A stretch of DNA of 64,000 nucleotides. It comes from Crocinitomicaceae bacterium. Its GTDB lineage: Bacteria; Bacteroidota; Bacteroidia; Flavobacteriales_D; Crocinitomicaceae. The stretch covers positions 8,527 to 72,526 of the forward strand of contig JBIPMW010000308.1 in NCBI GenBank assembly GCA_044376455.1, given 5' to 3'. The notes beneath the pieces are model-generated. The model did not search any database, was not told the origin of the DNA, and saw only the letters and a program-made list of their open reading frames with translations. Shown here piece by piece: positions 1 through 64,000 of the stretch (positions within the stretch are counted from its first letter, which is position 1; each line of letters begins with the position of its first letter). Both the position numbers and the translations under genes were made by a program.

Positions 1-3000
1 AGGGCATTAGTAAAGAAGTTACCTACTGGCCCGATAATTGCATTAAATACTGACTCAAAAGCTTGAGTTATTGGCTTGGTAAATCCGTCAATAGCTAATG
101 TTAGAGCATCAATAGCAGGCTTGGTAATACCCTCAACAAATTTAGTCACGACATTTAATCCAAGACTACCAAAAGCCGATTCTATTCCCTTTCCTTCTCT
201 AATGTCAGAAAAGAAGCTTTCAGCTGCGCCACGATTCGGAGAAGCGTCTAATGCTACTCGTTCTAATCTTAATTCTGCAAGTTTTTCCCATTCTGATCGG
301 ATATTAGCTACATATTCAGCGTATTGTGGTAAGTCTTTATAAGGCTCTAAGAAATCCTCTAGTTCTTCTTTGTCTTTTTGTAGGCTAATACGTTCAGTGA
401 GGATAGCAGAATCATCAAATAGAGTCGGTCGGGATTGATTTTCTAATTTCATTCTCTGAATAGTTAAATCATTTAACCGGTCGCGAATACTTCTGACTGT
501 ATCTCTGGTTCTTCTAAATGATGCTTCTAAGGTAGCTACTCCCTGATTTTTGCCTAATTGTTCAATCGCTTGATCGAGAATTCCTACCCGTTCTTTGGCT
601 AATTCAGCGTTTTTAGCTAAAATCTCGATAGCTTTTGTCGTTTCTTCCACAACTGATATGGGAGTATTAGGATTTATTTCTAATTCTTTTCGCAACTCAT
701 CTTTCATTACCTCGCTTCGTTTTTTCATAGCGTCGGCATTTAAAAGCAAGGTCCGTCGCTGGTCTTCTAGTGATTCAATTTGAGAGCGATATTGTCGAGA
801 GACTTCTGTAGCACTTTTATTAATTTCCTCTTGTACTGTCAGATACCCTTTAGAGTTAATAGTCAAGTCAGCGACATTTTCAGAAGCATCTCTTAAGGTA
901 CGTTCTAATGTACGAGTATCTTCCTCTTGTTGCTGTCTAAATTTTATTAATCTATCAAGAGCATTATTTAGATTTTGTTGCTCTTCTAATCGTCTTAAAA
1001 ACTCTTGACTGTTTTGTTCGGCTGTTTCAGCTGCGCGAATTTGACCAGCCGCATCGCCAAGATTAGCCGTAGGGAGGTTAGGAACGGGAGGTAAATTAGG
1101 ATTCTGGAAGTTAATCAGATTATCTTTAGGAACCGGCGGTAAATCAGCATCCCAGAAATTATCTTGGTTTTGATTGGGTAAAGTCGGTAATTGGGCTATA
1201 GACGGGGGAGATGGTAACTCTTGAGTTATAGATGGAGAACTACTAAATTCTGGGCCACCTTGACCGCCTTGACCGCCGCGACTTGTTTGTTTGCCGTCAA
1301 GATCGACAAACATTGAATTAGCTCCTGATTGAACTACCCAGTTAGCGATTTTTGCGATTTGATTGGGATCGGTGAAAACAAGGCATCCAGCACTGCCAAG
1401 CTGTAAATCGTCTAAATGGAATCCGATTTGCGATCTTCCAGTAGAGAATTTTGGTTCGGCTCCTATCCACGCAGGGCCAACAGTTCCTAGTGGAATTTGG
1501 CTAGGTTTATAACTTGTAAGCTGTCCAGAATTAAATTGTCGAAGATAACGAGATGCGTGGTTAGCGTCAATAGACCAATTACCGTCAGGCAGTGGAGTTT
1601 CACTGCCACGAATATTGGTTCTATTAGTTCCAATTGCAGACTGCGTTGATGGTCTTCCTGTTACTCCTCCGATTACTGTATCTACTACTTTTCCGTTTTT
1701 GATTAAATCAAATTGGAGTATCTCTAATCCTTCTGGTGTTCTCCGTCCAGACTTTCTTACTAGGATATTTGATCCTTTTTGTAGATTTTGTGGTAATTGT
1801 AATGATGCACTAGGAACAACTGGACTTTGAGAGGGGACATTAGCACCCTGACCACCTTGATTTCTCCTGATTTGTCGAACGCGGTTTACTGCTCCAGTGT
1901 TAGCAGGACTGTCATTGTATTGCAGTGCTTCTAGTTCGGCTGTAGTACGGGTGGCATTTGGTTGATATTTTCGTAAAGACTGTTGATAAAAATTTAACAA
2001 GTCTTCCATCCGTTTCATACCTTGTCCTGGGTAATTAGCCCCTGGGAAAGATGCCCATTCTTTGCTGACTGCGTTAATTACTCCACGAATATCTCCTTCA
2101 AGAAGCTCATCTAACCCACCTCGCATTGAAATACGGCTTAATGCTAGTAAGTCCTGAGAGATAGGAGAGAAGTCTTTTAGCCCTAATTTTACTTTTTCTT
2201 CATCCCATACAAAATTCAGTGCTTGGTATCTTCCAGCTGCAGTGGAAGTAGTGTTACCAAAAGGAACGTGAATATTTGGGTGAGTTGCTAAAGAACTAAA
2301 TTGTCCATGACCAAAAAGGGTGTTATATCCCTTATTTGGCATATTGGCAGTACCTTCTGCATAAGCAATAGTATCAAGAAAAGCTTTGACGCGAGGATTG
2401 TCTAAATGCTGAGATAATTCTTGACCTCGGCGTGTTAATCTATTAGGATTTGACGGCAACTGTGACGGTGGCGGAGGTAAAAAACTCCCCCCATTCCACA
2501 CAGGAGCAGGGATAAAATTACTGGGAGCCGGTAATATTAAACCTTCCTTAGCTTTTCTGATTGCCTCAGCAGTTTCCTCTATACTTTTTACTAAGTCTTC
2601 CCCAGAAGTCTTGATATTTGGGGGAATAGCTACTAACTCAGAATTAATTAATTTAATCGGTTCTGGGAGTGTATTGAGATTTGTGACAATATCCTTGATT
2701 GATTGGGGAATAAAGCCTAATTCTTTATTGGTTTGTCGGATTAAATCAGCTAAAGTGCGATTAAGGTTTTCTTGAGTTCGTTTAATATCTTCAATCGTTC
2801 TTAGTCGGTTTCTTTCAGCATCTTGCTGTTGCTCCTGTAAGTTACGGATATTTCTTAAGGTAGAGATATAGGAAGTTTCTATCTCCTCGGTTCGGGATTG
2901 GAAGGTACGACCGCGACTAGCAATGTCAGCCTGACCCTGTACAAATTCTAGGAAAATGTCACCTAACTCTTTACCAGCATCGCTTGTACCGGGTATTAAT

Positions 3001-6000
3001 AAACGGTTTTTGACTTGCTGTACCCTGATTCTATCGGTTGCGTCCAGTAGCTGATTTTGAGCATTTAAGAGGTTCTTGTCAAGTTCCCTGACTAAATCAC
3101 TGTAACTTTCAGATAGGGAACGATTCTCTTTAAATGCTGACAGTTGAGCGTCTTCAATCTGTCTTCTGTAATCTTCAATCTGACGATTAAAATCTATTAT
3201 CTGACGGTCAAGGTTGCGGTAATAGTCTTGTAGTGAGGTTTGTTGCTGTAACAAATTAGCACGGGCTTGTTCTAGGGCTAATCGGGTATTATCAACCTCT
3301 TGCTGAATTACATTAGGGTCGTCCGATGCACTTTCTAATCGATGATAAGCCTCTTCTAATAGTCTCTCTTGGTTGCGAACTTCTGATAGGGCATCCCGAT
3401 AAGAAGCAACTGGACCACCTAAAGGTAATTGTCTCAGAGTAGCAATTCTCTCGTTAACATTAGCTCCCACTATTGATGCTTGTCTAGCATTTCTTGCACG
3501 CTCTCTTCTAGCGTTAGCAATTTCTAGTTCTGTATCGACAATTGATTTATCAATAGTTAAAGTTTGTCGTCTAATAGATGCTTGCTGTTTAGCTGCTTCT
3601 AATACCTGTTTTAATTCAAAAGGAGCTTGGTCTCCCAACTGTTGTAACCGATCACCTATAGCTTCTGGTGACACGATTCCTTGCTGTAGTGCCGTTCTAA
3701 AATCTAGTCCGTTTAATTCAGGCATTAACTCAGTTATTCGCTGATTAATCTGATCCGTTAATGTGTTTTGTAATTCTTTTTCTTTGGTTGCTAGTAATTC
3801 ATTAAGTGAATTAAACTGATCCTTGACAATAGATAGGCTCTGTTCTCTAATAACCAAATCTATTTCAAATCGCTTAAGATTACCAGATAAAACTTGTCGT
3901 TTAATATTTGTTTCAGATAAAATAGTCCGTCCGTTAGAGATAAATTCAATATTAGATAAAGCTCTTGCTACTTTATTTATCTGTTCTGTTAATCGTTGGT
4001 AGTTAACTAAATTTTCTTTGACTGCTTCGTTGTATTTTTCTTGTGATTCTTTTAATTTTCTAAGTTGAGCTTCAGCGACTTCTAACTGAATACTAGCATT
4101 ATCTTTTTGGAACTTAGAAGACTCTGGATCATCTAAGACTTTTTTGATTGCTGTAATTCTTTCTTCTGTAGATGCTATCTCGTTAACAATAAGCCCAATT
4201 TGAGGGAAGTATTTTTCCGTCAAAGCTTGTATTTCTTGATTTACTTTTGCAATTTCTTGACGAACAGATGTAGCTTTTTTAACGTCAGCATCTCCACTGG
4301 CTATAATTTCATCTACCTTGAGGTCTTTTGCTTTTTGCCGCAATGTGTCAAGTTTACCCGTAAATTCGGTAATTCTTGTATCACTAAATGTATCAGTTGA
4401 TAATCTTAAGATTTGTGTCGTATCACTTAGTCCTCCCGCAGTAAACTCTAAACTTTTATCTTTTTCTCTGTTGTTTTTAAATTGCTGAATTGCGGTTGCA
4501 CTATCAGTTATAACAGTAGAAGTAGGTAAAGGTTTTTCTAGTAATCGTCTCAATTCTTGTAACGATTCTTGAGTTGATTTAAGGGATCGTTTAGACTCTT
4601 CGGAGCCTGCGTTGATGTATTGATAAAGCCCTTTAAAAGCTTCCATTACACCAAAGATTAATGCAGTCCATCCTAATCCTTTAAGTAGTCCTACTCCAAT
4701 CTGAGATATTGCCCCACCAGTAGTTTTAGCTGTAACTCCTAATGCTTTTAGTGTTAAGTCTATAAGTCCGAGATTTTTTAGAACCATCACAAAACTGCCA
4801 ACAGTAACAATACTAATAGATGTTAATACAGTAGCTAACGACTGACCATGTTTCGTTAATATTTCTAGTCCTTTTGTTATTAATGGTAATCCTAATTTAG
4901 AAGCGTTTAATAAAGATTCGCCTAATGAAATGCGAAGCAATTCTATCTGATTTTGAACTCTGGCAACTTGAGCAAAAGCAGTATCATCAATAACACTAAG
5001 TCCACCAGCACTTTCTAAGTTAATCTGTGTAGCTAGTTTAGGTAGCAAATCTTCTGCTAAAATAGATCCTGATTCAACTAATTTAATAAATTCTTGAGAA
5101 GTCAATCCCATAGAACGAGCAGCAATCTGTAACGCGCCTGGCATTGCTTCACCTAACTGAGAGTTAAGTTCTTCCATTGAAACACGACCTTTACTAGCTA
5201 TCTGAGTAATAGCTAGTAAAGCTCTATCTTGCTGTTGAGAACTAGCACCTCTAGTAGCCAATCCTAACGTTATCCCTTCAAAAATTTTATCTTTTTGAAA
5301 CTCTAATGGCGTATTTATTGTAGAAGCACTAAACTGCTGATAATTTTTGGCAGAAGATAAAAATGATAGCCCTAATCGGTCAGCTTGTATCTTTAATTTA
5401 GCAAGAGAAGATTCAGCATTTTCAGTTGAAAAATCTAAGGCTGTTTCAAGCCGCTCCATGTTTAATGCTGCTTCAAAAGAATCAGTGGTAAATTGTCGAA
5501 AAAACATACTGGCTTGCTGAAGAATTTGAAAACCAGCAAAAGCTGATAATAGTGTTCTTGCTCCGAGCAAGACTCGTTTAATAGGTTCAGGCAAGTTATT
5601 TAACTGATTTTTAATTACTTCAAATACCTTACCTATTTTTTGTAATTGAGTAGGATTGTCTATATTCTGAATTATCTTGCTTGCCGATTTTGCCTGTTTA
5701 TTTGGTTCGGGTTCGGGATCAGATGAAGCAACAGGTCGGTTAATAGGGGGAATAGGAGGTATTCCACCACCTGATGATTGTGGATGAGGAAAAAACGGAT
5801 CGATGTTTACAGGATTTTTAGTCGCCAAATAAAGATTCTCTATCATATTTTTAGCAATGATAGCCATCGTCGCTTGTAAATCTTTTTCTTTCGACTTAAT
5901 CCCTTTAATTTCACCTTCAACTATATTTTTTCCTATTTTTTCAAATTCTTTAGAAGGCGACTGTATTTTATTGATTTGTTTAGTTATTTCTAGTGGAATA

Positions 6001-8699
6001 GAGGCAATGTCTATTGAAACAGTCTCAAGTTCTGCTAGTTTACTATTTAATCCTTGCATTAATCCAGAGACAATACTAGAGCCAGCATCAGCCATTTCTG
6101 GTATTACTTGAGATTTAACGTTAATAGCGTCAAGAATTTCTTTGTTTACACCTAATTTTTTTAAATCATAAATAGGATTAACATTTTCGGCAGATTCTTT
6201 AAGTTGAGTAAGGTTTCCTTTTAATGATGCCAATGGATGTCCAAATCTTTCGTTTTTTGGCACTTTAGCTAATAAATTATTAACTCGATCAATAGCATCT
6301 TGAGACGCTTTTCTTAAAGTGTTAGCATTTTGAATAACATAAGAGACTTCACGTTGAATGTCTTCAATTCTAAGGTTTTTAGCAATTGTCTGTTTATCAA
6401 TCTTGCTTAACTGTGGAGGAGTCGGTATTTTGGCTTCTGGATTGTCGGTCTGCTCGTATTTAATTAATGCTTGCTCGTATTCTGTTTGTTTTTTAAGAAA
6501 TGATGCTCGTTTTTTTTCTGGTAATAAATTTAGATAATTTGAATTAACACCACTACCAAACATTTTTAATTGAGGTGTTACTCCTGTTAATTGAGTTTGT
6601 ATATCTTTTGTTAATGAAGAAATAATTGATCCTAAGAGTGTAGGGTCAATTATTTCTTTTGGCTGAAATTGTGCAATACGCTCAAGTAATTTTTCAACAA
6701 TTTCTTTAGGCACATTTTCTGTAATTTTAGTAATTTTTAATGCAATTTTTGCTAATTGTTCTTTTGGTACAAGAGTATTTATATTTGTTATGTCTATTTT
6801 AGAAAAATCTCGTAAAATAGGATCGTTTTGCAGTCTTTTGCTTTGATTTACTCTTGCTTGTAAATTTTTTAAATTTTGATTTATTCTATTTTGAGCTTGT
6901 ATTGCGGGTGAATCATCATATTCAGCGTTTTGGGCTTCTTTTTGAAGTTGCTCTAAATCTTGCTGAATTAACTCGCTTCCAATAATTATAGATTTAGCGT
7001 ATTGAATAGATTGTGAAATACTATGCTGAAATAGATTATCAAACGTACCTAAAGTAGTTGTCAATCTTTGTTCAATTTGTTTACTTATTTGAGCAACCTG
7101 TTCATTCTGTTTTAAATTAAACTTTAAGTTTGGCTCAACAATTTTCCTAGAAGAAATTTGCGCCACTAAACGATTGTCTTCTCCTTCAGGAACAAACCCA
7201 AATCGTTGATAAATTGATCCCCGTCTTTTTCCTTTTTGATCTACATTTTCTGGCGATGCAGTTAATATAGCTTCATTAGTATTGCTTACAAACTTATTAA
7301 AAAACTCAGACACAGAGTTTTTTAGTTGAATTACTTCTTTTTTTGTTAATTGCGCTGCATCTCCTAGACTAGAAAACCGAGAATCTAGAGAAAAAGCAAT
7401 TTCATAAATATCTTGCCCAACACCAGGTATTGATTGTTTTGGTGTGGCTGTAAATCCGATCACTCGACCACCTACATTGTCGGTTCCAATATATTTACCT
7501 TCATCGTTAACAAAAAATGATTTATGATTTTCTCTTGCAATCAATCTAAATCCTTGTTCAATAATTTTTTGCTCTGATACTGCTTGCTTTAAAGCTCCGA
7601 TAAATTCTGCGCTACTTCCCTCTAAAGCTTTTTGAGTTTTCAAAAGAGAGTGAGATTGTTTAATAATTTGTAAAAAATCTTTTCCACTAAAAGCAATTGT
7701 TATTTTTAATAAATCTGCTAAATCTTTAGTAAGCTCACCTAAGTCATTTTCGGAAGATATAAGGTTTAATAACTCTGTTAGTGAAGTTATTGCTTTTTGA
7801 GATGCTTCTGGAAATTTTGAAAATTCGCCACTTCCTAAAACACTGAGCATATTTTGAAAACTTGCTATCGAATTATCTATAGATTTTTGAGTATAAGGAT
7901 TATTATTAGAAACTCCTATCTTGGTTTGTATTTTTTGGAAAGTTTCTGATGCAGTTAATATTCGTTCTCCAATCGGTTTATCTCTGCCTGTTATTTTATC
8001 TATTTTTATTTGTAAAGTATCAACAAGTTTATTTAATACTGGTTGAACAAACTGTACAGAACTAGCAGTTATATCTCCAGTTTTTTGCCCAGCAGATTCA
8101 AAGTTAAATCCAGTTTTTCTAGTAAAACTTTGTTCAAATCCTTGACTAAAACTTTTAGTCAAATTAAATCCAATTCCTTGTATTAAAGAATTGCTTATAG
8201 TTCCAATAGCTGTAGGCTTTAATCTAGAAACAGCTTTAACAACTTCTCTGATTTCTTTTGTAACCGCTTTAATTTCTGTTAATAATTCAAGATTTGCATT
8301 TTTGATAGATACTTCTACTGTTTGTTTAATCTCATTAGAATATTTTTGGCTAGAACTTTTAGACTGAACTTTCGCCTGAACTATAACTGTTTTGTTTGCT
8401 ATTTCTTGTAGTTCACTGTCATCAACTTTAATCTTGATAACTTTTTTACTAACTTGATCAATGTGTTTTCCTTTTTCTGATAAATGTTTATTTAAACCGT
8501 GTAATGGACGGTGATCTACTGACGGAACAATTGTTAGCTTAGGAATACTTTGTTTAAGAGACCATTCCATGTCTCTAGTGATTTTTTGGGCATAATCCTC
8601 TAAGGAAGAAAGCTGGTCTTTAGCCGATTTGATACCACTATCATATTGGGCTGTATTTAGCCCTAGACCGATTTCTAAAGTACCAAGTGATAAAGACAT
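1..8699 (-). CDS. tape measure protein, partial (C-terminus beyond window start; at least 2899 aa)
   Basis: The minus-strand frame is unbroken from ATG 8699-8697 (overlapping the upstream TAA as TAATG) to the window edge. It is absent from the ORF track because it has no in-window stop. N-terminus MSLSLGTLEIGLGLNTAQYDSGIKSAKDQL. Long Q/E/K/L-rich helical stretches. It lies directly after the chaperone frameshift pair. Confidence 0.85.
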   Translation of the reverse strand, partial: MSLSLGTLEIGLGLNTAQYDSGIKSAKDQLSSLEDYAQKITRDMEWSLKQSIPKLTIVPSVDHRPLHGLNKHLSEKGKHIDQVSKKVIKIKVDDSELQEIANKTVIVQAKVQSKSSSQKYSNEIKQTVEVSIKNANLELLTEIKAVTKEIREVVKAVSRLKPTAIGTISNSLIQGIGFNLTKSFSQGFEQSFTRKTGFNFESAGQKTGDITASSVQFVQPVLNKLVDTLQIKIDKITGRDKPIGERILTASETFQKIQTKIGVSNNNPYTQKSIDNSIASFQNMLSVLGSGEFSKFPEASQKAITSLTELLNLISSENDLGELTKDLADLLKITIAFSGKDFLQIIKQSHSLLKTQKALEGSSAEFIGALKQAVSEQKIIEQGFRLIARENHKSFFVNDEGKYIGTDNVGGRVIGFTATPKQSIPGVGQDIYEIAFSLDSRFSSLGDAAQLTKKEVIQLKNSVSEFFNKFVSNTNEAILTASPENVDQKGKRRGSIYQRFGFVPEGEDNRLVAQISSRKIVEPNLKFNLKQNEQVAQISKQIEQRLTTTLGTFDNLFQHSISQSIQYAKSIIIGSELIQQDLEQLQKEAQNAEYDDSPAIQAQNRINQNLKNLQARVNQSKRLQNDPILRDFSKIDITNINTLVPKEQLAKIALKITKITENVPKEIVEKLLERIAQFQPKEIIDPTLLGSIISSLTKDIQTQLTGVTPQLKMFGSGVNSNYLNLLPEKKRASFLKKQTEYEQALIKYEQTDNPEAKIPTPPQLSKIDKQTIAKNLRIEDIQREVSYVIQNANTLRKASQDAIDRVNNLLAKVPKNERFGHPLASLKGNLTQLKESAENVNPIYDLKKLGVNKEILDAINVKSQVIPEMADAGSSIVSGLMQGLNSKLAELETVSIDIASIPLEITKQINKIQSPSKEFEKIGKNIVEGEIKGIKSKEKDLQATMAIIAKNMIENLYLATKNPVNIDPFFPHPQSSGGGIPPIPPINRPVASSDPEPEPNKQAKSASKIIQNIDNPTQLQKIGKVFEVIKNQLNNLPEPIKRVLLGARTLLSAFAGFQILQQASMFFRQFTTDSFEAALNMERLETALDFSTENAESSLAKLKIQADRLGLSFLSSAKNYQQFSASTINTPLEFQKDKIFEGITLGLATRGASSQQQDRALLAITQIASKGRVSMEELNSQLGEAMPGALQIAARSMGLTSQEFIKLVESGSILAEDLLPKLATQINLESAGGLSVIDDTAFAQVARVQNQIELLRISLGESLLNASKLGLPLITKGLEILTKHGQSLATVLTSISIVTVGSFVMVLKNLGLIDLTLKALGVTAKTTGGAISQIGVGLLKGLGWTALIFGVMEAFKGLYQYINAGSEESKRSLKSTQESLQELRRLLEKPLPTSTVITDSATAIQQFKNNREKDKSLEFTAGGLSDTTQILRLSTDTFSDTRITEFTGKLDTLRQKAKDLKVDEIIASGDADVKKATSVRQEIAKVNQEIQALTEKYFPQIGLIVNEIASTEERITAIKKVLDDPESSKFQKDNASIQLEVAEAQLRKLKESQEKYNEAVKENLVNYQRLTEQINKVARALSNIEFISNGRTILSETNIKRQVLSGNLKRFEIDLVIREQSLSIVKDQFNSLNELLATKEKELQNTLTDQINQRITELMPELNGLDFRTALQQGIVSPEAIGDRLQQLGDQAPFELKQVLEAAKQQASIRRQTLTIDKSIVDTELEIANARRERARNARQASIVGANVNERIATLRQLPLGGPVASYRDALSEVRNQERLLEEAYHRLESASDDPNVIQQEVDNTRLALEQARANLLQQQTSLQDYYRNLDRQIIDFNRQIEDYRRQIEDAQLSAFKENRSLSESYSDLVRELDKNLLNAQNQLLDATDRIRVQQVKNRLLIPGTSDAGKELGDIFLEFVQGQADIASRGRTFQSRTEEIETSYISTLRNIRNLQEQQQDAERNRLRTIEDIKRTQENLNRTLADLIRQTNKELGFIPQSIKDIVTNLNTLPEPIKLINSELVAIPPNIKTSGEDLVKSIEETAEAIRKAKEGLILPAPSNFIPAPVWNGGSFLPPPPSQLPSNPNRLTRRGQELSQHLDNPRVKAFLDTIAYAEGTANMPNKGYNTLFGHGQFSSLATHPNIHVPFGNTTSTAAGRYQALNFVWDEEKVKLGLKDFSPISQDLLALSRISMRGGLDELLEGDIRGVINAVSKEWASFPGANYPGQGMKRMEDLLNFYQQSLRKYQPNATRTTAELEALQYNDSPANTGAVNRVRQIRRNQGGQGANVPSQSPVVPSASLQLPQNLQKGSNILVRKSGRRTPEGLEILQFDLIKNGKVVDTVIGGVTGRPSTQSAIGTNRTNIRGSETPLPDGNWSIDANHASRYLRQFNSGQLTSYKPSQIPLGTVGPAWIGAEPKFSTGRSQIGFHLDDLQLGSAGCLVFTDPNQIAKIANWVVQSGANSMFVDLDGKQTSRGGQGGQGGPEFSSSPSITQELPSPPSIAQLPTLPNQNQDNFWDADLPPVPKDNLINFQNPNLPPVPNLPTANLGDAAGQIRAAETAEQNSQEFLRRLEEQQNLNNALDRLIKFRQQQEEDTRTLERTLRDASENVADLTINSKGYLTVQEEINKSATEVSRQYRSQIESLEDQRRTLLLNADAMKKRSEVMKDELRKELEINPNTPISVVEETTKAIEILAKNAELAKERVGILDQAIEQLGKNQGVATLEASFRRTRDTVRSIRDRLNDLTIQRMKLENQSRPTLFDDSAILTERISLQKDKEELEDFLEPYKDLPQYAEYVANIRSEWEKLAELRLERVALDASPNRGAAESFFSDIREGKGIESAFGSLGLNVVTKFVEGITKPAIDALTLAIDGFTKPITQAFESVFNAIIGPVGNFFTNA
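1330..1765 (-). other. possible L,D-transpeptidase-fold (YkuD / DUF2778-like) domain inside tape measure protein
   Basis: The segment ...RGSETPLPDGNWSID...IGFHLDDLQLGSAGCLVFTDPNQ carries a His...Ser-x-Gly-Cys signature. This is motif-level resemblance only. Confidence 0.35.
2020..2400 (-). other. GH104 lambda-R-like lytic transglycosylase domain inside tape measure protein
   Basis: NPRVKAFLDTIAYAEGT..STAAGRYQALNFVWDEEKVKLGLKDFSPISQD..WASFPGANYPGQG matches the phage lambda R motifs KAFLDMLAWSEGT, STGAGRYQLL, LGLKDFSPKSQD and WASLPGAGYGQ. Confidence 0.8.
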
Positions 8700-9927
8700 T
8701 AGCTTTTCTCCCCTATTGATTGAATTATTTCGTCGTATAGTCCGCAATCAACTATTATCTGAGTGGCGAAGACTGGCACTTGTCCAGTTTTCATAGCTTC
8801 TAACAGAATTTGAGCGGTTTCTTGATCAAGAAAATATTTTTTATTTTCTTTAAACCGGAAAGGAAGAAAATCACTGGGTTTTGGAGGTTGAGACTGTGAT
8901 TTTTCTTTTGATTGAGCCATTAAGTAAATGTTAACCATGGCGGCAATCTGGCTAACTGTGTCCGATAGTGAATTGATCTCTTCACATTTGACTTTTTGAA
9001 TCCCTGAATATTTTTTTAGGATTAACCAGTCTGGCCACTCTTCCCACTCCTCGACAGACAGTCCCCACGCACACCATTTGTAATAGATTTCTTCCCAATT
9101 GATGGGATTAGCGATTGCTTCTAACCGCGCATTAATTGCGTCATCTATTCGTTTTTTTCGTCATCCTCCGTTGGCTCTGATTCTGATTTTTCTGGTTCTG
9201 GTTTTTCAGGTTCTGATTGCTTCCACTGGGTTATGTCCTGCCAGAGATAGTCTTGGTATAAAGCTACCATCATAAATTGAGACATATCGTTAATGTCTTG
9301 TATAGTAAAGTCAACAGAAGATTTATCTTTGAGTTTGACTACCCGACGAGGACTGCCAAGAAAATTAGCTAATAAGGCTTTATTGTAAGTTTCATAGGTT
9401 GTTTCCCGATCTTTAAATAAAGCGTTCAATTCATCAAGATAAGGTTCTACAAGTTCTATAGATTCTCTTGTTAGTTCTCTTGTTTTCTTGCGGTTGTTTA
9501 ATATCGATTGCTGTACAATAGCAGCGGTTTCTACTTTTTGTTCTACGCTGTCAGATTTTACCCCGTCAAGGGCATCAACCATGACCTGTTCAATTCGTTC
9601 TCGGATCGAACCGTCGTTAACTACTACTCCTTCAATTTCAGTAGTGGATAGTCCCGTTTTTTGCCCGATAGCTTTAATTTTTTCAAGATAAGCTTTATCA
9701 GCTTTTTCTCGTGCCTCTAAGTATTCCTTGACTGTTTCATTTTCCTTTGGATTAATCCCGTATCGTTTTAAAAACTTAATCCCAATTTCCCCATTTTCTT
9801 CGGTAGCAATTGCGTCTATTTTTTCTAATAAAGCATCATTGTCTTGGATATAATAAATCCATTCTTTTTTTAAAGGGAAAAAGAATGTTTCATTGAATTT
9901 CAGTTTACCTAATACGCTTAACTTCAT
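8699..9927 (-). CDS. tail assembly chaperone, -1 frameshift fusion product (gpGT-like, about 409 aa)
   Basis: ORF 8699-8938 is in the -1 frame relative to 9145-9927. I translated that frame and it is open all the way back to the slippery site (..EKKRIDDAINARLEAIANPINWEE..QIAAMVNIYL..). It lies immediately upstream of the tape measure gene. Confidence 0.7.
9145..9927 (-). CDS. tail assembly chaperone, frame-0 product (gpG-like, 260 aa)
   Basis: ORF between the putative tube protein and the tape measure gene. It ends 2 codons after the slippery heptamer and has an acidic C-terminus. Confidence 0.7.
   Translation of the reverse strand: MKLSVLGKLKFNETFFFPLKKEWIYYIQDNDALLEKIDAIATEENGEIGIKFLKRYGINPKENETVKEYLEAREKADKAYLEKIKAIGQKTGLSTTEIEGVVVNDGSIRERIEQVMVDALDGVKSDSVEQKVETAAIVQQSILNNRKKTRELTRESIELVEPYLDELNALFKDRETTYETYNKALLANFLGSPRRVVKLKDKSSVDFTIQDINDMSQFMMVALYQDYLWQDITQWKQSEPEKPEPEKSESEPTEDDEKNE
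9151..9157 (-). promoter_or_regulatory. programmed -1 ribosomal frameshift slippery heptamer A_AAA_AAC
   Basis: The minus strand reads GAC GAA AAA AAC GAA TAG. This fits the X_XXY_YYZ heptamer in the correct phase, two codons before the stop. Confidence 0.7.
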
Positions 9928-10180
9928 TTATTTTTACCTTTTGATTTCTTTTTGCGCTTTGTTCTGTATTGAGCCACAGAGGATCAAGGGTTACAGATAC
10001 CTGTATTCTTTCTTGGTTCTTTGTTCCGTCTGGTGGTTCGATTAATGTCTTTTCTTGTTGACTTATTTCCCGATCAAATGTACCAAGAGAAAACAAGAGG
10101 TAATTATTAATTATTTTGCAGTTAACTAACATTACCTCTTCGTTTTCATCAACAAGAAGGTTAACTTTAATTGAGGTCAT
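9905..10180 (-). CDS. hypothetical protein (tail module)
   Basis: 91-aa ORF that overlaps both neighbours by a few codons. No motif recognised. Confidence 0.5.
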   Translation of the reverse strand: MTSIKVNLLVDENEEVMLVNCKIINNYLLFSLGTFDREISQQEKTLIEPPDGTKNQERIQVSVTLDPLWLNTEQSAKRNQKVKINEVKRIR

Positions 10181-10907
10181 CGGCTACATTAGAAGAGAAT
10201 GGCGACGTTGCCATCGGTTTAATGTCGATCACATTGCCACTAATAGTTAGTGTGATATTCCCCTGTAAGAAATTACCTTTTTCTCCATTAACATTTTGGC
10301 TAACATTACACTGGAATCCTAGCCCGCCGCGTTGCCCCATATAGACAATCTCAAGATAAATTCGCTCACCTTTTTGCTCTGCGGCTTTAACAATTTCATA
10401 ACCAGGATCGCCAAATACAATCGCACCCGATACCGATCCGGTACTCATGATTTCGGAGATGAATTTTTCAACCGCAATTTCGGTGAAAACACTATCACTT
10501 ACCTCAGTAGTAGAAGTATCAACATTGAAGGTTTTTGCGCTTATAAGCGGAACCCAAGATTTAAGCGTGCATTTTTGCGCGGGGGTAGCAAGAGTAGCAG
10601 CGACCTTAGCCGGCTCGATCTGAATTGCTGTCTGAGTGGCTGTGGTTTTTGTGCGAACCACAACGTAGTCGTTGCTAGTAGCACCGAGATAAATTAGGTT
10701 GCCAGGGTAAAGGATTCTACCAAATCCCCCCGTAGCTACGGTAAGAGTAGTGTCTCCTAAAATAACCGCGGTAGCTAAATCAGCTACCCGCGTCGGAGGG
10801 TCTTCTCCGAACCCATAAACACCCGATATGAAAAATCGCGTATCACGAGACGGGGTGAGGTTGTCACTCCGATTGAGTTCTAAAATCTGATTACTCATTC
10901 TGATCAC
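10167..10907 (-). CDS. putative major tail (tube) protein
   Basis: 246-aa T/S/G/V-rich beta-type sequence. It sits between the neck proteins and the chaperone pair. Called by synteny only. Confidence 0.55.
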   Translation of the reverse strand: MIRMSNQILELNRSDNLTPSRDTRFFISGVYGFGEDPPTRVADLATAVILGDTTLTVATGGFGRILYPGNLIYLGATSNDYVVVRTKTTATQTAIQIEPAKVAATLATPAQKCTLKSWVPLISAKTFNVDTSTTEVSDSVFTEIAVEKFISEIMSTGSVSGAIVFGDPGYEIVKAAEQKGERIYLEIVYMGQRGGLGFQCNVSQNVNGEKGNFLQGNITLTISGNVIDIKPMATSPFSSNVADDLN

Positions 10908-10968
10908 TGACTAAACTTTTCTAGTTACATTGTACTATAAAGTTTAGAAAGTTTAGTATTTATGTACT

Positions 10969-11418
10969 CTAAAATCCTAAAAGCCTAGCAGTAGTGATTT
11001 TAAAGGTCGCTTTTGGTCTAATGATTCCCTCAGAAGTTTTGGTGTAGGGGGTTAGTCGGGGCTGATCTAGAAAATTCCAGTAGCGAGAAGATTTAAGTCT
11101 TTCGATTACCGGCGTTAGAGATTTCTCTAGATTATACTGTTTTAAAGTAATACAATAGTTATTTATACCTACGGTATAGCCTAATAGGTTTTCGTGATAG
11201 GGGTCGGGTTCCCTCTGAATAATTACCTCAATTCCACTATTAAGCTTTACTTTATAGTTAGCGGGTAGTTCGGGAGGCTCTACCCAGATAGCGTCTATTT
11301 CATTTAATTTTTGCCCTGTAGGGCTTGTTATTTCATATTTACCTAAGTCAGTACCAATAAGTATTTTTAAATTATTTCTAATACCGAGTAAAATATCTCT
11401 TAATTCTGATTCACTCAT
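10969..11418 (-). CDS. putative tail terminator / neck protein
   Basis: 149-aa ORF between the gp10-like protein and the tube protein. Called by synteny only. Confidence 0.35.
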   Translation of the reverse strand: MSESELRDILLGIRNNLKILIGTDLGKYEITSPTGQKLNEIDAIWVEPPELPANYKVKLNSGIEVIIQREPDPYHENLLGYTVGINNYCITLKQYNLEKSLTPVIERLKSSRYWNFLDQPRLTPYTKTSEGIIRPKATFKITTARLLGF

Positions 11419-11809
11419 TTAATTTTCCCTTTAAAATTTCACTATAAGCCTCAATTGGATTATAGTCTTCTATAGCTGTGTCTATAAAAGGACGGGCGGG
11501 AATATCTGTCACCGTTCCATCGTTACGCTCTATTTCGTATCCCTCATGAACGAGAGGTGCGTGTTCAGCCGTATAACCGATTACTTTATAGGTATCAGAT
11601 ACATCTTCAATAAATTGGCTATTTTTTAGCTCACCTGTATCTACAATGTCCCGAGGTGAGCCAACTACAGTATTATTTTTTCGCTCGGTTTCCCGCGGCC
11701 AAGGCCATTTAGTATCTTCTATCTGAAAGTTAATTTCTTGGGCAAATTCGTCCGTCATCTCATTAAAAGACTCAATCGCTAATTGTCTTCCTAGATTCCA
11801 GTTGATCAT
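11411..11809 (-). CDS. HK97 gp10-like tail completion / neck protein
   Basis: 132 aa with the ..DIPARPFIDTAIE.. motif typical of the HK97 gp10 family. It is the first gene of the tail block. Confidence 0.55.
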   Translation of the reverse strand: MINWNLGRQLAIESFNEMTDEFAQEINFQIEDTKWPWPRETERKNNTVVGSPRDIVDTGELKNSQFIEDVSDTYKVIGYTAEHAPLVHEGYEIERNDGTVTDIPARPFIDTAIEDYNPIEAYSEILKGKLNE

Positions 11810-11840
11810 TAAAAAATAGCTGTAAGGATAACTTACAGCT
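11810..11840 (-). terminator. intrinsic terminator hairpin directly upstream of tail block
   Basis: The minus strand reads AGCTGTAAG-TTATC-CTTACAGCT (9-bp stem) followed by ATTTTTTA, which abuts the ATG at 11809. Confidence 0.5.
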
Positions 11841-11866
11841 ATTATAACAATTTATTTTTATTAGTT

Positions 11867-12364
11867 TTAAGGAGTGATTTTTGATTTGCGTAACCAATAC
11901 GCTAATGCCGAATAACGAATTTCTATGTACTCAAAAACCATGTTAAACGTTACTTCTCTTTTAGATGCTAACACTTTTACCTCTTCTAGAGTTAGTTTAT
12001 AGCACTTTGCAAAGCTACGCAAGAAATCTGGGTCAACCTCTGTTAGTTGATTTATATCGTCTAAAGATAAATACCCTTTTCTTTTTATTTCTGAAAGGAT
12101 ACGCTTCATGTCTATAAGTACACCTCTACTATCAGAATACCGTTTATACCAAATCCAATCAGTAAAACGTTCAAAAAGGATTTTTGAACGTTTCCACCAG
12201 TCAATCTCTGTTGTGTCCACAAATGAACACTGTCTATGAGGCATACCCTTAAAATCAGGCGATGCAGGATGTTGATGCAAATATTTGAATCCTTGTTCAA
12301 AAGCTTCTGCTTCTGTCTCGTGGCGAGACACTAATTTATCATTCCAGTAAAATCTAATCATCAC
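11867..12364 (-). CDS. hypothetical protein, M-I-x-x-Y-W family paralog (long form)
   Basis: The N-terminus MMIRFYWNDKLVSRHETEAEAFEQGF is shared with the ORFs at 16750-17007 and 17188-17400. Confidence 0.6.
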   Translation of the reverse strand: MMIRFYWNDKLVSRHETEAEAFEQGFKYLHQHPASPDFKGMPHRQCSFVDTTEIDWWKRSKILFERFTDWIWYKRYSDSRGVLIDMKRILSEIKRKGYLSLDDINQLTEVDPDFLRSFAKCYKLTLEEVKVLASKREVTFNMVFEYIEIRYSALAYWLRKSKITP

Positions 12365-12373
12365 TACTCCTGC

Positions 12374-12745
12374 TTATTTTTTTGCTTCTATTAATTCATT
12401 GAAAGACTCAAACAACTCTTGGAACTTAGCTTTTCTCCATCCTTTCTGAATTTTAAAGAAAACTTGTAACTCACCGTTAATAGAGTCTGTGGTTTGTTTG
12501 TCGATGGTTTTGATTCCTTGAGTCAAGGAATCCGAAAAAGCCTCACAGTCTTGTGTATAAATTTTTTGAATATGCCACTGACCGTTACTTTTGATATATT
12601 TTACATCAAATACTATCGCCTGATAGCTATCGTAACTAATAGTTGCCCCAAAATAAATGCAATTTTTTGCAAACTTACACTTATCTTTTTCGGTTACATC
12701 AAACATACTTAAAACTTGTTCTTGAAACTCTTGAAACGATAACAT
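12374..12745 (-). CDS. hypothetical protein
   Basis: 123-aa ORF tightly packed in a co-oriented operon. GCAGGAG lies upstream of the next gene. Confidence 0.6.
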   Translation of the reverse strand: MLSFQEFQEQVLSMFDVTEKDKCKFAKNCIYFGATISYDSYQAIVFDVKYIKSNGQWHIQKIYTQDCEAFSDSLTQGIKTIDKQTTDSINGELQVFFKIQKGWRKAKFQELFESFNELIEAKK

Positions 12746-12764
12746 AATTACCTCTGTTAACTTG

Positions 12765-12995
12765 TTACTTTAGTTTAATAGTTTGACCAGTTTTAGCGTC
12801 TATAGCTTCAAAATACAATAAATCGTCCCTTTGATTGTAATATTCAAAAATTTCAGTAACATCAGCTTCTGTATTTATATTGTGGGAATATTCTTTACAC
12901 TTTCCATTCTTGTCGCGTATAATAGCCACAACAGTAGAAGTCTGATTTTTAGGATTGCCATTCTCATCTTTTTCTGCAAAGCTTAAGTGAAACAT
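12765..12995 (-). CDS. hypothetical protein
   Basis: 76-aa ORF with AGGAG about 8 nt upstream (..ACAGGAGTAATTATG). Confidence 0.55.
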   Translation of the reverse strand: MFHLSFAEKDENGNPKNQTSTVVAIIRDKNGKCKEYSHNINTEADVTEIFEYYNQRDDLLYFEAIDAKTGQTIKLK

Positions 12996-13017
12996 AATTA
13001 CTCCTGTTAATTTATCG

Positions 13018-13039
13018 CTGATTACTGACTACTGATAGC
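13018..13039 (-). repeat. CTGATAA-type heptamer tandem repeat, 3 imperfect copies
   Basis: ctgatta ctgacta ctgatag, lying between a stop codon and the next RBS. Confidence 0.7.
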
Positions 13040-13047
13040 TAAAACTA

Positions 13048-13311
13048 TTAAGCTTTACAATTTTGAAGAAAAGCCCATAAATAACTTTTATGTTTGTTAA
13101 AATTTTTCAACATCTCGTAAACTTTTTGAGTTTCAAAAACATACGGAAAAACATTAAGTGATGGTTCAAGATAAAATATTTTGCAGTAAAGTCCATCTTC
13201 ACTTATTAATAAATGATGGTCTAATTTTACTAGCATATTCTCTAGTTTTTCAGCAAATTCTTGTACGCTAGGGGTAAGAAGGCAAAAATCGAAAGCTTTG
13301 TAGAAAATCAT
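13048..13311 (-). CDS. hypothetical protein
   Basis: 87-aa ORF with ACAGGAG upstream. Confidence 0.55.
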   Translation of the reverse strand: MIFYKAFDFCLLTPSVQEFAEKLENMLVKLDHHLLISEDGLYCKIFYLEPSLNVFPYVFETQKVYEMLKNFNKHKSYLWAFLQNCKA

Positions 13312-13335
13312 TTGGAACTCCTGTTTATTTGTTGA

Positions 13336-13359
13336 TGATAACTGATAACTGATAACTGA
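13336..13359 (-). repeat. CTGATAA heptamer tandem repeat, 3.4 copies
   Basis: tgataac x3 followed by tga, in an intergenic position. Confidence 0.8.
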
Positions 13360-13366
13360 ATCTTGA

Positions 13367-13891
13367 TTATTTGTCGCAAACTACTCGAAAACCGATGTTT
13401 TCTGCTAATGTGTTGACGATATAAAAACGAGAATAGCAATAAGTAGGGTCGCGGTTCTTGGAACCGCCCCGCAACTTGGCTTCTTGAGTCATTTCCCAGA
13501 CATTGCCACTCATGTCATAAATTCCCCAAGCGTTAGGTAATTTCCGTCCCACAGGATGAGTTGTCTTCTGAGAATTCAATCCAACCAACCATAATCTTTC
13601 TAACCTATATAAATCATCACCAAAGCTAAATAGGGTTTCAGTCCCTGCCCGACAGGCGTATTCCCATTCTGCTTCCGTTGGTAAACGATAATTTTTACCA
13701 GTCATCTTCCTTAGTTTTTGGCAAAAAACTTTAGCTTGATCATAGCTAACATTTTCTACTGGATTTTGGGGATTGTTTTTAAACCAAGAGGGATTGGTTC
13801 CCATTACTGCTTCATATTGTTTTTGAGTCACTGGATATTTACCTATTGCAAAAGTTGCATCAGGAATCTCTACCATTTCAATCTCAATCAT
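13367..13891 (-). CDS. FGE-sulfatase (SUMF1/formylglycine-generating enzyme-like) domain protein
   Basis: Motifs YPVTQKQYEAVMG, RLPTEAEWEYACRAGT, GNVWEM, RGGS and GFRVV. At 174 aa it is shorter than typical FGE domains. Confidence 0.8.
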   Translation of the reverse strand: MIEIEMVEIPDATFAIGKYPVTQKQYEAVMGTNPSWFKNNPQNPVENVSYDQAKVFCQKLRKMTGKNYRLPTEAEWEYACRAGTETLFSFGDDLYRLERLWLVGLNSQKTTHPVGRKLPNAWGIYDMSGNVWEMTQEAKLRGGSKNRDPTYCYSRFYIVNTLAENIGFRVVCDK

Positions 13892-13923
13892 TGCTTTACT
13901 CCTAAATAATTGTCAACTAATAT

Positions 13924-13958
13924 CTGATAACTGACTACTGATAACTGATAACTGGAAA
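13924..13958 (-). repeat. CTGATAA heptamer tandem repeat, 5 copies
   Basis: ctgataa ctgacta ctgataa ctgataa ctggaaa. Confidence 0.8.
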
Positions 13959-14324
13959 CTAACTAATCTCTATACCGTTAGCGTCAGCAAAATCGTCAAT
14001 GTCCATAAACCACTCTTGCCAGTCATCAGGGTCGGACATACTTACTTTGTCAACTATCCACTGTCCTGGCTGTAAATATAGTCCTGCTCTCCACTTGTCA
14101 GGATAATTCTTTTTTTGAGAAGCGGTAGGAGTGAGGATAAATTGGAGAATCCCATTCCATTTACCTTTTTTGATGTTATAGAAACAGGACAAGGCATTAA
14201 TTAAGTCGTCGCACTCTTGCTGATAGTCAGCAAAGTTTTCGGGGAGTTTAAATTTGGGTCGCTTTTTAGTTGTCGGTTTAGGTTCTAGTTTAGTTTCTGG
14301 TTGAGGCTCTGATTGATTTTTTAG
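13959..14324 (-). CDS. ORF without its own ATG, in frame behind the TAA of the upstream gene (possible readthrough extension or nonsense-split gene)
   Basis: The 44 codons after TAA 14325-14327 are open and protein-like (LKNQSEPQPETKLEPKPTTKKRPKFKLPENF..). The only start candidate is a TTG at 14192 with no SD. Confidence 0.45.
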   Translation of the reverse strand, partial: LKNQSEPQPETKLEPKPTTKKRPKFKLPENFADYQQECDDLINALSCFYNIKKGKWNGILQFILTPTASQKKNYPDKWRAGLYLQPGQWIVDKVSMSDPDDWQEWFMDIDDFADANGIEIS

Positions 14325-15266
14325 TTACTTATTTTCCTGTTCCAATTTGTAGATACGAATGTGTAACTGAGTAACAGATTCGTTTAAGACTGCTATCTGA
14401 TTTGTTTCCTGTTGCATCAGATAAACCGCACATTCTAAATCGTGAACTTTTTGTTTTAAGTTGTCAATCCATGCTTCGTTGTATTCTTTGCTCTGTTCTA
14501 ATTCTTGATTTTTTTTCTCCAGAATTTCATTTTTTTGTTCTAGTTCCTCAACTAATTCCTTTAGCGTTGAGGCTTCGGTATGTATAGTTTGTGAGTGGGG
14601 TATTAAACTGGTAGTCCAATCATCCAGACCAGAAGATTCAGTTATAGGTACAGGTTCACTTAACAACATATCGACAAGCGCAACTTGCCGTTTTTCAGGA
14701 AAAGATAACTCATCATTGGTTTTTAATTCATTGTCAGTTTTTACTGCGTGAAACAGAAACTTATACTCAAGATAATCCCATAGATCATCAAAAAAACCAG
14801 TATCGATATTATCTAAGCTGCTAACTAGCGGTTGAATAAAGAATGATAAACATTCGCCATTCTTACGGATATTTACTATTTCGTCATTTTGTTGCTCAAT
14901 TAATAATTCTGAACGGCAATGACTAAAGTATGTACAATCAATTTCATCAAGTAAATCTTCAAGTTTTACAAGAAGCTTTTGATCTTCTGGAAGTGTGTAT
15001 TCACAATTATCAAGATAATCCCAAAGATCATAGCAGGAAAGCGCAAGCTCGTAATCATCTTCAAAGTTTTCTAATGCGTCAAAAAGCTTTTGAGTGTCAT
15101 AGTCTGCTAAGTAAACACCTCGATTTTTAACCGTAACGTAATCGCCGCTATTAGTGACTGATAATATTCCGTGTTTTCCCTCGAAATAGTTTCGGTTAAT
15201 TTCATTGAGATTGTCCTCAATACGTTTAATAATTGTCGATCTTTCGTAAAATTTGATGGAAGTCAT
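14325..15266 (-). CDS. hypothetical protein with duplicated N-domain and C-terminal coiled coil
   Basis: 313 aa. The N-domain (NEINRNYFEG..GILSVTNSG.YVTVK..ADYDTQKLFDALENF) is paralogous to 15391-15768. Preceded by promoter module copy 1. Confidence 0.7.
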   Translation of the reverse strand: MTSIKFYERSTIIKRIEDNLNEINRNYFEGKHGILSVTNSGDYVTVKNRGVYLADYDTQKLFDALENFEDDYELALSCYDLWDYLDNCEYTLPEDQKLLVKLEDLLDEIDCTYFSHCRSELLIEQQNDEIVNIRKNGECLSFFIQPLVSSLDNIDTGFFDDLWDYLEYKFLFHAVKTDNELKTNDELSFPEKRQVALVDMLLSEPVPITESSGLDDWTTSLIPHSQTIHTEASTLKELVEELEQKNEILEKKNQELEQSKEYNEAWIDNLKQKVHDLECAVYLMQQETNQIAVLNESVTQLHIRIYKLEQENK

Positions 15267-15298
15267 AATTTGTGTCCTTGTGGTTTGGTTACATTTCT

Positions 15299-15345
15299 AA
15301 TATATCCGATTCTCCCAATAAAGTCAACTATCTGGGTTAATTATT
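15299..15345 (-). promoter_or_regulatory. promoter/operator module copy 1
   Basis: Minus strand reads TTGACT, a 17-nt spacer, then TATATT. One arm of the flanking TCTCCCAA / TTGGGAGA inverted repeat is degenerate. Confidence 0.55.
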
Positions 15346-15362
15346 TCTGAACGTTTGTACTA

Positions 15363-15390
15363 CTGATAACTGGAAACTGGCAACTGGTAT
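15363..15390 (-). repeat. heptamer tandem repeat, 4 copies (ctgataa ctggaaa ctggcaa ctggtat)
   Basis: Read directly from the sequence, immediately upstream of promoter copy 1. Confidence 0.75.
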
Positions 15391-15768
15391 CTAACTAATT
15401 TCCATATTATTACTGTTTTCAGAAAAAGTTAATTCCTTCTCGGTTTTTAACTTGTTGTCAGATTCCTGATCTTCTGGCGTGCGCTTGCAATGATCTAAAT
15501 AGTTCCACAAATCATAAGGAAAAAGAAAGTCTCGATCTTCTTCACTAAAATTTTCTAGAGCGTCAAAAAGCTTTTGAGTGTCATAATCTGCAACAAAAAC
15601 CTCTTGACTTTTAACCGTAACGTAATTGCCGCTATTAGTGATGCTTAGTATTCCGTAAATTCCCTCGAAATAGTTTCGGTTAATTTCATTGAGATTTTTT
15701 TCGATATGCTTGATAAGTACCGATGTCTCATACTCGTAAAGTAACCAATCATCATCAATGGAAGTCAT
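15391..15768 (-). CDS. hypothetical protein, short paralog of 14325-15266
   Basis: Start moved to the internal ATG (MTSIDDDWLLYEYE) with AAGAGGA upstream. The longer track ORF would read through promoter copy 2. Confidence 0.65.
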   Translation of the reverse strand: MTSIDDDWLLYEYETSVLIKHIEKNLNEINRNYFEGIYGILSITNSGNYVTVKSQEVFVADYDTQKLFDALENFSEEDRDFLFPYDLWNYLDHCKRTPEDQESDNKLKTEKELTFSENSNNMEIS

Positions 15769-15802
15769 AACTTTGTCCTCTTGTGTTTGTTTGCTTGATT
15801 CT

Positions 15803-15850
15803 ATCTTACGATATTCTCCCAGAAATGTCAAGTATTTGGGAGAATTATTT
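15803..15850 (-). promoter_or_regulatory. promoter/operator module copy 2
   Basis: Minus strand reads TTGACA, a 17-nt spacer, then TAAGAT. The -35 sits inside the inverted repeat TTCTCCCA..TGGGAGAA. Confidence 0.6.
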
Positions 15851-16210
15851 CTGAACATTTGTACTACGTCTCTGCTTATAGCGTTTGTGTCGATCCCGTT
15901 TTCGCTTAGGATCAAGTTCTCGATGTTCTAGACAGTATCCAGAACTGTTACGGATAGTAAGTGGCGTAAACTTACCTAAAACTAAACAAGCGGCGCAGTA
16001 TCTAGTTTCAGGGATACTTATCTCTACAGAGAAATTAATCCCTTTTATTTCAGGCTGTTTATCACAGATTAAGGCTACTCTTGTTATGCCCAATAGAGAA
16101 TAATCTTGTAATTTAACAAGATTTAAGTTAGTGTCGATATTGTCGATTTTTTGAACAGAAGATTTTAAAACTTCAAAATCTTCCGATCTAAGAGACATAA
16201 TTAAGATCAT
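15845..16210 (-). CDS. hypothetical protein with basic C-terminal tail
   Basis: 121-aa ORF whose 3' end overlaps promoter copy 2. Confidence 0.45.
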   Translation of the reverse strand: MILIMSLRSEDFEVLKSSVQKIDNIDTNLNLVKLQDYSLLGITRVALICDKQPEIKGINFSVEISIPETRYCAACLVLGKFTPLTIRNSSGYCLEHRELDPKRKRDRHKRYKQRRSTNVQK

Positions 16211-16261
16211 AGCGTTGCTATTATAGATTAAATTAAGCAGTTTACTGACTTGCTTAGGTGA

Positions 16262-16621
16262 CTAAAATTTAATAGAGTGAATTTCGTCTCTGTTTTTTTT
16301 TCTTTTTGCCGAATCACATAAATCTATTTGTCGTGAAGCGATACTCTCCGCTTCTTTATCAACGACAAAAGCGTTAATCATCTCGATGTCAGGAGATTTC
16401 TGATTAGCGATAACAGAAGCATAATATTCCAAATCTCCACTGATAATATCATAACGTTCACCAACTTTTTTATTATCAGCTTTTTTGAGGATAACAGGGC
16501 GAATAAGTCCACCCATTTCAATAATAAGATTAGCTAAATTATCTAATTTAGTTTGAGAGAAAGTTTCTTCAAGAACGGAAGGATTGATATCAGCAATATC
16601 GACTTGTAAAAATTTCCACAT
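16262..16621 (-). CDS. ParB N-terminal (ParB/Srx) domain protein
   Basis: ..LANLIIEMGGLIRPVILKK....YDIISGDLEYYASVIA.. fits the ParB N-domain pattern. 119 aa. Confidence 0.55.
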   Translation of the reverse strand: MWKFLQVDIADINPSVLEETFSQTKLDNLANLIIEMGGLIRPVILKKADNKKVGERYDIISGDLEYYASVIANQKSPDIEMINAFVVDKEAESIASRQIDLCDSAKRKKNRDEIHSIKF

Positions 16622-16660
16622 TTATTTAACTCCTGAAACTTTGATTATGTGTCTAGATTT

Positions 16661-16705
16661 ATCTTATGATATTCTCCCATAAATGTCAAGTATATGGGAG
16701 AATCT
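16661..16705 (-). promoter_or_regulatory. promoter/operator module copy 3
   Basis: Minus strand reads TTGACA, a 17-nt spacer, then TAAGAT, with inverted repeat TCTCCCAT..ATGGGAGA. Confidence 0.6.
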
Positions 16706-16724
16706 TTTTTGAACGTTTGTACTA

Positions 16725-16740
16725 CTGATAACTGATTACT
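16725..16740 (-). repeat. CTGATAA heptamer repeat, 2 copies
   Basis: ctgataa ctgatta, upstream of promoter copy 3. Confidence 0.6.
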
Positions 16741-16749
16741 ATTTTTAGG

Positions 16750-17007
16750 CTATCCACAAGCTAACTGTATCTTGCTATTGGCAGGGTATGTGTCCCGCAA
16801 ATACTCAATAAATTCGCGATGGCTTGTACAAGAAACCCATAAACCGTATGTAAATTGAATGCTATTAAGCCACTGGGTGACTTCTTTGGGTGTTAGGTAT
16901 TTTTGAAAAAAATTATTTTTTTTCAAAAGAAGTGCGGCAGATTCAAAAGCTTTTCTTTTACTGTGATGCCGCGATACTATGTTGCCTTGCCAATAAACAG
17001 TGATCAT
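16750..17007 (-). CDS. hypothetical protein, M-I-x-x-Y-W family paralog
   Basis: Start moved to MITVYWQGNIVSRHHSKRKAFESA. The longer track ORF reads through promoter copy 4. Confidence 0.6.
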   Translation of the reverse strand: MITVYWQGNIVSRHHSKRKAFESAALLLKKNNFFQKYLTPKEVTQWLNSIQFTYGLWVSCTSHREFIEYLRDTYPANSKIQLACG

Positions 17008-17040
17008 TTTGTTTTCTCTGTGTGTTTTGTTTACATTTCT

Positions 17041-17085
17041 ATTATGGATCATTCTCCCAATAAAGTCAAGTATTTGGGAGAATCT
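17041..17085 (-). promoter_or_regulatory. promoter/operator module copy 4
   Basis: Minus strand reads TTGACT, a 17-nt spacer, then CATAAT, with inverted repeat ATTCTCCCAA..TTGGGAGAAT. Confidence 0.6.
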
Positions 17086-17105
17086 TTTTTGAACGTTTGT
17101 ACTAA

Positions 17106-17139
17106 TAAAAAAACACTTAACTTAGTTAAGTGTTTTTTT
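17106..17139 (-). terminator. bidirectional intrinsic terminator
   Basis: aaaaaaa-ACACTTAAC-tta-GTTAAGTGT-ttttttt. Confidence 0.7.
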
Positions 17140-17187
17140 ATTGCTTAGTCAGCAATATAAGAATTGCAATTTTATAAGAAGCCTACT

Positions 17188-17400
17188 TTAAATAGGTGTC
17201 CTCATTATGTATTCTGACCATTGCTTTTCAAACTGCTTGTTTAATTCTAGGTTGCAAGGATTTTTTGTGTCTAGAATAAAAAAATCAACCAAACAAAGTG
17301 GACGACTATCTTTTTTTGCATATTCATGCGCTTTTTTAAAAGCCGCTTTTTGAGTTTTAAATTTTGCTACAACTTTATTGTCCCAGTAAAGATGAATCAT
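17188..17400 (-). CDS. hypothetical protein, M-I-x-x-Y-W family paralog
   Basis: MIHLYWDNKVVAKFKTQKAAFKKA. 70 aa. Confidence 0.6.
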   Translation of the reverse strand: MIHLYWDNKVVAKFKTQKAAFKKAHEYAKKDSRPLCLVDFFILDTKNPCNLELNKQFEKQWSEYIMRTPI

Positions 17401-17434
17401 CGTCTTAATCCTTGCGTGTTTTGCTTACATCTTT

Positions 17435-17480
17435 AATATATCCGATTCTCCCAATAAAGTCAACAGATTGGGAGAATTAT
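17435..17480 (-). promoter_or_regulatory. promoter/operator module copy 5
   Basis: Minus strand reads TTGACT, a 17-nt spacer, then TATATT, with inverted repeat TCTCCCAA..TTGGGAGA. Confidence 0.6.
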
Positions 17481-17514
17481 TTCTGAACGCTTGTACTAAG
17501 TATATTTACTCGTT

Positions 17515-17955
17515 ATTATTGTAGATAGATTGTAGATAGGGTGATCGACAATCAAAAGCCTTATAGAGTATAGGTTTTAAGGTTTGTAGATAATGTCGAT
17601 GGACTATAGAGGAAAAAAAGAAAAACAAAAGAATAAACCAGACTGGACAATAAAAAGACTGCAAAAGAAACAAGCAAGGTCAGCAGTAAGGCTGTTAGAT
17701 TGTAATTCGATTGTTAATAACCTTATCTACAATCGAAAGTCTTGCAGGGTATAGGTTTCGAGGTTTGTTTATCTTGTCGATGCCCTATACAGGGGAGAGA
17801 AAAGATAGGGAGAGATAAACGAACTGGACAATAAGGAAGGATAAAAAATCCTGACACGGGGAAATAGAGTAACAATATAAACAAAGTCTAGAAACTATAT
17901 ATATCAATGCTTTTCATTGTTGATCATCTTATCTACAGTCTAATTACAAACTAGC
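17515..17955. repeat. ORF-free repeat arm R1 (TTGTAGATA 9-mers, two ~75-80-bp units, TATATATATCAA motif)
   Basis: Exact 9-mers at 17519, 17530 and 17584, plus a reverse-complement copy at 17724. Units at 17547-17620 and 17723-17805 match R3 units in inverted orientation. Confidence 0.8.
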
Positions 17956-17958
17956 AAA

Positions 17959-17986
17959 ATAACCCCTATGAGTCCATAGGGGTTAT
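17959..17986 (-). terminator. intrinsic terminator after antirepressor-like gene
   Basis: ATAACCCCTATG-agtc-CATAGGGGTTAT with T-rich flanks. Confidence 0.7.
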
Positions 17987-18005
17987 TTGGGTTTAGGTAT
18001 TTTTA

Positions 18006-18737
18006 CTAGATCAGATTTTTGTATTTATTTGCTTCCGCTCGTTCCGCTTGACATTTAGCCGTCAGTTCAGAAAAAGCTAATCCGATATTTTCGTAGTCTT
18101 GAAGTCTTTGTTCAAACAAAGCGACTCGGCTGTAAAGCTTCGCAATCTTACCCGATTGAATTTCGTTTGAGTCTTTTAAGCACAATATCTCTAGAGTAAG
18201 TTCTGCAATCTTGTCTTTTTGAAGCTCAACTAATTCTAATAACGACTCTTGAGTCTCTCTCAACCCATTGATCATTCCCACAGAGGCAAGTGTTGAGTTT
18301 AGGCAATGTTTTCTTAGCCGTTCGTTGTCTTTGGTCAGTTGGGCGACTTGACACTCAAGCTTCTCTGTTGACTGTAAAACGGAATAACTTCCAGTTTTTC
18401 GGATTGAAGGAAGAACCTCCTGTACTACCCAATCCTGAAAAGGTTCTGATTGAGGCTTACGGCTAGTAAGAACTAATCGGTAGAGTCCAGACTCTGAAAC
18501 GACTACCATTTCTCGGTTTTGACCTGACACGGTTATTAACCGGGTCAGCTTTTCGTAGCCCTTTAACCGAGAATACGCTGTAGATGAGTCCTTAACTTCT
18601 AGTACATTGCAAACATCTTTACCGATAAACCACGGATTCCCGTCAATCAGGGTCACTCGAATTTCTTGAGTGTTAAACTGAAACGGGACAATATTTACAC
18701 TATTTTGATCAAATTCCTGTAAACTAATATTAGCCAT
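18006..18737 (-). CDS. BRO-N domain antirepressor-like protein with C-terminal coiled coil
   Basis: ..VPFQFNTQEIRVTLIDGNPWFIGKDVCNVLEV.. is a BRO-N-type N-terminus. The C-terminal half is heptad-rich. Confidence 0.75.
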   Translation of the reverse strand: MANISLQEFDQNSVNIVPFQFNTQEIRVTLIDGNPWFIGKDVCNVLEVKDSSTAYSRLKGYEKLTRLITVSGQNREMVVVSESGLYRLVLTSRKPQSEPFQDWVVQEVLPSIRKTGSYSVLQSTEKLECQVAQLTKDNERLRKHCLNSTLASVGMINGLRETQESLLELVELQKDKIAELTLEILCLKDSNEIQSGKIAKLYSRVALFEQRLQDYENIGLAFSELTAKCQAERAEANKYKNLI

Positions 18738-18768
18738 GATTTACTCTAGAGTAGTAATTGTGGTCAGT

Positions 18769-18787
18769 CCCCTGTTTAGAGCAGGGG
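18769..18787 (-). promoter_or_regulatory. conserved 5' leader hairpin (CCCCTG / CAGGGG)
   Basis: Same position and flanks (TATGCCCC..GGGGACTrACCA) as the hairpin at 29347-29364, with one compensatory base-pair change. Confidence 0.55.
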
Positions 18788-18825
18788 CATATTAGTATTG
18801 TACCACTTTAAATAATCAATTATCT

Positions 18826-18851
18826 CCCAATACAGAATTTTCTGTATTGGG
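18826..18851. promoter_or_regulatory. 26-bp palindrome CCCAATACAGAA-TT-TTCTGTATTGGG upstream of BRO-like gene
   Basis: Perfect 12-bp arms. The half-site TCTCCCAATA is shared with the six promoter/operator modules. Confidence 0.5.
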
Positions 18852-18980
18852 GAATCTGGACACAGAAAAAACGAGAATTAGGGAACCTGCTAACAAAGAT
18901 AACAAACCAATAAAACTTATATATATCAATACTTTCCACTGTCAATACCCTTGCTAACAATCTGTTAACGATATTAACTA

Positions 18981-19009
18981 AAAACCCGTCAATCAATTGA
19001 CGGGTTTTT
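18981..19009 (-). terminator. intrinsic terminator
   Basis: AAAACCCGTCAAT-ca-ATTGACGGGTTTT followed by a T run on the minus strand. Confidence 0.75.
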
Positions 19010-19010
19010 A

Positions 19011-19256
19011 TTAATTGAATTTTTCGTATTCTCTTAATATTATTTGGGTTGCCTCCTCAATTTGTTTTCCTTTTGATAGTAAGTTGAGAATTTTAACTAG
19101 AACTTGCCTGACTCGTTCTTTTCCTATCCCTAATTCTTTGGTAGTTGATGCCACTTTAAAGCGATAGTTCCGATGCCGGCAAGTTACAGGCACTGGGTCA
19201 AGATTGTTGTTTCTAGCCCACACCAGATAAATGTAGGCTTGTCTAGCTGTAATCAT
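19011..19256 (-). CDS. small HTH protein resembling sigma-70 region 4
   Basis: ..TKELGIGKERVRQVLVKILNLL.. resembles the region 4.2 pattern LGVSRERVRQIE. Confidence 0.45.
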   Translation of the reverse strand: MITARQAYIYLVWARNNNLDPVPVTCRHRNYRFKVASTTKELGIGKERVRQVLVKILNLLSKGKQIEEATQIILREYEKFN

Positions 19257-19307
19257 TTTTTGTTTTCTGTAGTAGTCATGATTTGTCTCCTTATGTGTTT
19301 TGTTTTA

Positions 19308-19321
19308 CTGATAACTGATAA
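19308..19321 (-). repeat. CTGATAA heptamer repeat, 2 copies
   Basis: ctgataa ctgataa, in an intergenic position. Confidence 0.6.
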
Positions 19322-19326
19322 AAACT

Positions 19327-19932
19327 TTATTGTGGTTTTTCCCAATTTGATTCAGAAAATCCCATTTTCCAGGCCAATTCTTTAATTTTTGGCTGTACTT
19401 CGGCGTGGATGGGAGCCTTGCCTAAAATTATTCTTGTTGCAGTGTCATAATTTTTTTCAGGATCTTCATTGTATTGGAAGTAATATTCGCTGAGATGCTC
19501 GCTTGCATATTCCTGAATAATAGAATTAATATAAGCAATGGCGCGAGTGCCATTTTCTTGAATCTCTTTTACAGAAGGAAATCGGCTTAAAAGAGAGGGT
19601 GATAATTCAAAATCAGGAAAAGCAAAAGCTATCCTGGGAAGAAGATCAATTTCAATTTCCCATCTTTTCTTTTGAGGATTCCATGCAGGCTTTTTGTCAT
19701 AAAAATAGTGTGCATTTTTCAGTCGATCAACTATACCTGGATCATACTTAGGAGTGGTAAGGGAAGCTTTAATATTGCCATCCTTGAAAAAAATTAATCC
19801 GATCTGGCCTTTTGGTAATTTTGCTAGTTGCCGATCTAGCTTTCGCAAAGTTTCTGGGATCAGCGATTCGTACCATTCCCGCATTATGCGGGAAGTTTCT
19901 TCTATTTGGCTTTCAAAGTTGTAGTTTTCCAT
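19327..19932 (-). CDS. hypothetical protein
   Basis: 201-aa ORF with CGGAGA upstream. No motif recognised. Confidence 0.6.
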   Translation of the reverse strand: MENYNFESQIEETSRIMREWYESLIPETLRKLDRQLAKLPKGQIGLIFFKDGNIKASLTTPKYDPGIVDRLKNAHYFYDKKPAWNPQKKRWEIEIDLLPRIAFAFPDFELSPSLLSRFPSVKEIQENGTRAIAYINSIIQEYASEHLSEYYFQYNEDPEKNYDTATRIILGKAPIHAEVQPKIKELAWKMGFSESNWEKPQ

Positions 19933-19997
19933 GATAGGTAATCTCCGTGTGTTTTGTTTTTACTGATAACTAATTAAATGCTTTACAATAGAAAATA

Positions 19998-20582
19998 TCA
20001 ATTACTAAAATCAATACTGTTTCTATTTTCGATCCACCACTTAGCAGAAATAGGGATTTCGATTTCTTTTTTCCATGCACTTACAATCTCTTGTAAGTGT
20101 TGTAAAGCTATATTTTTTGCCCATTTCACTTGTTTTTCGCTTCCTTGAAACTCAGTAATTTCTACCCAGTTTATTGCATCTTCTAAGTCACTTTCGGAAG
20201 GAATGCCAAAAGTATAATATCCGCTTTCGTTTTTTTTAACTTCAACTGGAAGTTTATCCGATGTTTCCATATCTAGTTTTTGTTCGATTTGTAATTCTCG
20301 CCAAAAATTGGCAATAATCCAGTCAGCCATTTCTTTAAAATCTTTTTGTTCACGGCACGAATACCAGTAATCAATGTCGTTGTTTTTTTGCCACCAGTAA
20401 TAAAAAGCGTCCCAGATTTCTTGCCGCGTTTCTTCAGTAAGAAGAAGATTGATTCGAGTAAGTACCTTTCCTCGATAGGAATCAAGGGAAGCAATAGATC
20501 GGTGATTAAAGTTTTTTGAGCGATCAAAAAAGATTTCGGAATTTATGCGATCAATTATGGGATTAGTAGAAGGGAAAAACAT
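19998..20582 (-). CDS. hypothetical protein
   Basis: 194-aa ORF with AAGAGGA upstream. Confidence 0.6.
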   Translation of the reverse strand: MFFPSTNPIIDRINSEIFFDRSKNFNHRSIASLDSYRGKVLTRINLLLTEETRQEIWDAFYYWWQKNNDIDYWYSCREQKDFKEMADWIIANFWRELQIEQKLDMETSDKLPVEVKKNESGYYTFGIPSESDLEDAINWVEITEFQGSEKQVKWAKNIALQHLQEIVSAWKKEIEIPISAKWWIENRNSIDFSN

Positions 20583-20634
20583 TGATTTGTCCTCTTGTGT
20601 TTTGCTTACTTTTCTAATATAGATCGAATCTCTC

Positions 20635-20675
20635 GATAGGTGTTGGCGGAGTGTGACAGTTTATCAAGTGTCACA
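20635..20675 (-). promoter_or_regulatory. conserved 41-bp block with inverted repeat TGTGACA-N10-TGTCACA (copy 1)
   Basis: Nearly identical to 21157-21197. It lies about 40-60 nt upstream of a TATATT element and the shared GTAAGCAAAACAC leader. Confidence 0.45.
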
Positions 20676-20699
20676 ATCTATTAACTTCTAAAGATACCC

Positions 20700-20737
20700 T
20701 AAAACAATAACCCCAATGCCAGTAAAGCATTGGGGTT
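20700..20737 (-). terminator. intrinsic terminator
   Basis: AACCCCAATGC-7 nt-GCATTGGGGTT followed by ATTGTTTT on the minus strand. Confidence 0.65.
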
Positions 20738-20758
20738 AGACCGATTTTAATCTAGATT

Positions 20759-21109
20759 TTATCTGATTAATTTATCAAGGTTGTGTCCTTTTTTACGAAG
20801 CCAATCCCATGCGTCGCCAGGACAATTACACCCATCGAGCCACATCTTAATTATTAGCTTGATAAACCCGTAACCGGTGAGACTGTCAACTTTATTTTCA
20901 ATTTCAACAGACGCCCGCCCAGTGCGGATATACATAGCAATCCCGTAAAGAATGCCGTCCCACTCACACCATTGCTTACTGTCAATTACGCCATCTTTTC
21001 GCATATTTTCTAAGGTACGGCATAAATGCCGATTGACTTTTTCCCGTTTAACGCGGGTAGTCCACTCAGCGTAGTTGAGAATGTCTTTAGCGAAAGATTG
21101 AATTAACAT
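20759..21109 (-). CDS. hypothetical protein
   Basis: 116-aa ORF with no motif recognised. Confidence 0.55.
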   Translation of the reverse strand: MLIQSFAKDILNYAEWTTRVKREKVNRHLCRTLENMRKDGVIDSKQWCEWDGILYGIAMYIRTGRASVEIENKVDSLTGYGFIKLIIKMWLDGCNCPGDAWDWLRKKGHNLDKLIR

Positions 21110-21156
21110 AGGAAACCTCGGTTTTGTTTACTTTTTTATAGTAGATCGGTTTCTTT

Positions 21157-21197
21157 GATAAGTGTTGGTGGAGTGTGACAGTTTATCAAGTGTCACT
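21157..21197 (-). promoter_or_regulatory. conserved 41-bp block with inverted repeat TGTGACA-N10-TGTCAC (copy 2)
   Basis: Overlaps the stop codon of the Mom-like gene and lies upstream of 20759-21109. Confidence 0.45.
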
Positions 21198-21818
21198 ATG
21201 GGTATCTACTTTCTTAGCTTGTTTGACATCATCTTTTTTGGGGTACGGAAGGGATAAACGGCTGATTTGTTTTCTAGTTTTTTTATCTAAAGGATACAAA
21301 TATTTGTGTTTACTTGATCCTTTTACTGCTCGTGCCTCTGGATACTTTTTTACTCCTCCCATAGAAGAAAGGGTTCGTCCGTGCATTCTTTTTCCTTTTA
21401 AAATATACTCAGTCGGTTGCTTCATGCGACCTACATATATCCAGTTACCAGCTTGATAAATAACGCCTAAATGGTTTTGTGCAGTGTCCGCATAAGAAAT
21501 AATTAATTTTAAGCCAACACAATGATTTTTTAGTAAATTAATTGACTTTGAAACTATTTGAGTAACAGGTGATTGATGTTTCTTTAATGCTACTCTAACT
21601 AACTCACAGCATTCAAGACTGAGTAAACCTTACGGTTTACTCAGATTATTATTTGCGCCAAGACCAAAAACAACAGCACCGATAAACTCTTCATTTTCCC
21701 ACACACCTATTTTAACAAGTTTACTAGCCGGTATAGTTTTAGAATAATGATAGTTTTGACAAGCGTATTTTGCGGCTTCATAACTACAAAAAGCAACTTT
21801 TAATTCTACTTTATCCAT
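21186..21818 (-). pseudogene. Mom-like GNAT-fold protein interrupted by one in-frame TAA (pseudogene or recoded gene)
   Basis: The N-part ..YHYSKTIPASKLVKIGVWENEEFIGAVVFGLGANNNLSKP* and the C-part GLLSLECCELVRVAL..LIISYADTAQNHLGVIYQAGNWIYVGR.. are in the same frame. ATG 21818 overlaps the end of the ParB-like gene. Confidence 0.6.
21619..21644 (-). other. perfect 11-bp hairpin with GUAA tetraloop that contains the in-frame UAA
   Basis: The minus strand reads CTGAGTAAACC-GTAA-GGTTTACTCAG. Confidence 0.85.
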
Positions 21819-22422
21819 TAGTCCATTCATGCCCACATTTAGGACAAATAGTAGGATTTTTGACATCTAATCGAGGTTGTTCTTCTTCGCTTGGTTGAAA
21901 ATCAGGGGAATCATCATAATTTTCATCCGAAGCATTTAAAGCTTCTAGGATTGAATTTAAATCGCCGATTACTCCTAAATTTTCCCCTTTTTCATCAAGG
22001 TATTCAGCTTGATGAATTAGTAAGTCAGGGTCAAAAAGCTTTAATTCTGTAGCAAGGTCAAGCCCCGCCCCGTGAATCGTAGAATGATTGTGAATAATCG
22101 AGTATTTTGTAGCTTGAGCCTCATTTTTAGCGTGAACTCCTACTAAAATAGGAACCATCCACTCCCCATCATTGTCAATATCTATACCTCTAGGACGATC
22201 TATTTTTCGCTTTTTAATTGCTAATAGTGCGGCACACCGATCATGACCCTCAGTAATCCCCCCTTTTCCGCCGTTTAAGCTCGGATCGTAGCCAATTGGG
22301 TCTTTAAATCCCAATTCCAATATTGAAGCTATTGTGTTTTCAGTGGCGTGTTTTTTGGAATTACCCTTTAATTGTTTTAAATCGCAAAGCCGTCGATACT
22401 CAATTTCTAATTTATCTGTCAT
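21811..22422 (-). CDS. ParB-like nuclease domain protein with C-terminal zinc ribbon
   Basis: ..GFKDPIGYD....ITEGHDRCAALLA.. fits the ParB-nuclease pattern, and CPKCGH lies at the C-terminus. Start moved to MTDKLEIEY. Confidence 0.6.
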   Translation of the reverse strand: MTDKLEIEYRRLCDLKQLKGNSKKHATENTIASILELGFKDPIGYDPSLNGGKGGITEGHDRCAALLAIKKRKIDRPRGIDIDNDGEWMVPILVGVHAKNEAQATKYSIIHNHSTIHGAGLDLATELKLFDPDLLIHQAEYLDEKGENLGVIGDLNSILEALNASDENYDDSPDFQPSEEEQPRLDVKNPTICPKCGHEWTNG

Positions 22423-22463
22423 GATTGATGTAAGATTAAATAACTCTACTACTATAATAACCA

Positions 22464-23231
22464 ATGGTTATAACTAATCGAGGCAGAAAACGCACTTATT
22501 CTATCCATGAAGAGGTAATCGAGTTTACCAAGTATCCTATCTGGGAACAGCAAGAACTAGAAACCCCTGACTGGTTTGAAAGATTTCAGATTTTTTACCT
22601 TCCTATTCCGTCAGGCTATCGCACTTTAAATCGAGCCTACGGTAACTGCGGGGAAGCTTCTGGGGAACAGATAGAGAAGACTAAATTTAAACGAGCTAAG
22701 ACTGTTCCGGACGACTGGCAGTTAGCCCATAAAAACTATCGGTGGGAAGAGCGAGCGAAAGCCTATTGGCTTTTGAAGATTCAAGAACAACAAGCTTACA
22801 CTGATAGTATTTTACGAGAAGTCAGAGAAAGAACTCTAAAGATTACTTTAAAAAACCTTGAAAAAATTGAACAGATGACCAATTATCCGATTTCTCGCCG
22901 TCGGATAGATTCTGTGGACGAATCGGGACGACCAATTGCTATAACAATTGAACCTAACGGGAATTGGAGCCATAGAGACGCGGTGACTATGGCTAAAACG
23001 TTAACCGATACCTTTGAAAAAGTTTTAGGTTTTGATACGATTGAGTATGCAATTAATATCGTTCAAAAGCACGGATTAGCTGTCATTGACCCTGACGGAA
23101 AGCTTATAGGACATTCTGATACGGAGGGGCCCGATGACGGACTAACCTCGATTATTCGTAATAGTGCCGAATTTGATGATGATGATGTAATGGTTCCCAC
23201 TAGGATAAATAATGATGATGAGAGCGAGTAA
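22464..23231 (+). CDS. putative terminase small subunit
   Basis: 255-aa ORF that overlaps the terL start by 20 nt. It has a W..ERAKAYW motif and an acidic tail. Confidence 0.5.
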   Translation: MVITNRGRKRTYSIHEEVIEFTKYPIWEQQELETPDWFERFQIFYLPIPSGYRTLNRAYGNCGEASGEQIEKTKFKRAKTVPDDWQLAHKNYRWEERAKAYWLLKIQEQQAYTDSILREVRERTLKITLKNLEKIEQMTNYPISRRRIDSVDESGRPIAITIEPNGNWSHRDAVTMAKTLTDTFEKVLGFDTIEYAINIVQKHGLAVIDPDGKLIGHSDTEGPDDGLTSIIRNSAEFDDDDVMVPTRINNDDESE

Positions 23232-24864
23232 ATTATCATTAAAAAATCTATCTAAGATAAAAACAGCGACCGAAAAATATCGACTTGTTAATACCAAAGA
23301 AGAAATTGTTTTTCCTCAATTACAAGAGGGAAAACAAGCTTTATTTGGGGAAATTGATGCTGATGTAATCTTCTATGGCGGAGGCGCAGGAAGTGGCAAG
23401 AGCGCCGGGTTATTAATTGATTTTGCCCGTCAAGAATTTATTAGTAATCCTGACTATCGGGCTGTCATATTTCGTCGGACGTATCCTGAATTTACTCAAG
23501 CAGGTGGACTAATAGATGAAAGCCAAAAAATTTATCAAGCAGTGAAAGGTAATTTTATTGAAAAGCCTCCAGGGTGGCGATTTCCACTCGGATCAAAAAT
23601 ATCTTTTAGGCATTTACAATACGAAAAAACTGTCTATGTTTACCAGGGCGGACAAATTACGAGGATAGGTTTTGACGAATTAACTCACTTTACAGAAGAG
23701 CAGTTTTTTTACCTTCTTTCTAGAAACCGTTCGGTATCAGGCATTAAACCAGCCGTTAGGGCAACCTGTAACCCCGATGCTGACTCATGGGTAGCTAATT
23801 TTATCTCTTGGTGGATTGATCCTAAAACTGGGTACGCTACTGAAGAAAGAGGGGGAATAGTTCGATATTTTATTAGACGAGAAAACACAGTCCACTGGGC
23901 TGATACTAAAGAAGAATTAATTGATAAATTTAGTCTTAAAGATGAACTTTTTGACCTTATTCCTAAAGATAAAAGAGAAAAGTTTTTATCAAATATAGAT
24001 ACTAATATTACACCAGATAAGCTGATTAAAAGTTTTACTTTTATTCCTGCTACGATTTTTGATAATCCAGCTTTAATCAGGGTTAACCCTACCTATTTGG
24101 CTAACCTTTACGCTTTACATCCTATCGAACGTGAAAGACTTCTCAGAGGTAACTGGAAAGTTAAATATGAAGCTGGTACGGTATTTGATCGGACTTGGTT
24201 TGAGATTTTCGATAAAGTACCCAATGATTGGAAGTTAATAGGTAAAGTGAGATTCTGGGATTTAGCGGCAACGGCTAAAGAAAATGCCGAAAACTACCAT
24301 TGTTACACCAGTGGGACTCTTGTTTATAAATACCAAAGAATTAAGAATACACTGCCAGATTTAACTGAAATCAAGGAATTTGCTTATGTAATTGCTGACA
24401 ATATCTGTGAACAGAAAAAGGTCGGGGAAGTGGAATTAATGCTTAAAAATACTGCTGAATTAGACGGGAGAACCGTAGCTGTAAGGTGGGAACAGGAAGG
24501 GGGATCGAGTGGTAAATTTGTTGAGAATACGATCACTAATGTTATCAGAGAAAATCACCCGAACCATGATATTAAGGCGATAGCACCTCAAGGGGATAAA
24601 CTTACTAGGGCTTTACCCGTGGCAACAGCAGCTAGTCGAGGACAAATCTTTATTTTAAGAGATGGGACATGGAATACTAGGTTCCTAAATGCTTGTCAGG
24701 GCTTTGATGGTAGCAAAAAAACACCCCCGACTAATGACATCGTGGATAGTCTATCGGGGGCTTTTTATTCTCTTGAAAATGAATTTCAGGGACATGAGGA
24801 AGTTATTAGCACGATTATTGATACTGTTCCCCTCAATCGGTTTAGGGTCGGTTTTAGTCGCTAG
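23212..24864 (+). CDS. terminase large subunit
   Basis: Walker A FYGGGAGSGKS, FDELTHF (Walker B-like), and a C-terminal nuclease-like half. 550 aa. Confidence 0.85.
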   Translation: MMMRASKLSLKNLSKIKTATEKYRLVNTKEEIVFPQLQEGKQALFGEIDADVIFYGGGAGSGKSAGLLIDFARQEFISNPDYRAVIFRRTYPEFTQAGGLIDESQKIYQAVKGNFIEKPPGWRFPLGSKISFRHLQYEKTVYVYQGGQITRIGFDELTHFTEEQFFYLLSRNRSVSGIKPAVRATCNPDADSWVANFISWWIDPKTGYATEERGGIVRYFIRRENTVHWADTKEELIDKFSLKDELFDLIPKDKREKFLSNIDTNITPDKLIKSFTFIPATIFDNPALIRVNPTYLANLYALHPIERERLLRGNWKVKYEAGTVFDRTWFEIFDKVPNDWKLIGKVRFWDLAATAKENAENYHCYTSGTLVYKYQRIKNTLPDLTEIKEFAYVIADNICEQKKVGEVELMLKNTAELDGRTVAVRWEQEGGSSGKFVENTITNVIRENHPNHDIKAIAPQGDKLTRALPVATAASRGQIFILRDGTWNTRFLNACQGFDGSKKTPPTNDIVDSLSGAFYSLENEFQGHEEVISTIIDTVPLNRFRVGFSR

Positions 24865-25060
24865 TAGTCCGTCCACAATGCCAAACTATACCAGGAGTAT
24901 TGACACGTTCTATTTCGATTGGATTCTTGTTTTTACTCCCAAAATATTTGTTCCAATACCAAATAGCTTCTGTTTCTGCTTTTAATTCTGATTCTGATTC
25001 TTTTGTTGCGATAAGAAGACTAAACGATGTGACTGAATCTTTAATTAGGTACAGGCTCAT
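24854..25060 (-). CDS. hypothetical protein
   Basis: 68-aa ORF with GAGGA 5 nt upstream. Last gene of the LuxR-like/HigA-like operon. Confidence 0.4.
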   Translation of the reverse strand: MSLYLIKDSVTSFSLLIATKESESELKAETEAIWYWNKYFGSKNKNPIEIERVNTPGIVWHCGRTTSD

Positions 25061-25089
25061 AAATCCTCGTTAATAATTGTAAAAATTTC

Positions 25090-25368
25090 CTAATCGATTT
25101 GATTTGCTAGAGATTCTCGGTAAAGTCTTTCGCGCTCTATCCAAAAATGAGCAGTAGGTACGCCTAAAGCTAGTCCCATTTTGTAAGCAATACGAATAGT
25201 AATTCCTGCTTTACCTTTTATTAGTTGATTGATAGTTTTTTTATGTAACCCCATTCGATTAGCAAATTCAGCCCTAGTTATTTTTCTTTCTTTTAGGATT
25301 TCGGCAAGGGTTTCTCCTGGTGGAGAGATAAAATCTGGCATATATTTATTCTCAATAGTATTAGTCAT
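25090..25368 (-). CDS. HigA-family XRE-type HTH protein
   Basis: PGETLAEILKERKITRAEFANRMGLHKKTINQLIKGKAGIT fits the HigA antidote pattern. Confidence 0.7.
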   Translation of the reverse strand: MTNTIENKYMPDFISPPGETLAEILKERKITRAEFANRMGLHKKTINQLIKGKAGITIRIAYKMGLALGVPTAHFWIERERLYRESLANQID

Positions 25369-25382
25369 AGATTTTCGTTAAA

Positions 25383-25799
25383 CTACATATTTTTCCATAT
25401 TCCAGGCGGAATTAGACATTTTTGAACACCCCATAAAGCGCATTGTTCTTCTTCGTCATCGTCAATCATATCTTTGGCTATATCCCATCCCGTATGCTGA
25501 TAGAAAAAGAACATAAACTTAGGTTGAGTCGAAATATTAAATTTTTTTAAAATTGCCGTTGTATAATCATTTACTATTTCAGTTTTTAGTAAAAGTTTTT
25601 TAGCAATTTCTTTGTTATCAAACCCACAAAGAAAATAAAAACAGACCTTTTTCTCTAGAAGAGATAATTGATACCAGCAAAGCCAAAAATGACGATGGCT
25701 TGGAGACATACATTCTTCAATTTCTTCTTCGATTGTTTCTTCATCTTCTTCAATTTCTTCTTCGATTGTTTCTTCGATTTCTTCTATGTATTCTTCCAT
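25383..25799 (-). CDS. LuxR/GerE-type HTH protein with poly-acidic repeat N-terminus
   Basis: LSLLEKKVCFYFLCGFDNKEIAKKLLLKTEIVNDYTTAILKKF. The N-terminus (EEIEETIEEEIEEDEETIEEEIEE) is encoded by a 33-bp tandem repeat at 25715-25775. Start chosen at the ATG with AGGAG upstream. Confidence 0.5.
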   Translation of the reverse strand: MEEYIEEIEETIEEEIEEDEETIEEEIEECMSPSHRHFWLCWYQLSLLEKKVCFYFLCGFDNKEIAKKLLLKTEIVNDYTTAILKKFNISTQPKFMFFFYQHTGWDIAKDMIDDDEEEQCALWGVQKCLIPPGIWKNM

Positions 25800-25818
25800 T
25801 GTTTTACTCCTCATTTGA

Positions 25819-26316
25819 TTACCTACCAAATAAGAAAGATGCGGCGCCAAGTAAATACACCCATTCTTCTTCAAGCATTAATTCCGTTTTAGAAGGGTCG
25901 GCTATATCAAATAAACAAAAGTCAACTTCATCTATACGATCACTGTCGTAATATAACTCAATATTAGTATTTGGAAATACTGTCATGTATGCAAATTTAA
26001 ACGTGGCATTTTGGCGATTTTTGCACGTTAATATAGATGAATGATTTGGATTCTCCCACGGAATACGATCTCTAAAGCTTTGATAGGTTACTTTTAACTT
26101 CCAGTCAATAACTGAGGGAAAGTCTTCCTTAAAATGAGTTTCTTTTACCCATTTAGCGATTTCATCAACTATCCATCCCTGTTTTTTTTGGATAAAATAA
26201 TGGATTCCTTCTGAGTATTCAAAAGGATAAATTAACTTTGTTTTGTACCAGGTTATCTCGAACTCTTGCGGTGCAGAGTTAATTTTAGGGAATTGTCCTA
26301 TGTCTATCATTGTCAT
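25819..26316 (-). CDS. DUF6876-like protein, paralog A
   Basis: ..LIYPFEYSEGIHYFIQKKQGWIVDEIAKW.. is shared with paralog B. The family assignment is from memory. Confidence 0.5.
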   Translation of the reverse strand: MTMIDIGQFPKINSAPQEFEITWYKTKLIYPFEYSEGIHYFIQKKQGWIVDEIAKWVKETHFKEDFPSVIDWKLKVTYQSFRDRIPWENPNHSSILTCKNRQNATFKFAYMTVFPNTNIELYYDSDRIDEVDFCLFDIADPSKTELMLEEEWVYLLGAASFLFGR

Positions 26317-26340
26317 TGTTTTACTCCTAAGTTATTTTTA

Positions 26341-26367
26341 CTGATAACTGATAACTGATAACTGAAA
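26341..26367 (-). repeat. CTGATAA heptamer tandem repeat, 3-4 copies
   Basis: ctgataa x3 followed by ctgaaac. Confidence 0.8.
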
Positions 26368-26706
26368 CTAATACTCAGAGGATAGCAATAAAACACCGTC
26401 ACACAACCAAAGCGTGACCTCTGAAAGAGGAAAATCGGTAAATGGGATCTGCTGACTTATGGCAGATTCATTGTCTTGTTCGCAGGTAAGGACTGCGGAT
26501 TTATCGGAGTTAACTATTAGCATCCAGAACTGAATCTGGCTTGAATCAAGTTCTTTTTGCCATGACGCAATTGCATCAAGTATCCAATAGCCTCCCCCAT
26601 TTTCTACTAAGTATTTAATACCGTCGGTGTACTCAAACGGGTAAAGGGGATTAGTATAGTAATTTTCCGTGCCATGAAAATTACTAAGATTTTCTAGTTT
26701 GTTCAT
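26368..26706 (-). CDS. DUF6876-like protein, paralog B
   Basis: FHGTENYYTNPLYPFEYTDGIKYLVENGGGYWILDAIASW. Start moved to MNKLENL, because the track start reads through the heptamer repeat. Confidence 0.5.
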   Translation of the reverse strand: MNKLENLSNFHGTENYYTNPLYPFEYTDGIKYLVENGGGYWILDAIASWQKELDSSQIQFWMLIVNSDKSAVLTCEQDNESAISQQIPFTDFPLSEVTLWLCDGVLLLSSEY

Positions 26707-26733
26707 TTTTTTTACTCCTAAATAAGTTGTTAG

Positions 26734-26747
26734 CTGATAACTGATGA
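26734..26747 (-). repeat. CTGATAA heptamer repeat, 2 copies
   Basis: Part of a 45-bp block (ttttactcctaaataagttgttagctgataactga) duplicated at 27003-27045. Confidence 0.6.
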
Positions 26748-26757
26748 CCACTATCTA

Positions 26758-27003
26758 TTAGTAGGTATTAAGAACAGTATAAATCCATTCCTTTATGTCT
26801 GGTGACAACTCAGATGTCGTAATAATCGGAGGCAGATTTAAATCAGGATAGAACATTACATAGTATTGTTCAAGGCTTTCAAATGCTGAACAAGGCAATA
26901 CATTTTCATAAGCAGTCAAAACTGTCATTATGTGCTTTTGTTTAACAAAAAGCGTGATTTTACCTACGTTTAAAGAGATACCTTCAATGCGAATACCCTT
27001 CAT
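26758..27003 (-). CDS. hypothetical protein
   Basis: Start moved to MKGIRIEG with AGGAG upstream. Confidence 0.5.
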   Translation of the reverse strand: MKGIRIEGISLNVGKITLFVKQKHIMTVLTAYENVLPCSAFESLEQYYVMFYPDLNLPPIITTSELSPDIKEWIYTVLNTY

Positions 27004-27029
27004 TTTTTTACTCCTAAATAAGTTGTTAG

Positions 27030-27045
27030 CTGATAACTGATAACT
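27030..27045 (-). repeat. CTGATAA heptamer repeat, 2 copies
   Basis: ctgataa ctgataa ct. Confidence 0.6.
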
Positions 27046-27056
27046 ATGCTGACAAT

Positions 27057-27431
27057 TTAAGGTCTTTGTAAAAACAGACAACCTAAAATAACCCCAGGGT
27101 TATTTTTGTCCCGGACTAATGCGCCAGGAGCAAGGCAGTCCACACGACCTACTTTAGCGGCCGCGGCAGCCACTAATCCAGAGACGATGTAGTAAACATC
27201 CTTCTGATACTCAGGGAGTCCCTCGATCTCCCCATAAATGACGGATTCAATAGGAATCCCGTTAATTTCCCCTGCGGGGGAATTGCTCATGGAAACACGG
27301 GGAAGAACCCCTGACGGGGGGATTTCTTTGACAACTTCGACGGTTTCAGCAAGAAACTGTCTTTTGGAGTCTTGCTCGACTCCTTTTTTGGAAACTATTG
27401 TTATTACATGGGGGGTTGCGTTAATAATCAT
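27057..27431 (-). CDS. hypothetical protein
   Basis: 124-aa ORF (MIINATPHVITIV..) downstream of promoter copy 6 and the triple SD repeat. Confidence 0.6.
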   Translation of the reverse strand: MIINATPHVITIVSKKGVEQDSKRQFLAETVEVVKEIPPSGVLPRVSMSNSPAGEINGIPIESVIYGEIEGLPEYQKDVYYIVSGLVAAAAAKVGRVDCLAPGALVRDKNNPGVILGCLFLQRP

Positions 27432-27433
27432 TA

Positions 27434-27464
27434 CCTTAATCTCCTTAATCTCCTTAATCTCCTT
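27434..27464 (-). repeat. 9-bp tandem repeat AAGGAGATT x3.4 (triple Shine-Dalgarno)
   Basis: The minus strand reads AAGGAGATTAAGGAGATTAAGGAGATTAAGGTA-ATG. Confidence 0.85.
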
Positions 27465-27483
27465 GTTTTACTTGTCTAGACTC

Positions 27484-27530
27484 ATCTTACGATATTCTCC
27501 CAATAAAGTCAAGTATTTGGGAGAATTATT
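27484..27530 (-). promoter_or_regulatory. promoter/operator module copy 6
   Basis: Minus strand reads TTGACT, a 17-nt spacer, then TAAGAT, with inverted repeat ATTCTCCCAA..TTGGGAGAAT. Confidence 0.6.
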
Positions 27531-27623
27531 TCTAAACGTTTGTACTGATAACGGCTTGCGTGAGCGGCGGACAGATAAAACCGATATAACGGGAAAAGTT
27601 TCACCCGTCCGCTCCACGCTTTG

Positions 27624-27815
27624 TTAGTCCGCTTCCTTGATTAGCACGGCTTCTTTGATTTCACCTAGCGGATACATGCCATCATCATCTGTTGTAAGAC
27701 GCCACTGCTGTCCTACCTTTGCGCCGGGGAACCATTTCGGACTAGCAGACAAGCCTTCATTATGGGTGATACTATTTTTGGAAACCTTCGTAATTGTGAC
27801 AATTCGAGTGTTCAT
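27624..27815 (-). CDS. hypothetical protein
   Basis: 63-aa ORF with AAAGGAGAAAA upstream. Confidence 0.5.
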   Translation of the reverse strand: MNTRIVTITKVSKNSITHNEGLSASPKWFPGAKVGQQWRLTTDDDGMYPLGEIKEAVLIKEAD

Positions 27816-27842
27816 TTTTCTCCTTTTAGAAAAGCGGCCTAA

Positions 27843-27870
27843 CTGATAACTGACAACTGATAACTGATAA
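27843..27870 (-). repeat. CTGATAA heptamer tandem repeat, 4 copies
   Basis: ctgataa ctgacaa ctgataa ctgataa. Confidence 0.8.
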
Positions 27871-27872
27871 CT

Positions 27873-28319
27873 TTAAAACTCTTGCCATGTCATCGGGTCG
27901 GTTGCTGGCTCACTGTACCGACTTAAATCCGACGGTTCGTCATCGTCATAGATAAAATCGTCGTCGGGTTCGTTTGAAGGAACCAGATATGGGCATCCGC
28001 CCACCATTACCCAATCTTCGTATTTACGAGAAGAAATAGGTAATTGAGAAGGAGCAGGACGCGCAGGTGTAATAAATTCGATTGCGGGTAATTCGCAGTT
28101 GGGGATTTTTTTATCAGGATCGAATCCGCGCCACAATTTACCGTTGAGTGCATCAAACCACCATTCTTTACCAGTCTGCTGGCAAGTGACTCGGAGGGTT
28201 GTTACCTGACCTTTTCCCCACACTTCAAGGGATACGCGATGTTTTTGATCTTTGGCAACCATAGTAAAATTGCCGGACATAATGGGGATTTTGACAGAAG
28301 CAGAATTAGATGATATCAT
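27873..28319 (-). CDS. hypothetical protein
   Basis: 148-aa ORF with an acidic C-terminus. Confidence 0.55.
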   Translation of the reverse strand: MISSNSASVKIPIMSGNFTMVAKDQKHRVSLEVWGKGQVTTLRVTCQQTGKEWWFDALNGKLWRGFDPDKKIPNCELPAIEFITPARPAPSQLPISSRKYEDWVMVGGCPYLVPSNEPDDDFIYDDDEPSDLSRYSEPATDPMTWQEF

Positions 28320-28481
28320 GGCTTAGACCTGATAAGGGTTGACGGAAAGGCGATCACACTAATTTGCAGTTGGAGGTGGTCGTCTTTCTCTATATCTGTA
28401 TATTACCGCGAAGTCAGTAATATTGTCAAGCATTATTCTAAAAAAAGTTATAATAAATTGTAGAGACACAAAACTAATACA

Positions 28482-28685
28482 ATGGTACTAAAAAACAGAG
28501 TCAAGGAATTTACGGAAGAAAGAGGGATCACAGTCTATAAATTCATTCAACAAACAGGCATCGCAATGTCCACGGGGTACAAACTGTCCCAAAATCCTGA
28601 TCAGCTTCCTTCTATAGCAGTTTTACAGGCAATCTGTGATAGGTATGAAGTACAGCCTAACGAAATTGTTTATCGCATTGATTGA
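28482..28685 (+). CDS. XRE/Cro-type HTH regulator
   Basis: 67 aa. ..RGITVYKFIQQTGIAMSTGYKLSQNP.. Divergent from the 27873-28319 operon. Confidence 0.75.
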   Translation: MVLKNRVKEFTEERGITVYKFIQQTGIAMSTGYKLSQNPDQLPSIAVLQAICDRYEVQPNEIVYRID

Positions 28686-28705
28686 AAGTGTGATACAATA
28701 ATAAA

Positions 28706-28776
28706 GCCGGGGGAGTAAAACGGTTCACGCAAGTCTCATAAGCTTGAAACAGTGGGTTCAATTCCCATCCCCGACA
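28706..28776 (+). tRNA. tRNA with CAU anticodon (Met, or Ile2 if lysidinylated)
   Basis: Hand-folded. Acceptor GCCGGGG/CCCCGAC has a C2:A71 mismatch. Anticodon arm is CAAGT-CTCATAA-GCTTG. T arm is GTGGG-TTCAATT-CCCAT. The D arm is weak, position 8 is G, and no CCA is encoded. Confidence 0.55.
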
Positions 28777-28780
28777 CTGA

Positions 28781-29074
28781 TTAAACAAAATCCCAGTTAA
28801 GAGAATTATTAAATCCTTGTATATCAGCAAGGGCTTTTTCTCCTGATCGGGTGAGCCGATAGTATCTTTTTCTAGCACCGCCTCTATCGCTAGATCGTTC
28901 AGTTCCCCATCGGGATTTAATAAGTTCTTTTTCCTCTAGCTTTTGGAATACAGGGTAAAATGAGCCAATATCAAGGCTTTTACCTTTAATATCAGCTATA
29001 GATTGAATTGTCTGTAATCCCGACAATTCTTTATTGTAAAGAGTCCGCAAAACAAGGATTTCTGTGTTTGTCAT
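28781..29074 (-). CDS. PadR-family transcriptional regulator
   Basis: ..GSFYPVFQKLEEKELIKSRW......RKRYYRLTRSGEKAL fits the PadR winged-helix pattern. Confidence 0.8.
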   Translation of the reverse strand: MTNTEILVLRTLYNKELSGLQTIQSIADIKGKSLDIGSFYPVFQKLEEKELIKSRWGTERSSDRGGARKRYYRLTRSGEKALADIQGFNNSLNWDFV

Positions 29075-29078
29075 TGCT

Positions 29079-29318
29079 TTAAAGTTTTCTAATCGGTCTT
29101 TTTCTGGGTGATTGTCGATCTTGAATTAAATCTTGGTTTTCCTCAAGGAAAGACTCTAGCTGATCATCGGGAATTCCTGTGACTTCTCCGGTTTTCAGTA
29201 AAACAATAACCCTGGATTGTGGTGGTTTGACGACATTCGACTTGAAATCAGGAGGAATACCTGGTAATCGGTCAATTTTTGCTGAATACCCACCACATCG
29301 GTCAAATTTGTCAGGCAT
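29079..29318 (-). CDS. hypothetical protein
   Basis: 79-aa ORF co-oriented with the PadR gene. Confidence 0.5.
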   Translation of the reverse strand: MPDKFDRCGGYSAKIDRLPGIPPDFKSNVVKPPQSRVIVLLKTGEVTGIPDDQLESFLEENQDLIQDRQSPRKRPIRKL

Positions 29319-29337
29319 ATTTTAAATACGGTATAAT
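29308..29337 (+). promoter_or_regulatory. sigma70-type promoter TTGTCA-18-TATAAT
   Basis: Read directly from the sequence. It drives 29395-29919. Confidence 0.6.
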
Positions 29338-29346
29338 ATTGGTATG

Positions 29347-29364
29347 CCCCCGCGTTAACGGGGG
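29347..29364 (+). promoter_or_regulatory. conserved 5' leader hairpin (CCCCCG / CGGGGG)
   Basis: Partner of the hairpin at 18769-18787. Confidence 0.55.
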
Positions 29365-29394
29365 ACTAACCAATAAGACTAATCAGGAGTCATT

Positions 29395-29919
29395 ATGGCT
29401 GTTTCTAGTTTACAACGTTTTGATCACGATGGTATCGAGTTAATCATCGATACCCAGACCGGTGAGAGCTTTGCCTCAATTAGTGGATATGCCCGGATGT
29501 CAGGGAAAATACCTTCGACTGTTTCTCGCCGTTTGACTATGAGTGGTTTGCGTGAAAAAGGTCTTGAACAGGCTCAAATCGAGACAGCAAGTGGGTTACG
29601 AACCGTTGCATTGATACCAGAAAATTTAATCTGCCAGTGGCTAATTAAAGACAATCACGAACTAGCCCTAAAAGTAATGCAGTTGGGCGTTCGCTTATTC
29701 CTTCACACATTAGCGGGTTTTCAGGTCAAAAGTGAGGCAATTGAGACTAACAAGCGACTTGATAGCCAAATTGCTGAATTAACTGCCAAAATCGAAAAAT
29801 TGGACTACAAAGAAGTTGACTATATTGACGAGATACTTGACTTAAAAGAGCAAATCAAAAAGCTTGAGAGCGAGAACTCTACCCTAGAAGAACAAATCGA
29901 GTTAATGGGGGGATATTAG
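29395..29919 (+). CDS. antirepressor-like (KilA-N/BRO-type N-domain) protein with C-terminal coiled coil
   Basis: MAVSSLQRFDHDGIELIIDTQTGESFASISGYARMSG.. has the same start pattern MA..SLQ.FD and the same architecture as 18006-18737. Confidence 0.55.
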   Translation: MAVSSLQRFDHDGIELIIDTQTGESFASISGYARMSGKIPSTVSRRLTMSGLREKGLEQAQIETASGLRTVALIPENLICQWLIKDNHELALKVMQLGVRLFLHTLAGFQVKSEAIETNKRLDSQIAELTAKIEKLDYKEVDYIDEILDLKEQIKKLESENSTLEEQIELMGGY

Positions 29920-29983
29920 GTGAAAAGCATTTGTTTACTGCTAAGATAAAAGCGATAACTGTTGCATAACTGATACAACTAAC

Positions 29984-30011
29984 CCCCTGTAGGGACTACA
30001 GGGGTTTTTAT
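29984..30011 (+). terminator. intrinsic terminator
   Basis: CCCCCTGTAG-gga-CTACAGGGG followed by TTTTT. Confidence 0.8.
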
Positions 30012-30016
30012 TATCT

Positions 30017-30095
30017 AATGTTCGGAGCTTAGTGGGTAATGTTCGGAGCTTAACAGCCTAATGTTCGGAGCTTAGTGGGTAATGTTCGGAGCTTG
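30017..30095 (+). repeat. four direct 15-bp iterons TAATGTTCGGAGCTT (period 21-22 bp)
   Basis: Exact copies at 30017, 30038, 30060 and 30081, with spacers agtggg / aacagcc / agtggg. Confidence 0.9.
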
Positions 30096-30099
30096 GCTA

Positions 30100-30815
30100 G
30101 TTTGTTAGTCTGTAAATAGATTGTAGATAGATTGTAGATAGAAATATTAACAATGGAATCCTTGATATATATAGATTTCAGACTTTGTTTATATTGTTAG
30201 CCTTATCCCCGTGTCGGGTTTTTTTGTGTTCTTATTGCTGACTTCGATTAATTAGATTGTTAGTTTGTAAATAGATTGTAAATAAGGGTATTTACAAAGA
30301 CAGAAAAGATGAAAGCTATATATATCAATACTTTCATCCTTTTTTTACTTCTTTGTAGATATTGTTAATGATTACCCCGTGTGTGTTTTTTGCTTTACTG
30401 TTGAGACTGTTTCTTTTTATTGCTAACCTTGTTTGGTTTCTTTATCTTTCTCTCCTCCCTATAAGACATCGACAATATCTACAAAGTCTAAAATCTAATC
30501 AGGGTAAGGCTTTCAATTGTAGATAAGCCTATTTACAATCAAACACAAAAAGAACAAATTAGCGATGAATCACTTTTCACCTCTAAAATTCCCTGATTAG
30601 CCAAAAATACGGCATTTTGTCAATAGAGTCAGTTTTGCGTTTAATCACTTTTATTGCTGACCTTGCCGTACATCTTTTACTCTATTTTCTTTTTTCCTCT
30701 GTAAGGCATTGACAATATCAACAAAGTCTAGAACCTTTATAGGGTAAAGGTTTCGATTGTAGATAGGGTTATCTACAATCTATCTACAATCTAACAATCG
30801 CTCTGTAGTATTTGT
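30100..30815. repeat. ORF-free repeat arm R3 (TTGTAGATA 9-mers, ~75-bp units, TATATATATCAA motifs)
   Basis: Forward 9-mers at 30122, 30133, 30354, 30518 and 30758. Reverse-complement copies at 30477, 30771 and 30782. TTGTAAATA variants are also present. Units at 30451-30526 and 30692-30766. Confidence 0.85.
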
Positions 30816-31046
30816 AATATATGTAATACGGATAGATAAAAAAAAACGCTCCCTCGTAAAGCGGTAGTCCAAGTCAATCTTTTTAAGAATTTTCTCACAG
30901 TCCTAATAGAATTGTCAAGGCAAAAAAATAACCGCGCTCCCGGGTGCGGTATAAAAGAGCGCGGCGGTGTAAATATGTTTTCCTTTTAAGTATATCTCAA
31001 AAAAGAAAATTCAATATATAATACAATAAACAGTACAATCTCGTTA

Positions 31047-31505
31047 ATGTCTCAAAAAGTCCTTACAGGTAATCTCTATTTAATAGGGCAGTCGTATCCT
31101 ACGATTGCCAGTGAAACTGTTATCGAGGTTAAGCAGGGAACGACTTGGGATGAGGAGTTTTTTATTCAAGGAGATTTTACAGGATGGAACATTAATTTTT
31201 ATATTGCCAAGCAATCAGGCGAGGCTAGAATAGCTACTGGTCGGATCGAGGGATTGCAGTTTGGAGATTTTACGGTAGAGGGAACTGAATATGAAAATTA
31301 CACTTATTTTAAGCTAATTATCGATAGTAATATTACTGCTGAGATGGAAGTTACCCCTATTGCTTTTAAAGAAATTGAACAACCGAAAGCTGGTAGGGAT
31401 TACTGGCAAGCTGATTTAGAGGCTTCTAAATCAATTGCTACTAAATTGATAGTTCAACCTTTAGCCCTTGATTTAACTCCTGTAGTAGTGAGGGGGCAAG
31501 TCTGA
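31047..31505 (+). CDS. hypothetical protein (first gene of plus-strand fibre-like block)
   Basis: 152-aa ORF whose stop overlaps the next start (ATGA-type coupling). Confidence 0.55.
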   Translation: MSQKVLTGNLYLIGQSYPTIASETVIEVKQGTTWDEEFFIQGDFTGWNINFYIAKQSGEARIATGRIEGLQFGDFTVEGTEYENYTYFKLIIDSNITAEMEVTPIAFKEIEQPKAGRDYWQADLEASKSIATKLIVQPLALDLTPVVVRGQV

Positions 31506-31864
31506 TGGCAGTCATTGTTCAATCCTCTGGTGCGATAGCAGAAATAACAGGTAGTTCTCAAAAGATAATTCTTTCAGCTACTTTAGGGAATGCTGGCTGG
31601 TCTCCTATTCTTTCTTTAATTTCTGATGGCAATCGTCGGGTATTGCAAGTATCTGGCTGGGTAGGAGGTTCTGGTTTACCCCCCGATATCGGAGGGTATA
31701 TCGGAGCTTCTGGATTAGTTTCTTTAATTGCTAATGCAATTGATATTCGTGGCAGTGAAGGTAAATCAGCTTATCAAGTGGCTATTGATAATGGATTCAC
31801 TGGCACGGAGCAAGATTGGCTTAATAGCCTAGAAAACACGCAATGGATAATTACAGATTGGTAA
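31505..31864 (+). CDS. tail-fibre-related protein
   Basis: GKSAYQVAIDNGFTGTEQDWLNSL is a motif common in phage tail-fibre proteins. Confidence 0.5.
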   Translation: MAVIVQSSGAIAEITGSSQKIILSATLGNAGWSPILSLISDGNRRVLQVSGWVGGSGLPPDIGGYIGASGLVSLIANAIDIRGSEGKSAYQVAIDNGFTGTEQDWLNSLENTQWIITDW

Positions 31865-31868
31865 AAAT

Positions 31869-32441
31869 ATGAGTACATTTAAGCCCTCTAAATTAACTGC
31901 AGTCCCATCGCTACCCTGCGAGGGTAACGCTGTGTTTTTTGTTGCGCCTCAAGACAAGCCGAACTATATTGAAATATATGTAAGCAATACTTCTGGGACT
32001 GCTCTAAAGCGACTATTGACAGATGTAGATATTCAGGCATTAATCGATGCTTCAATTTCTGGATTAGCTGGTGAAATGCCGATTGTAGCTGATATAGCAG
32101 CAAGAAATGCTTTAGTGCTGACCAAAAACACTCAGGTATTGGTTCTGGACGCGACTGGCGATTCCACTGTGACAAGCGGCGCGGCTACTTACCTCTATAG
32201 AGTTTCTACGACTTCTTGGATTAAATTAAACGAAGCTGAATCGCTTGATTTGATTTCACAATGGGCTAATATTCAGGGAAGGCCTACTAGCTCTCCTACT
32301 GCTATTGATACGGCGGTGTCCAATAGCCACACTCACACCAATAAAACTCAGCTTGATAAAATAGGAGAAAATACTGATGGACTTTTTACCTATAATAATA
32401 GCTTGCCTAAAATTGAATGGGAGGGAACAATTGCATGGTAG
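31869..32441 (+). CDS. tail-fibre-related protein
   Basis: ..SNSHTHTNKTQLDKIGE.. is a motif seen in phage fibre and tail proteins. 190 aa. Confidence 0.5.
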   Translation: MSTFKPSKLTAVPSLPCEGNAVFFVAPQDKPNYIEIYVSNTSGTALKRLLTDVDIQALIDASISGLAGEMPIVADIAARNALVLTKNTQVLVLDATGDSTVTSGAATYLYRVSTTSWIKLNEAESLDLISQWANIQGRPTSSPTAIDTAVSNSHTHTNKTQLDKIGENTDGLFTYNNSLPKIEWEGTIAW

Positions 32442-32659
32442 TTTTTCGTCCTGAAAAAGTATTAGGAGGCCTTCCCCCTACTCTAACGCCTAATGCCGTT
32501 TATTTTGTTCGGGTAGGAAGTGGAATCATGATTTATGTCGCTGATGCTACGGGAAGCGCGGCTTATCCTATAAACCAAACTACCATTACATACGGAACAT
32601 CGCCTCCTAACAATAACGATGGAAACCCAGAAGGTAGCATTTACATCCAAGTAACTTAA
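32417..32659 (+). CDS. hypothetical protein
   Basis: 80-aa ORF that overlaps the upstream gene by 25 nt. Confidence 0.45.
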   Translation: MGGNNCMVVFRPEKVLGGLPPTLTPNAVYFVRVGSGIMIYVADATGSAAYPINQTTITYGTSPPNNNDGNPEGSIYIQVT

Positions 32660-32663
32660 AACT

Positions 32664-33158
32664 ATGGAATTACTAGACAAAATCAATCAAGTTGCCAACG
32701 AGTTAAAAGATCAATTTGAGGGAACTATCGAAAGTGTTCCCGATTGGGCTATTTCTGATAAGTTAAATGAGCCGATTGTAATTCTGCAAAGTGAGTACAA
32801 ACCTGTGCAAATTAGAGAAATTAAAACTATATTAATTCTTGCTCAAGAATTATTTAATATAGTTGATTACATTTCTAATGGAGAAAATAAATCGATTAAG
32901 AATATTTGTTACAGTGTTAATGCTGTCTTAAGTGAATTGGAAGCCTTAGATCTTAATCAATCAGAATACTTGGCAACTTTTCAGCAAATAGTAGCTAGTT
33001 TATTTCAAGCCGATTTAATTTCAGCACCAACTAAAACACGGTTAGAATCTTTAATTGTATTAGAAGAAAAACAAGTTTTAGGAAAAAGTTGGGCGCAATT
33101 AAATGGCGTGGAAATTAATCCTAGAATAATTGGAATATCGAGAGGGGGTATCTCTTAA
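32664..33158 (+). CDS. hypothetical protein
   Basis: 164-aa ORF coupled to its neighbours. Confidence 0.55.
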   Translation: MELLDKINQVANELKDQFEGTIESVPDWAISDKLNEPIVILQSEYKPVQIREIKTILILAQELFNIVDYISNGENKSIKNICYSVNAVLSELEALDLNQSEYLATFQQIVASLFQADLISAPTKTRLESLIVLEEKQVLGKSWAQLNGVEINPRIIGISRGGIS

Positions 33159-33568
33159 TGGCAGTTGCAACTTGGTCGGCTTTAAGTGCAGAATCTGCTA
33201 ATTTAGCGACCCCTTTAAATGGTGTGGTTACAGAAACTACTGTTTTTATAGGAGATATTGAAAATACAACCAATAAGAATTTTTATCTAGGGCTGTGGTT
33301 TCAATCTGGAAATATGACCCCTAGTAGCACCGGCTCGATCTCAATAATTCTAAGAAGAAAAAGGGGAAGTTTTTACGCTGAAAATAACAGCGAAATTCAA
33401 CTCCCTGCGTTGACAGGGACGGGTTCTCGGCAAGTAAATTTAGCGGCTTCGATTCGCATTCCTTACGCATCAACTTGGGGGCTTTATATTACTAATAATC
33501 TGGGAGCTACTATACCCTCTAGTGGCAATACTTTAGTAAGTTTTAGATGGAATGAAGAGGTTAATTAA
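33158..33568 (+). CDS. hypothetical protein
   Basis: 136-aa beta-rich ORF with ATGA-type coupling. Confidence 0.55.
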   Translation: MAVATWSALSAESANLATPLNGVVTETTVFIGDIENTTNKNFYLGLWFQSGNMTPSSTGSISIILRRKRGSFYAENNSEIQLPALTGTGSRQVNLAASIRIPYASTWGLYITNNLGATIPSSGNTLVSFRWNEEVN

Positions 33569-34383
33569 TGCCTAGAGGAGTAGGATTAAATTGGATATAC
33601 GATGAAGCCCGATTACAAGGGCGGTTGTGGACCCCTGATCTATTGCATCCAGAATTATACGTTGATGCGCTCGCAAATAACGTATTAGATAGCTCTGGTT
33701 TTGTAACAATTCTAAATTTAGGAAGTTTAGGATCTTCCTTTAGCCGAGGAGGAATAGCATCAACAAAGCAATTCATTTTCCCGCAAAACGGATTACCCTG
33801 TTTTCACAAAGATAACGCTCAAGCTTTAGGCTACCCGTTAGGAATCTCATACTCGTTACAGCCTGCGTCTGGATTTAGTGCTTACTTTTTCGGTGCTACC
33901 GCTCTTGGCCAGTATATGTTCAATCTCAGTCAATATAGTCTAGAAAACTCCGTTCTCTTGGCAGCGAATATTATCCCAGATTTTGCTATTGGCCTATTTG
34001 ATGGAGGTTGGCGATCTCGTTTGTTGTCGACACAAACATCGCTTGATAATAGAAGGGTGATTATGTCTCAACGTAAAAACAGTTATTTATCTTCTTCATT
34101 TATTGATACCTACCTCTCAGACTACCGACCAGCAACCGTCCGGGAATCTATCGCCTGTGGCAGGTTCCTTGCCTCAGCCACGACAGTAGGTTTTCTTGGC
34201 ATTTTAAATTATTTATCGCCGAATATAATGTGTAAATGCTTTGCTGTCTTGCACTTCCAGCGAATGTTGAGTGATTACGAAGATGATCTTATTCTTGGTT
34301 GGGGTGCGTGGAAGTTTGGCTATCAAGACCTTCTGTTTGCTTCTCACCCATTCGCCAACCGACCGCCATTCATAGGAGATTAA
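33568..34383 (+). CDS. hypothetical protein
   Basis: 271-aa ORF, last large gene of the plus-strand block. Confidence 0.55.
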   Translation: MPRGVGLNWIYDEARLQGRLWTPDLLHPELYVDALANNVLDSSGFVTILNLGSLGSSFSRGGIASTKQFIFPQNGLPCFHKDNAQALGYPLGISYSLQPASGFSAYFFGATALGQYMFNLSQYSLENSVLLAANIIPDFAIGLFDGGWRSRLLSTQTSLDNRRVIMSQRKNSYLSSSFIDTYLSDYRPATVRESIACGRFLASATTVGFLGILNYLSPNIMCKCFAVLHFQRMLSDYEDDLILGWGAWKFGYQDLLFASHPFANRPPFIGD

Positions 34384-34384
34384 A

Positions 34385-34552
34385 GTGGGTTTTTTACGTC
34401 CAAGAGTTCCTTTAATTCCTTTACCTATTCCTGCAGAAGTTTGGATTAAGGTTGCTAATGGAATTTATATTAAAGGAATGCTTTGGATTAAAATTGATGA
34501 AATTTACCAGCAAAAAATACCATTAGTGAAAATAAACGGACTTTATCGTTAA
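34385..34552 (+). CDS. possible small ORF (55 aa, GTG start)
   Basis: GGAGATTAAAGTG provides an SD 7 nt upstream. Below the track size cutoff. Confidence 0.3.
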   Translation: MGFLRPRVPLIPLPIPAEVWIKVANGIYIKGMLWIKIDEIYQQKIPLVKINGLYR

Positions 34553-34631
34553 TTATCGTATTTTGATAAAAGAGTGGTAAAATTTTGCCACTTATTAAGA
34601 TGCCAAAAATTTCAAAGATTAAGCAATTAAA

Positions 34632-35693
34632 TTAAATGTCATCCCATCCAGTTAAGCCAGAAGACATAACATAACTGGTGACAGTTGCTTCAAAAAAGTT
34701 TGATTTAGTATGACCTTCCCCTTGAGTATCAGAGAATTTTTCTAGATGCGAATAAGGAGATTTTTTGTATTTATCGTCGGTAAAAATCGGATTTAAGCCA
34801 ATCGCCCTTAATCGAATATTGGCTAGATATTTTGTGTATTGATCAGTGCTATCTTCGGTAATTCCTAATATTTGATTACCGACAATATGATTAGTCCATT
34901 TAATTTCTTGTTCAACCGCACAATAAAATAAATCTTCTATTTCTTGTTTGCTATAAGAGAAGATATTCATCGCCTCAACGATTAACTTTTGATATAATCT
35001 GACGTGGCTTAATTCGTCTCGATTAATCATCCTAAAAATATCGGCAGAACCAGGCATTAATTGTCGAGAAGCAAGATTATAGAAGAAGATAAAGCCGTTA
35101 TAGAAATACAAGCTTTCTAGCAAATAATCAGCAAGAAGGGCGATAAAATAGCTTTTAGTTGTTTGTTTATCGATGTATTCTTGGTAGAGATTAGCAATAA
35201 ATTCACAACGATCCTTAAGAACTCTATCAGTACGCCAAAAGTCATAAACTTGACTTCTCCGATCCGAGGGAATAATCGTTTCAATTAAGTATTGATAGCT
35301 TTGATTGTGCATTGCCTCTTGAGAGATTTGTTCTCCCATACAAAGGCTAATCTCTGGGGCTGTCACACAAGATTTTAGGTGGGGGATGTTACAGGTCTGG
35401 ACAGAATCAAGAAAAGTTAAATAAGACAAAATACCATCATAAGCACGTCTTTCATCTAAGGTTAAGTTGTTATAATCAGTTACGTCTTGAGTGACGTCTA
35501 TTTTTTGCGGTATCCAGAAATTCTCGCGCATCTGTTGATATAAACCTACCGCCCAAGTATAACGAACGTCATTTAATTGCATTAGGTTAGTAGTATTACC
35601 AAACCAGATAGATCGAGTTCCAGTCGCATCATCTCCCAACGGATTAAAGATCGGAGAAATAGGCATTTTATCGTTAAGATTTGCTGATGTCAT
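34632..35693 (-). CDS. nrdB: ribonucleotide reductase class Ia beta subunit
   Basis: FLDSVQ, EAMHNQSY and DELSHVRLY iron-ligand motifs, and a C-terminal tail ..GLTGWDDI. Confidence 0.9.
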   Translation of the reverse strand: MTSANLNDKMPISPIFNPLGDDATGTRSIWFGNTTNLMQLNDVRYTWAVGLYQQMRENFWIPQKIDVTQDVTDYNNLTLDERRAYDGILSYLTFLDSVQTCNIPHLKSCVTAPEISLCMGEQISQEAMHNQSYQYLIETIIPSDRRSQVYDFWRTDRVLKDRCEFIANLYQEYIDKQTTKSYFIALLADYLLESLYFYNGFIFFYNLASRQLMPGSADIFRMINRDELSHVRLYQKLIVEAMNIFSYSKQEIEDLFYCAVEQEIKWTNHIVGNQILGITEDSTDQYTKYLANIRLRAIGLNPIFTDDKYKKSPYSHLEKFSDTQGEGHTKSNFFEATVTSYVMSSGLTGWDDI

Positions 35694-36000
35694 ATTTTGG
35701 TTGCTTTTTTACTTTTAACGATTCCCAGTCTCTACATTGTACACAAGAAACAGAAGGATTTACACTACATTTTAGATTAAAGTTTTTGTGGGTTTCAGGA
35801 TTGTAATATTTACAGGAACTAATTCGATTGTATTCAGCTACTGAATAGTATTTGAATTGTTTAATTGTGTAAATTAAATTAGTCTTAAATCTAAAAAACA
35901 CTCTACACAGAACAACAGCAAAAATTAAAGCAATATAAAGTAAAAATATACTTAATACAATAGTTGCTAAAAAGTTAATAATTATTAACACAATATTCAT
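35674..36000 (-). CDS. small membrane-anchored Cys-rich protein between nrdA and nrdB
   Basis: Start moved to MNIVLIIINFLATIVLSIFLLYIALIFAVVLC (a long hydrophobic segment). The C-terminus reads CKYYNPETHKNFNLKCSVNPSVSCVQCRDW. Confidence 0.5.
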   Translation of the reverse strand: MNIVLIIINFLATIVLSIFLLYIALIFAVVLCRVFFRFKTNLIYTIKQFKYYSVAEYNRISSCKYYNPETHKNFNLKCSVNPSVSCVQCRDWESLKVKKQPKYDISKS

Positions 36001-36034
36001 ATAGATAAAATGACATAAAAAACAATATTCATGG

Positions 36035-38287
36035 TTAATTAGCGCAACTAGAGCAGCTATCTTTGAAGTTATCTTTTTGAACAGTTCGCACATAATACAC
36101 TGCTTTACAGCCTGATTCCCACGCTAAGATTAAAGTCTCGTAAACTTCTTTAGCTGTTAATACGCGGTTTGGTTCATCAGGAAAATAAACACCCTGATTA
36201 AGGTTAAACAGTAATTCCATAGAAATCCCTGTATCAATCCATTTTTGCATTTCAGCAATTGCTTGAACAACAATCTTTTGATCAAGATTTTGATTCTCTT
36301 GGTAATACCAAAAAGAATCTTTAATAAAAGGAGGGCAATTAGGAACAGCACCTTTTGAGTTCTTTTCTGTAAATACTCGTTTAAAAGCGGGTAAAACGCT
36401 GGCGGTACAACCCTGAATTAAAGATGATGTGGTATTAGGAGCTATAGCAGTAACATGAGAGTTTCTAATGCCGTAGCGTTGTACATTAGCAGCTAATTTA
36501 CGCCAATGATAAGTATCTTCACAGTTTAACTCAAACCATTCTAACGGTTTAGCCCCTAGTAATTTACCCTGACTCCATTCACTACTGTAAAAAGCTTGAT
36601 AAGCTCCGCGTTCTTTAGCTAATTCCATTGAGGCATGAGTACAGAAATAGCTAATATTTTCAAATAAATCACTGATAGATTTAAAGTTTTTATAAGATAA
36701 TTTCCGTTTAGCTAACCAATCAGCTAATCCCATTGCCCCTACTCCAATAGTTCGATAGCGGTCATTGTGTTCTTTAGCTTCACCAATTGGGGGACAAGTC
36801 AGGTCGATTGTGTTGTCAAGCATTCTGACAGCAAGACTACACATTTCCGCTAAATTAGTAATGGTTTCAATATTAGCAAGATTAAGACTAACTAAATTAC
36901 AGCAATGGGCTGTTTTACCCGTCGTGACATTAGAAAAGCTCTCACAGCATAAATTTACACCGGGGATATATCCATCATGTTTATTAGGATTGCCTCGGTT
37001 AATAGTATCTTTAAAGGCAAGATAAGGCATCCCAGTTTCTAAGTGAGATCGCATAATATCTTTAAATAGTTCTCTAGCGTTAATTTTTTTGTAGAGAGTA
37101 ATCTCTATTCCTAGATTATCTTCGATTAATTTGTAGGCAGTTTCAAATTTATCTCCCCATAGTTCTGCTAATTCTATCCCTAGTTTTGTCCGAACTTCAT
37201 AGGGATCAACTAATGTCCACTCGGCTTTAGTTATCACCCGACGCATAAATTCATCGGTGATAACTAATTGGGGAAAAACATCATAAGCTTTGCGTCTTTG
37301 ATCGCCGTTTTCTGTCTGCATTTCTAGAAATTCTGGCACGTCTAAATGCCAAATATCAACCCCGACGGTGACAGCCCCGGCGCGTCTTCCCCCCTGATTT
37401 ACTGCAATAGCTGTATCGTTGAGTAATTTAATCCAAGGAATAATCCCACCAGAAGCATTAGCTTTCCCCATAACCGAGCTACCAGTGGCACGGATTCTAC
37501 TTACATTTACCCCAGCACCGCCGCCATTCTTAGAGATGCGAGCAGTATTAGTAATCTCGCTAAAAATACTCTCTAGATTGTCTTCCATCGCCACGATGAA
37601 GCAACTACTTAAAGAACCATTAGGTGTTCTTAGATTGCCTAAAATTGGAGTAGCTAAAGAGATTTTTCTTTGAGCTATGGCTAGGTAGATTTGATGGGTA
37701 AGTTGTAATCTATTTTCTGGCTTTTTCTCTACACTAGCAAGTAACAAAGCGCAAGTCAGAAAAGCCTCTTGAGGTAATTCACAATCAAGCAAATATCTTT
37801 TTGATAACATGATCGCACCAGCATAGTCAAAATCTTTATCGTATTCTGAATATATCCACTCTCCCGCAATTTCTAGGTCTTTTTTGCCATAGATTTCCGT
37901 GATTTTTGAATCATAAACACCCCTCTCCACTTGCCACTGGACATATTTGGCGTAGTCAGTCCCTTCAAGTCTTTTAAAAACTGTACGCGATAAATACCCA
38001 CCAAATTCTCTCTTGATTCTAGTGTCTTTCCATAGTCCCCAGATATGAAGTCTTCCAGCTACATACTTCCAGTCAGTCTCTTCTACACAGAACAATTGTG
38101 TGGCAACATTGATTAAATTTTCTTGAATTTCTCGCGTGGTAATTCCATCTCGCAATCGAGAAGTTAATCCTGACTCTAATGCAAGAGGATTGACTTCTAA
38201 CCCCTCACACGCCCATTCTACTACTCGTCGAATTTTGGTGACGTCTAAAGGACGAGTTTTTCCACTTCTTTGAATTACGTTAATCAT
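36035..38287 (-). CDS. nrdA: ribonucleotide reductase class Ia alpha subunit
   Basis: N-terminal ATP-cone (VIQRSGKTRPLDVTKIRRVV), GGGAGVNVSRIRATGS, NLCCES, and a C-terminal CSSC pair. 750 aa. Confidence 0.95.
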   Translation of the reverse strand: MINVIQRSGKTRPLDVTKIRRVVEWACEGLEVNPLALESGLTSRLRDGITTREIQENLINVATQLFCVEETDWKYVAGRLHIWGLWKDTRIKREFGGYLSRTVFKRLEGTDYAKYVQWQVERGVYDSKITEIYGKKDLEIAGEWIYSEYDKDFDYAGAIMLSKRYLLDCELPQEAFLTCALLLASVEKKPENRLQLTHQIYLAIAQRKISLATPILGNLRTPNGSLSSCFIVAMEDNLESIFSEITNTARISKNGGGAGVNVSRIRATGSSVMGKANASGGIIPWIKLLNDTAIAVNQGGRRAGAVTVGVDIWHLDVPEFLEMQTENGDQRRKAYDVFPQLVITDEFMRRVITKAEWTLVDPYEVRTKLGIELAELWGDKFETAYKLIEDNLGIEITLYKKINARELFKDIMRSHLETGMPYLAFKDTINRGNPNKHDGYIPGVNLCCESFSNVTTGKTAHCCNLVSLNLANIETITNLAEMCSLAVRMLDNTIDLTCPPIGEAKEHNDRYRTIGVGAMGLADWLAKRKLSYKNFKSISDLFENISYFCTHASMELAKERGAYQAFYSSEWSQGKLLGAKPLEWFELNCEDTYHWRKLAANVQRYGIRNSHVTAIAPNTTSSLIQGCTASVLPAFKRVFTEKNSKGAVPNCPPFIKDSFWYYQENQNLDQKIVVQAIAEMQKWIDTGISMELLFNLNQGVYFPDEPNRVLTAKEVYETLILAWESGCKAVYYVRTVQKDNFKDSCSSCAN

Positions 38288-38339
38288 TTATTTACTCCTG
38301 ATTTTTAATTTAATTTTTTTGCTTCTATTATATTTTATT

Positions 38340-38585
38340 TCAATTAAACACTCCCTTCCATTCGGTTCTTTCCCATTTACCATCTTTTTTGATTATCCAG
38401 GCGTAAGATAAAGTTGAACAGAGTTTTGTGTTTGGTTGACGACAAGCTTTTACATCTTTTTTCCATCTGCAAATAGTAGTTAAGCTAACGCCGTAAATTT
38501 CAGCAATCTCTTTGTCAGTGAAAGTCTCACCGACTTTAATTAAAGCAGGGGTAATATGTGAGCGATTAAAAAATTTTGTCATCAT
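38340..38585 (-). CDS. small HTH protein, paralog of 38902-39273
   Basis: FTDKEIAEIYGVSLTTICRWKKDV...PNTKLC...KDGKWERTEW. Confidence 0.6.
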   Translation of the reverse strand: MMTKFFNRSHITPALIKVGETFTDKEIAEIYGVSLTTICRWKKDVKACRQPNTKLCSTLSYAWIIKKDGKWERTEWKGVFN

Positions 38586-38631
38586 TTTATCTGTCTCCTT
38601 TAGTTATACCTTAATACTATTTATTGTTGTA

Positions 38632-38880
38632 TTACTCTAATAATCCTAGCATTCCTTCGATATTAGGTCGGTCATTTTTTTCTGGTTTTTCATAAACCGA
38701 TTCTATAGCTTTATCAATCCAAGCATTAATTTGATCGTGCCTAATTTCTCCATAATCGGTTTCATTATCAATTTCATTTTCACTATTAATTCCTATATTT
38801 GAATAAAGTAATAAGAAATTGTATAAATCAATTTCGTTGACCGATTGTATTAACTCTTTAAGAACTTGTTTAGCGTCCAT
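38632..38880 (-). CDS. hypothetical acidic protein
   Basis: 82-aa ORF. Confidence 0.55.
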   Translation of the reverse strand: MDAKQVLKELIQSVNEIDLYNFLLLYSNIGINSENEIDNETDYGEIRHDQINAWIDKAIESVYEKPEKNDRPNIEGMLGLLE

Positions 38881-38901
38881 TGCTATTTTTCCTTTTTTGT
38901 A

Positions 38902-39273
38902 CTAGCTTTTATTGACAACAAATCCAGCTTTTATAATAGTTTCATCATCAAATATTATGAATCCTTTCCATGAAGAGTCTTTGTTTGGGTTATATTCTGT
39001 TCTTTCCCACATTTTGTTATCCTTGATCTTCCAAATTTTAGGCAAAGAATAACTGCAACAGAGGTTTGTATTTGGTTCCCATTCGTTTCTTATGTATTTT
39101 CTCCACTTACGGGCAGTAGTTAAATTAATTTCGTAAAGTTCTGCAATTTCTCCATCAGTAAAAGTTTTACCGGATGTTTCAGTAGATTCAATTAAAGTGG
39201 GAATAATGTATGACTTAGCAAAAAACTTTTGATCGTCGCTTAATCCATTGAGAGTTACTGAGTTTTTTAGCAT
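38902..39273 (-). CDS. small HTH protein, paralog of 38340-38585
   Basis: FTDGEIAELYEINLTTARKWRKYI...PNTNLC...KDNKMWERTEY. Confidence 0.6.
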   Translation of the reverse strand: MLKNSVTLNGLSDDQKFFAKSYIIPTLIESTETSGKTFTDGEIAELYEINLTTARKWRKYIRNEWEPNTNLCCSYSLPKIWKIKDNKMWERTEYNPNKDSSWKGFIIFDDETIIKAGFVVNKS

Positions 39274-39275
39274 TG

Positions 39276-40844
39276 TTATTTATCCTGAGTGTAATTTGTT
39301 TTTTGTTGAGATGCTCGTTCAATTTCTCTAGCTAAATAGCCAATATGAAACGATTGAATACTGGGACAATCGGCAATTATTTGACGGATTAACTTCAAAG
39401 GATTCTTACCTTCCCATTCCCCCACAAATTCACCGTTAGGGGTTAGCTGACTGACTGTGATATTGTTTCCATTGTATCCACTGGTCTCTACCAAAAAATT
39501 ACCAGTAGGGTCATTGTAGTTTTGAAACTCTTGATTAATAATCGATTGGTATTGATTAGCAAGTAATTGTTCTACGGTTTCCCAACAGTCATCGTAAATA
39601 TGGGCTGATTGACTAATGGTAATCAGTGGACCAATTGTTAAATCGTAGTCAGACTGCCTAGCAATTTCGTCCCTAATATGCCAATGTAAAGCCCGTAATC
39701 CCATTGCATTAGCTGGCCAAGCGGAAAACATATCATTGCTTCTAAAGGTAGCTGTCAGGGATAGTTTATTATCTACTACTCTTACCCAAATATGGTTAAG
39801 GCAAGGTGAACCGCCGTGATTATGATCTGAGTCACCCCCTTTTCTTTCTCCTCGCACGATTGTATGATAATCGTTTGTACGCCAACTGTTATGTTCGGCA
39901 AGTATTTGATAGTTTCCACTTCCACTATCCCATAGCGACATAACGGCACTAGCGGAGTCAATTTCTTTGACTAATTTGTTAATAACTGCTTTAATCTGGT
40001 CTTGACCAAACCATGACCTTAAGCGTTGACCATAGGTGTATTTAACCCCTTCTCGATAATCACCATCATCAAGTATTTGTGGGATATAGTTCTTTAGATA
40101 TTCTCTATCTAAAGGTAGATAATTGGGATCGGGAAAGTAAAAGTCTTCGGGTTCATCGGTGACTATCGCCATTAAGTCGATTAATTCTTGCCATTTACCA
40201 TCATACCCAGTCGGTCTGATAGTACCAGTAGTCTTGATTCTTTGCAGTATCTTTATCCAAGTTTCAGCAATAGTTTTACCTTCAATTCGATGACTATAGA
40301 TCGGGCCGGGTTTTACCTCTGATATAGGTTCATTGTAGAGAAAGACCATCGGTTCTGCCCACGGTTTAATAAAAGTGCCATACATTGGCTCGATTATTTC
40401 TTTAACTGTAGGTAGAATTGAATAGACTGTGAGACAATCCTTTAACGTAACAGAAGACCGTAATTGATTTAAAACCTCTAAAGGAACATCTATATCAATG
40501 TATCCTTTGACCAAAGAATGAATTACCCAGCACTCTTTCCCCACATCATTTTTTCCTTTATAAACTCCATTTTCAAAAAAATCCTTTAGACATTGAACAC
40601 TACCAGAATTTTTGTCTTCACGGGTTGAGTTCATTACAACAAGATCACGAACGTGAGGATTAGCTAATAGATTGCGAACCAAAAAGTTAATTCCCCTTGA
40701 GGCATTATAAAGATTGCCAATTACGGCATAATCGGATGGACTAAGTTTTGATGCTACCGACTTAGCAGGAGTCCATCCTGTACAGATAGCAATATAGCCA
40801 CTGCCTAAAATCAACTGATTGGGCTTGTAGATTGCGTTAAACAT
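39276..40844 (-). CDS. ThyA-superfamily pyrimidine C5-(hydroxy)methyltransferase with extra N- and C-terminal domains
   Basis: YGQRLRSW, GSPCLNHIW (Cys nucleophile), FRSNDMFSAWPANAMGL and SQSAHIYDD parallel the ThyA motifs. The core is flanked by about 190 aa at the N-terminus and about 100 aa at the C-terminus. Confidence 0.7.
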   Translation of the reverse strand: MFNAIYKPNQLILGSGYIAICTGWTPAKSVASKLSPSDYAVIGNLYNASRGINFLVRNLLANPHVRDLVVMNSTREDKNSGSVQCLKDFFENGVYKGKNDVGKECWVIHSLVKGYIDIDVPLEVLNQLRSSVTLKDCLTVYSILPTVKEIIEPMYGTFIKPWAEPMVFLYNEPISEVKPGPIYSHRIEGKTIAETWIKILQRIKTTGTIRPTGYDGKWQELIDLMAIVTDEPEDFYFPDPNYLPLDREYLKNYIPQILDDGDYREGVKYTYGQRLRSWFGQDQIKAVINKLVKEIDSASAVMSLWDSGSGNYQILAEHNSWRTNDYHTIVRGERKGGDSDHNHGGSPCLNHIWVRVVDNKLSLTATFRSNDMFSAWPANAMGLRALHWHIRDEIARQSDYDLTIGPLITISQSAHIYDDCWETVEQLLANQYQSIINQEFQNYNDPTGNFLVETSGYNGNNITVSQLTPNGEFVGEWEGKNPLKLIRQIIADCPSIQSFHIGYLAREIERASQQKTNYTQDK

Positions 40845-40986
40845 TGGCTTTTCCTTTTTCTTTAATATTGGGTTGCTTCCAAGTTTCTATTTCTTTCAGA
40901 AATAAATCAGATTTAGGTTTCCAGTTTTCTATTTCTTCTAGAAGTAAATCTATTTTCTGTTGTATTTCTTGAAGAGTCATAGTCAT
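40837..40986 (-). CDS. hypothetical small coiled-coil protein
   Basis: Start moved to MTMTLQEIQQ, because the track start reads through the heptamer repeat. Confidence 0.4.
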   Translation of the reverse strand: MTMTLQEIQQKIDLLLEEIENWKPKSDLFLKEIETWKQPNIKEKGKANV

Positions 40987-41025
40987 AATTAGTTTTGCCT
41001 TTATTTTGCTTGAGAGATGTAAAAA

Positions 41026-41046
41026 CTGATAACTGATAACTGACAT
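41026..41046 (-). repeat. CTGATAA heptamer tandem repeat, 3 copies
   Basis: ctgataa ctgataa ctgacat. Confidence 0.75.
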
Positions 41047-41053
41047 TGTGGTA

Positions 41054-41257
41054 TTACTCTATTTTTGGGAAAGGATTATCTCCTAATCCCCACTGGTGTT
41101 TAAGAAAAGCTTTGTACATACTTTCCCTAACTATCATTTGTTCGTAAAGTTCAACTAAAAAGCATTGGGCTTGTTCACGACTCATTTTTTCTACCTGAGT
41201 CTGAAATGAACGAATGTTAAACTGTTGCTCTAGGGAAAGTTCGATAGGTTGAGACAT
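41054..41257 (-). CDS. nblA: phycobilisome degradation protein NblA
   Basis: MSQPIELSLEQQFNIRSFQTQVEKMSREQAQCFLVELYEQMIVRESMYKAFLKHQWGL closely follows the cyanobacterial NblA pattern. 67 aa. Confidence 0.85.
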   Translation of the reverse strand: MSQPIELSLEQQFNIRSFQTQVEKMSREQAQCFLVELYEQMIVRESMYKAFLKHQWGLGDNPFPKIE

Positions 41258-41272
41258 TTTATTACTCCAAAG

Positions 41273-41467
41273 TTAAAATTCAGACTCTTCTTTTTTGGGT
41301 TCAAATCTATTATCAAAGTCTTTTAGTGTGTCTTTTAGACAGTGATAAAAGCCGTTAAATTCGTCAAAAGGTTTCCAGTCTTTTTTGTGTTTTTTAAGTA
41401 GCTTTCTTGCTACTTCTGGGTCAATAGCAACGTAAATGTAATCTTCTAGTGTGAATTTATCTTCCAT
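41273..41467 (-). CDS. hypothetical protein
   Basis: 64-aa ORF. Confidence 0.5.
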   Translation of the reverse strand: MEDKFTLEDYIYVAIDPEVARKLLKKHKKDWKPFDEFNGFYHCLKDTLKDFDNRFEPKKEESEF

Positions 41468-41747
41468 TATCTAACTCTTCCCAAAAATTGTCAAAACAAG
41501 TGATTTTCATGACTAATCTTTTATCGAATAAAGCTTCAAAATCAGGGTTGCCAAATTCTTCTTTTATTCTATCAGAATGTTTGTTAAAAAAAGAAACAGT
41601 GTTTTTAATGCTAATAGCATCATTAACTTTATCTTGATAATATTGTTCTTTTGACATTCGTTCCCCCAAAATTCGACTTCTTAATTCTGTTAAGTCTTTT
41701 TTGGTTTTTTCTACAAAAGCAAGTCTAGCTTTAATTCTATCTTCCAT
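41457..41747 (-). CDS. hypothetical protein (C-terminus FDNFWEELDNGR)
   Basis: The C-terminal motif is shared with 41737-42285 (FDNFGKELGNGR). Confidence 0.55.
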   Translation of the reverse strand: MEDRIKARLAFVEKTKKDLTELRSRILGERMSKEQYYQDKVNDAISIKNTVSFFNKHSDRIKEEFGNPDFEALFDKRLVMKITCFDNFWEELDNGR

Positions 41748-42285
41748 TGCCTAACTCCTTCCCAAAATTATCAAAACTAGGTAATTTTTGCTTTGTCTTT
41801 ACTAAAATTTCCCACAAATCATTAGTGTAAGCTAGTTCTCTAGCCAGTTTTCTTTGTCTTTCTCTGCAATCTTTTTCCCATGATTCCTGAAATTCATCCC
41901 ATGCTTTCTCGTCCCATAGTTTTTCAAATATATCATATTCGTATTGACTGTAATCAAAGTCGTTCATTTTTTGCCACATTTCTTGCATTGTTTTTCTAAA
42001 ATAGTTTTGCCTAATCTTTTTTAATTTCTTCCATACGCCATTAAAACCTGGAATAATTAATCGACTGGTTTTTATCCAATTTTTCCAGTTTGCTTGTGTG
42101 TACTTTTTTATCGGATTAGCCTTGATAGTTTCCTGAATAATATTTTTTAGCAGTTCAATGCTTTTAATGTCTAGGCATTCTTGAATCTCAAAACTACAGT
42201 AGTTACAAAAAACTACATAACTTAATGTGTTTCCCATTTTTACCCCAAGAGATAATGAGTTTTTACAAAGTTGAGATTTTCCCAT
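41737..42285 (-). CDS. hypothetical protein (C-terminus FDNFGKELGNGR)
   Basis: 182-aa ORF, a paralog by its C-terminal motif. Confidence 0.55.
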   Translation of the reverse strand: MGKSQLCKNSLSLGVKMGNTLSYVVFCNYCSFEIQECLDIKSIELLKNIIQETIKANPIKKYTQANWKNWIKTSRLIIPGFNGVWKKLKKIRQNYFRKTMQEMWQKMNDFDYSQYEYDIFEKLWDEKAWDEFQESWEKDCRERQRKLARELAYTNDLWEILVKTKQKLPSFDNFGKELGNGR

Positions 42286-42407
42286 GACGCACCTCTTTTA
42301 GATAGTTATTTGGCTTTGTTTGTCCGCCTTTTCGATTATCAATTTAATATCTTTTTCTGTCTGAGTTTTAGCGTTGCCTAAACGTTTCGCACCCATAACT
42401 AAACTAT

Positions 42408-42911
42408 ATGGCTTCTTGCTTGAATTGTCAAGACAGTTTTGTTACACTGAGATTAGATAAATTTATATTAATACAAATGTTCGACACTGCTATTGGGGTT
42501 GCGGGGAAATTTCTAGAAAATCCTACGATTAAGGCTAATTCTTCTCTATCCTTTTCCGTGGCTATGGGTTCTACTATGACTACCGATAGTGTAGGCAATC
42601 CGATTATAGGCCCTACAGCGATGGAATCCGTAGTAATTGCCTGTTGGCTGCAACAGGCAAAACCTCCTATAGCGGAAGTACAAGAGGGTAGCTATCTTGA
42701 TTGTGAATACTTTGAGGGAAGATTAGTAAAGCCTAAAGATTACCCGTTCCCAATTAAGACTACAGGAGAGATACAAGTAACAATTAATGGCAGAATTGGT
42801 CTTGTTAGGCAGTTAAATGTGTTTGAGTCCCCAACAAGTCAACAGTTAGGAATCGCCGCAAAATTAGGACGCAGGATTAAACTTTATGTAAGATTTGAAC
42901 AAGGTAGTTAG
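42408..42911 (+). CDS. hypothetical protein (lone plus-strand ORF)
   Basis: 167-aa ORF. The start is uncertain, and an internal MFDTAIG is possible. Confidence 0.4.
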   Translation: MASCLNCQDSFVTLRLDKFILIQMFDTAIGVAGKFLENPTIKANSSLSFSVAMGSTMTTDSVGNPIIGPTAMESVVIACWLQQAKPPIAEVQEGSYLDCEYFEGRLVKPKDYPFPIKTTGEIQVTINGRIGLVRQLNVFESPTSQQLGIAAKLGRRIKLYVRFEQGS

Positions 42912-43069
42912 TTTTCAGAACCTTTCAAATAACCGAGGTATCCAGAAACAATTGCTGTAATAACAATGCCGTAAGTATCGCTAGTTTCAGGAGTAAAAAA
43001 AGAATGAATCAAGTAAGCAAAAACAATTAAAACACAGACAATAGATGGGTCTAATTTAAGATGTCTCAT
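42908..43069 (-). CDS. possible small membrane protein (53 aa, two hydrophobic segments)
   Basis: MRHLKLDPSIVCVLIVFAYLIHSFF..YGIVITAIVSGYLGYL. Below the track size cutoff. Confidence 0.3.
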   Translation of the reverse strand: MRHLKLDPSIVCVLIVFAYLIHSFFTPETSDTYGIVITAIVSGYLGYLKGSEN

Positions 43070-43466
43070 TGTTATCATCGTCTTCTATAAAAATTTTCTT
43101 TATGATTGGTTTGTCACTAATTATTAACTTTAATTCATCTTTATGCCATTTTGTAAAGATTGAATCGTATCCATAAATATATTTCAAACTGTCATTGACA
43201 ACAACCCCCGCTTTTTTTAGTCCATCGTTAACATATTTTGCGCTACCACAAATATTGTCAGGGTCACGCCCAAAATTCTTAATTCGCCATTCATAGAGTA
43301 GCCATACTTTATCAGGAAAACGTGGAATTTCTTGTTCTATGATAAGTTTTTGTAAATCAGCATCCCAGTCTTTTTTAGTAGTCGCACTTTTAAATTTGTT
43401 TGCACGAGCTAACCTGATCTGTTCATTGAGAGTCGGGGGGAGTGGACAGATGAAAGTTGCTTTCAT
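43056..43466 (-). CDS. RusA-like Holliday junction resolvase
   Basis: PLPPTLNE.. and ..GRDPDNICGSAKYVNDGLKKAGVVVNDS parallel the E. coli RusA motifs LPWPPSNN and [27 protein letters not shown]. Confidence 0.65.
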   Translation of the reverse strand: MKATFICPLPPTLNEQIRLARANKFKSATTKKDWDADLQKLIIEQEIPRFPDKVWLLYEWRIKNFGRDPDNICGSAKYVNDGLKKAGVVVNDSLKYIYGYDSIFTKWHKDELKLIISDKPIIKKIFIEDDDNNETS

Positions 43467-44134
43467 AAGCTTATTGGGCGATACTTTTTAAATACCATCA
43501 ACAAATCATCGGGAATTGTACCAAGTTGACCAGTTCCATAGTTAATCTTTGCCTCTTCAAAAGGCAATTCTACAGATGAAACACCTTTAAAAGAACCCGT
43601 ATTACATACCCAATCTAAAATACGACCAAAAGCCGCTTTTATTTCTCTTATTTGTCGGGTATCTTGAGAGAAATCAATGCCACTAGAATACTCCACATCA
43701 GCCTCGGAAAACTCAGGATATGGCTCACGATTATAGCCATGATAACCCCAATATCCCCACGATCTGCTGATTGCAGTAGATAAATGAATCTGACCATCGA
43801 CATCGATCATATAATCGTTAGAAGTTAAAGTCTGCCAACTGTCAGGAGCGATAGCCCGATTAAATCCATCGGTAACATTGCCTAATCTAGCTTTAATTAT
43901 CGGAGCGGGATTACTGACAATTGGAGTATTTATGCTGACATAAGTTAACCTAAAATTTTGGAATTTTAGGTTAACTCTTAGCTTTTCTCTGTGACGGGTA
44001 ATTTCTAAAGGTCGATCCGCACCTCTATCCCCCTCTACAATTGATTGAACAAAGTAAATCGCACCAGTGACGGCATCTTCTGGTAAAGATACCGATGGTG
44101 CGAATAGTAGGAGGTCATCAATGCTAAAAATCAT
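43463..44134 (-). CDS. hypothetical head-associated protein (connector or decoration candidate)
   Basis: 223-aa ORF, two genes downstream of the capsid gene. Called by synteny only. Confidence 0.4.
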   Translation of the reverse strand: MIFSIDDLLLFAPSVSLPEDAVTGAIYFVQSIVEGDRGADRPLEITRHREKLRVNLKFQNFRLTYVSINTPIVSNPAPIIKARLGNVTDGFNRAIAPDSWQTLTSNDYMIDVDGQIHLSTAISRSWGYWGYHGYNREPYPEFSEADVEYSSGIDFSQDTRQIREIKAAFGRILDWVCNTGSFKGVSSVELPFEEAKINYGTGQLGTIPDDLLMVFKKYRPISL

Positions 44135-44361
44135 TAGGAAATTTTACTCAACAAAGGACATGAGTTGTCATGAACCGGACAAAATGGACGATGATCGAGA
44201 TCAGTTCTGAGTTGACCTTTACACCGGTTACAAACTGGATAGCCCAATGCTTTCAGATTGTTATAAGTAACCTCATTGGTTCCATTTGTCGGGGGAATGT
44301 TTTTAGTTCCACTTGTTGCAATAGATGGAGTTTCTTCGATGGTGGTTTCTTTGCTTGCCAT
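44134..44361 (-). CDS. small zinc-ribbon protein
   Basis: CNRCKG...CPVHDNSC. 75 aa. Confidence 0.5.
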   Translation of the reverse strand: MASKETTIEETPSIATSGTKNIPPTNGTNEVTYNNLKALGYPVCNRCKGQLRTDLDHRPFCPVHDNSCPLLSKIS

Positions 44362-44381
44362 AATTGTTAGAGAGATAAGAT

Positions 44382-46352
44382 TTATACAGCCACGTCTAAA
44401 GTGCGTAATTCAGCTACTCGTAACTGTTGAGAAGCTTCACCGGTACCCACGGGGTCAACGTCTAGGGTTTTGTAACCAAGCCACGCTAACCAAGTTGCCC
44501 GAATCCGACGATCAAATTGAGTGACATTATCAAAAGTGATTTGAAACGGCATCCCTACACCAACACCTAACGCACCGGCTCCGATTAAATAACCAGTACG
44601 GGTAGTTTTAGCACCTAAAGAACCGCCTAATGTTTCACTCTGGACACCAGGTTGACCAGCCGCTCCGACCCCGACACTATTGCCAGTTTCAAAGATATGG
44701 AATTTTTCTACCAACCCTAAATATGAGCTAACCCTTCCAGTATCCCCAGGGGGAATATAAGACGGATTGAGAATATTTAGTAAAGCGTCAAGATCGCGAG
44801 TCGTATTTGCTTGCCAATCGTCATCATAACTCTCTTTTAATTGCAGAATTTGAGTCGAATTTAGGAATAACAAATACGTCTGGTCAGGGTACATTTGGAA
44901 CCTGTTATCGTGGGCATATTGATATGATCGCTGCAAGAATCCTTTGGTAAAAGTTCCATCATCTCCTGTTGCTGATAGTCCAGTAGGAGAAGTAACGAGA
45001 CTACCTTTTTTGTTGTAAAGATGCAAAGACGTGCTATCAAGCATAGTTTTGATCATGGTATTATCAAAACTTGCATAGTCGTAATACAGCGTATTCTGCA
45101 TCCAATCAATCATTCCCATCGCACTAAAATATTCAGTGAAAGCTGGGATAGAAACAGGTCGGATTGCAGTAGAAGCCCCTACCTTACCTCTTCCGTACTC
45201 AAAGATTTCTGCCGATACGCTAGATGCACTATTATTATCTGATTCAGAAGTCAGATCAGCGTACTCACCCTTTCCTGATAGTTGGTAATCACTTACTGAC
45301 GGGGAACTCATCAGGTAATTTAATCGGGGAATTCGGATAACAGTTCCATTACGAGCCGTAAAGTCTAAGGCATAATTAGGAATCTGCCAAAATGCAAACC
45401 CAGGGATTTGGGTTGTACGGAGAATTGCTGACAAAGTATCAAGAAAAAACGGAGGCAAATCCGCCGCAGTCGTTGGGGCATTTTTTGAAACTTGACCGCC
45501 CATTACAGGAGCCGAACGAGTCCCCCTGAACCAGCCTTGTTTGCGACCCCAATCATCTAAAGAGTTGACAATCTGTTGCCGGTTATTTTTAACATGGCGA
45601 TCTAATCGTACTTTATCGTACAAGTTTACTGTCTGATTACCGCCCATTACAGGAGCCGAATAGATTACACCAGAATTTTTCTGAATGTCTTCAATCAAAC
45701 CAAAGGTTTCGTCAAGCGCACCTGTAATTTTATCAGCATCATGGGCGACGGTTTTATTGATGTTAGGGAACTGCATTTTTTCTGGTGTTTGGCTACCGTA
45801 AAGCTTTCCTAAGTCAGCAAAATTATTAATCGTCTTTTCTGACTCAGTGACTTTAGTTTCTAGTTGAGTGATTTTTTCATTAGATTTTTGGATAGCTTCC
45901 GCAGCAGAATTAAGAGAAGCTTCTAAGGCAGCTTTCGTAGCCTCAAACTGTTGCTTTTGTGCTTCTAATGCCGATTGTTTTTCCGATTCCATTGCTTGCT
46001 GTACCGATGCTACGGTTGCTGTCACAGTATTTTGTACAAGCTCTTGAAGCATTTTAGGGTCAAAAACTGGCGCAGGGGCAGTAGCGGGAGTGGTAGCAGG
46101 TTCGTCGGAGTCAGAATTTTTAACTGGCACGCCACTGCTATCAGAGGGCTTTAAGTCACCTCGAAAAGCCGCTTTTTTAGTCAAGGTAAAGACTTCCTCT
46201 TGAGAAGGAGTATCACTTCCTTCTACTGAATCTTTAATAACTACGGGAGTAACCCGCTTAATTTCTTTTAGGGTATTTTTCATTACCGATTGCTGATCAC
46301 TAACTATTAAATACAATTGTAGTACAGAACTTTCTGTTTTAGGAAAAAACAA
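44382..46352 (-). CDS. putative major capsid protein with N-terminal scaffold-like coiled coil
   Basis: 656 aa. Residues about 100-190 form an A/E/Q/K coiled coil. The C-terminal part (about 450 aa) lies directly after the protease-like gene. The start may be the internal MKNTLKEI at 46283. Confidence 0.55.
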   Translation of the reverse strand: MFFPKTESSVLQLYLIVSDQQSVMKNTLKEIKRVTPVVIKDSVEGSDTPSQEEVFTLTKKAAFRGDLKPSDSSGVPVKNSDSDEPATTPATAPAPVFDPKMLQELVQNTVTATVASVQQAMESEKQSALEAQKQQFEATKAALEASLNSAAEAIQKSNEKITQLETKVTESEKTINNFADLGKLYGSQTPEKMQFPNINKTVAHDADKITGALDETFGLIEDIQKNSGVIYSAPVMGGNQTVNLYDKVRLDRHVKNNRQQIVNSLDDWGRKQGWFRGTRSAPVMGGQVSKNAPTTAADLPPFFLDTLSAILRTTQIPGFAFWQIPNYALDFTARNGTVIRIPRLNYLMSSPSVSDYQLSGKGEYADLTSESDNNSASSVSAEIFEYGRGKVGASTAIRPVSIPAFTEYFSAMGMIDWMQNTLYYDYASFDNTMIKTMLDSTSLHLYNKKGSLVTSPTGLSATGDDGTFTKGFLQRSYQYAHDNRFQMYPDQTYLLFLNSTQILQLKESYDDDWQANTTRDLDALLNILNPSYIPPGDTGRVSSYLGLVEKFHIFETGNSVGVGAAGQPGVQSETLGGSLGAKTTRTGYLIGAGALGVGVGMPFQITFDNVTQFDRRIRATWLAWLGYKTLDVDPVGTGEASQQLRVAELRTLDVAV

Positions 46353-47058
46353 AAGTATTAAGACGAGAATCTACTAATCTCGCTTGACGACAAGCGCCAG
46401 TGGCAACGAAACTGCATTCGACGGATTCCATCTTCCCGGATCGGCGGTAATAAGAGGTTAACATTTCTTCATCTACTAATCCCGCCATATATGGGGGGTA
46501 ATGGGGGCATTTAGGATCACTATATGGAATATCACAGATAGGACAAATTGATTCACCGTAGAAAATTCCCCCCATTGAAATATTGGCTTTACGCCCGTAA
46601 AAAATTTCTGAAACAACTGGGTGAGTTGCTTCTACGAAACCAAAAACCAAGACCTGATGATAACCGGTTTTTTGAATAATTCGATAATCTTCGTTCGGAT
46701 TAGGGGATTTTTCGAGGATTTTTGTTATCCCTTCTTTACTTACGCTGGGTAAGGAATAAATAAAAGAATCGTAGATCATCCCAAAAGTTTTAGTTTGATC
46801 GTCCCATTCGTGATCAATCATAAACGAACATTCGGGAAAACTAGCCACCATAGTTTCTAGTGCATTTTTATCCCATACCTGTCCAGAACTGTGAATTAAA
46901 TTATTTGAGGCAATCACACAAAATCGGATTATTTCCGATGATTCCCACGGATCGAGTCCGTAGGGTTTAAATTGGTTGATTAATTGCATCTCGTCATCAG
47001 TGGGATGACGGGTCTGTAGCAGGCTTTCTAATTCAGCGCGGGTTAATTTTAGTTCCAT
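46339..47058 (-). CDS. putative HK97-type prohead protease with Cys-rich insertion
   Basis: ..SSGQVWDKNALETMVASFPECSFMIDHEWDDQTKTFGMIYDS.. and ..ECSFVATGACRQA.. resemble S78/U35 protease motifs. Start moved to MELKLTRAEL. Confidence 0.5.
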   Translation of the reverse strand: MELKLTRAELESLLQTRHPTDDEMQLINQFKPYGLDPWESSEIIRFCVIASNNLIHSSGQVWDKNALETMVASFPECSFMIDHEWDDQTKTFGMIYDSFIYSLPSVSKEGITKILEKSPNPNEDYRIIQKTGYHQVLVFGFVEATHPVVSEIFYGRKANISMGGIFYGESICPICDIPYSDPKCPHYPPYMAGLVDEEMLTSYYRRSGKMESVECSFVATGACRQARLVDSRLNTFVFS

Positions 47059-47212
47059 AGCAATAAAAAATACTTTACAAACAATTCTATCTAAAGACTT
47101 GACGTTTATGGTTAGTTGATGTATATTAATAGAGTGTAGTTTCCATCCAAAACTATAAATAGCCAATTTCAATATAAAGTTTTCGTCTCCATAAGAAGTC
47201 TATAGTTTATCT

Positions 47213-47245
47213 AGCGTGGAAGTGGCCTCCACGCTTTTTTATTTT
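47213..47245 (+). terminator. intrinsic terminator with U-tract on the plus strand
   Basis: AGCGTGGA-agtggcc-TCCACGCT followed by TTTTTTATTTT. On the minus strand it follows the stop codon of 47239-47883 but has no U-tract. Confidence 0.6.
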
Positions 47246-47883
47246 GTCCATCCAAAATTTAACGAGAGCATATTCTGGGTAGGGCGTGTCCTAGAATTAG
47301 AAAAAACAAAATAACAGCCACAATTAGCCCGACAGGTACATTTCTCGGTCGGTCGGGGGAGTGTCCCTATCGGTTGCCAGCCGGCACTCTCATAAAAAAG
47401 GCACTCTTGGCAAGACTCTCTTTTGGTAATTATTCTCTTTTCCCACTTGTTGATTAGAGCGTGTCCTCTTCTATTTCCCTCTTCAAAAGCTTCCCTAGAC
47501 TTAGCAACATACATCTTAGAGCGGTTGATTATTTGAGCCTCTGATTGAGTGCCAAGAATAATATCACGGGAAAACTTTCTTAATCGTGCGTATTGAGTGC
47601 GAAGCATCTGACCGATTCTACCGTAGTCAGAAGCGTTCATATCGGGCTTGCCGATTCGATAAAGTTGAATAGTTAAGTCTTTAATTTCAAGAGACATTTT
47701 TTCTTCCCACTCACTGACAGTTATTTTTTTTTGCAAAAGGTCGCGGGTAATACTATCTGTCTTTTGGATACGGGTATTAATAGTTTGTTGGGAGATTTGT
47801 CTAACTTTTTCAGTAGAGACAAATCTCCCCGTTCGATTATCTCGATAGCGTCGGGTCGCGGGGTTAAAGGAAAAATCATTCAT
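47239..47883 (-). CDS. putative head morphogenesis (SPP1 gp7 / Mu F-like) protein
   Basis: 214 aa. The C-terminal Cys cluster CQEC..CTCRANCGCYF resembles the family HPNCRC region. It lies between the portal and the protease. Confidence 0.5.
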   Translation of the reverse strand: MNDFSFNPATRRYRDNRTGRFVSTEKVRQISQQTINTRIQKTDSITRDLLQKKITVSEWEEKMSLEIKDLTIQLYRIGKPDMNASDYGRIGQMLRTQYARLRKFSRDIILGTQSEAQIINRSKMYVAKSREAFEEGNRRGHALINKWEKRIITKRESCQECLFYESAGWQPIGTLPRPTEKCTCRANCGCYFVFSNSRTRPTQNMLSLNFGWTK

Positions 47884-48046
47884 AGCTTATTTCAGGTTCT
47901 AATAGATTCTTAAATTCGTCATCCGGAGGTTTCTTTTTCCAGTCATCGATAGCTTTCTGAATGTCGTCATCTGTTACTTCGGCTCTCTCTAGTAATCGAG
48001 CAACTGGTTGTAGGTTTTTATCTTCTGGGTTGAATTTATCTGTCAT
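47876..48046 (-). CDS. possible small acidic protein (56 aa)
   Basis: It fills the gap exactly. Its stop overlaps the next start (ATGAATGA). Confidence 0.4.
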   Translation of the reverse strand: MTDKFNPEDKNLQPVARLLERAEVTDDDIQKAIDDWKKKPPDDEFKNLLEPEISYE

Positions 48047-48047
48047 G

Positions 48048-48449
48048 CTATTTGTATAGTAGTATTTTTCTGGTTTTAGCTTCTTTGATTAGCCGATCAC
48101 AAACATCACGCGAAGTATGTCCATCCCATTCAGGAGCTTTATAAACCCATACGCAATTAGGAATTAAATCTGCAAATTTTATCGGTAAATGATAGGTAAT
48201 CATTCCGCTATTCAATTTACAGCCCGCAATAAACCATCCTTCCCACACAGTCTCGTCGCTGTGACAATAAGAGGCAAACGAAAAAGCTGGCAGTAATCCG
48301 ATTAGCTGAATAAATAAAAGACATCGATGGTCATAAAGTTCTTCAAAAGTGTGGTATCCATCTGAAACCTTACTAGGGTCGCAAGGTATAAAGTTATCGT
48401 TGACTGTAATTCCTTCTGTCATGGTGTTATTTGTCTCCCAGTCCGTCAT
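48048..48449 (-). CDS. hypothetical protein (SDGYHTFEELYDHR ... WDGHT family)
   Basis: 133-aa ORF. The motif pair recurs in phage hypothetical proteins (from memory). Confidence 0.55.
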   Translation of the reverse strand: MTDWETNNTMTEGITVNDNFIPCDPSKVSDGYHTFEELYDHRCLLFIQLIGLLPAFSFASYCHSDETVWEGWFIAGCKLNSGMITYHLPIKFADLIPNCVWVYKAPEWDGHTSRDVCDRLIKEAKTRKILLYK

Positions 48450-48651
48450 AAACTAATTCTTGGATGTTTTCTGATTTATTAAGTTTAGCTATTAGATTAC
48501 GGTTTTTAACTTCTAACATTTTTACCTTTAATTTTAATCTTTCATAATCAAGCATCAGATTGTCGTATGAGTCAGTTAATTCGGCGTATTCGGCTCTCAA
48601 GTCTTCGATACTCAAATCTTCGATAATAGCGTCAAAGTTATTGTCATTCAT
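48427..48651 (-). CDS. hypothetical coiled-coil protein
   Basis: 74-aa ORF. Confidence 0.5.
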   Translation of the reverse strand: MNDNNFDAIIEDLSIEDLRAEYAELTDSYDNLMLDYERLKLKVKMLEVKNRNLIAKLNKSENIQELVYDGLGDK

Positions 48652-48673
48652 GAATTTTCTCTTTAAATTAAAT

Positions 48674-48700
48674 AATAACTCTTGACAGTCAAGAGTTATT
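48674..48700 (-). terminator. 27-bp perfect palindrome (possible terminator and/or -35 carrier)
   Basis: AATAACTCTTGAC-a-GTCAAGAGTTATT followed by ATTTAATTT on the minus strand. It contains TTGAC in both orientations. Confidence 0.45.
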
Positions 48701-48722
48701 TCTTGTCAGTTCCCTAATCCAC

Positions 48723-48878
48723 TTACGCTTCTGTTTCTGCTTTGTTAAGTTCGCCGATCTGAGCTTTTAGCTTAGACACCTCGTCTTTTAAAGCTTCAAT
48801 AACCTCCAGTTCGGTCATATTGGCGACTCGAATATTATCATTAGAATCGGGAACAACATAAGCTTTTAGATTTGTCAT
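48723..48878 (-). CDS. possible small protein (51 aa)
   Basis: MTNLKAYVVPDSNDNIRVANMTELEVIEALKDEVSKLKAQIGEL.. with AAGAGG upstream. Below the track size cutoff. Confidence 0.4.
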   Translation of the reverse strand: MTNLKAYVVPDSNDNIRVANMTELEVIEALKDEVSKLKAQIGELNKAETEA

Positions 48879-48912
48879 AGTTACCTCTTGGCTTTACTGT
48901 ATTTTATCAAAT

Positions 48913-49809
48913 TTAAAACAGTTTTAACTGTAATGGAGAATTATCTACTGGTTCTTCTATCGGTTCATCTGGAATATGTTCTATAGGTTGGTTCAATCTA
49001 TTACAGGCTATTCGATAATATTCTAGTTCTTTCTCGATACAGATATAATTTCTACCTAATTCTTTGCAAGCTAAGGCAGTAGTACCAGAACCACAAAAAG
49101 GGTCTAAGACTGTCCCACCGGGAGGAGTTAACATTTCTACTAACCGTTTCATTACTTCTATCGGCTTTTCTGTAGGATGATTATAAGATTGTTTTTGGCA
49201 TCTACCATCACTAAACACAGGAGGCAAAAAAGACCACACATTTGTGTAGTTAGAATCGTCTATATTTATACGCCTGTGTTCTTTTCCGAGGTTTCTCGTT
49301 GAGCTACTAAACTGCCCTAAGTGATTACATTTATGTATCCTATTGCTTTTTCCAGTTCTTAAATCGCTTATAGTTCTCTGTATTGCTTGAATAGTAATAA
49401 CGTCAAACAATATACCAGGTATTTTTACGTCTTCATATCGTCCGGTCTGTTTAAAATACCTTTTACTTGAATCTTGAGCATATATAAAAATACTCTCATG
49501 TTTACGCTTTAATCTTGGCTGTACAGGCATCTCTGTCCTTTTTACCCATGAGATATGCTTGCAATGATGCAATTTTTCATCATTAGCCGAATTAATCCAA
49601 TTAACCATCGTTGGCATTTGTCCAAAAAAGCAATAAAAGCCATTGGTAACTCGTTTTACTTCTCTGGTAAACAATGGAATATCAATTACAGAATCCCATT
49701 TAGCCAATCCAATGCCATACGGCGGATCAGTTATCACGGCATCTATTGAATTATCAGGAATTTGTTGTAAAATATCAAAACAATCACCGTGAATAATTTG
49801 ATTAATCAT
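48913..49809 (-). CDS. DNA methyltransferase, beta-class (N6-adenine or N4-cytosine)
   Basis: Motif IV ITDPPYGIG is N-terminal and motif I LDPFCGSGTT is C-terminal. Confidence 0.9.
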   Translation of the reverse strand: MINQIIHGDCFDILQQIPDNSIDAVITDPPYGIGLAKWDSVIDIPLFTREVKRVTNGFYCFFGQMPTMVNWINSANDEKLHHCKHISWVKRTEMPVQPRLKRKHESIFIYAQDSSKRYFKQTGRYEDVKIPGILFDVITIQAIQRTISDLRTGKSNRIHKCNHLGQFSSSTRNLGKEHRRINIDDSNYTNVWSFLPPVFSDGRCQKQSYNHPTEKPIEVMKRLVEMLTPPGGTVLDPFCGSGTTALACKELGRNYICIEKELEYYRIACNRLNQPIEHIPDEPIEEPVDNSPLQLKLF

Positions 49810-51076
49810 TTTGATTTATATTTAATTTTTTAACAGGTTGTTTATTAGTTTCTTCATCGCTTAAATCAGAATCATTGTCCTCAACTTCTCCCCCTGACAT
49901 ACCATCGATAGACTCACTCCATTCTGGCCACAATATCCGATATTTATTTCTAGCATTTTCAGTATAAAAATCTAATCCTTTTCTGAGAATGATTTCTGTA
50001 TCGATCACCTGCTTAATCGCACCACTAAGAAGCTGACACCATCCGTATCGCATCCTAGAATACCGACGATCAGGCGACCGGGATAATTCTTTAGTTCCCC
50101 CTTTTGACTCTAATCCCGGAAAGAAATAGGTAGGGAACCCGGGGATAATTAGCTTGTATCGGCATTGTAAAAGAGTGTCGACTAACCCTGTTAAATCAGA
50201 GTTAAAATTAGCCATTTTGCGAATATCTTGACCGGGAAACTTGAGAACATGATCGGTTATAATACCACTTTTCCTACGGATTCCTAAGTCTCGTTCGTAA
50301 CTCTCAGACTGTTCTCTAGATACTCCTGGCATGATATGAAGAGTCGGGGAAACTCCTAAGTCATTAGATGCCCTAATTAAATTATCAAAAGCCTGCTTAA
50401 CATCAGCCCAAGCATCTAATGAAGCTAACCAAAGAGAGCGACCGTAAAGGAAATCAGGTTCATGGCGAATATGGCAGATTTTATAAGGTTCAAAAAAATA
50501 ATCAGGGTCAGACTCCGAAACGTATTTTCTTTGCTCAAATCCTATTAATTCCCCTTGATCTGTTTCTTTTCTAAACATCTCAAAGGTAGGTAGATAAAGA
50601 GTCTTTGCTACACAGAAATCTTTAGACTTGTTGGCAGATAAACCTTCTCGCTCGATACCTAACTCTAGAAAACATTCCCCTTTTCCTAATGCCCATCTTA
50701 GGGCTTTCTTGAGTCTATCCCCACCAATGACATAGGTTGAAAAATTTTGTTTCCTTAACCTAATATCTTCTGCAATAGCAAACACTTCTGGGTTAATAGG
50801 AGTTTCTTCATCGTCAAGGGTTTTGGCTATTATCCATCCTTGATCATCCCCATCGTCGGATGCAAAGGTATCAGAAGCGGCCATGTCTAAGGCATGGATC
50901 ACTTCATAACACCATTGATTAAGTTCAATCAATTCTCTCGATATTCTCGGGTCACGGATAGGATTTTCCGTAATCTCTAGATCGTACCGACGCGATACCG
51001 ACACGATCCCCGGTGAGGACAGGGAACGCTGAGAACCTCTTAATGCCTTATCATCCTTTTTCTTCTTTTTTGCCAT
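49802..51076 (-). CDS. putative portal protein
   Basis: 424 aa. First gene of the head block, with a basic N-terminus and an acidic C-terminus. Called by size and synteny only. Confidence 0.5.
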   Translation of the reverse strand: MAKKKKKDDKALRGSQRSLSSPGIVSVSRRYDLEITENPIRDPRISRELIELNQWCYEVIHALDMAASDTFASDDGDDQGWIIAKTLDDEETPINPEVFAIAEDIRLRKQNFSTYVIGGDRLKKALRWALGKGECFLELGIEREGLSANKSKDFCVAKTLYLPTFEMFRKETDQGELIGFEQRKYVSESDPDYFFEPYKICHIRHEPDFLYGRSLWLASLDAWADVKQAFDNLIRASNDLGVSPTLHIMPGVSREQSESYERDLGIRRKSGIITDHVLKFPGQDIRKMANFNSDLTGLVDTLLQCRYKLIIPGFPTYFFPGLESKGGTKELSRSPDRRYSRMRYGWCQLLSGAIKQVIDTEIILRKGLDFYTENARNKYRILWPEWSESIDGMSGGEVEDNDSDLSDEETNKQPVKKLNINQND

Positions 51077-51166
51077 TGGGAAAGCCGCGTACTATTTCTA
51101 TGATATAAGAAAAAAGACCATTTTGTTAATGGTCTTTCTTAAATCACCCAAGTAGAAATCTAAATA

Positions 51167-51436
51167 TTATAAAAATCTATCGAATGTCCCATCGCTCCGC
51201 AAAACTTTTCTTTCGTCAATATCGTCACTGGAAAAAAATAAATCGGTAACTATTGCTTGCATTAAGACCTTAGCTGCTTTATTGGATATTGTAATTCCCA
51301 CTTTTGAGGTCGCATCCACTACATAATTATCCCCTACGGGACAATGAGTAATTGTAACAATCTTGTAACAGTTGATAAACTCTAGATAACTATCTACGGT
51401 TTCTAAAATCAACGGACGAAATTCTCTTGTATCCAT
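51167..51436 (-). CDS. hypothetical protein
   Basis: 89-aa ORF. Confidence 0.5.
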   Translation of the reverse strand: MDTREFRPLILETVDSYLEFINCYKIVTITHCPVGDNYVVDATSKVGITISNKAAKVLMQAIVTDLFFSSDDIDERKVLRSDGTFDRFL

Positions 51437-51491
51437 GATAACCTCTTAACCTAACTAAATATTACAGATTACTTTTTGAATTGTCAAGATT

Positions 51492-52250
51492 TTAAATAAA
51501 TCTTAAAGCCCTTTCATAATACCGTTTTCTTTCAGCTAGTCCATTTGTACCACCGTTGACGCGACGGGTGATTTGTTCTACCGTTGCCCCACGGTCACAA
51601 AGTTCATTTATTTTGTTGTTCATCCACCAAAACCCAGAAGGTAAAAACAAATATCTTTCTGATACATATTTCCACCCTTCCATAACACGCTGATCGCCTA
51701 TATGATTAGCAAATAACTGGTAATTGGCTCTGCCAGTCATTTGTAAAGCGTCCACACCTCGAAATTTTTTACCATCACCGGGACGGGTATTTCCCAAGTC
51801 TCTGCGACCTTCATAGTTTGAGCCGTCATGAATTTCTACTAAGAATCTTAATCCGGCTGATTCATGGGCTATTTGGCTTAAAAAATGACGGACTCTTGGT
51901 AACGTAACAATGTCAAATCTTTTAAGACATTCATCTAATTTTTTAAACTGGAAATCAGTAATCTTATCGTTAAACCTATCAAACACGCCCTCAACTTGAT
52001 CCTTGCGGACTACGATAGGATTAGGGTCGTCAAAGTGACTAACAAAAGCGTACCAATTAAATCTACCTTCAATTGGAGGTTTTATTTCTAGTAAATGATG
52101 GTTTTTTTCTGTTTTAATAATTTTATTATAAATCACTTTTTGTCCAGCTTTAATCAGGATTGATCTAAAATCTTGGGGAAGACTTTCAGAACTAGAGTCG
52201 ATTAGGTGAGACTTTAAGATAGTGTTGCGATTTGCTGTTAGGGATTTCAT
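51492..52250 (-). CDS. endolysin, GH19 (chitinase-like lysozyme) catalytic domain with N-terminal extra domain
   Basis: FLSQIAHESAGLRFLVE..YEGRRDLGNTRPGDGKKFRGVDALQMTGRANY..RRVNGGTNGL. Confidence 0.85.
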   Translation of the reverse strand: MKSLTANRNTILKSHLIDSSSESLPQDFRSILIKAGQKVIYNKIIKTEKNHHLLEIKPPIEGRFNWYAFVSHFDDPNPIVVRKDQVEGVFDRFNDKITDFQFKKLDECLKRFDIVTLPRVRHFLSQIAHESAGLRFLVEIHDGSNYEGRRDLGNTRPGDGKKFRGVDALQMTGRANYQLFANHIGDQRVMEGWKYVSERYLFLPSGFWWMNNKINELCDRGATVEQITRRVNGGTNGLAERKRYYERALRFI

Positions 52251-52281
52251 GGTAGTTTAGTTAGTAAAGTTAACAATTCTG

Positions 52282-52737
52282 TTAAGATTTATGTTCAAGT
52301 ATTCCAATTCGTTTATCAAATTCTTCCTGTTTCTTGCGAATTGTTTCTATTTGATCAGAAATAGATGAGAAAGCTTCTTGTTTGGCTTTAATTAGGCTCA
52401 TCTCTTTGTCGAGTTGAGATGTTAATGTGGTCAGTTTTTCTATTCCTGTTGATAGTTTTTCGACCATTTTCTCTAGTTTCTGTTCAAGAGATTCCATCTT
52501 CCTTGATGTTTTCTCAAAGGTTTCGTGATCAAGTTCTTTAGCCTGTGATCTGGTATTTTTTGAAAGCATACTGAGTAATGCTATTGCAATAGCCAAAACA
52601 GTGCCAATGTCATTAAAACTTATTTTTAGACCATAATTCCCAGCATAGGGGGGATGGCTTTGGTTAGCAAGAGAAATATAATACATAGTAAAAGGGGGAT
52701 GGCTTTGGTTAGCAAGAGCATAGTAAAAGGGGAACAT
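52282..52737 (-). CDS. holin-like / lysis-associated membrane protein with C-terminal coiled coil
   Basis: One TM segment (IGTVLAIAIALLSML) followed by heptad repeats. Directly upstream of the endolysin. The start is uncertain because of the 45-bp repeats at the 5' end. Confidence 0.4.
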   Translation of the reverse strand: MFPFYYALANQSHPPFTMYYISLANQSHPPYAGNYGLKISFNDIGTVLAIAIALLSMLSKNTRSQAKELDHETFEKTSRKMESLEQKLEKMVEKLSTGIEKLTTLTSQLDKEMSLIKAKQEAFSSISDQIETIRKKQEEFDKRIGILEHKS

Positions 52738-52887
52738 AAAACCATTCTAGTCTTTTTTCTTTACTGAATAAAATATTTAAAAAAACTTAATTTTGTCTTA
52801 AATGTGCAAGGTAAAAGTCGTTGCCTTTTATGAAGTTTCCAAAGCTGGGATGCCTCCAAAGTTTTGAAAGTTATCCCAGTGTCGTTG

Positions 52888-54597
52888 TTATTGCTGTTTT
52901 GGGGAACTTAATAAAAAGTCATTTCCAGGCATAAAGTTACCAAAACTGGGGATATTGCCAAAATTGATAGTATTATTCCAAATGTCTTTACAAGTATTGT
53001 AGGTTTTGTCACAGCCGGCAGTAAGGATTACGCCGTCATGGACGGCCACTGGACTAGACGCTTCGGTAAATAACTGAATTTGAGTTTTACCCCCAAATAT
53101 TGAAACAGTTCGATAAATTGCGTAAGTAGCTGATTTATTTGCTCCGTCCGTAAAAGTGCATTTCCCCCAAGTAAGATTTTGATATTCTCCCCACACTTCA
53201 AAGTCTCTCCGGCTATTAACGCCAGCAATTTGAGTTTCGTAAAATGGTACTTCTTTGCGGCATCCTGAGTTGTCGCCGTTATTTTGCCCAAAAGCCCATT
53301 GGCAAAAAGGCGATGTTTTTTCGTCCCTACTTTGCCTTAAATTAATACTAGAGGCAGTAAGATTTTCAAGTGTATAGCTTTCTCCCCCAAGTGATTTAAT
53401 TTCTCCCACATAACCTATCTGGATTTGTTCTTCTGGAAGGACTAAAAGTGAGTTAGGTAGGTTTTTCCAGTTAACAATTGCTGTAATAATTCGGGCTTCT
53501 CTAAATCTATCAGAAAAAAGCAAATTTTCGTCAATATTATCGCCAAAAGCACCCTTATATTCTTGATTATCTGATTGTATTCCTAATTGCCTCTCTATTG
53601 CAGTCGGATCAAGGGCTTGCCTTGCCCGAAATATTATCCCACCAATTTTTAAGTCTTGAGAGAAATTCGTATAACCGAGTTTTTCTCCGTTTGTAAGTTC
53701 GATTAAAACGCAATGGCACAGCGTTAAAACAGAATTTGCAAATAAATCTCCTAATCCCTCGTCTTGTTGTATTCCCTCGGTAAATCTTCTAATTTGTAAT
53801 TCTCCAAGTGAATAGATTTGTAAGGAGGTTTGGTTTTGGTAACTTAAAGAAACAGAATTAAATCGAGATAAAATAGATAAATCATTAACTAAATCAGGAT
53901 AACGAAATGTAGCTCCTGAGCCTTTGGTACACAACCATAAAGCAATCAAATAGTCAATATCTTTTTGTGATAAAGTTGTTCTTTGCTGTAAAGAACTAAT
54001 ATCAGAAAGGATATTTTTTCGAGAAAATCTTCTTCTTTCTCCACTAGATAAACTAATAATATTCGTCTCAAAGCTGGGAGAAATCGTACATCTTTTGGTT
54101 AGATTTAAATCAAAATCATGGTTTAAGCCAGGATAAAAAACATCATTATATTCCAGTAAGGCAATGTCTGGTTGAATTCTTGATTCCCGTAAAATTAACT
54201 TTGGAATAGAAAAGATGGTTCTATTGCTGTCATCTTTCCTAATAGGCTGATAATCTAATTTATCTTCTTCAAAATGACACAATACCTTAAAAGTACCTGA
54301 CCATGTTAATTTTTTGTTAGTGTCAGGAGGGCTATTAAATACTATTCTATCAGGAGCTACTATATATTCTGATTGTGGTATTTCTGTATTTCCTATATAA
54401 ATCTTTAGATTTTCAACATCTGGATAAAGAATAGGTCTGTAATGAATATTGATCCCAACTTCATTAGTATTGCCTACAGGATCGCCTATAAGATATTTTT
54501 TAAGCAAGATAAATTCTGTATTAATTCCATTATTCTCTGGAGAAAATATTCCTTCTGTCATGGGAGGAATATCTGCTGAAAGATTTATTAAAGACAT
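52888..54597 (-). CDS. GTA-type tail hub protein (DUF2163 / BR0599-like C-domain; N-part resembles second half of DUF2460)
   Basis: GKCTFTDGANKS..GVILTAGCDKTYNTCKDIWNNTINFGNIP..MPGNDF fits the BR0599 family. The N-terminal part ..FKVLCHFEEDKLDY resembles the end of DUF2460. Confidence 0.65.
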   Translation of the reverse strand: MSLINLSADIPPMTEGIFSPENNGINTEFILLKKYLIGDPVGNTNEVGINIHYRPILYPDVENLKIYIGNTEIPQSEYIVAPDRIVFNSPPDTNKKLTWSGTFKVLCHFEEDKLDYQPIRKDDSNRTIFSIPKLILRESRIQPDIALLEYNDVFYPGLNHDFDLNLTKRCTISPSFETNIISLSSGERRRFSRKNILSDISSLQQRTTLSQKDIDYLIALWLCTKGSGATFRYPDLVNDLSILSRFNSVSLSYQNQTSLQIYSLGELQIRRFTEGIQQDEGLGDLFANSVLTLCHCVLIELTNGEKLGYTNFSQDLKIGGIIFRARQALDPTAIERQLGIQSDNQEYKGAFGDNIDENLLFSDRFREARIITAIVNWKNLPNSLLVLPEEQIQIGYVGEIKSLGGESYTLENLTASSINLRQSRDEKTSPFCQWAFGQNNGDNSGCRKEVPFYETQIAGVNSRRDFEVWGEYQNLTWGKCTFTDGANKSATYAIYRTVSIFGGKTQIQLFTEASSPVAVHDGVILTAGCDKTYNTCKDIWNNTINFGNIPSFGNFMPGNDFLLSSPKQQ

Positions 54598-54605
54598 AGT
54601 AAATT

Positions 54606-55430
54606 TTATCTAACAATATTTTGGGGACAATAGATACCAGATTGATAAGGGACGTTAATAGTTTTTTCTATTCTGGTAGGAAAAGTTGGTAGGCAATAGA
54701 TTCCAGATTGATAAGGAACATTAATGATTTTTTCTGGTCTGATAGGAAAAGTTGGTGAACAATAAGTTAAAGGATAGTAAAGACTTCTTTTAACCTCATA
54801 ATCAGAAAGATCACGGTAAAGAAAGTCTTCTTTTGATCCTTTCATTTCTTCATGAAAATCAAGGATAGCGTTTAAATCATCGGGTTTTAATACAGTCCGA
54901 GAAAGATTGAATACCCTAACGGGACTAGCCCATTCTACTATCCTTTGTTCGGCTCCGCTTGTGTTCTCTAGCAAAGAGTTAGAAAATTGAATTTCTGTTT
55001 GATAATCCTTGTCTGGAATAATCGGAAATTCAGGAATATTTACTGGGTAAGGATTACTGGGAAAATCGTTCGCGTTAGTAACGCGAACGATGTCAATTAT
55101 TGTGACATCATAGGCAAGTTTTTTGGGTTCAGTTACAGTACCAGAATAAGTGTAATTTTTACTGGTTCTTTCCAAAGGAATTGTGTCAGTAACCGAACCA
55201 GTGTAACGAGAACTGTACTGATTTTCTGGAATAGAGAAAATATTTACTTGCTGTCCAAATTTGCTGGCTATTTTCCAGAATTGACCAAACAAATTAATTC
55301 CACCAACAATCTTTAATACTGGGTTTTTATCCCAAGAAATGGGTGTACCCGTACGCCAAAATATAAAGGTTTCTTGGCTTCCATCCAAGCTTTTCTGTCT
55401 AGCAGTTCCAAAAATGTGATAGTAGATCAT
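54606..55430 (-). CDS. distal-tail-like protein (first half of DUF2460-like domain) ending in a Cys-containing 22-aa repeat
   Basis: ..TSGAEQRIVEWASPVRVFNLS...DFHEEMKGSKEDFLYRDLSDY resembles the DUF2460 N-half. The C-terminus carries PTFP[IT]R[IP]EK[IT]INVPYQSGIYC repeats. Confidence 0.5.
   Translation of the reverse strand: MIYYHIFGTARQKSLDGSQETFIFWRTGTPISWDKNPVLKIVGGINLFGQFWKIASKFGQQVNIFSIPENQYSSRYTGSVTDTIPLERTSKNYTYSGTVTEPKKLAYDVTIIDIVRVTNANDFPSNPYPVNIPEFPIIPDKDYQTEIQFSNSLLENTSGAEQRIVEWASPVRVFNLSRTVLKPDDLNAILDFHEEMKGSKEDFLYRDLSDYEVKRSLYYPLTYCSPTFPIRPEKIINVPYQSGIYCLPTFPTRIEKTINVPYQSGIYCPQNIVR
54610..54719 (-). repeat. 110-bp direct repeat, copy A
   Basis: 108/110 identical to 56414-56523 (gg versus aa at one dinucleotide). 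Confidence 0.9.
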
Positions 55431-55433
55431 AGC

Positions 55434-56402
55434 TTAAGGATTCATCGTAATACCATCGGTAATAATTGGCATCAACAAGCTGCCGCCCCCAGCCACCTTG
55501 CTAACTACTAGATGAAAGTGATCTTCTGGCGTTGGTTGGGCTGGTGGGACTGTTTCAACTCTGTGTAGACTATTTATCGGTAGGTCTTGAGTAGTAAATA
55601 ATAAGAACGGCCTCGCTATTCCTATTGGATAATTAGTGCCGTAATCGGTAGTGCCGTTGTCACGGAAAATAAGATTGGAAACACTAGCATTAGGTGTAGG
55701 GGTAGCACAGGCTATAGAAGTAATCGGTAATACAAATTGAGGATTTGCACCGCCTGGCGGTGATACTCCAGGTATTGTCATTTCTTTGATTCTTCCCGCC
55801 CCCAAGTCGGGACCCGTTCCATTACCCAATCCATAAGCAGTAATGTAATCCAGTGGATAGGAATTATTGTTCCCAAAATAAGCAACTGATGCTGGATTAT
55901 CGCAGTATCCGAAGTAGTGGAAGGAATATATGTTGCCAAAAGTATTTAATCCAGTATTATTAATCGCAAACATAGCGATACCTTTGTTATCTCCACAAGC
56001 GTAAAAATATCCTGACGCCGCGCCGTTATAGTTACCAACAATTGTAAATCTATTGTCGTTCAGTTGAGTTTTTGTTTGGTAAGTGTGTCCTGACCAGCCC
56101 CAAAAAAAAGGGTTTTGTCCAATAGTATTGCTAAAGAAGATTTGCGCCCGATGTCGGCCACTACTCCAGCCAAAGCTGCCATCGACATCCCCGAATTGTA
56201 TTAAATCAGTATCAACTGCTGGAAACCGAATATTAATCTGGTTATCTGGATCAGGTTTGACAAACCGATGAGTTGAGGTGATACCAATGGCATCTAAAAA
56301 TAAAAGAAAATTAGCCAAATTGAAGTAAACTCCGCCAGCGTCAGCGGTACGCCAGCCATAAGTGGCAAATGTGTTTCTTGAACCAACAACAGGTAAGGTC
56401 AT
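55434..56402 (-). CDS. hypothetical tail protein (receptor-binding candidate)
   Basis: 322 aa, G/N/T/F-rich. Start moved to MTLPVVGS with AGGAG 9 nt upstream. Flanked by the 110-bp repeats. Confidence 0.5.
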   Translation of the reverse strand: MTLPVVGSRNTFATYGWRTADAGGVYFNLANFLLFLDAIGITSTHRFVKPDPDNQINIRFPAVDTDLIQFGDVDGSFGWSSGRHRAQIFFSNTIGQNPFFWGWSGHTYQTKTQLNDNRFTIVGNYNGAASGYFYACGDNKGIAMFAINNTGLNTFGNIYSFHYFGYCDNPASVAYFGNNNSYPLDYITAYGLGNGTGPDLGAGRIKEMTIPGVSPPGGANPQFVLPITSIACATPTPNASVSNLIFRDNGTTDYGTNYPIGIARPFLLFTTQDLPINSLHRVETVPPAQPTPEDHFHLVVSKVAGGGSLLMPIITDGITMNP

Positions 56403-56406
56403 AAGA

Positions 56407-56562
56407 TTAACTCCTAACAATATTTTGGGGACAATAGATACCAGATTGATAAGGGACGTTAATAGTTTTTTCTATTCTAATAGGAAAAGTTGGTAGGCAA
56501 TAGATTCCAGATTGATAAGGAACCACTAAAAGATTGCGTGGAAAAAACAGATACCTAGACAT
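56407..56562 (-). CDS. possible 51-aa ORF encoding only the PYQSGIYC repeat module
   Basis: MSRYLFFPRNLLVVPYQSGIYCLPTFPIRIEKTINVPYQSGIYCPQNIVRS. The ATG overlaps the end of 56555-57220. Confidence 0.35.
   Translation of the reverse strand: MSRYLFFPRNLLVVPYQSGIYCLPTFPIRIEKTINVPYQSGIYCPQNIVRS
56414..56523 (-). repeat. 110-bp direct repeat, copy B
   Basis: See copy A. Confidence 0.9.
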
Positions 56563-57220
56563 ATTTCCTTCCTACAGTAAAAAACAAATGTTTGGGGGTA
56601 CTGATAGCAGAAACAACAAGTTCTACTCTGCTCCCTACATCAACAAAATTTCCTGTTGTTACGGGAACAGTTAATCGAGTAGAAGTAATAGATAAATTAT
56701 TTAACCCAGGGACATCTACTCCATTAATTTTAACTGATACAGTAGCTGTACCGGATTGATTTATGGCACTAAAACTTAGGATGTTATACCCTCTTAATAA
56801 AGCAAAATCAAGAGGATAAGTTTGAATGGTAGGAGCTTCTATATCCCCAGAATATTGATCAAAATTAGAAACGAGTACCCAATTTGTACCATTGAAAAAT
56901 ATTGTTTCTCCAGAAACAAGAAAAACTGTTAGACCAGTAAAAGGCTGCCAAAAACTCCAAACTCCCGTAGGCAATCCGTTTAAACCAACTACAGGGTAGG
57001 CTATTTGATTGGTCTTTCCCGCCCATGCCCCAGTAGCTCCTGTAGGGACAATATAGTAGCTATCTATATTCTGGGGGTTTGGGGGTGAAGTAAGGGTACG
57101 GGAAAGAATAGGAGCGGAGCCTATAGAAATAAGTCTAAATAGCTCGTTTGCTATTTGTTCTTTATATTCCTGAGAAGATGTCAGTAATAACCCATTATTC
57201 CCGAATATTGTCCCAGTCAT
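56555..57220 (-). CDS. DUF2793-like tail/fibre protein
   Basis: ..PPNPQNIDSYYIVPTGATGAWAGKTNQIAY....WSFWQP..G..VF......FFNGTNW fits the DUF2793 pattern known from GTA-type tails (from memory). Confidence 0.5.
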   Translation of the reverse strand: MTGTIFGNNGLLLTSSQEYKEQIANELFRLISIGSAPILSRTLTSPPNPQNIDSYYIVPTGATGAWAGKTNQIAYPVVGLNGLPTGVWSFWQPFTGLTVFLVSGETIFFNGTNWVLVSNFDQYSGDIEAPTIQTYPLDFALLRGYNILSFSAINQSGTATVSVKINGVDVPGLNNLSITSTRLTVPVTTGNFVDVGSRVELVVSAISTPKHLFFTVGRKYV

Positions 57221-59018
57221 CCCCGAATTCCTCTCCCATCTTGGCTTTTACCCAGTTATTGTTTTCAATTTTACAAAGACTTTTCAAGTAAGCCTCGTAA
57301 TTATTCAAGTCTTTTACAGTATAGTCTTTTTTAAAGATTGCGTGCAACTTCCAAGCTTTAGGAGGCATCCAGTCCTTGCTTAATTTAGGATTTTTGAATG
57401 TTTTTATCATCCATCCCCGGACACTATCAATATGTTCACCTTTCTTGTAAGCTTCTTTGAGGGCGTACTTATAGGCTAGGTATAACTCTCTATCCTTGTC
57501 GTGAATTATAATTTCTAGTCTTTCGTTAGCTATTTGTTTTTTCTCTTTTGTTGGAAATTCGTAACCACAATGAGGACAGATACGAGCAGATGCGTAGGTT
57601 ATTTTACCGCAGTTTTCGCACTCTTTAATCGGAGCTTGTCCTTTTTGAGTATCGGAAGATGTAGAGAGCTTAGGATAATCTACATCTTCAATAAATCCGT
57701 GTTCGGTTACGTTCCCCGCTTGATCCAATACCAAACAATCAACTTTATCTAACCAAATACAGAGCCTTTGTCCCCGACCAGTCATCTGAATATAAAGGGT
57801 TCGGCTTTTGGTCGGTCTGGCGTGAATAATACAAGAAATTGCGGGTAGGTTAAATCCTATTCCACAAGTGTTAATATTTACAATCCCTCTCAATCTTAAT
57901 TCAGCTACTTTTCTAAATATTTCTCTTCTTTCCTGTTCTGGTGTTTCGGCTGTTATAACAGCCGTAGGGATACCCCTTTCGTTAAATTCTGTACAGAGGC
58001 TTTTGGCGTGTTCCACACCCGCCGCAAAACAAACAAATTGTCTCCCCTGACCGAGCCTACGATACTCGGAAACCGTCGATTTTACCGCTTCTAAACAACG
58101 AATTTCTAACTGACTAGCATCAAAGTCACCGCCATTAATTTTTACCCCTTTAGTATTTATTTTATTTTTAGTTCCGAAATAGACACAGCCAACAAGCGCA
58201 CCCCGTTCGATCATTCCTTTTGGAGTAGGCCCAGTCACTTGAACCTCGAAAATATCCCCTAACTCTTCACGTTTCGATAACCGCCACGGGGTTGCGGTTA
58301 GACCAATTACGAGACGATTATCTACTGGTAGGGGTTTCCCCGAAAAAAGATGCTGTTGCTTACGAATCACTTCCCATGCCGAGTTTATTTCTTGTAAGAT
58401 TTCTTTTGATTCAGCGTGAATTAAGTTAAGATGTTTGTATTTTTCCTTAGCTTCATCAAAAGTTATTTTGTAAGTTTCTATATCTTCTCTTTCTACGGCA
58501 ATACCTAATACTGCTAATTCATCACGAATGTCTTTGATTGAGGTTGTCTGTTTACCATTCTTAAGATTAGTAAAATTATCCTTAAACCATTGACAATAAG
58601 CTGATAAATGAACCTCGTCGGCTAGTATTACTTCGGGGTTAAACCAAGTAATACTGCGTCCTCTAGACAAGGTTTGAGTTGTTGCAATCTGAACTAATTG
58701 ACTTCTATCTTCTTTGTAGCTACCAGCAATTACTCCGGCAGTTAATCCAAATTTCCCTAGAGTTTCTAGGGTTTGCTGAATGAGTACGGTAAACGGTACT
58801 ACAATTAAAGTCCGTCGCTGTCTTTTTACGGCGGCATCATAAATTATTTGACAGAAAAATACTGTCTTTCCCCATCCGCAAGGGGCAACTACTAAGGCTC
58901 TTTTATGGATTTTTAGAGCATCATACAGTTCTCTTTTAAGAGTTTTTTGGTCGTCTCTTAATTGAATTTGTGGCTTAGGCGGTACAAAAAGTGTTTGTGT
59001 TTGTAGTGTTAGTGTCAT
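57195..59018 (-). CDS. SF2 DEAD/DEAH-box DNA helicase with C-terminal zinc ribbon
   Basis: Walker A APCGWGKT, motif II ADEVH, GLTATPWR, and CENCG..CPHCG. Confidence 0.85.
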   Translation of the reverse strand: MTLTLQTQTLFVPPKPQIQLRDDQKTLKRELYDALKIHKRALVVAPCGWGKTVFFCQIIYDAAVKRQRRTLIVVPFTVLIQQTLETLGKFGLTAGVIAGSYKEDRSQLVQIATTQTLSRGRSITWFNPEVILADEVHLSAYCQWFKDNFTNLKNGKQTTSIKDIRDELAVLGIAVEREDIETYKITFDEAKEKYKHLNLIHAESKEILQEINSAWEVIRKQQHLFSGKPLPVDNRLVIGLTATPWRLSKREELGDIFEVQVTGPTPKGMIERGALVGCVYFGTKNKINTKGVKINGGDFDASQLEIRCLEAVKSTVSEYRRLGQGRQFVCFAAGVEHAKSLCTEFNERGIPTAVITAETPEQERREIFRKVAELRLRGIVNINTCGIGFNLPAISCIIHARPTKSRTLYIQMTGRGQRLCIWLDKVDCLVLDQAGNVTEHGFIEDVDYPKLSTSSDTQKGQAPIKECENCGKITYASARICPHCGYEFPTKEKKQIANERLEIIIHDKDRELYLAYKYALKEAYKKGEHIDSVRGWMIKTFKNPKLSKDWMPPKAWKLHAIFKKDYTVKDLNNYEAYLKSLCKIENNNWVKAKMGEEFGDDWDNIRE

Positions 59019-59051
59019 GATATTAGGTGATTTTGTTAGCTTTAGATATCT

Positions 59052-59585
59052 CTAGTCCAATTCCATCAAAGCACTGCAAATATTTGCCATTATTTTTGGA
59101 TTTTCTGCAAGTAATTCCCCGCAAAAGTCATCGCACCAAAACCGCCATAGATTACTTCCAGCTATCACATTTCTTTGATTGCATATAAAAATAAGGTAAT
59201 CAAATAACTCCGTATTAGCAGACAAATCAAACACTTCTCTTGCTATTTTAATTGGTTTAATTTTTGTGTTTTTTGTCATACCAATACATAAATTGTCTTT
59301 CCAGAATTTTTCTTCTTCTGTAGGATCAAAACAATATTTTATTCCTAAAATCATTGTTTTACCGCATTGTCGAGTTCGTTCTTGTAGTCTTAGTAACAGA
59401 TTTTTTTCGTCGTCAGCTTTTCCAATCTTAAGATGGCAAAGACTAGGAGTCCAAAGTAGATAAAATATTTTTTGCTCTTGACTTGGTTCGCACCAATCAT
59501 CAGGAATTAAATATTCAAAATCTTGTCCGAAGATTTTTTCACAGTATTCTGCATCACTTTCGTTGTCATTAAAAGTCATAATCAC
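59052..59585 (-). CDS. hypothetical protein
   Basis: 177-aa ORF. The weak IFYLLW..LKIGKADD pattern may be GIY-YIG/T5orf172-like, but I do not call it. Confidence 0.5.
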   Translation of the reverse strand: MIMTFNDNESDAEYCEKIFGQDFEYLIPDDWCEPSQEQKIFYLLWTPSLCHLKIGKADDEKNLLLRLQERTRQCGKTMILGIKYCFDPTEEEKFWKDNLCIGMTKNTKIKPIKIAREVFDLSANTELFDYLIFICNQRNVIAGSNLWRFWCDDFCGELLAENPKIMANICSALMELD

Positions 59586-59586
59586 C

Positions 59587-60075
59587 TCAAAATTGTATTT
59601 CAGTTTTGATAAAATTTGATATAGCTTCTGCTATTTCGCCTGTCTTGTCACGAATAAAGGTAATCTCCTCTTGTTTGTCAGAGATTCCAAATCCTGAGCA
59701 ATACCCATTATCTAGATCACCATACTCTTTACACATGGCTATTTCTTTTATTTTTCCTGTTCTTAAATCAAATATCGTACCAGTTAATCTGATTTCTGGT
59801 ATTAAGCCAAAGCTTGGTATAAAACCACAAAAAACCTCGACATGGGCTATTGTCTGACTATCTAAAAGAACCCTAGCATTAGCTATTAGGCAAATTTGTT
59901 CATCAAATTTTAATTGCCATTCAGACCAAAGAAAATTTTTAAACGACCAACTGTTCCAGTCAGAATTAGCATTATATTCTTTATAACAAAAAGATGCAAT
60001 CTTTTGTAGTAGTCTTGTTTTGTGTGTGCGTTCTATAGCTTCTAACTTTTTAAAAAACTCTTCTGCTGTTGTCAT
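59587..60075 (-). CDS. paralog-array member (C-terminus AISNFIKTEIQF)
   Basis: 162 aa. See the array finding. Confidence 0.6.
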   Translation of the reverse strand: MTTAEEFFKKLEAIERTHKTRLLQKIASFCYKEYNANSDWNSWSFKNFLWSEWQLKFDEQICLIANARVLLDSQTIAHVEVFCGFIPSFGLIPEIRLTGTIFDLRTGKIKEIAMCKEYGDLDNGYCSGFGISDKQEEITFIRDKTGEIAEAISNFIKTEIQF

Positions 60076-60124
60076 GGTGTCACCTCGGTTTGTATTTCAT
60101 GTTCGATAAATGAAAGAATGTTAA

Positions 60125-60628
60125 TTACAATTTGTGTACCTTTACCCCATAAACATATTCCATCTTGTATAAAAGCCATTTTTCTAAAATAGTCTCCAAT
60201 ATCTTTTCTGTTTCTGGAATTAAAATATTTAACTCTTCTTTGTTTCCGCTTGGATAAAGATTATAACTTGAGGTTTTATCGTTTCTGTCAAGACTGTAGT
60301 TCCAACGCAGAATAACCAAAGACCCGCCTAACGTACCTTCTATTGTGATTTTTTCAAGGGATTTGTCCGCTAATTGATATTCAGTCGAAATTTCTCGACA
60401 TTCAATCAAAACTTCATACTTTTTGTTTTTTATTAACTTACCATAAGTTTTGTAAAGATAATCTTCTTTAATTATCAAAGTTCCTATTAAACGAATACAT
60501 TTATCGTCTGCGACCGTATCCCACTCCGAGATGTCCACTGTATCGTATTCGGAGATACTCATCTGCTCAAAAGTTTTTTTAAAGAAATCTCTGATTTCTT
60601 TTAGTGACTTTTCTTTTAATACTTCCAT
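60125..60628 (-). CDS. paralog-array member (..ELNILIPETEKILETILEKW..)
   Basis: 167 aa. Confidence 0.6.
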   Translation of the reverse strand: MEVLKEKSLKEIRDFFKKTFEQMSISEYDTVDISEWDTVADDKCIRLIGTLIIKEDYLYKTYGKLIKNKKYEVLIECREISTEYQLADKSLEKITIEGTLGGSLVILRWNYSLDRNDKTSSYNLYPSGNKEELNILIPETEKILETILEKWLLYKMEYVYGVKVHKL

Positions 60629-60638
60629 TGTTTTTACC

Positions 60639-60971
60639 TCAAATACAAATAACTAAATCACCGACGCAAACATTGATAAATTTCTCGCAATCGTATCGAG
60701 AATTGTTGCAAGCTTGAATAATAGAGGTATTTTCCTCAACAGAAATAACCTTCCCCGACCCTTTATAAAGGATACGATGACCAATGAAGTCTCTAGTTAT
60801 TGGGTCGTATATTGGCTTGTTTGTAATTGAATAAACCAAGTGAGAGGCATCTATTCGGATACAATTTAATTTACCACGGTTTATTACTACTTTAAAATCA
60901 TCGATAACTTTAATTACCTTAGCTGGATACGTTCCTTTAGTCGGAAGTCCTAGTTCTTCGTTTGTTGCCAT
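60639..60971 (-). CDS. hypothetical protein inside paralog array (unrelated fold)
   Basis: Start moved to MATNEELGLPTKG. It ends ..NVCVGDLVICI. Confidence 0.5.
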   Translation of the reverse strand: MATNEELGLPTKGTYPAKVIKVIDDFKVVINRGKLNCIRIDASHLVYSITNKPIYDPITRDFIGHRILYKGSGKVISVEENTSIIQACNNSRYDCEKFINVCVGDLVICI

Positions 60972-60975
60972 TGTT

Positions 60976-61472
60976 TTAAGTGTCTGTAGCCTCAATTGTT
61001 TTAATAAAGCCTAAAATAGTCTCCATTATCTTTGTTGCTTCTGGAATCAATATCTTTAAACCTTCGTTATCTCCCGCAACATCTGATTCTTCTTTAGTTG
61101 AAATAAGCTGAACCCAGCTTTTATTTTCTTGGCGATAATCTCCTATTAGCAACATAGTCACCTGAGTTTGTGTCAAATAACTTTCTACTTTAGTCTCTAA
61201 AATGTTAGACGGCTTGGGAAGATATTTAATTGAAATATAATATCTTCCTAGTAAATGTCATGAGGAAAAACTCCTTGTAGTAATTCGCTAGGATAAACAA
61301 CAAAAATCACGCCTTTTAAGACAAGCTCCCCATATAAATGCTCGAAAGTATTGGTGTCCTTGTCGTAGGAACTTACGCCGAGCTTCTGCGCTTCAAGACT
61401 CCAATTTTTAGGATGCTTAAAAGTTTCTTTACAGAAAACCTCAATTTGTTTTAATGCTTCTGTTTTGTTCAT
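60976..61472 (-). pseudogene. decayed paralog-array member split into out-of-frame N- and C-pieces
   Basis: 61248-61472 holds the N-half (EALKQIEVFCKETFK..VYPSELL) and 60976-61176 the C-half (..GDNEGLKILIPEATKIMETILGFIKTIEATDT). Together they match the intact 61478-61888. Confidence 0.6.
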
Positions 61473-61477
61473 TAGCG

Positions 61478-61888
61478 TTAATCCTCAGCTTTAATTGTTT
61501 TAATAAAGCCTAAAATAGTCTCCATGATCTTTGTTGCTTCTGGAATTAAGATATTTAAGATTTCGTTGTCTCCTTCACTTTTTGGCTCTTTTTTAATTGA
61601 ATCTATCTCAACCCAATCATGTTCGGTGACTGCCCCTTTTACCTTAACTACTAAAGTTTTAGACGATTTAGAACGATACTCAACCCAAACATTGTATTTT
61701 CCTTTTAGCTCGTTTGGATAGAGAATATTGATAGAGCCTTCTAGTACTAAATCGGTGAAAACATCTATTTGCCTTAGTTTAAGAGTCCATTTTGAGTAAT
61801 CAATCATTTTATAGGCATTATCACAAAAAACCCCGATTTGTTTTAATACCTCTATCTTTTCATAAATATCTATTTCCCATGTGCCCAT
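61478..61888 (-). CDS. paralog-array member (..EVLKQIGVFC.. / ..ILIPEATKIMETILGFIKTIKAED)
   Basis: 136 aa. Confidence 0.6.
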   Translation of the reverse strand: MGTWEIDIYEKIEVLKQIGVFCDNAYKMIDYSKWTLKLRQIDVFTDLVLEGSINILYPNELKGKYNVWVEYRSKSSKTLVVKVKGAVTEHDWVEIDSIKKEPKSEGDNEILNILIPEATKIMETILGFIKTIKAED

Positions 61889-61901
61889 CTGTTACTACTA
61901 T

Positions 61902-62264
61902 TTAATCTTGAATCTCATCAAGGATGAAGTTGAAAATGTCTAGCATTACTTTTCGAGTTTCTCTATATTTGTTATCAAAATAATCAGATTTTGATTTTCT
62001 AATATAATCAAATGCTATTTGATTCTCATAAGGATAGTTATTGTCTTTATCGTCAGGGTTTATCCATAATCCAAATGAGCCCACATAATACGCTTCGCAT
62101 GAAACACGCTTAAGCGGACCATCTAGAAAAACCTCTATTATTAATTCATCAGGAAAAAGTGGACACTGAATTATATTATTTTCAGAGTCAAGATTCCATC
62201 TTAAACTTGGATAACTTCTGTGACAGAATTCAAATATTTTCTCTGTTACTTGTTTTATGTCCAT
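61902..62264 (-). CDS. paralog-array member (MDIKQVTEKIFEFC.. / ..DIFNFILDEIQD)
   Basis: 120 aa. Confidence 0.65.
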   Translation of the reverse strand: MDIKQVTEKIFEFCHRSYPSLRWNLDSENNIIQCPLFPDELIIEVFLDGPLKRVSCEAYYVGSFGLWINPDDKDNNYPYENQIAFDYIRKSKSDYFDNKYRETRKVMLDIFNFILDEIQD

Positions 62265-62290
62265 TGATTTAACTCCTATTGGGTGAATTT

Positions 62291-62313
62291 ACTAGACAGA
62301 TATTCTGTCTAGT
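62291..62313 (-). other. conserved intergenic hairpin ACTAGACAG-atatt-CTGTCTAGT
   Basis: An identical copy lies at 63199-63221. Confidence 0.7.
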
Positions 62314-62320
62314 AATGTTT

Positions 62321-62761
62321 TTACTGTTGAATTTCATCTTCAATAAAATTAAAGACTTCTCTTACCATTTTTCTGGCTTTTTTTACTATACCCCAGCTAT
62401 CATCATTCCACTCGTCATGAGTGGCAATCATAAACTCTAACTCGCTGTTTTTGTTATGGTTTAGACTTACTTGAAAACTACCTAACCAGGGAAGTAAAGA
62501 TTTTTCTTCTGATTGAGGTATTAAAAGCGACCCCAGTATATAATCGTAAGTAGCTTCTTTTTCGTAAAAATAACGCTCTTGTTTTTTATATGAGCGAATT
62601 TCTATCTCTAATTTAAATAAAGAGCAAGAGCCAAGAATGAGTGAAATAAGTGAAACATCTCTACCAATATCACTATAAGAATAATTCCATGTCCATTTTA
62701 AATCTGGGTATCTTCCCTCACAAAAATTAAATAACTTTTCCGCTATTTGTTGTGTGTCCAT
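62321..62761 (-). CDS. paralog-array member (MDTQQIAEKLFNFC.. / ..EVFNFIEDEIQQ)
   Basis: 146 aa. Confidence 0.65.
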   Translation of the reverse strand: MDTQQIAEKLFNFCEGRYPDLKWTWNYSYSDIGRDVSLISLILGSCSLFKLEIEIRSYKKQERYFYEKEATYDYILGSLLIPQSEEKSLLPWLGSFQVSLNHNKNSELEFMIATHDEWNDDSWGIVKKARKMVREVFNFIEDEIQQ

Positions 62762-62776
62762 TACTGTTACTCCTGT

Positions 62777-63172
62777 CTATTCTTGGATTTCATCTTCAAT
62801 AAAATTAAAGATTTCTCTCACTATTTTTCTGGCTTTTTTACACAGATTCCATTTATTTTTATCTAGCGGCTTAGTTGTTTCATTAAAATCAGACCTGTAA
62901 AACTCTAGCTCACTATCTTTATCGTCATTTAGTTGAACTAAGAAACATCCCCTAAAATTTATGTCTTGTAGGTTAAGATAGCCTCGAATACATTCAATTC
63001 TTAACCAATCTTCAACAATCTTTAACTCTAATTTAAATAAAGGACATGAGCCAGAAATAAATACAACAGGACAAACTGTTTTTGAACATTCTTTACTATA
63101 GTTCCAGTCTAAATCTGGGTATTTTTCTTTACAGAAATTAAATAATTTCTCTGTTACTTGTTGTGTGTCCAT
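62777..63172 (-). CDS. paralog-array member (MDTQQVTEKLFNFC.. / ..EIFNFIEDEIQE)
   Basis: 131 aa. Confidence 0.65.
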   Translation of the reverse strand: MDTQQVTEKLFNFCKEKYPDLDWNYSKECSKTVCPVVFISGSCPLFKLELKIVEDWLRIECIRGYLNLQDINFRGCFLVQLNDDKDSELEFYRSDFNETTKPLDKNKWNLCKKARKIVREIFNFIEDEIQE

Positions 63173-63198
63173 TACTGTTACTCCTATTGGGTGAAACT

Positions 63199-63221
63199 AC
63201 TAGACAGATATTCTGTCTAGT
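63199..63221 (-). other. conserved intergenic hairpin ACTAGACAG-atatt-CTGTCTAGT
   Basis: Copy of 62291-62313. Confidence 0.7.
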
Positions 63222-63228
63222 ATTGTTT

Positions 63229-63636
63229 TTATTCTTGAATTTCATCAAGGATGAAGTTAAAAATATCTAACATTATTTTTCGATATTGTTTGACTAACTC
63301 CCAATTTTCTGCGTTCCATAGCTTATATCTATAATACGCAAGATTCTCAAAAACTATGGTGTCTTCATACCGAGAACTTATATCCTCAATCGGAGGATTT
63401 ATCCAAATTTTAAAGCTTCCTATTCGGTTGTCTTGCCATCGAACACACTCAAGTGATCCATCTAACAAAATTACACACTCAAGTGATCCGTCTAGCCAAA
63501 TTTTTCCATATCTATCGAGATAAGGTGATCGAATGACTTTATCGTAGTCATCTGTAAAATCGCAATTCCAGTCTAAATCTGGGTATTTTTCTTTACAGAA
63601 ATTGAATAGCTTTTCCGCTACTAGTTGTGTGTCCAT
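63229..63636 (-). CDS. paralog-array member (MDTQLVAEKLFNFC.. / ..DIFNFILDEIQE)
   Basis: 135 aa. It contains an internal LDGSLECV duplication. Confidence 0.65.
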   Translation of the reverse strand: MDTQLVAEKLFNFCKEKYPDLDWNCDFTDDYDKVIRSPYLDRYGKIWLDGSLECVILLDGSLECVRWQDNRIGSFKIWINPPIEDISSRYEDTIVFENLAYYRYKLWNAENWELVKQYRKIMLDIFNFILDEIQE

Positions 63637-63663
63637 TACTGTTACTCCTATTGGGTGAAACTA

Positions 63664-63813
63664 CTAGGAAATACTTACTGTTTCTACTACGATACTGTGA
63701 TGCCCATTGCGGGCTAAAGCTTCTAGATAAGCCATTAATCGGCTTTCGTGCATAGAAGTCTTGATCCTGCAAGGCTTATTTTTTCCATCTATTGTTTTAA
63801 TTGTGTATCTCAT
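63664..63813 (-). CDS. possible small protein (49 aa)
   Basis: MRYTIKTIDGKNKPCRIKTSMHESRLMAYLEALARNGHHSIVVETVSIS. ATGA coupling with the upstream ORF. Confidence 0.35.
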   Translation of the reverse strand: MRYTIKTIDGKNKPCRIKTSMHESRLMAYLEALARNGHHSIVVETVSIS

Positions 63814-63968
63814 TGTTTCCAATTTTTTGAATTTTGCCTACAATAATCTAAATGCGCCTTAAGTCTTTTGGCAGACTTTTGTTCTTCCGTCCCTCTGATA
63901 AGTCCTTTGTTTTTATCAATGTTATCTTGACTCGATAAGTTTTTCCACACTTTTTTAGTTTCCTCCAT
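63810..63968 (-). CDS. possible small basic protein (52 aa)
   Basis: MEETKKVWKNLSSQDNIDKNKGLIRGTEEQKSAKRLKAHLDYCRQNSKNWKQ. Below the track size cutoff. Confidence 0.35.
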   Translation of the reverse strand: MEETKKVWKNLSSQDNIDKNKGLIRGTEEQKSAKRLKAHLDYCRQNSKNWKQ

Positions 63969-64000
63969 GATTACACCTTTACTTATTGTCTAAACAATAC

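Follow-up and report, generated by a model that had tools for sequence, protein, structure and literature searches.

Putative operator-flanked promoter cassettes at gene-module borders of an uncultured freshwater cyanophage

An uncultured freshwater cyanophage with a genome of ~82-90 kb carries repeated copies of a ~95-nt non-coding unit, which are tentatively read as dispersed, operator-flanked promoters that would be bound by a phage DNA-binding protein at the borders of gene modules, an interpretation held with slightly less than even confidence. In the window, the 64-kb stretch of DNA that was analysed, eight copies and no more were found with an nhmmer profile built from the repeats, with E-values from 1e-11 to 5e-22: three in a left arm, four in a right arm and a single one on its own upstream of a Bro gene (Table 1). 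Two subtypes of the unit, A and B, are set face to face (B-> <-A), and the two arms are mirror images, with unit order A A B on the left and B B A A on the right. An 11-bp box, GATTGTNRATA, occurs 13 times in the window where 0.51 are expected, and ten of the 13 boxes lie inside the arms.

The inverted similarity of the arms claimed in the preliminary description was confirmed by a repeat search, which gave five inverted matches of 54-106 nt at 73-81%, and the smaller left piece (18855-18975) is indeed related, with a copy found by nhmmer at 18896-18978. The sub-blocks described earlier are present but are not distinct kinds, all of them belonging to one unit family. The arms are free of ORFs as reported; none of >=60 aa survives in 17401-18005, 18738-19010 and 29920-31046, ~2.0 kb in total. 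Two mirror-image arms do bracket a 12-kb island, but the module also occurs as the solo copy within the island (18896-18978) and was found in at least two intergenic contexts outside the window, so that reading the arms as a bracket of the island is incomplete; the cassette forms at least four or five clusters, of which the arms are just two. One outside context lies between a Rha gene and NlpC/P60-tape-measure genes, and another between divergent genes near a tail gene. At the third locus, the B-type unit is directed into a convergent operon at its 3' end. In three contexts the clusters have a Bro-N, Rha or KilA-N-like gene next to them, while in the fourth no Bro, Rha or KilA gene adjoins.

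Table 1. Coordinates of repeat units, neighbouring elements and inverted matches in the window
Feature	Position	Strand	Basis	Remarks
Sigma-70-type promoter TTGACT-17-TATATT	17435..17463	-	promoter scan, repeat search	bears palindrome ATTCTCCCAAT..ATTGGGAGAA; serves leftward operon starting at 17400; different repeat family (D1), abutting left arm
Unit L1, A-type	17509..17601	+	nhmmer E 4e-19	downstream sense strand 80% purine
L1 boxes	17519, 17530, 17543 (inverted), 17584		box map	
L1 candidate -10 hexamer TAGGTT	17571-17576		sequence	
Unit L2, A-type	17691..17783	+	nhmmer E 6e-21	palindrome GATTGTTAATAACCTTATCTACAATC; directed toward Lb, face to face
L2 TAGGTT	17752-17757			boxes at 17765, 17774
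Unit Lb, B-type	17870..17957	-	nhmmer	directed outward (leftward); promoter-scan match TCAACA-18-TATAGT
Lb TTGATATATATAG	17895-17907			
Hairpin terminator (CCCCTATG...CATAGGGG)	17963..17982	.	read from sequence	between left arm and Bro gene 3' end; kept in relatives (alignment)
Bro-N domain gene, coiled-coil C-terminus	18006..18737	-	Pfam Bro-N 8e-21	directly inside left arm
Unit Lc, solo B-type	18896..18978	-	nhmmer E 1e-11	TTGACA plus TTGATATATATAA; upstream of Bro gene, co-directional with it
Gene directly inside right arm	29395..29919	+		conserved ~110-aa N-terminal domain plus coiled coil
Intrinsic terminator of gene 29395-29919	29984..30004	+		
21-nt tandem repeat TAATGTTCGGAGCTTAGTGGG, 3.7 copies	30016..30094	+		0 to >6 copies across relatives
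Unit Rb1, B-type	30115..30201	+	nhmmer	directed outward (rightward)
Rb1 boxes	30110, 30121, 30132 (direct), 30145 (inverted)		box map	
Rb1 TTGATATATATAG	30162-30174			
Rb1 TAGATT	30172-30177			
Unit Rb2, B-type variant	30256..30370	+	nhmmer	faces R1; 19-nt TA-rich core (30316-30334) is, in this window, the reverse complement of the relatives' form
Unit R1, A-type	30466..30556	-	nhmmer	downstream sense strand 78% purine
R1 TAGATT	30492-30497	-		
Unit R2, A-type	30706..30799	-	nhmmer E 5e-22	near-perfect palindrome ATTGTAGATAGGGTTATCTACAAT, one additional box; AAGGTT at hexamer position in window
Terminator-like hairpin	30847..30863	-		between right arm and rightward operon starting at 31047
Inverted repeat	17518-17623 vs 30685-30790		repeat search	106 nt, 74% complementary
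Inverted repeat	17693-17793 vs 30696-30796		repeat search	101 nt, 73%
Inverted repeat	17706-17802 vs 30447-30543		repeat search	97 nt, 73%
Inverted repeat	17528-17609 vs 30459-30540		repeat search	82 nt, 76%
Inverted repeat	17859-17912 vs 30157-30210		repeat search	54 nt, 81%

Every cassette follows a fixed grammar. It starts with two direct 11-bp boxes (GATTGTnrATA) one helical turn apart, the second of which forms a 26-bp imperfect palindrome with an inverted third box. A fixed -10-like hexamer, TAGnTT (TAnnnT-type), lies ~27-30 bp beyond the palindrome and is followed by 11 bp and then by one or two further boxes; this spacing is exactly 11 nt in 149 of 185 distinct units, both A- and B-type. 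If the hexamer is a -10 element, the boxes on its 3' side would lie near +4 to +25. In B-type units a (TA)4-5 tract immediately precedes the hexamer; these units resemble strong promoters and also have a conserved T-run ~45-50 nt downstream, at which no convincing terminator hairpin was found. A-type units lack the (TA)n tract and have weak hexamers, and the sense strand after the unit is 72-80% purine over 76 nt, when only 0.12% of window segments reach >=75%. The B-type units adjoin the island and are directed outward to long tail and tail-fibre operons, whereas the A-type units are distal in the arms and directed back inward. Together they form a symmetric ~260-nt module with inverted box arrays at both ends, conserved motifs at its centre and promoter-like elements converging ~150 nt apart. 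Weighing against the operator reading, face-to-face promoter pairs at many loci are an unusual operator layout; several units have no gene to drive, and most have none directly downstream.

Between the arms, the gene content agrees in most points with the earlier account. TerL, a ParB-like protein (PHROGs) and two Mom fragments were found as described, but Pfam assigns four regulators (HTH_3, GerE, HTH_26 and PadR) instead of five, and the tRNA is matched in Rfam only, with none found by ARAGORN. The arms do lie next to terminators (hairpins at ~17963-17982 and 29984-30004). Of the two flanking genes described as antirepressor-like, 18006-18737 stands by its Pfam Bro-N match, while the product of 29395-29919 has no DNA-binding match in Pfam; a structural model of its N-terminal domain weakly suggests an APSES/KilA-N fold. 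In the family of the latter, the putative recognition helix differs between paralogues while the boxes are unchanged, which counts against the operator reading.

Among the roles listed in the preliminary description, that of an array bound by a DNA-binding protein is favoured, given the enrichment of boxes and a palindrome that does not covary. Variable positions of the palindrome are paired in 84.8% of cases against 84.4% in shuffles, and pair 7-20 is unpaired in 50 of 93 sequences. Such a lack of covariation is what half-sites for a protein, and not a hairpin, would be expected to show. A promoter role is supported by the perfect TTGACA of Lc ahead of the Bro gene and by a promoter scan that also picks Lb; a plain sigma-70 consensus scan was passed by only one of the eight units. 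Promoter activity, the direction of transcription and the identity of the protein that would bind are inferred.

The check on related phages proposed earlier showed that the arm architecture is conserved in >60 metagenomic relatives, the right-arm layout being identical in ~68 contigs and the left-arm layout in at least 25. Identity to relatives is 82-87% in the arms, compared with 54-79% for four-fold degenerate positions in neighbouring genes. Such conservation above the four-fold-site level, together with the fixed internal grammar, argues for a sequence-specific function. Flanking DNA is replaced on both sides while the arm blocks stay conserved, and flanking genes are swapped outright. 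Furthermore, in a distant relative (L042) whose TerL is 63% identical, the architecture around terS and terL is kept (terminator, repeat tract, two B-type units and an inverted A-type unit) but the box differs (GATGTTAG; seven of the eight copies of that locus lie in the arms), as expected of a co-evolving protein-operator pair.

The logic of the cassettes appears similar to that of lambda OL/OR. In lambda, OL/PL and OR/PR flank the immunity genes, lie 2.4 kb apart and contain three 17-bp operators. Likewise, two mirror-oriented clusters of dyad-symmetric sites here flank a regulator-encoding segment, the presumed promoters nearest that segment (B-type) are directed outward, and sites lie across the presumed -35 region and start site. 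Unlike lambda, however, the arms are 12 kb apart, the 11-bp boxes are arranged as two direct, one inverted and downstream copies, inward A-type units face each outward promoter, further copies of the cassette are present in at least three other places, terS and terL lie within the enclosed segment as well, and there is no assigned repressor and no sign of lysogeny. Iteron and centromere arrays with 11-bp periodicity, such as iteron-type origins and parC of plasmid R1, likewise have short boxes spaced by one helical turn to either side of a promoter core; the cassettes differ in having only two to three boxes per side with one inverted, in occupying many loci rather than one, and in that no ParM/ParR or Rep gene was seen.

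Some resemblance may also be drawn to baculovirus hrs and to the PeSL (promoter-early stem-loop) cassettes of T4-type phages. The hrs are dispersed intergenic clusters of 1-8 units, each an imperfect palindrome flanked by direct repeats, and are associated with bro-family genes and rearrangement borders (PMC2830988, PMC4535591). The phage clusters share all these traits, and in both systems units are closely related within one genome, positions are conserved relative to particular genes and orientation differs between clusters. The phage clusters differ in belonging to a bacteriophage that uses the bacterial transcription apparatus, in bearing a -10-like hexamer, in being paired face to face, and in lacking an IE1 homologue or sequence similarity to hrs, with enhancer or origin activity only putative here. 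In PeSLs, a stem-loop is followed by a near-consensus sigma-70 early promoter and then by the SD and start codon of the gene behind it, all in one orientation; they recur in intergenic regions where close relatives differ by insertions, deletions and gene replacements (PMC4122927, PMC2839356). The conserved, repeated cassettes here similarly coincide with such changes between close relatives, but most units have no gene directly downstream, and they carry protein-type box arrays and form convergent pairs.

The clusters could instead be replication origins or enhancer-origin regions comparable to hrs, T4 oriF/oriG or herpesvirus oriS, in which the inverted box arrays on either side of an easily melted (TA)n tract would serve as initiator-binding sites and purine-rich A-type transcripts would form R-loops priming DNA synthesis. 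The 11-bp-period boxes beside a palindrome and (TA)4-5 tract, the symmetric module, the purine bias, the dispersed, conserved, intergenic clusters and their association with bro-type genes and rearrangement borders, as in hrs (PMC2830988), agree with this possibility. It is nevertheless rather unlikely: DnaA boxes are not in excess (17 versus 18.3 expected, with no perfect box in the arms), the TA tract is absent from A-type units, at least four or five loci are unusual for a phage of this size, and no initiator gene lies nearby, the only replication gene identified being a helicase (57195-59018) ~27-40 kb away. The GC-skew check suggested earlier gave no sign of an origin, as skew follows gene orientation only.

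An unlikely explanation is that the cassettes serve mainly as PeSL-like, conserved recombination linkers for module shuffling, with regulation secondary. Homology with relatives stops precisely at the boundaries of the left-arm block (17397-18006) and the Lc block (18706-19268), beside which the DNA has no homology in relatives. The gene directly inside the left arm is interchangeable, being Bro-type in 13 contigs and a paralogue of 29395-29919 in 12; small inversions occur inside the arms; and in a diverged contig (L036) a right-arm-like array directly adjoins terS and terL, with the relative orientation reversed. Copies within a genome, however, are only ~70-80% identical and are therefore a poor substrate for within-genome homologous recombination, most units lack the parts that define a PeSL, and the conservation above the four-fold-site level together with the fixed grammar speaks for a sequence-specific function.

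It is quite improbable that the functional products are overlapping pairs of small RNAs, acting as sense/antisense regulators or type I toxin-antitoxin systems, as might be suggested by the converging promoter-like elements, the conserved module centre and the conserved initial ~22 nt of every putative transcript (AGACTTTGTnnATATTGT). That 5' stretch itself consists of boxes. No Rfam match, covariation or consensus fold supports the structured RNA proposed earlier: the module centre is essentially empty of structure (alifold -2.3 and 0.0 kcal/mol), and the earlier description of the DNA as highly structured is not borne out, most putative transcripts folding no better than shuffled sequence except for one box-derived stem. 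Mini-ORFs (MxYRG...) are not kept in relatives and paralogues, where the ATG is lost or the frame or length differs. Least probable of all are partition sites, for which the dispersed inverted-repeat centromeres of the linear plasmid-prophage N15 are a precedent, pac/cos packaging sites, given that the arms flank terS and terL, and MITE-like (miniature inverted-repeat transposable element) copies, which the terminal inverted box arrays recall; no ParA, ParM, integrase or transposase turned up in those window ORFs that were scanned, the ParB-type matches comprise a nuclease-like protein and a 119-aa protein limited to the N-terminal domain, the clusters lie ~5 kb from terS at four or five loci at least, and their positions are fixed in all relatives, which gives no sign of mobility.

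For the favoured operator-promoter reading, the boxes would be occupied by a single phage DNA-binding protein, sequence-specific and dimeric or oligomeric, which would cover the start site and the -35 region in each cassette. It could be one of the KilA-N-like, Bro-N and Rha proteins whose genes lie next to the clusters, or an XRE, PadR or LuxR-type regulator of the island. The mirror symmetry of the arms may have arisen by an old inverted duplication that also included the terminator and the adjacent regulator gene. Occupancy by the protein would switch the cassette promoters co-ordinately, and read-through across module borders may be limited by convergent A-type transcription or by the bound protein alone. 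In conclusion, the most likely role of the cassette is to mark face-to-face promoters under protein control where gene modules meet.

All sub-blocks of the two mirror-image arms were found, by alignment of the pieces, to belong to a single repeat family of ~95-nt units. The inverted similarity seen in the preliminary description was reproduced by a repeat search of the window at 73-81% complementarity, with four matches of 82-106 nt (73-76%) between 17518-17802 and 30447-30796 and another of 54 nt (81%) between 17859-17912 and 30157-30210; the arms also proved free of ORFs as described, none of at least 60 aa being present in the arm regions. An nhmmer profile of the family recovered exactly eight copies in the 64-kb window (E 1e-11 to 5e-22) and no further ones. 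Each unit is built on an 11-bp box, GATTGTNRATA, which occurs 13 times in the window against 0.51 expected, with 10 of the 13 in the arms. The box is short, partly dyad-symmetric, enriched and clustered in intergenic DNA, as expected of an operator array. The feature is real, conserved and non-coding, and we place the units among the known kinds of protein-binding regulatory repeats, with an architecture and distribution that are unusual.

Repeat units and other features of the window (with one related locus), in window coordinates unless stated
Feature	Position	Strand	Remark
L1	17509-17601	+	A-type unit, left arm
L2	17691-17783	+	A-type unit, left arm
Lb	17870-17957	-	B-type unit, left arm
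Lc	18896-18978	-	B-type unit, solo, upstream of Bro gene
Rb1	30115-30201	+	B-type unit, right arm
Rb2	30256-30370	+	B-type unit, right arm
R1	30466-30556	-	A-type unit, right arm
R2	30706-30799	-	A-type unit, right arm
21-nt tandem repeat TAATGTTCGGAGCTTAGTGGG	30016-30094		3.7 copies; 0 to >6 in close relatives
TTATCAG repeats	13335-13355, 13938-13951, 16725-16738, 19308-19321, 26341-26361, 26734-26747, 27030-27043, 27843-27870, 41026-41039	-	
Repeat family D1	17019-17105, 17413-17499, 27462-27548		sigma-70-type promoter on minus strand, TTGACT-17-CATAAT / TATATT
Repeat family D7	20599-20677, 21121-21199; 4975-5060 of related locus L208		contains GTGTGACAGTTTATCAAGTGTCAC; window copies 82% alike
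XRE gene	25090-25368		
GerE-family gene	25383-25874		
PadR gene	28781-29074		
Flanking operon	17400 to 9145		leftward
Flanking operon	31047 to 34383		rightward

In the 5'-to-3' sense a unit has TTGTTAG, followed by boxes 1 and 2, both direct and 11 bp apart, and after a 4-nt spacer by the inverted box 3; boxes 2 and 3 form a 26-bp imperfect palindrome, e.g. GATTGTAGATA-GGGT-TATCTACAATC. About 27-30 nt beyond the palindrome stands a hexamer (TAGGTT, TAGATT or TAGCTT), which is of the TAnnnT type, fixed in position and precedes the following box by exactly 11 nt in 149 of 185 distinct units; box 4 lies past the hexamer, with a half-box 9 nt further on (CTTTGTAGATATTGT). The B-type units (Lb, Lc, Rb1, Rb2) have, immediately before the hexamer and reaching into it, a near-invariant TTGATATATATAG, and a T-run 45-50 nt downstream, which was rejected as an intrinsic terminator for want of a stable hairpin and because the GC stem is missing in some relatives. 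The A-type units (L1, L2, R1, R2) are without the TA tract and show a sense strand of 72-80% purine over the next 76 nt, in a window that averages 47% and in which 0.12% of segments reach 75%.

With unit direction defined as boxes, hexamer, box 4, the order is A-> A-> <-B in the left arm and B-> B-> <-A <-A in the right, so that B-type units adjoin the island and point outward, A-type units are distal and point inward, and L2/Lb and Rb2/R1 stand face to face. This is likely also the direction of transcription, since Lb alone passes a sigma-70 consensus scan (TCAACA-18-TATAGT, minus strand), Lc, with a perfect TTGACA, is situated upstream of the Bro gene at 18006-18737 and runs in its direction, and the reversed reading would need a 21-22-nt spacer between the best hexamers. 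The six units other than Lb and Lc fail the scan. Furthermore, the leftward operon from 17400 has a separate promoter at 17435-17463 (TTGACT-17-TATATT), within a copy of repeat family D1, so the arms are not simply operon promoters.

The dyad symmetry behaves like two half-sites for a protein. Among 93 distinct palindromes, 84.8% of cells were paired against 84.4% in shuffles, the covariation score was 0.083 in both, the main variable pair was unpaired in 50 of the 93, and the two central positions of each box were free. Putative transcripts did not fold better than shuffled sequence, pairing between two boxes apart; for the module centre both strands gave an empty consensus fold, and the units had no match in Rfam. 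The half-site reading draws on this lack of covariation and fold, by which a structured non-coding RNA also loses its ground, and on the non-conservation of the mini-ORFs (MDYRGKK, MPYTGER and similar), which were rejected, as was a type I toxin, because the start codon is lost in the relatives' L2 and frames and stops differ. N4-type hairpin promoters served by a giant virion RNA polymerase were discarded as well, for ORF 1-8747 is a tape-measure/lysozyme gene and the palindrome is under no pairing constraint.

The architecture of the arms is retained in related phages. The right-arm order (29395-type gene, B, B, A, A, 31047 operon) was found in ~68 contigs, that is, in every relative spanning it, and the left-arm order A, A, B in at least 25. 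Arm identity between the window and relatives is 82-87%, and that of the four-fold degenerate sites of TerL, terS, PadR and 27873-28319 is 54-79%. On the left-arm side, homology is limited to 17397-18006 (arm, promoter and terminator) and 18706-19268 (Lc and neighbours), breaking at 17397-17445, 17982-18007, 18706 and 19260-19268, and the stretches 16271-17400, 18007-18705 and 19269-21894 are without counterpart. These comparisons place the arms under purifying selection, exactly at mosaic breakpoints. The Bro gene beside the left arm is replaced, in roughly half of the relatives, by an inverted paralogue of the gene just inside the right arm (29395-29919); judging from this arrangement, the original mirror duplication took in the gene together with its terminator.

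Small inversions occur within the arms. In all units the palindrome spacers differ by such flips among close relatives, AACCTT alternating with AAGGTT and AAGGGT with ACCCTT, and the 19-nt TA core of Rb2 in the window (30316-30334), flanked by GAAAG/CTTTC, is the reverse complement of the relatives' form; such flips would reflect template switching in quasi-palindromes. In the diverged relative L042, a G-rich repeat tract occupies the position of the 21-nt tandem repeat. Inversion of the whole island through the arms was considered and rejected: the opposite arrangement was met only in L036 (same contig as L133), and ~68 other contigs match the window. L036 belongs to a diverged lineage with terS 51% identical and different gene content, and is therefore not clean evidence of inversion; its arrangement represents either different synteny or a rearrangement through the arms. 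At 1900-3300 of L036, right-arm-like units in the order A A B B lie directly between a reversed 31047-type operon and terS-terL, with a left-arm-type terminator after them.

The face-to-face module (~260 nt) is not confined to the two arms, as seen in +/-10 kb pieces of the relatives' contigs. A third context is found just past the left end of the window, with a Rha-family gene on one side and NlpC/P60 and tape-measure genes on the other (L087, L161, L140 and L151, the last from the 90.5-kb contig that also yielded L039 and L096). A fourth lies between divergent genes beside a tail-protein gene (L208, L238), on contigs that also carry homologues of window genes 61902-63636. Additional solo units were also present. 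Counting both arms, Lc, and the Rha/NlpC and L208-type loci, at least 4-5 contexts were found, and a genome holds at least 10 units, probably more, in at least 4-5 clusters. This multiplicity weakens both the single-site explanations (pac/cos, one origin) and the earlier picture of a 12-kb island bracketed by its arms. The preliminary description of the arms holds up; its island framing and most of the roles it suggested do not.

The reading we favour, tentatively and at slightly less than even odds, is that the units are operator-flanked promoter cassettes of a phage regulon, which would be set as opposed pairs at module borders. The closest system in logic is lambda OL/PL plus OR/PR, which face outward around regulator genes, as the B-type units do. 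The main rival, namely that the clusters are origins or enhancer-origins with R-loop priming, would explain why the module is symmetric and carries a TA tract, and why its purine bias is so extreme; it is considered unlikely, given that DnaA boxes (TTATCCACA, at most one mismatch) number 17 in the window where 18.3 are expected and that the arms contain no perfect one, that no initiator gene lies nearby, and that the clusters occupy multiple loci, not one. The origin role suggested in the preliminary description is disfavoured on the same counts.

In genome-wide pattern, the closest analogies to the putative cassettes are baculovirus hrs and T4-type PeSL cassettes. The hrs are dispersed palindrome-plus-repeat clusters with enhancer and origin activity, found in association with bro genes and rearrangement borders (PMC2830988, PMC4535591); dispersed clusters of related units, here in at least 4-5 contexts, and an imperfect palindrome with flanking direct repeats are shared with them, a likeness at the level of pattern. 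A proposal that we hold to be improbable takes the clusters as the bacteriophage counterpart of the hrs of large insect DNA viruses, bound by KilA-N/Bro proteins from adjoining genes and serving both transcription control and R-loop-primed origins, hence recombination borders, with the purine-rich A-type transcripts as primers. If true, the association of bro with hr would be older than the split of phage and eukaryotic virus lineages. PeSL cassettes are conserved promoter-terminator motifs at indel borders (PMC4122927), and the units likewise stand at replacement boundaries between close relatives. They differ in layout, the PeSL series of stem-loop terminator, sigma-70 promoter, Shine-Dalgarno and start codon not being found in the units; Lc alone precedes a gene (~160 nt), and the other units face a unit or a gene 3' end. 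The remaining candidates are disfavoured: a packaging (pac/cos) site, one of the roles first suggested, because the clusters are ~4.5-7 kb away from terS (22464-23231) and occur at several loci elsewhere; a partition site (parS, parC, sopC), another of them, because no ParA or ParM was matched by Pfam or PHROGs in the ~95 ORFs of the window, with ~21 kb of the genome lying beyond it; and a MITE-like mobile element, because the contexts are the same throughout the relatives.

A comparison bearing on a phage-encoded binder of the proposed operators comes from L042, whose TerL is 63% identical to that of the window. Non-coding arms surround its terS and terL at equivalent places (5150-5780 and 13450-14610) with the same grammar: a terminator, a repeat tract, two B-type units 95% alike, and, in inverted orientation, an A-type unit with a promoter-like stretch that can be aligned to R1 of the window. 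The box has changed to GATGTTAG, as in GGATGTTA-N9-TAACATCC, with a palindrome variant GGATGTTATCTGATACCCTAACATCC, and seven of its eight copies in the locus are in the arms. That the box changed and the architecture did not is the outcome expected of a co-evolving protein-operator pair, and argues against a conserved host factor and for a binding protein encoded by the phage. IMG/VR contains L042 as a singleton, with no second population of its lineage for box comparison, and the argument from box divergence thus rests on one sequence. HIP1 octamers (GCGATCGC), characteristic of many cyanobacterial genomes, occur several times at 13440-14600 of L042 and are absent from the window, a difference that may come from different hosts.

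Antirepressor-like genes adjoin the clusters in three contexts, namely Bro-N 18006-18737, the Rha gene of the third locus, and the right arm of L042, which is surrounded by Rha and two Bro-N genes; the fourth context has no Bro/Rha/KilA-type neighbour. The product of 29395-29919 belongs to a lineage-specific family with an invariant-rich N-terminal domain of ~110 aa and a coiled coil. Its AlphaFold model reaches a pLDDT of ~85-90 in the N-terminal domain, and the best compact structural match was the APSES DNA-binding domain of Mbp1, with a match probability of 0.85 and a TM of 0.50; as the E-value is only 0.16, the predicted likeness to the APSES fold is a hint and not a finding. The DNA-binding folds APSES and KilA-N are considered related. 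Candidate binders of the box are the KilA-N-like 29395-29919 protein, Bro-N 18006-18737 and Rha, and the XRE, PadR, HTH_26 and GerE regulators of the island are equally possible. Further candidate leads are host response-regulator sites of the HLR1/RpaB type (TTTACAAT-like half-sites), cyanobacterial Pho boxes with their 11-bp period, and the 3' end of the Cas12a repeat, TTGTAGAT; a literature search with the box strings gave nothing relevant.

Other motif and repeat families were observed in the window. The heptamer TTATCAG stands in 2-5 tandem copies immediately before the Shine-Dalgarno sequence in nine or more minus-strand genes (13 matches against 0.01 expected), and looks like a second, separate regulatory motif family. 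In repeat family D1 a palindrome, ATTCTCCCAAT..ATTGGGAGAAT, covers the -35 region and is probably an operator for another regulator. Repeat family D7 recurs in L208 upstream of the gene adjoining the fourth cluster. A 33-nt repeat (25713-25804; 2.8 copies, 90% matches) lies inside the GerE-family gene.

The window encodes a T4-type TerL, a ParB-like nuclease, Mom fragments, XRE, GerE, HTH_26 and PadR regulators, ribonucleotide reductase, thymidylate synthase, a helicase, a methyltransferase and an NblA homologue, and neither an integrase nor a phage RNA polymerase was seen among its ORFs. The best TerL match among cultured phages is ~40% identical, a prophage or host assignment failed with no close TerL in 185,579 species-representative genomes, and TerL sequences that are the same or nearly so are found on many metagenome contigs (JGI, ENA), with IMG/VR relatives on contigs of 82-90 kb (e.g. 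IMGVR_UViG_3300042486_001390). Together these point to an uncultured cyanophage lineage of lake-type metagenomes with a genome of ~85 kb. One of the 51 ORFs of 9145-63636 matches NblA, a phycobilisome degradation protein (4e-24), which marks the phage as a cyanophage; this match and the one DNA hit that the phage collection gave, the Microcystis-phage Ant gene, are the entire basis on which a cyanobacterial host is inferred. An FGE-sulfatase domain protein is also among the 51 ORFs. ORF 1-8747 (minus strand) runs off the window edge at more than 2915 aa, with tape-measure and lysozyme/peptidase matches, and its L087 homologue of 3112 aa would imply a very long tail. To TerL (23212-24864, 550 aa) many relatives align only from residue 64, and the TerL ORF of L036 has 958 aa, which suggests an element, perhaps intein-like, inserted after about residue 63 of those relatives' TerL. 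The Mom-like gene is split into two minus-strand ORFs, 21186-21425 and 21630-21866, matching profile positions 141-202 and 2-56 with the middle of the family profile absent, and the same split was seen in metagenome relatives. As for the tRNA reported in the island, Rfam gave a match at 28706-28776 (plus strand; 44.2 bits, E 4e-6), but ARAGORN reported none in the whole window.

Hardly any work has addressed regulation in freshwater cyanophages, and no relative of this lineage is in culture. The cassette is a conserved genome-wide cis-element with a clear grammar, and the divergence of its box in a sister lineage offers a direct handle on the phage's master regulator and regulon. The cassettes may further be used to test transcription insulation between long operons, a question that matters because cyanobacteria are not known to have Rho, and to ask whether Bro/KilA-N antirepressor-like proteins are site-specific binders on adjacent repeats. 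They are also assembly break points and mosaic borders in the metagenomic contigs of this abundant phage group.

Follow-up and report, generated by a model that had tools for sequence, protein, structure and literature searches.

A dispersed two-part 9-bp site builds putative operator arrays in an uncultured Microcystis phage

What is the role of an intergenic stretch of phage DNA in which a single 9-bp word, TTGTAGATA, recurs in both orientations? The question is raised by the region termed R3, which lies in a 64,000-nucleotide stretch of DNA (the window) on the phage contig C205 of a 3.2-Mb MAG. The first-pass annotation had seen there the layout of an iteron-type origin, with a resemblance of the word to the DnaA box.

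Enrichment of the 9-mer

We count 14 exact copies of the word (TTGTAGATA/TATCTACAA) in the window, where dinucleotide-preserving shuffles yield 0.72 on average and 3 at most. Eight copies in R3 and four in R1 had been reported, and we find the same numbers, the R3 copies within 30121–30789; the earlier coordinates are uniformly one base too high (Table 1). The opening tandem pair ATTGTAGATAGATTGTAGATAG, the inverted pair that closes the array and the TTGTAAATA variants, now located at four positions, were likewise recovered. Across the whole MAG the 9-mer is found 72 times compared to 31 for a reversed-word control, and all of its clusters are on C205 or on three short contigs (C120, C246 and C433) that are strain variants of C205; no cluster was found in the MAG outside these phage contigs.

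On the 86.5-kb C205 we find five intergenic arrays of the same architecture. A degenerate form of the site, TTGT[ATC][AGT]AT[AG], reaches 20.7 per kb in the five arrays, compared to densities of 0.39 per kb elsewhere on C205 and 0.32 per kb over the remaining MAG, and TTGT-NN-ATA is about 53-fold denser in the arrays than in the remainder of the contig. The repeated 9-mer is real and, as read from the DNA, is the core of a putative protein-binding site around a promoter-like sequence.

Table 1. Positions of sites, arms and neighbouring genes in the window
Feature	Position	Strand	Remarks
Exact 9-mer in R3 (n = 8)	30121, 30132, 30353, 30517, 30757 (+); 30476, 30770, 30781 (−)		
Exact 9-mer in R1 (n = 4)	17519, 17530, 17584 (+); 17724 (−)		
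TTGTAAATA variants	30265, 30276, 30289 (−), 30530 (−)		
TTATCTACA	~17723 and ~30769		
TATATATATCAA words	17896, 18918, 30317, 30163 (rc)		
R1 outer B-type arm	17518..17625	+	Opens with tandem pair ATTGTAGATAGATTGTAGATAG; inverted repeat I1
R1 inner B-type arm	17696..17805	+	
R1 A-type arm	17838..17957	−	Promoter scan TCAACA-18-TATAGT, minus strand 17923-17894
Bro-N / antirepressor-like gene between R2 and R1	18006..18737	−	PF02498, 8e-21; phrog_130 anti-repressor Ant
R2, lone A-like arm	18850..18992	−	Degenerate sites; conserved in related loci
PadR-family winged-helix regulator	28781..29074	−	Pfam PF03551, 7e-12
Antirepressor-like paralogue just upstream of R3	29395..29919	+	Variable or absent among relatives
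Terminator hairpin	29984..30004	.	Scan scores both strands; T-rich tail on plus only
Four copies of TAATGTTCGGAGCTT	30017..30095	+	21-22 bp period; separate repeat, this locus only
R3 (arms A1, A2, B1, B2)	30098..30800	.	19 TTGT-NN-ATA sites, 8 exact TTGTAGATA
R3 arm A1	30098..30232	+	Four tandem 11-mers, then inverted site TTGTTAATA at 30145-30153 (−)
R3 arm A2	30253..30392	+	Three tandem sites and one inverted site
R3 arm B1	30447..30555	−	Inward-facing mirror arm; same site layout, no TATA block
Conserved spacer without 9-mers	30556..30684	.	Conservation 0.84-0.97
Possible promoter in spacer	30618-30646	+	TTGTCA-17-TTTAAT; read from sequence only
R3 arm B2	30685..30797	−	Mirror arm ending in inverted tandem pair CTATCTACAATCTATCTACAAT; inverted repeats I5, I12
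First gene of operon preceded by R3	31047..31505	+	Highly represented in metatranscriptome contigs

Anatomy of the two-part site

The 9-mer is the most frequent form of a two-part site, TTGT-NN-ATA, in which positional conservation is 0.92–0.94 over TTGT and 0.91–0.99 over ATA, compared to 0.71–0.73 at the two central bases and 0.75–0.87 in the flanks. We surveyed the central pair in 240 such sites taken from 92 unique arms: it was AG, TA, AA, TG, CG, TT or CA, and never GG. Since TTWTNCACA would require GG at this place, a DnaA box is excluded, and the resemblance suggested earlier does not survive, as none of the 240 sites has the C that is invariant at position 6 of the DnaA box. Matches to TTWTNCACA are missing from R1 and R3 and number five, all scattered, in the whole window, and a dnaA gene was not found in the 83%-complete MAG.

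Each arm of about 110 bp holds five to six sites at offsets of about 0, 11, 24 (inverted), 64 and 73 bp. Spacings of 11, 13, 40–41 and 9 bp recur in every arm, and most sites within an arm lie on roughly one helix face, the helical phasing of multiple short-repeat copies that iterons display. The palindromes have a variable N4 spacer, and in half of them the central pair is imperfect, with no compensating change, a pattern that suits individual protein sites better than a stem, be it of RNA or of a cruciform.

Several known elements were compared with the arms and rejected. The word TTGTAGAT forms the end of Cas12a repeats; mimicry of CRISPR or Cas12a repeats was discarded because the half-sites are wrongly ordered and the arms are unlike the MAG's own CRISPR repeats. 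NtcA and RpaB (HLR1) sites, judged by their consensus sequences, do not fit in spacing or in conserved positions.

A-type and B-type arms and an embedded promoter-like block

In A-type arms the sites flank a near-invariant block, TTGATATATATAG, with conservation of at least 95% in 30 unique A arms, and TGATATATATA is confined to arms (six copies on C205). B-type arms are mirror images of A arms in which the sites are kept and the −10 block is missing. The arms are paired face to face in modules of about 250 bp, of which R3 is an expanded, four-arm version. An inverted 9-mer provides a −35-like hexamer (TCTACA, TTAACA or TCAACA), and hexamer and TTGATATATATAG block together resemble, at the level of sequence, a σ70-type or extended −10 promoter pointing into the module. 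The promoter scan gives the R1 A arm a score of 9/12; the R3 arms score below its rule, by which the hexamer must end in T, and most −10 candidates are without this final T (TATATA, TATAGA). TGATATATA fits TGn plus TATATA. The 13 conserved bases of the TATA block exceed the need of a plain promoter, and the stem around it is 2–4 bp in most A arms, being longer, and then uncompensated, only in some A2 copies.

The AT-rich words had previously been likened to unwinding elements; what we find in their place is the near-invariant TTGATATATATAG block, which reads as a −10-type element. It is only 13 bp long and acts as a specific word. R3 has 31% GC compared to 36.6% for the window, and the lowest-GC 60 bp of the region are located outside the array, at about 30970. 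A search for the 13-mer in 300 genomes of the same phylum returned the background level (32 matches against 31 for the control). Two cyanobacterial plasmid matches to the block were dismissed as borderline (E = 0.04), with no 9-mers nearby.

Within arm A1 of R3 we find, after the sites listed in Table 1, a −35-like TTAACA at 30147–30152, TTGATATATATAG at 30162–30174, the box CAGACTTTGTTTATATTGTT, and CCCGTGTCGGG with a T7 run. Only a 4-bp hairpin precedes this run, and the conserved T run 3′ of the arm core is generally unconvincing as an intrinsic terminator. In arm A2 the TATA block (30313–30326) sits in the loop of a hairpin, GATGAAAG/CTTTCATC. The inversion of the block is peculiar to this strain, and 25 of 29 relatives have it forward; RNA contigs with strand-switching joints at 30300/30344 indicate that the other orientation of the A2 block is present in nature. 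RNA contigs from three metatranscriptomes span 30208–30412; RNA depth in R3 is, in the deepest run, 1–2 orders of magnitude below that of the flanking genes and may in part reflect DNA carry-over.

On its left side R3 is insulated from the upstream gene by a predicted terminator hairpin (Table 1). Between this hairpin and the first arm is the 15-mer TAATGTTCGGAGCTT, which we considered as an essential iteron and rejected as a variable tandem repeat, its copy number ranging from 0 to 7 among relatives.

The arms of one module are mutually complementary, antirepressor-like genes adjoin the arrays and part of R3 is covered by RNA contigs, all of which could point to RNA elements, either small RNA genes or a long two-arm hairpin, that control the antirepressor genes by antisense pairing as in P1 c4 / P4 CI immunity. 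However, there is no compensatory change between paired arms or within palindromes, the TATA-block hairpin is not maintained, Rfam gives no match, and the predicted transcripts show no gain in folding over shuffled sequence, the initial transcripts being unstructured (folding z −0.44 to +0.16). The terminator scan, moreover, found inside R1 or R3 no intrinsic terminator of the kind that a small RNA gene should have, a GC-rich hairpin of at least 5 bp with a U run after it. We regard an RNA element as highly improbable.

Fixed positions in a phage lineage

R3 stays about 260–940 bp upstream of the gene at 31047 in about 40 IMG/VR contigs. Except in one expanded locus, its nucleotide identity is 79–86%, compared to 82–92% over the opening 154 bases of the neighbouring gene, and the whole 950-bp R3 region is about as conserved as coding DNA, so that the sites are not singled out very sharply by conservation. 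In five near-complete related phage genomes we count 13–18 exact 9-mers each, against 0–1 for the control, in 2–4 loci per genome. The size of the array ranges from 3 to 8 arms across relatives, the flanking genes vary, and in one relative the array is broken by unrelated DNA.

Searching R3 against known phages with blastn gave nothing, and the word or palindrome is absent from phages Ma-LMM01 and Mic1. Within 596 Gbp of prokaryote genomes the palindrome had only 32 unrelated single matches, none of them cyanobacterial. On this result, and with the 13-mer TATA block at background level, a host origin of the element was rejected. The large terminase is 40% identical to its best match in the phage collection, in which this lineage is without a cultured representative. 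Numerous lake metagenomes contain the lineage, and at least 10 spacers of one CRISPR array, the repeat of which we take to be of the Microcystis type, target it. The carrier of the arrays is an uncultured Microcystis phage.

These data bear on the proposal that the arrays are a non-autonomous mobile element (MITE or PATE-like, or miniature Tn7/Mu-like ends), the 9-mers being subterminal transposase sites in terminal inverted repeats and R3 a nested insertion. The modules of about 250 bp are indeed dispersed, with inverted arms of about 80–110 bp, and R3 looks nested or duplicated; the outermost repeats start with TGT, module M5 is flanked by a 10-bp direct repeat (ACAAAAGAAC) and a TnpB-type gene is carried on C205. 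Yet positions are fixed in the related contigs and in the five near-complete genomes with no empty sites seen: presence/absence polymorphism at orthologous sites was not found, the array being in place in all loci with enough flank. The near-total lack of the palindrome from prokaryote genomes, and its absence from Ma-LMM01 and Mic1, likewise speak against mobility, as do the systematic differences between A and B arms, which are unexpected for terminal inverted repeats, and our failure to find a transposase suited to such ends. A mobile origin of the arrays thus seems very unlikely.

Candidate binding proteins

The phage encodes many regulators, of the PadR, HTH_3 (25090–25368), GerE (25383–25874), Bro-N and Rha (C205:6020–6748) types. 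As judged by tblastn across loci, the PadR gene stays beside R3 in almost every related locus, and its product is one candidate for the binding protein; distant PadR homologues were sought as a route to this protein and only close relatives were retrieved.

A second possibility is that a host protein of the MazE/AbrB type (swapped-hairpin) binds, and that the arrays serve to recruit a host antitoxin or global regulator, or to titrate it. In E. coli, the mazEF operator 'cab' binds three MazE dimers (Zorzini et al. 2015, PMC4333400). GTATCTACAATG and ATTGATATATA are arranged alike, in order and in orientation, in the A arm and in 'cab'; the alignment with module M5 has 25 identities in 28 positions with one 2-nt gap, and for three of the four A arms p is below 0.001 against shuffles. 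Both systems contain TATCTACAAT and ATTGATATATA, likewise with the order kept, and place adjacent sites for a dimeric regulator over a promoter region, whereas 'cab' is a single 47-bp locus of three sites that precedes the toxin-antitoxin genes to which it belongs (PMC4333400), and no MazE-type protein was found in the phage. Since the match came from a literature search for the word itself, only its second block is independent evidence. No PF04014 protein was found on the phage contig and only one sub-threshold match in the MAG, the half-site arrangement is unlike that of the E. coli operator, and the distance between E. coli and a cyanophage is large; we hold this explanation to be extremely improbable.

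Tandem 11-bp repeats that flank a promoter-like core are also what some partition loci look like. N15 has four dispersed partition sites, and parC of plasmid R1 has 11-bp repeats around a promoter, bound cooperatively along one helix face. The arrays could accordingly be centromere-like sites for a plasmid-prophage state, dispersed as in the former or built like the latter, and a weak ParB_N domain is encoded at 16262–16621 (26.5 bits). The match lies at the threshold and the protein is short (119 residues); neither a ParA/ParM-type ATPase nor ParR was found among the proteins scanned, and the palindrome was found in no cyanobacterial genome, so that nothing points to a resident prophage or plasmid form. 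The R1 parC locus resembles the arrays in having 11-bp tandem repeats on both sides of a promoter core, but its ten direct repeats form one locus that drives parMR, whereas here orientations are mixed, several loci exist and no par genes lie downstream. A ParABS system has been proposed for Microcystis phage Mic1 (PMC7156551), which counts for partition; we nevertheless assign it very little probability.

Replication origins as an alternative reading

The initial interpretation of R3 as an iteron-type origin is borne out in that R3 is a dense, non-random array of direct and inverted sites with 11-bp phasing, as is typical of DNA regions with multiple protein sites, of which iteron origins are one class; it fails in that this is not one locus. 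In its fullest form, this alternative holds that the sites are bound by the C-terminal winged-helix domain of a phage primase-helicase like P4 alpha and that the inverted arms flank a melted or primed centre, with transcription from the A arm possibly helping. The genome would then have several origins, or an origin plus enhancer copies, like P4 ori/crr, T4, HSV oriS/oriL or the baculovirus hrs.

Short sites in both orientations, and two arms around a centre of about 100 bp with a conserved T run and a polypyrimidine tract, are consistent with such a design, and the origins of T4 and T7 are promoter-dependent. C205 also encodes a candidate primase-helicase, a 960-aa protein (C205:73367–76249, with module M5 about 5 kb away) with Pfam DUF3987 at residues 417–751. 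By eye, a zinc finger, a Toprim-like segment and, at the C terminus, a winged-helix-like segment can be read from its sequence, matching the domain order of P4 alpha. P4 alpha binds an 8-bp iteron at two loci, and in the SaPI ori two iteron sets flank an AT-rich centre. Like P4 ori/crr and the SaPI ori, the arrays present an 8–9-bp motif in both orientations, in two sets around a centre and at more than one locus, in a genome encoding a DUF3987 primase-helicase.

There are also differences. Iterons are expected at a single locus or at two, within the initiator gene or beside it; here five loci are spread over 86.5 kb, none of them in or beside the primase-helicase gene, and a promoter-like core is embedded in the arms. 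AT content is not strikingly raised in the centre, and the minimum of GC content around R3 falls outside the array; GC skew tracks gene orientation with no feature at R1 or R3, and arm number varies between relatives. A conserved stem-loop with a nick sequence, the hallmark of rolling-circle (HUH) origins, was not found. We judge iteron-type origins bound by the primase-helicase to be unlikely, though a serious alternative. The arrays most likely serve as regulatory platforms and not as one DnaA-type origin; nothing here favours origin function over a regulatory role.

Proposed operator arrays at the heads of transcription units

The explanation that we favour, giving it about an even chance, is that the arrays are operator arrays for a phage regulator, placed at the heads of transcription units beside swappable antirepressor-like genes, much like the baculovirus hr regions. 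Because the arrays are intergenic at such positions and next to such genes, we infer that they are operator or enhancer-like platforms. In this scheme a phage-specific DNA-binding protein would recognise TTGT-NN-ATA, its cooperative binding would wrap the arm, and the wrapped arm would switch the embedded promoter and probably influence neighbouring promoters too. Being repeated within the genome, the arrays would also act as recombination hotspots.

The operator reading draws on the enrichment and clustering of the site, its position-specific conservation, the variable spacers of the palindromes, the arm-specific TATA block, the five arrays on one contig, the fixed position of R3, the many regulators of the phage, the variation in flanking genes, the RNA contigs within R3, the likeness of the A arm to the mazEF operator, and the location of R2 upstream of a gene read in the same direction. 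This gene is Bro-N antirepressor-like, and R2 combines a consensus TTGACA with a 16–18 nt spacer and TATATA/TATAAG. Against the operator reading, the A arm of the module at C205:6929–7185 is aimed at the 3′ end of a convergent gene, and the layout of the arrays would suit an iteron origin just as well.

Two viral systems are close parallels to such operator arrays. The C1 operators of phage P1 are dispersed 17-bp sites. Like the arrays, they present one short asymmetric site singly, in tandem or as an imperfect palindrome at many promoters, the antirepressor locus included; P1, though, has one or two operators per promoter, compared to 5–19 sites per locus in arms of about 110 bp here. The baculovirus hrs are bound by a viral factor, are prone to recombination, have bro genes nearby and are credited with enhancer and possibly origin function. 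Two of their features, dispersed intergenic arrays of imperfect palindromes and adjacent Bro-N-type genes, are both found in C205. Here, however, the carrier is a cyanobacterial tailed phage whose repeat unit and motif bear no relation to those of the hrs and whose arms enclose a bacterial-type promoter core, and we identified no analogue of the IE-1 factor of the hrs.

A combined function is also conceivable, in which dispersed, palindromic, promoter-containing platforms are bound by the phage's origin-binding primase-helicase or by a dedicated factor and serve at once as transcription switches, multiple origins and recombination hotspots that shuffle antirepressor-like genes, as a tailed-phage counterpart of the baculovirus hr or herpesvirus oriS. 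We think this rather improbable; if the dual origin/enhancer function were true, it would extend a design of large eukaryotic DNA viruses to tailed phages. The 9-bp word marks 3–5 conserved non-coding platforms per genome and is thus a direct experimental handle, and the same oligonucleotide could serve as bait for the binding protein. For engineering these phages or tracking them in blooms, the arrays offer candidate promoters, origins and recombination junctions.

The early-promoter/stem-loop cassettes (PeSLs) of T4-type phages resemble the arrays in that they are intergenic, recur within the genome, carry promoters and lie at the borders of exchangeable genes. Each PeSL is a small unit of one promoter and one hairpin, and the D1 repeat of the window is closer to them than the 9-mer arrays are. 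D1 and a further repeat family, D17, are other promoter-like cassettes with palindromes of their own in the same phage, suggesting that several classes of operator-controlled promoters are the norm in this genome.

Repeated sites in the arrays

Counting both strands, the window holds 14 copies of the 9-mer TTGTAGATA, whereas shuffled sequences averaged 0.72 and never exceeded 3, which bears out the dense array described in the first-pass annotation. Of these copies, eight fall within 30121-30789 and four within 17519-17732; the earlier copy counts were right and the coordinates one base too high and, as described, array R3 has a tandem pair on its left edge and an inverted pair on its right. 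The word is also enriched against the rest of the genome: within the MAG that holds the phage contig C205, a mixed bin of 3.2 Mb, it clusters on C205 and otherwise only on the short contigs C120, C246 and C433, each a strain variant of those C205 regions. The window spans C205:8527-72526. Per kb, a degenerate form of the site is ~53-fold more frequent in the arrays than on the remaining contig.

In an oriented conservation profile of 28 related R3 sequences, values are 0.92-0.94 for TTGT, 0.71-0.73 for the next two bases, 0.91-0.99 for ATA and 0.75-0.87 for the flanks. Since both halves are conserved and the central two bases variable, we propose TTGT-NN-ATA as the putative recognition site, with TTGTAGATA as its commonest form (145 of 240 sites). 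The 8/9 match to a DnaA box noted earlier is correct as arithmetic, but the one base that differs is invariant in such boxes. The other strand of the site, TAT-NN-ACAA, fits TTWTNCACA only with C as the second N, and this required central C is absent from all 240 sites; with no DnaA box in either R1 or R3, the earlier DnaA resemblance does not hold. No dnaA gene was found in the MAG.

Arm and module anatomy

Using an nhmmer profile built from one module and run over the MAG, we found 20 arms of ~110 bp each. The outer end of an arm consists of 2-4 tandem 11-mers (ATTGTAnATAG), and an inverted copy 13 bp on creates the palindrome ATTGTAGATA-N4-TATCTACAAT. A gap of ~32 bp follows, and then a box, (C/T)TAGAC-TTTGTnGATA-nnGT(C/T)GA, holding two more sites. 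Site starts at ~0, 11, 24 (inverted), 64 and 73 bp place most sites on roughly one face of the helix. In A arms the gap carries TTGATATATATAG, with at least 95% conservation across 30 unique arms, and TGATATATATA and TATATATA are confined on C205 to the same six A-arm places; B arms, which are mirror copies, have degenerate sequence where A arms have TTGATATATATAG. An A arm facing a B arm forms a module of ~250 bp. At the R3 position, relatives have three to eight arms.

N4 spacers in the palindromes vary, and between strains some are even inverted; half of the palindromes have an uncompensated mismatch at NN, and the inner boxes of paired arms differ, again without compensation. The spacer variation and the uncompensated mismatches point to separate protein sites rather than a selected hairpin. 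We rejected a rolling-circle nick hairpin on account of a stem that is not maintained, MITE or transposon ends on account of fixed positions and the lack of empty sites and host copies, a known RNA family for want of any Rfam match, and a partition site because the proteins scanned included no partner ATPase.

Coordinates of the arrays, modules and neighbouring features (window positions unless prefixed C205, which are contig positions)
Feature	Position	Strand	Remarks
CRISPR mini-array	C205:2640-2890		Four repeats
TnpB/Cas12f-like gene	C205:3060-4868		602 aa
M1	C205:6929-7185		Single module
Protospacer in M1	C205:7057-7092
D1/D17 cassettes	15270-27554 (six copies); 20599-21199; C205:81800-81880
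R1	~17518-17957	-	Arms A B B
Protospacer in R1	17622-17656
Bro-N gene	18006-18737	-
R2	~18850-18992		Lone A-like arm
tRNA gene	28706-28776		Rfam, 44 bits; between PadR operon and upstream genes
PadR gene	28781-29074	-
Terminator loop	29984-30004		Flipped between strains (GGGAC vs GTCCC; AGAC vs GTCT)
15-mer repeat	30017-30095		Four copies, 21-22 bp period
R3	~30098-30800		Arms A1 A2 B1 B2
Palindrome N4 spacer	30285-30290		Flipped between strains (AGGG vs CCCT)
15-nt loop with A2 TATA block	30301-30345		Inverted only in this strain; -10-like element reversed
Miniature transcription unit	30838-30918	-	Right edge of R3
Gene 31047	31047-31505	+	First gene of operon preceded by R3
Stretch common to cultured phages	31766-32575		81% nucleotide identity; Ma-LMM01 gp039-041 and MaMV phages
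DUF3987 protein gene	C205:73367-76249		960 aa
A-tract repeats	C205:76690-76730; C205:81465-81490		Second set adjoins M5
M5	C205:81516-81765		Single module

A promoter-like core in the A arms

The inverted 9-mer gives TCTACA, TTAACA or TCAACA, and 17-18 bp on the block reads TATAGN, with TGn-TATATA also present, so that the A-arm core appears promoter-like by its sequence. A promoter scan of the R1 A arm gave 9/12; R2, with a consensus TTGACA, precedes the Bro-N gene and faces the same way. The A arm and the next operon are co-directional at four of the five places. A downstream T run is conserved in A arms and a hairpin, of 4 bp, occurs only in A1; predicted A-arm transcripts are no more stably folded than shuffled sequence.

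Three metatranscriptomes contain contigs that span 30208-30412, and the opposite orientation of the A2 TATA-block loop is present in RNA contigs. In the deepest run the depth is 7-74 in R3 versus 570-2250 at gene 31047. This steep climb suggests that gene 31047 is driven by a closer promoter of its own. The miniature transcription unit beside R3 has TTGACA-18-GAAAAT with an upstream TG, then ~40 nt and the terminator CGCTTTACGAGGGAGCG with T9; its -35 context, CTTGACAATTCTA, recurs at other C205 promoters.

Conservation and genomic setting

R3 lies 260-940 bp upstream of the gene 31047 homologue in all related contigs with enough flank (~40). At all but one expanded locus its identity to the window is 79-86%, versus 82-92% for the start of gene 31047. 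The antirepressor-like gene upstream of R3 is far more variable, being missing or replaced in some related contigs; the PadR gene is retained in nearly all of them. One relative has an R1 array that ends abruptly in unrelated GC-rich DNA. Neither Ma-LMM01 nor Mic1 contains the palindrome, and 596 Gbp of prokaryote genomes gave just 32 unrelated single matches, none of them cyanobacterial.

All arrays head a transcription unit and have an antirepressor-like neighbour, which is Bro-N, Rha or a third paralogue. Besides the arrays, the phage has at least two families of promoter-like repeat cassettes with palindromes of their own: D1, with ATTCTCCCAA..TTGGGAGAAT around TTGACT-17-TAAGAT on the minus strand, and D17, with GTGACA-N10-TGTCAC. 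A similar motif, GTGTCACAAT, is given in the Mic1 paper. Given these cassettes, the many regulators and the position of the arrays beside antirepressor-like genes, we favour dispersed operator or enhancer-like platforms as the best fit to the data, a reading to which we give about an even chance. Baculovirus hr regions, with their bro genes, make a fitting comparison.

The arrays could instead be iteron-type replication origins, a resemblance noted earlier, served by a primase-helicase-like protein. The 960-aa DUF3987 protein encoded outside the window is likely the replication initiator; read by eye it also has a zinc finger, a Toprim-like stretch and a C-terminal winged-helix-like stretch, a layout we take to be that of P4 alpha. 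At both ori and crr, P4 alpha recognises an 8-bp iteron that occurs in either orientation; SaPI origins have two iteron sets around a meltable centre, and the module architecture is compatible with both layouts. However, the loci number five, none adjoins the initiator gene and the AT-rich centre is not pronounced, which makes origins an unlikely reading. The arrays may also have a dual role, as origin and as operator or enhancer-like platform.

The 15-mer TAATGTTCGGAGCTT beside R3 is found at this single phage locus and, with 0-7 copies among relatives, acts as a variable tandem repeat; it was rejected as an essential iteron. Tandem 11-bp A-tract repeats (AAAAAACTTAC, 2-3 copies) lie upstream of two leftward promoters outside the window.

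Likeness to the mazEF operator

A full-text literature search with one of two A-arm words pointed to CTCGTATCTACAATGTAGATTGATATATACTGTATCTACATATGATAGCGT, the mazEF operator of E. coli, where three MazE dimers bind (PMC4333400). This operator has both conserved A-arm words, in the same order. Its alignment with M5 has 25 identities over 28 positions and one 2-nt gap; the likeness has p < 0.001 against shuffles in three of four A arms. Since one word was the query, only the second is independent evidence; among the 387 papers retrieved, we put the probability of such a coincidence at no more than a few per cent. The phage has no detectable MazE/AbrB-type protein. We regard the likeness as a lead on the fold of the putative binding protein, not as a finding.

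The phage genome and its likely host

C205 (86.5 kb, 36.6% GC) is close to a whole genome, since five close relatives in IMG/VR are contigs of 83-91 kb rated 91-100% complete. It encodes a T4-type large terminase (40% identical to the closest of 50,697 phage records), ribonucleotide reductase, a thymidylate-synthase-like gene, an endolysin, a DNA methyltransferase, a helicase, numerous small regulators and an ORF of 3119 aa. Its likeness to cultured phages is limited to 0.8 kb; in the Ma-LMM01 transcriptome gp037-041 form a separate expression cluster (PMC5780444). Two variant strains of the phage are represented in the MAG, whose GC content is 57.6% in the largest contig, C105 (97.7 kb), and 36-45% in other large contigs.

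A CRISPR array on MAG contig C108 has 57 spacers, at least ten of which match C205, and the repeat GTTCCAATTAATCTTAAACCCTATTAGGGATTGAAAC, which we take to be of Microcystis type; Microcystis is therefore the likely host. Most protospacers lie directly 3' of GTT or GTC, the type I-D PAM, and two fall inside the non-coding repeat modules. C205 itself carries, 3.7-5.9 kb left of the window, a mini-array with the repeat GTTTCAATCCCTAATAAAGCTTAAGCCTAATTGTTTC, closely resembling the array of MAG contig C124, beside a TnpB/Cas12f-like gene (Pfam Cas12f1-like_TNB, OrfB_IS605 and HTH_OrfB_IS605).

Follow-up and report, generated by a model that had tools for sequence, protein, structure and literature searches.

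A previously undescribed, phage-only family of small proteins in a tandem array of variable content beside replication genes

The window, a 64,000-nt stretch of DNA, carries on its minus strand at 59587-63636 a tandem array of eight members of one superfamily of small proteins; seven of them have intact genes, and the eighth is disrupted by the loss of a single base (Table 1). The family is previously undescribed and phage-only. Comparisons between related phages show that the array changes its content by recombination at the conserved ends of its genes. As to function, our best guess, held tentatively and at rather less than even confidence, is that these proteins are candidate non-enzymatic binders of variable host targets, for example a counter-defence or takeover accessory.

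All open reading frames of the array were found where a sequence-only reading of the window had placed them, and the C-terminal end it had given for member I, AISNFIKTEIQF, was recovered as well. Its count of about nine members has to be lowered to eight, as g110 is an unrelated and highly conserved gene of 110 aa. What had been taken for a decayed pair is one gene, member F, with a single 1-nt deletion; an intact 164-aa ortholog lies at 5599-6093 of L002, a 99%-identical contig. The internal LDGSLECV duplication noticed in member A is real: it is a 30-nt tandem repeat (63443-63502) and the sole recent duplication in the array. The proteins are small (120-170 aa), soluble, hydrophilic (GRAVY -0.2 to -0.5) and mildly acidic, with a pI of 4.4-5.3 that is unremarkable beside the median of 5.3 for ORFs of the window.

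Table 1. Members of the array and neighbouring features in the window
Feature	Position	Strand	Description
Member A	63229..63636	(-)	135 aa, subfamily c3, group 1; 30-nt tandem duplication inside
Hairpin 1 (intergenic RNA)	63198..63222	(-)	11-12 bp stem, 3-nt loop; directly 3' of member A
Member B	62777..63172	(-)	131 aa, rare subfamily c14, group 1
Member C	62321..62761	(-)	146 aa, subfamily c4, group 1
Hairpin 2 (intergenic RNA)	62289..62315	(-)	stem same as hairpin 1; directly 3' of member C
Member D	61902..62264	(-)	120 aa, subfamily c0 (most widespread subfamily), group 1
Member E	61478..61888	(-)	136 aa, subfamily c7, group 2
Member F	60976..61472	(-)	subfamily c9, group 2; frameshifted by loss of 1 nt between 61255 and 61254
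g110	60639..60971	(-)	110-aa orphan ORF, unrelated to family; conserved companion, identity at least 80%
Member H	60125..60628	(-)	167 aa, subfamily c1, group 2; two-gene module with g110
Member I	59587..60075	(-)	162 aa, subfamily c6, group I; N-terminal extension, C-terminal motif NFIKTEIQF
J	59052..59585	(-)	175-177-aa acidic, Cys-rich ORF between array and helicase
SF2 helicase	57195..59018	(-)	ResIII + Helicase_C + zinc ribbon; conserved downstream flank of array

Members A-D (group 1) are related over their full length, with composition-corrected BLASTP E-values of 3e-10 to 5e-33. Within group 2 (E, F and H), the values were 3e-18 for E-F2, 1e-7 for E-F1 and 1e-5 for E-H. Between groups, hhalign scored 37.9 for G1-G2 against 11.9 +/- 2.5 in 30 column shuffles, 49.4 for G2-I against 12.4 +/- 2.5 and 29.0 for G1-I against 12.1 +/- 1.5 in shuffles. 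These profile-profile scores exceed the shuffled nulls by 10-15 standard deviations, and the controls (reversed profiles and the profile of the unrelated g110) gave probabilities of no more than 0.6%. The shared termini are therefore homologous and not compositional; the shuffled, reversed and g110 controls rule out a likeness by composition alone. Groups 1, 2 and I form one superfamily, in keeping with the original claim of one family with shared terminal helices. Its description of shared ends and very different middles also agrees with the mean column entropy, which is 0.93-0.99 bits in the terminal helices versus 1.69 bits in the middle.

The distant members D and E are predicted to share one topology. 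The AF2 model of D (pLDDT 86.7) has a helix at residues 3-17, six strands and a helix at 98-118, and the model of E (pLDDT 81.6) has the same succession of helix, six strands and helix. The predicted fold is a six-stranded antiparallel sheet flanked by the N-terminal helix and the long C-terminal helix, both modelled with a pLDDT of about 95 as integral parts of the globular fold. A homolog modelled independently in BFVD superposes with TM 0.96. In an alignment of 16 subfamilies, the sole conserved positions are hydrophobic or aromatic helix sites, one Cys, two Trp and the C-terminal FIxxEIQ. No catalytic-type conserved residues occur in it, and the sheet and loops vary freely, with indels.

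The first impression of an unrecognised family was borne out in every collection searched. None of the nine array and neighbouring proteins has a significant match in Pfam, PHROGs, NCBIfam or PADLOC; the best curated-profile match reached E = 0.02 at most, far under curated cut-offs. An hmmsearch of PDB sequences with the A4 and A5 profiles returned nothing under E = 0.2. A Foldseek search with AlphaFold models, proposed earlier as a check, was run on members D and E and gave no convincing PDB neighbour (best E = 0.03, TM at most 0.43, rmsd 5-15 Å, with TM > 0.5 taken as a structural match), and in BFVD the sole match is another member of the same family. The weak look-alikes (helix-grip/SRPBCC, BamC-N, type III secretion chaperones, CapZ, p32/MAM33 and frataxin) are two-layer alpha/beta sandwiches that share the general architecture of helix, antiparallel sheet and long C-terminal helix. 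They are spread over several unrelated folds, and therefore no fold membership can be claimed. By sequence or fold, no member resembles a known anti-defence protein (Pfam, PHROGs, NCBIfam, Foldseek).

Searches by word index recovered 196 and 150 clusters, and not one of them bears a functional name or a Pfam domain. In an exhaustive HMM scan, 1.84 billion (1.84e9) proteins yielded 12 representatives. Among 185,579 cellular genomes, the family occurs on a single contig, which is probably misbinned. This near-complete absence from cellular genomes disfavours descent from immunity proteins of cells.

At least 16 subfamilies, each roughly single-copy, are spread over about 65 related phage contigs. 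Copy number across related phages, another of the checks suggested at the outset, ranges from 2 to 11 members in the 25 complete arrays, which keep a collinear order and display 17 arrangements. No subfamily is universal. The phage of the window is of Microcystis type, and the array occurs in a lineage of ~87-kb phages. Among 50,697 phage genomes, the family turned up in just five, all Fukuivirus isolates, which infect Microcystis; they carry it in a three-gene version directly upstream of a DnaG-type primase. The cassette is present in MaMV-DH01, CH and DL and absent from Ma-LMM01 and MaMV-DC. The window and MaMV-CH02/DH01 are 86-89% identical in nucleotide sequence over members D and H; outside these two genes the genomes are dissimilar, with patchy DNA similarity. 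The cassette has thus been exchanged horizontally between unrelated phages of one host, and Fukuivirus gained it in this way and kept it.

A DUF3987 primase-helicase-like gene and the SF2 helicase flank the array, in the same orientation, in each of the 25 complete loci. The location in the replication region counts against a takeover reading, and the repeated adjacency to primase genes could point instead to a replication role. In Ma-LMM01, the primase that adjoins the cassette site in relatives is a middle gene and not an early host-takeover gene (PMC5780444). J is present in only 4 loci and its membership in the family is not detectable. The two intergenic hairpins, described before as identical, do have identical core stems; their free energies are -15.2 (hairpin 1) and -15.5 kcal/mol (hairpin 2), with z = -5.9 and -6.4, and 13 of 65 loci have the element, placed after c3 or c11 genes.

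Comparison of close relatives reveals how the array varies. A c0 gene in contig L037 starts with 66 nt that are 100% identical to a c3 gene, and its middle is 99% c0; in L029, the 5' end of a c0 gene is 100% identical to a c4 gene. In many ortholog pairs the middle is at least 97% identical and one terminus merely 61-88%. The breakpoint between the window and L002 falls in the C-helix coding part of member F. Between genomes that are 97-99% identical, the module of g110 and H (about 60110-60954) is exchanged for a single c10 member. Array content thus changes because homologous recombination takes place inside the conserved ends that encode the helices; it deletes neighbouring genes, swaps modules and makes chimeras. 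Operationally, the locus belongs with hyperplastic accessory regions: it has conserved primase-like and helicase flanks, variable content, chimeras and breakpoints at conserved sequence.

The proposed ongoing birth and death of copies is thus half right. Death and exchange are evident from the frameshift, the module swap, the chimeras and the number of arrangements. Recent birth is not: the middles of paralogs in the window are saturated at synonymous sites or have dS of at least 1.25 (termini, 0.2-0.9), and each paralog represents a separate, old subfamily whose orthologs occur in other phages. The paralogs are old, and therefore we see no sign of recent gene birth. The same divergence and separate orthologous subfamilies rule out a recent amplification of the "accordion" type.

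Ortholog pN/pS, a pooled pairwise estimate that is confounded by recombination and low divergence, was 0.32-0.63 in 12 of 12 subfamilies tested, 3-6 times the 0.10 of the adjacent helicase, and was never clearly above 1. In c0, c3 and c5 the middles reach 0.7-1.0, and the C-helix falls to as little as 0.07-0.08. Values below 1 indicate that the genes are functional. "Fast-diverging" is therefore apt relative to the helicase and not in absolute terms, and the dN/dS analysis once proposed, run as pN/pS, reveals constraint that is looser than in the helicase.

How might such proteins work? If they are binders of variable host targets, the helices would be a constant scaffold that doubles as recombination handles, and the variable sheet and loops would form a specificity surface, assuming that the sheet face is exposed to solvent. 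The proteins would act by binding variable partners, without catalysis, and these partners would most likely be proteins of the host, from its defences or otherwise, that vary from one Microcystis strain to another. A given phage would hold its own reshuffled selection of binders, an accessory for counter-defence or host takeover. Genes for defence and restriction-modification are unusually numerous in Microcystis (PMC5780444, PMC8262939). The roles raised from the sequence at the start (host takeover, anti-defence or immunity) are compatible with the distribution and dynamics of the family.

An alternative that we consider unlikely, yet worth weighing first, is that the members are accessories of the replication module, each adapting the phage primase or helicase to a variable part of the host replisome (DnaB, SSB or clamp) or inhibiting that part, so that replication or its takeover and not counter-defence would be served. 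The flanking genes described above agree with it, as do the independently placed Fukuivirus cassette upstream of a primase and the middle (replication) class of the counterpart primase in Ma-LMM01. The conserved acidic C-terminal tail, FIxDEIQE, is reminiscent of the tails with which SSB-type proteins dock their partners. However, core replication factors are not normally so variable as a family of 2-11 copies with no universal subfamily, and Ma-LMM01 and MaMV-DC replicate without the cassette. As the middle class of Ma-LMM01 holds 162 genes (PMC5780444), the argument from timing is weak.

Competition between phages is a still less probable driver. Here the proteins would exclude superinfecting or inhibit co-infecting Microcystis phages, and rival phages, not host defences, would drive diversification. 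The cassette common to two unrelated lineages means that both must co-infect the same cells, and the quick turnover of members and their patchy spread would suit such a contest. Known exclusion proteins are usually membrane-associated, though, unlike these hydrophilic members, and as no member has a Pfam match there is no domain hint of a membrane or exclusion role.

It is very unlikely that the proteins are packaged and injected with the DNA like the internal proteins (IP) of T4, with the conserved N-terminal segment as a capsid-targeting signal. T4-type IP loci do resemble the array in having tandem polymorphic genes with one conserved end that vary between related phages. In the array, however, both termini are conserved as predicted integral helices; it lies in the replication region, where the helicase separates it from the nearest tail-type gene, and the same cassette occurs in two lineages with merely patchy genome similarity.

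Equally hard to credit is a toxin/antidote or effector/chaperone module of g110 and an H-type member, with the other members as spare or orphan partners as in polyimmunity loci. Of 43 loci, 35 have a c1 gene after g110, the two genes are swapped together, and type III secretion chaperones are among the weak look-alikes; but those fold matches are non-significant (TM at most 0.33), Fukuivirus has c1 without g110, g110 has only close homologs and no toxin domain detectable with Pfam, PADLOC or NCBIfam, and the family is missing from cellular genomes apart from the one contig. That the genes are functionless, decaying ORFan "junk" hitch-hiking in the locus is scarcely believable and largely refuted already: one frameshifted member and a pN/pS high relative to neighbouring genes speak for it, but the constraint in all subfamilies tested, down to the C-helix values, the intact frames in dozens of contigs despite saturated paralog divergence and the retention of the cassette by Fukuivirus speak against it.

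Returning to binders of host targets, the array could, in a bolder version that we think improbable, be a combinatorial counter-defence library: a constant two-helix scaffold would present a hypervariable sheet of target specificity, and the conserved coding sequence of the scaffold would be the recombination handle with which co-infecting Microcystis phages, unrelated ones included, trade, lose and fuse specificities. If true, phages would have a counterpart of cassette-based antigenic variation, evolved against a bacterium that ranks among the most heavily defended known. Microcystis, which forms toxic blooms, has an exceptional number of defence systems; the literature found identifies no counter-defence genes of its phages. 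The subfamilies, at least 16, offer a concrete candidate set. The phages MaMV-DH01, CH and DL (with the cassette) and Ma-LMM01 and MaMV-DC (without it), all cultured and infecting M. aeruginosa, provide a natural presence/absence contrast, and the family, with no relatives detected in the 1.84 billion representative proteins and no convincing structural neighbour, is a new target for structural and functional work.

In the hyperplastic regions and IP loci of T4-type phages, small accessory genes stand in tandem, their terminal segment conserved and the remainder unrelated or divergent, and T4 IP proteins have been linked to countering host restriction. As in them, gene content here differs between close relatives and is exchanged via conserved ends. 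Unlike them, the array has both termini conserved, as structural helices of one globular fold, its members are homologous over their whole length, its proteins lack a capsid-targeting or cleavage motif and share neither sequence nor fold similarity with IP proteins, and it is placed in the replication module. T4-type internal proteins are defined by an N-terminal capsid-targeting peptide only, cleavage at L/I-x-E, genes near head genes and presence in the virion; the modelled core helices at both termini and the position between primase and helicase do not fit them.

Anti-CRISPR and anti-defence loci likewise encode small, mildly acidic proteins without conserved catalytic-type residues, are patchily distributed and move horizontally between unrelated phages of the same, heavily armed host, but they combine unrelated genes, whereas the array holds paralogs of one superfamily. 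An anti-CRISPR operon was rejected, as there is no aca-type HTH regulator and no known Acr homology (Pfam, NCBIfam, PADLOC); g110, J and the small upstream ORFs lack an HTH domain in the same three collections. Targets of diversity-generating retroelements have a variable region with a template repeat, adenine-coded differences and a reverse transcriptase nearby. In the array, indels set the variable middles apart, divergence is saturated at every position and the repeat search found no template-like copy, which excludes such a target; no reverse transcriptase matched among the Pfam-scanned proteins in 57195-64000.

Polyimmunity loci (SUKH, Imm) and viral US22-type arrays are also tandem, strongly diverged paralogs of a small alpha+beta fold that are thought to bind diverse partners. 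Unlike polyimmunity loci, the family has no Pfam match, no toxin among the neighbouring genes scanned against Pfam or PHROGs and, as cellular homologs, one probably misbinned contig. These points exclude SUKH-Imm polyimmunity, as does Foldseek, whose listed matches, 50 for each search, include neither a SUKH nor an Imm structure. The multigene families or "genomic accordions" of poxviruses are viral paralog arrays with strain-variable copy number and content too, read as adaptation to host defences. Unlike them, the array has no recent near-identical tandem amplifications, its paralogs being saturated at synonymous sites; it varies by loss, swapping and chimerisation of old subfamilies, and offers a clean example of conserved gene ends driving these changes in a phage multigene family.

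Ten ORFs are closely packed on the minus strand of the window (59052–63636), with spacers of only 1–56 nt. In BLASTP comparisons with composition correction, the four members of group 1 (A–D) aligned with one another from end to end (E-values 3e-10 to 5e-33). Within group 2 (E, F and H), E matched the two halves of F (3e-18 and 1e-7) as well as H (1e-5). Pairwise matches of I, which forms a third group, to the other members were weak. Group profiles were built from 63 related viral contigs and compared with one another. Group 1 against group 2 scored 37.9 over 113 columns (probability 82%), group 2 against I 49.4 over 127 columns (94%), and group 1 against I 29.0 over 17 columns of the N-helix only (33%), while 30 column shuffles gave 11.9 ± 2.5, 12.4 ± 2.5 and 12.1 ± 1.5, respectively. 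Reversed profiles and the unrelated profile of g110, a 110-aa ORF inside the array, reached a probability of at most 0.6%. These results allow us to conclude that the shared termini are homologous rather than compositional, as the sequence-only reading had proposed. The same reading counted about nine paralogs. It was right about a single array family, but as neither g110 nor J (the ORF between the array and the SF2 helicase gene) is a member, the array consists of eight members, seven of them intact. In terms of the subfamilies described below, its composition is c3, c14, c4, c0, c7, c9 (frameshifted), g110, c1 and c6.

Features of the array and its surroundings in the window
Feature	Position	Strand	Remarks
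A	63229–63636	minus	group 1; full-length relation to B, C, D (BLASTP)
B	62777–63172	minus	group 1; full-length relation to A, C, D (BLASTP)
C	62321–62761	minus	group 1; full-length relation to A, B, D (BLASTP)
D	61902–62264	minus	group 1; full-length relation to A, B, C (BLASTP)
E	61478–61888	minus	group 2; BLASTP matches to F halves and H
F	60976–61472	minus	group 2; frameshifted, c9
g110	60639–60971	minus	110-aa orphan ORF, non-member
H	60125–60628	minus	group 2, c1; BLASTP match to E
I	59587–60075	minus	joined by profile-profile comparison
J	59052–59585	minus	non-member, between array and helicase
328-aa ORF	55434–56420	minus	adjoins tail-fibre-like gene
Hairpin	63198–63222		free energy -15.2 kcal/mol, z -5.9
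Hairpin	62289–62315		free energy -15.5 kcal/mol, z -6.4
Upstream element of B	63173–63203	gene strand	TT(T/C)CACCCAATAGGAGT(A/T)A
Upstream element of A	63637–63667	gene strand	TT(T/C)CACCCAATAGGAGT(A/T)A
Upstream element of D	62265–62290	gene strand	TT(T/C)CACCCAATAGGAGT(A/T)A
LDGSLECV duplication	63443–63502		30-nt tandem repeat

F had been taken for a decayed pair. It turned out to be one gene that lacks a single base between 61255 and 61254, through either mutation or assembly error; the ortholog used for comparison is intact (164 aa) and comes from a contig with 99.1% identity over 3 kb. The LDGSLECV duplication noticed earlier was recovered as a tandem repeat.

Confident AlphaFold2 models based on family alignments were obtained for D (pLDDT 86.7, pTM 0.83) and E (pLDDT 81.6, pTM 0.78). 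Both show the identical order of elements: an N-terminal helix, six strands and a long C-terminal helix. A BFVD model of a D homolog superposes with a TM of 0.96. In the group 1 alignment the helices are the conserved part, with column entropies of 0.93–0.99 bits versus 1.69 bits for the sheet and loops. Across representatives of all 16 subfamilies, only hydrophobic or aromatic helix positions, one Cys, two Trp and a C-terminal FIxxEIQ motif are conserved, and no catalytic-type constellation of residues is present in their alignment. The members are hydrophilic and mildly acidic, no more so than the median ORF of the genome. DNA mimicry on grounds of acidity was thus rejected, since their pI is typical for this genome. 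Unusually long homologs were considered as domain fusions, but their extra length is only upstream read-through or insertions and so gives no hint of function.

Searches of Pfam, PHROGs, PADLOC and NCBIfam returned nothing for any member, g110 or J, and neither did a sequence-profile search of the PDB. Foldseek comparison of the D and E models with the PDB gave no match with E < 0.03 or TM > 0.43. The look-alikes (helix-grip/SRPBCC, BamC-N, type III secretion chaperones, CapZ, p32 and frataxin) were weak and heterogeneous and share generic architecture only. In BFVD, the only strong match of the D model was a member of its own family. Word-indexed searches gave 196 and 150 clusters from metagenomes, "uncultured phage", Microcystis-binned contigs and MaMV-DH01, and no cluster had a functional name or Pfam domain. 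When 1.84 billion representatives were scanned exhaustively by HMM, just 12 were recovered and no distant annotated relatives were reached. A scan of cellular genomes (185,579 species, one genome each) yielded a single MAG contig of 10 kb, probably a misbinned one. Among 50,697 phage genomes, tblastn found the family in five Fukuivirus isolates only (MaMV-CH01, CH02, DL01, DL02 and DH01) and not in Ma-LMM01 or MaMV-DC, and a second scan of viral contigs with the group 2 profile added no new genomic context. We found no description of the family in the literature, and ORF157–159 are not discussed in the MaMV-DH01 paper. MaMV 149L was considered as E-like but belongs to subfamily c11.

Single-linkage clustering at 60% identity sorted the family ORFs of 65 records into 16 subfamilies, which are about single-copy per locus; c0, for example, has 40 genes in 39 loci. 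The 25 loci with both flanks carry 2–11 members (median 4) in 17 arrangements, and their gene order is broadly collinear (c3/c4, c0, c5, g110, c1, c2, c6). The paralogs in the window are old. Their middles are synonymously saturated (termini dS 0.2–0.9), which does not support recent duplication, and recent amplification was rejected for this reason. Diversification of the DGR type was also rejected, given that indels separate the middles and saturation extends to every position.

In contigs 97–99% identical to the window, a single 126-aa c10 gene stands in place of the module of g110 and H (about 60110–60954), and the left breakpoint of this swap lies within the C-helix coding segment of F. 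In many ortholog pairs the middles agree at 97% or more, yet one 66-nt terminus is just 61–88% identical (12/190 pairs in c0, 65/231 in c1, 4/55 in c3 and 22/120 in c5). Divergent termini were donated by other subfamilies: in one array (L037) the leading c0 gene is 100% identical to a c3 gene at its 5′ end and 99% c0 in its middle, and in another (L029) the 5′ end of the c0 gene is 100% identical to a c4 gene. These patterns are the mark of unequal homologous recombination in which neighbouring paralogs pair through their conserved ends, which deletes the intervening genes and makes functional chimeras. Terminal recombination also explains why "orthologs" differ more at synonymous sites in their termini than in their middles.

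Pooled pairwise Nei-Gojobori pN/pS, a crude estimate inflated by recombination and low divergence, was 0.32–0.63 for 12 family subfamilies, 0.26 for g110 and 0.10 for the adjacent helicase. For c0, c3 and c5 it was 0.7–1.0 in the middles and 0.07–0.21 in the C-helices. These values indicate that the family genes are functional yet loosely constrained or partly diversifying. Purifying selection and retention speak against the members being without function, which is one of the less likely readings.

The orphan g110 keeps an identity of 80% or more in every homolog found, while its neighbours vary; it has no family or structure match, and a homolog search gave close orphans only. A c1 (H-type) gene follows it in 35 of 43 loci, and the two are swapped as a unit. 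That g110 and H form a two-component module is, as an account of the array, also less likely.

The intergenic hairpins have identical core stems, as had been claimed. A conserved hairpin of 11–12 bp lies 3′ of c3, c4 or c11 genes in 13 of 65 loci. Variant stems stay paired solely by means of G-U pairs in the sense (gene) orientation, suggesting that the element works at the mRNA level, in processing, stability or attenuation. Read on the plus strand, it is scored as an intrinsic terminator and has a T-run. Rfam holds no family for it, and promoter-like sites occur at chance level (21 vs 20.1 expected). Just 5′ of the start codon, B, A and D share a conserved element that contains the ribosome-binding site. 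Together with the first 24 codons it makes up a 102-nt repeat, 93% identical between A and B.

The window belongs to an uncultured phage (86.5-kb contig by protein search, GC about 36%), whose DNA similarity to Fukuivirus is only patchy and whose helicase is closest to those of Cylindrospermopsis phages (30% identity). Patches of 78–89% nucleotide identity with phages isolated on M. aeruginosa, homologs in Microcystis-binned MAGs and a shared cassette, which requires co-infection, lead us to infer that its host is Microcystis. The 328-aa ORF, without Pfam or PHROG matches, corresponds, at 77–86% nucleotide identity, to a hypothetical gene in Ma-LMM01 and the MaMV phages and may be a host-recognition module common to Microcystis phages. 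J (175–177 aa, pI 4.7, 10 Cys) is carried only by the closest relatives (4 loci). In one of them (L002, 7256–8482; flanks 94–99.9% identical to the window) a 408-aa ISL3-family transposase (DDE_Tnp_ISL3, E = 4e-69) is inserted in the J ortholog, at a site equivalent to about 59468. This is an IS element within a lytic-type phage genome.

The array is followed on its 3′ side by the SF2 helicase and then by tail-fibre-like, glycoside hydrolase, tail assembly, endolysin, methyltransferase, thymidylate synthase and RNR genes. On the 5′ side, related contigs carry a 994-aa DUF3987 primase-helicase-like gene. In Fukuivirus, a three-gene cassette (c0, c11, c1) lies immediately 5′ of a DnaG-type primase. 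At the exact site of this cassette in MaMV-DH01 (L067 3563–4864) and the CH and DL isolates, Ma-LMM01 has a two-ORF IS element (L066 3478–5236), and this position has the look of an insertion hot spot in Fukuivirus.

Taken together, we consider it very probable that these genes form a superfamily that is new, confined to phages and predicted to share one fold, and that they sit in a hyperplastic cassette reshaped by conserved-end recombination and exchanged among unrelated Microcystis phages. The scaffold, formed by the two helices, would be constant, with a variable binding surface provided by the sheet and loops, and members may act as non-enzymatic binders whose partners differ between host strains. 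A counter-defence or takeover function is a tentative suggestion, somewhat short of an even chance. Microcystis has an exceptional wealth of defence and restriction-modification systems (PMC5780444, PMC8262939), which would make targets in host defence or takeover the likeliest partners. The main rival is a role tied to DNA replication: in two lineages the family is found beside a primase gene, and the one next to the cassette site in Ma-LMM01 is of the middle class. Competition between phages and a role as packaged internal proteins are less likely.

T4-type hyperplastic and IP loci, anti-defence accessory loci, polyimmunity arrays and poxvirus multigene families are the closest analogues in the way they work, but none is related to this family and the array lacks a defining feature of each. 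It fits one category only, an operational one, that of a phage hyperplastic accessory region, here built from a protein family without known relatives.
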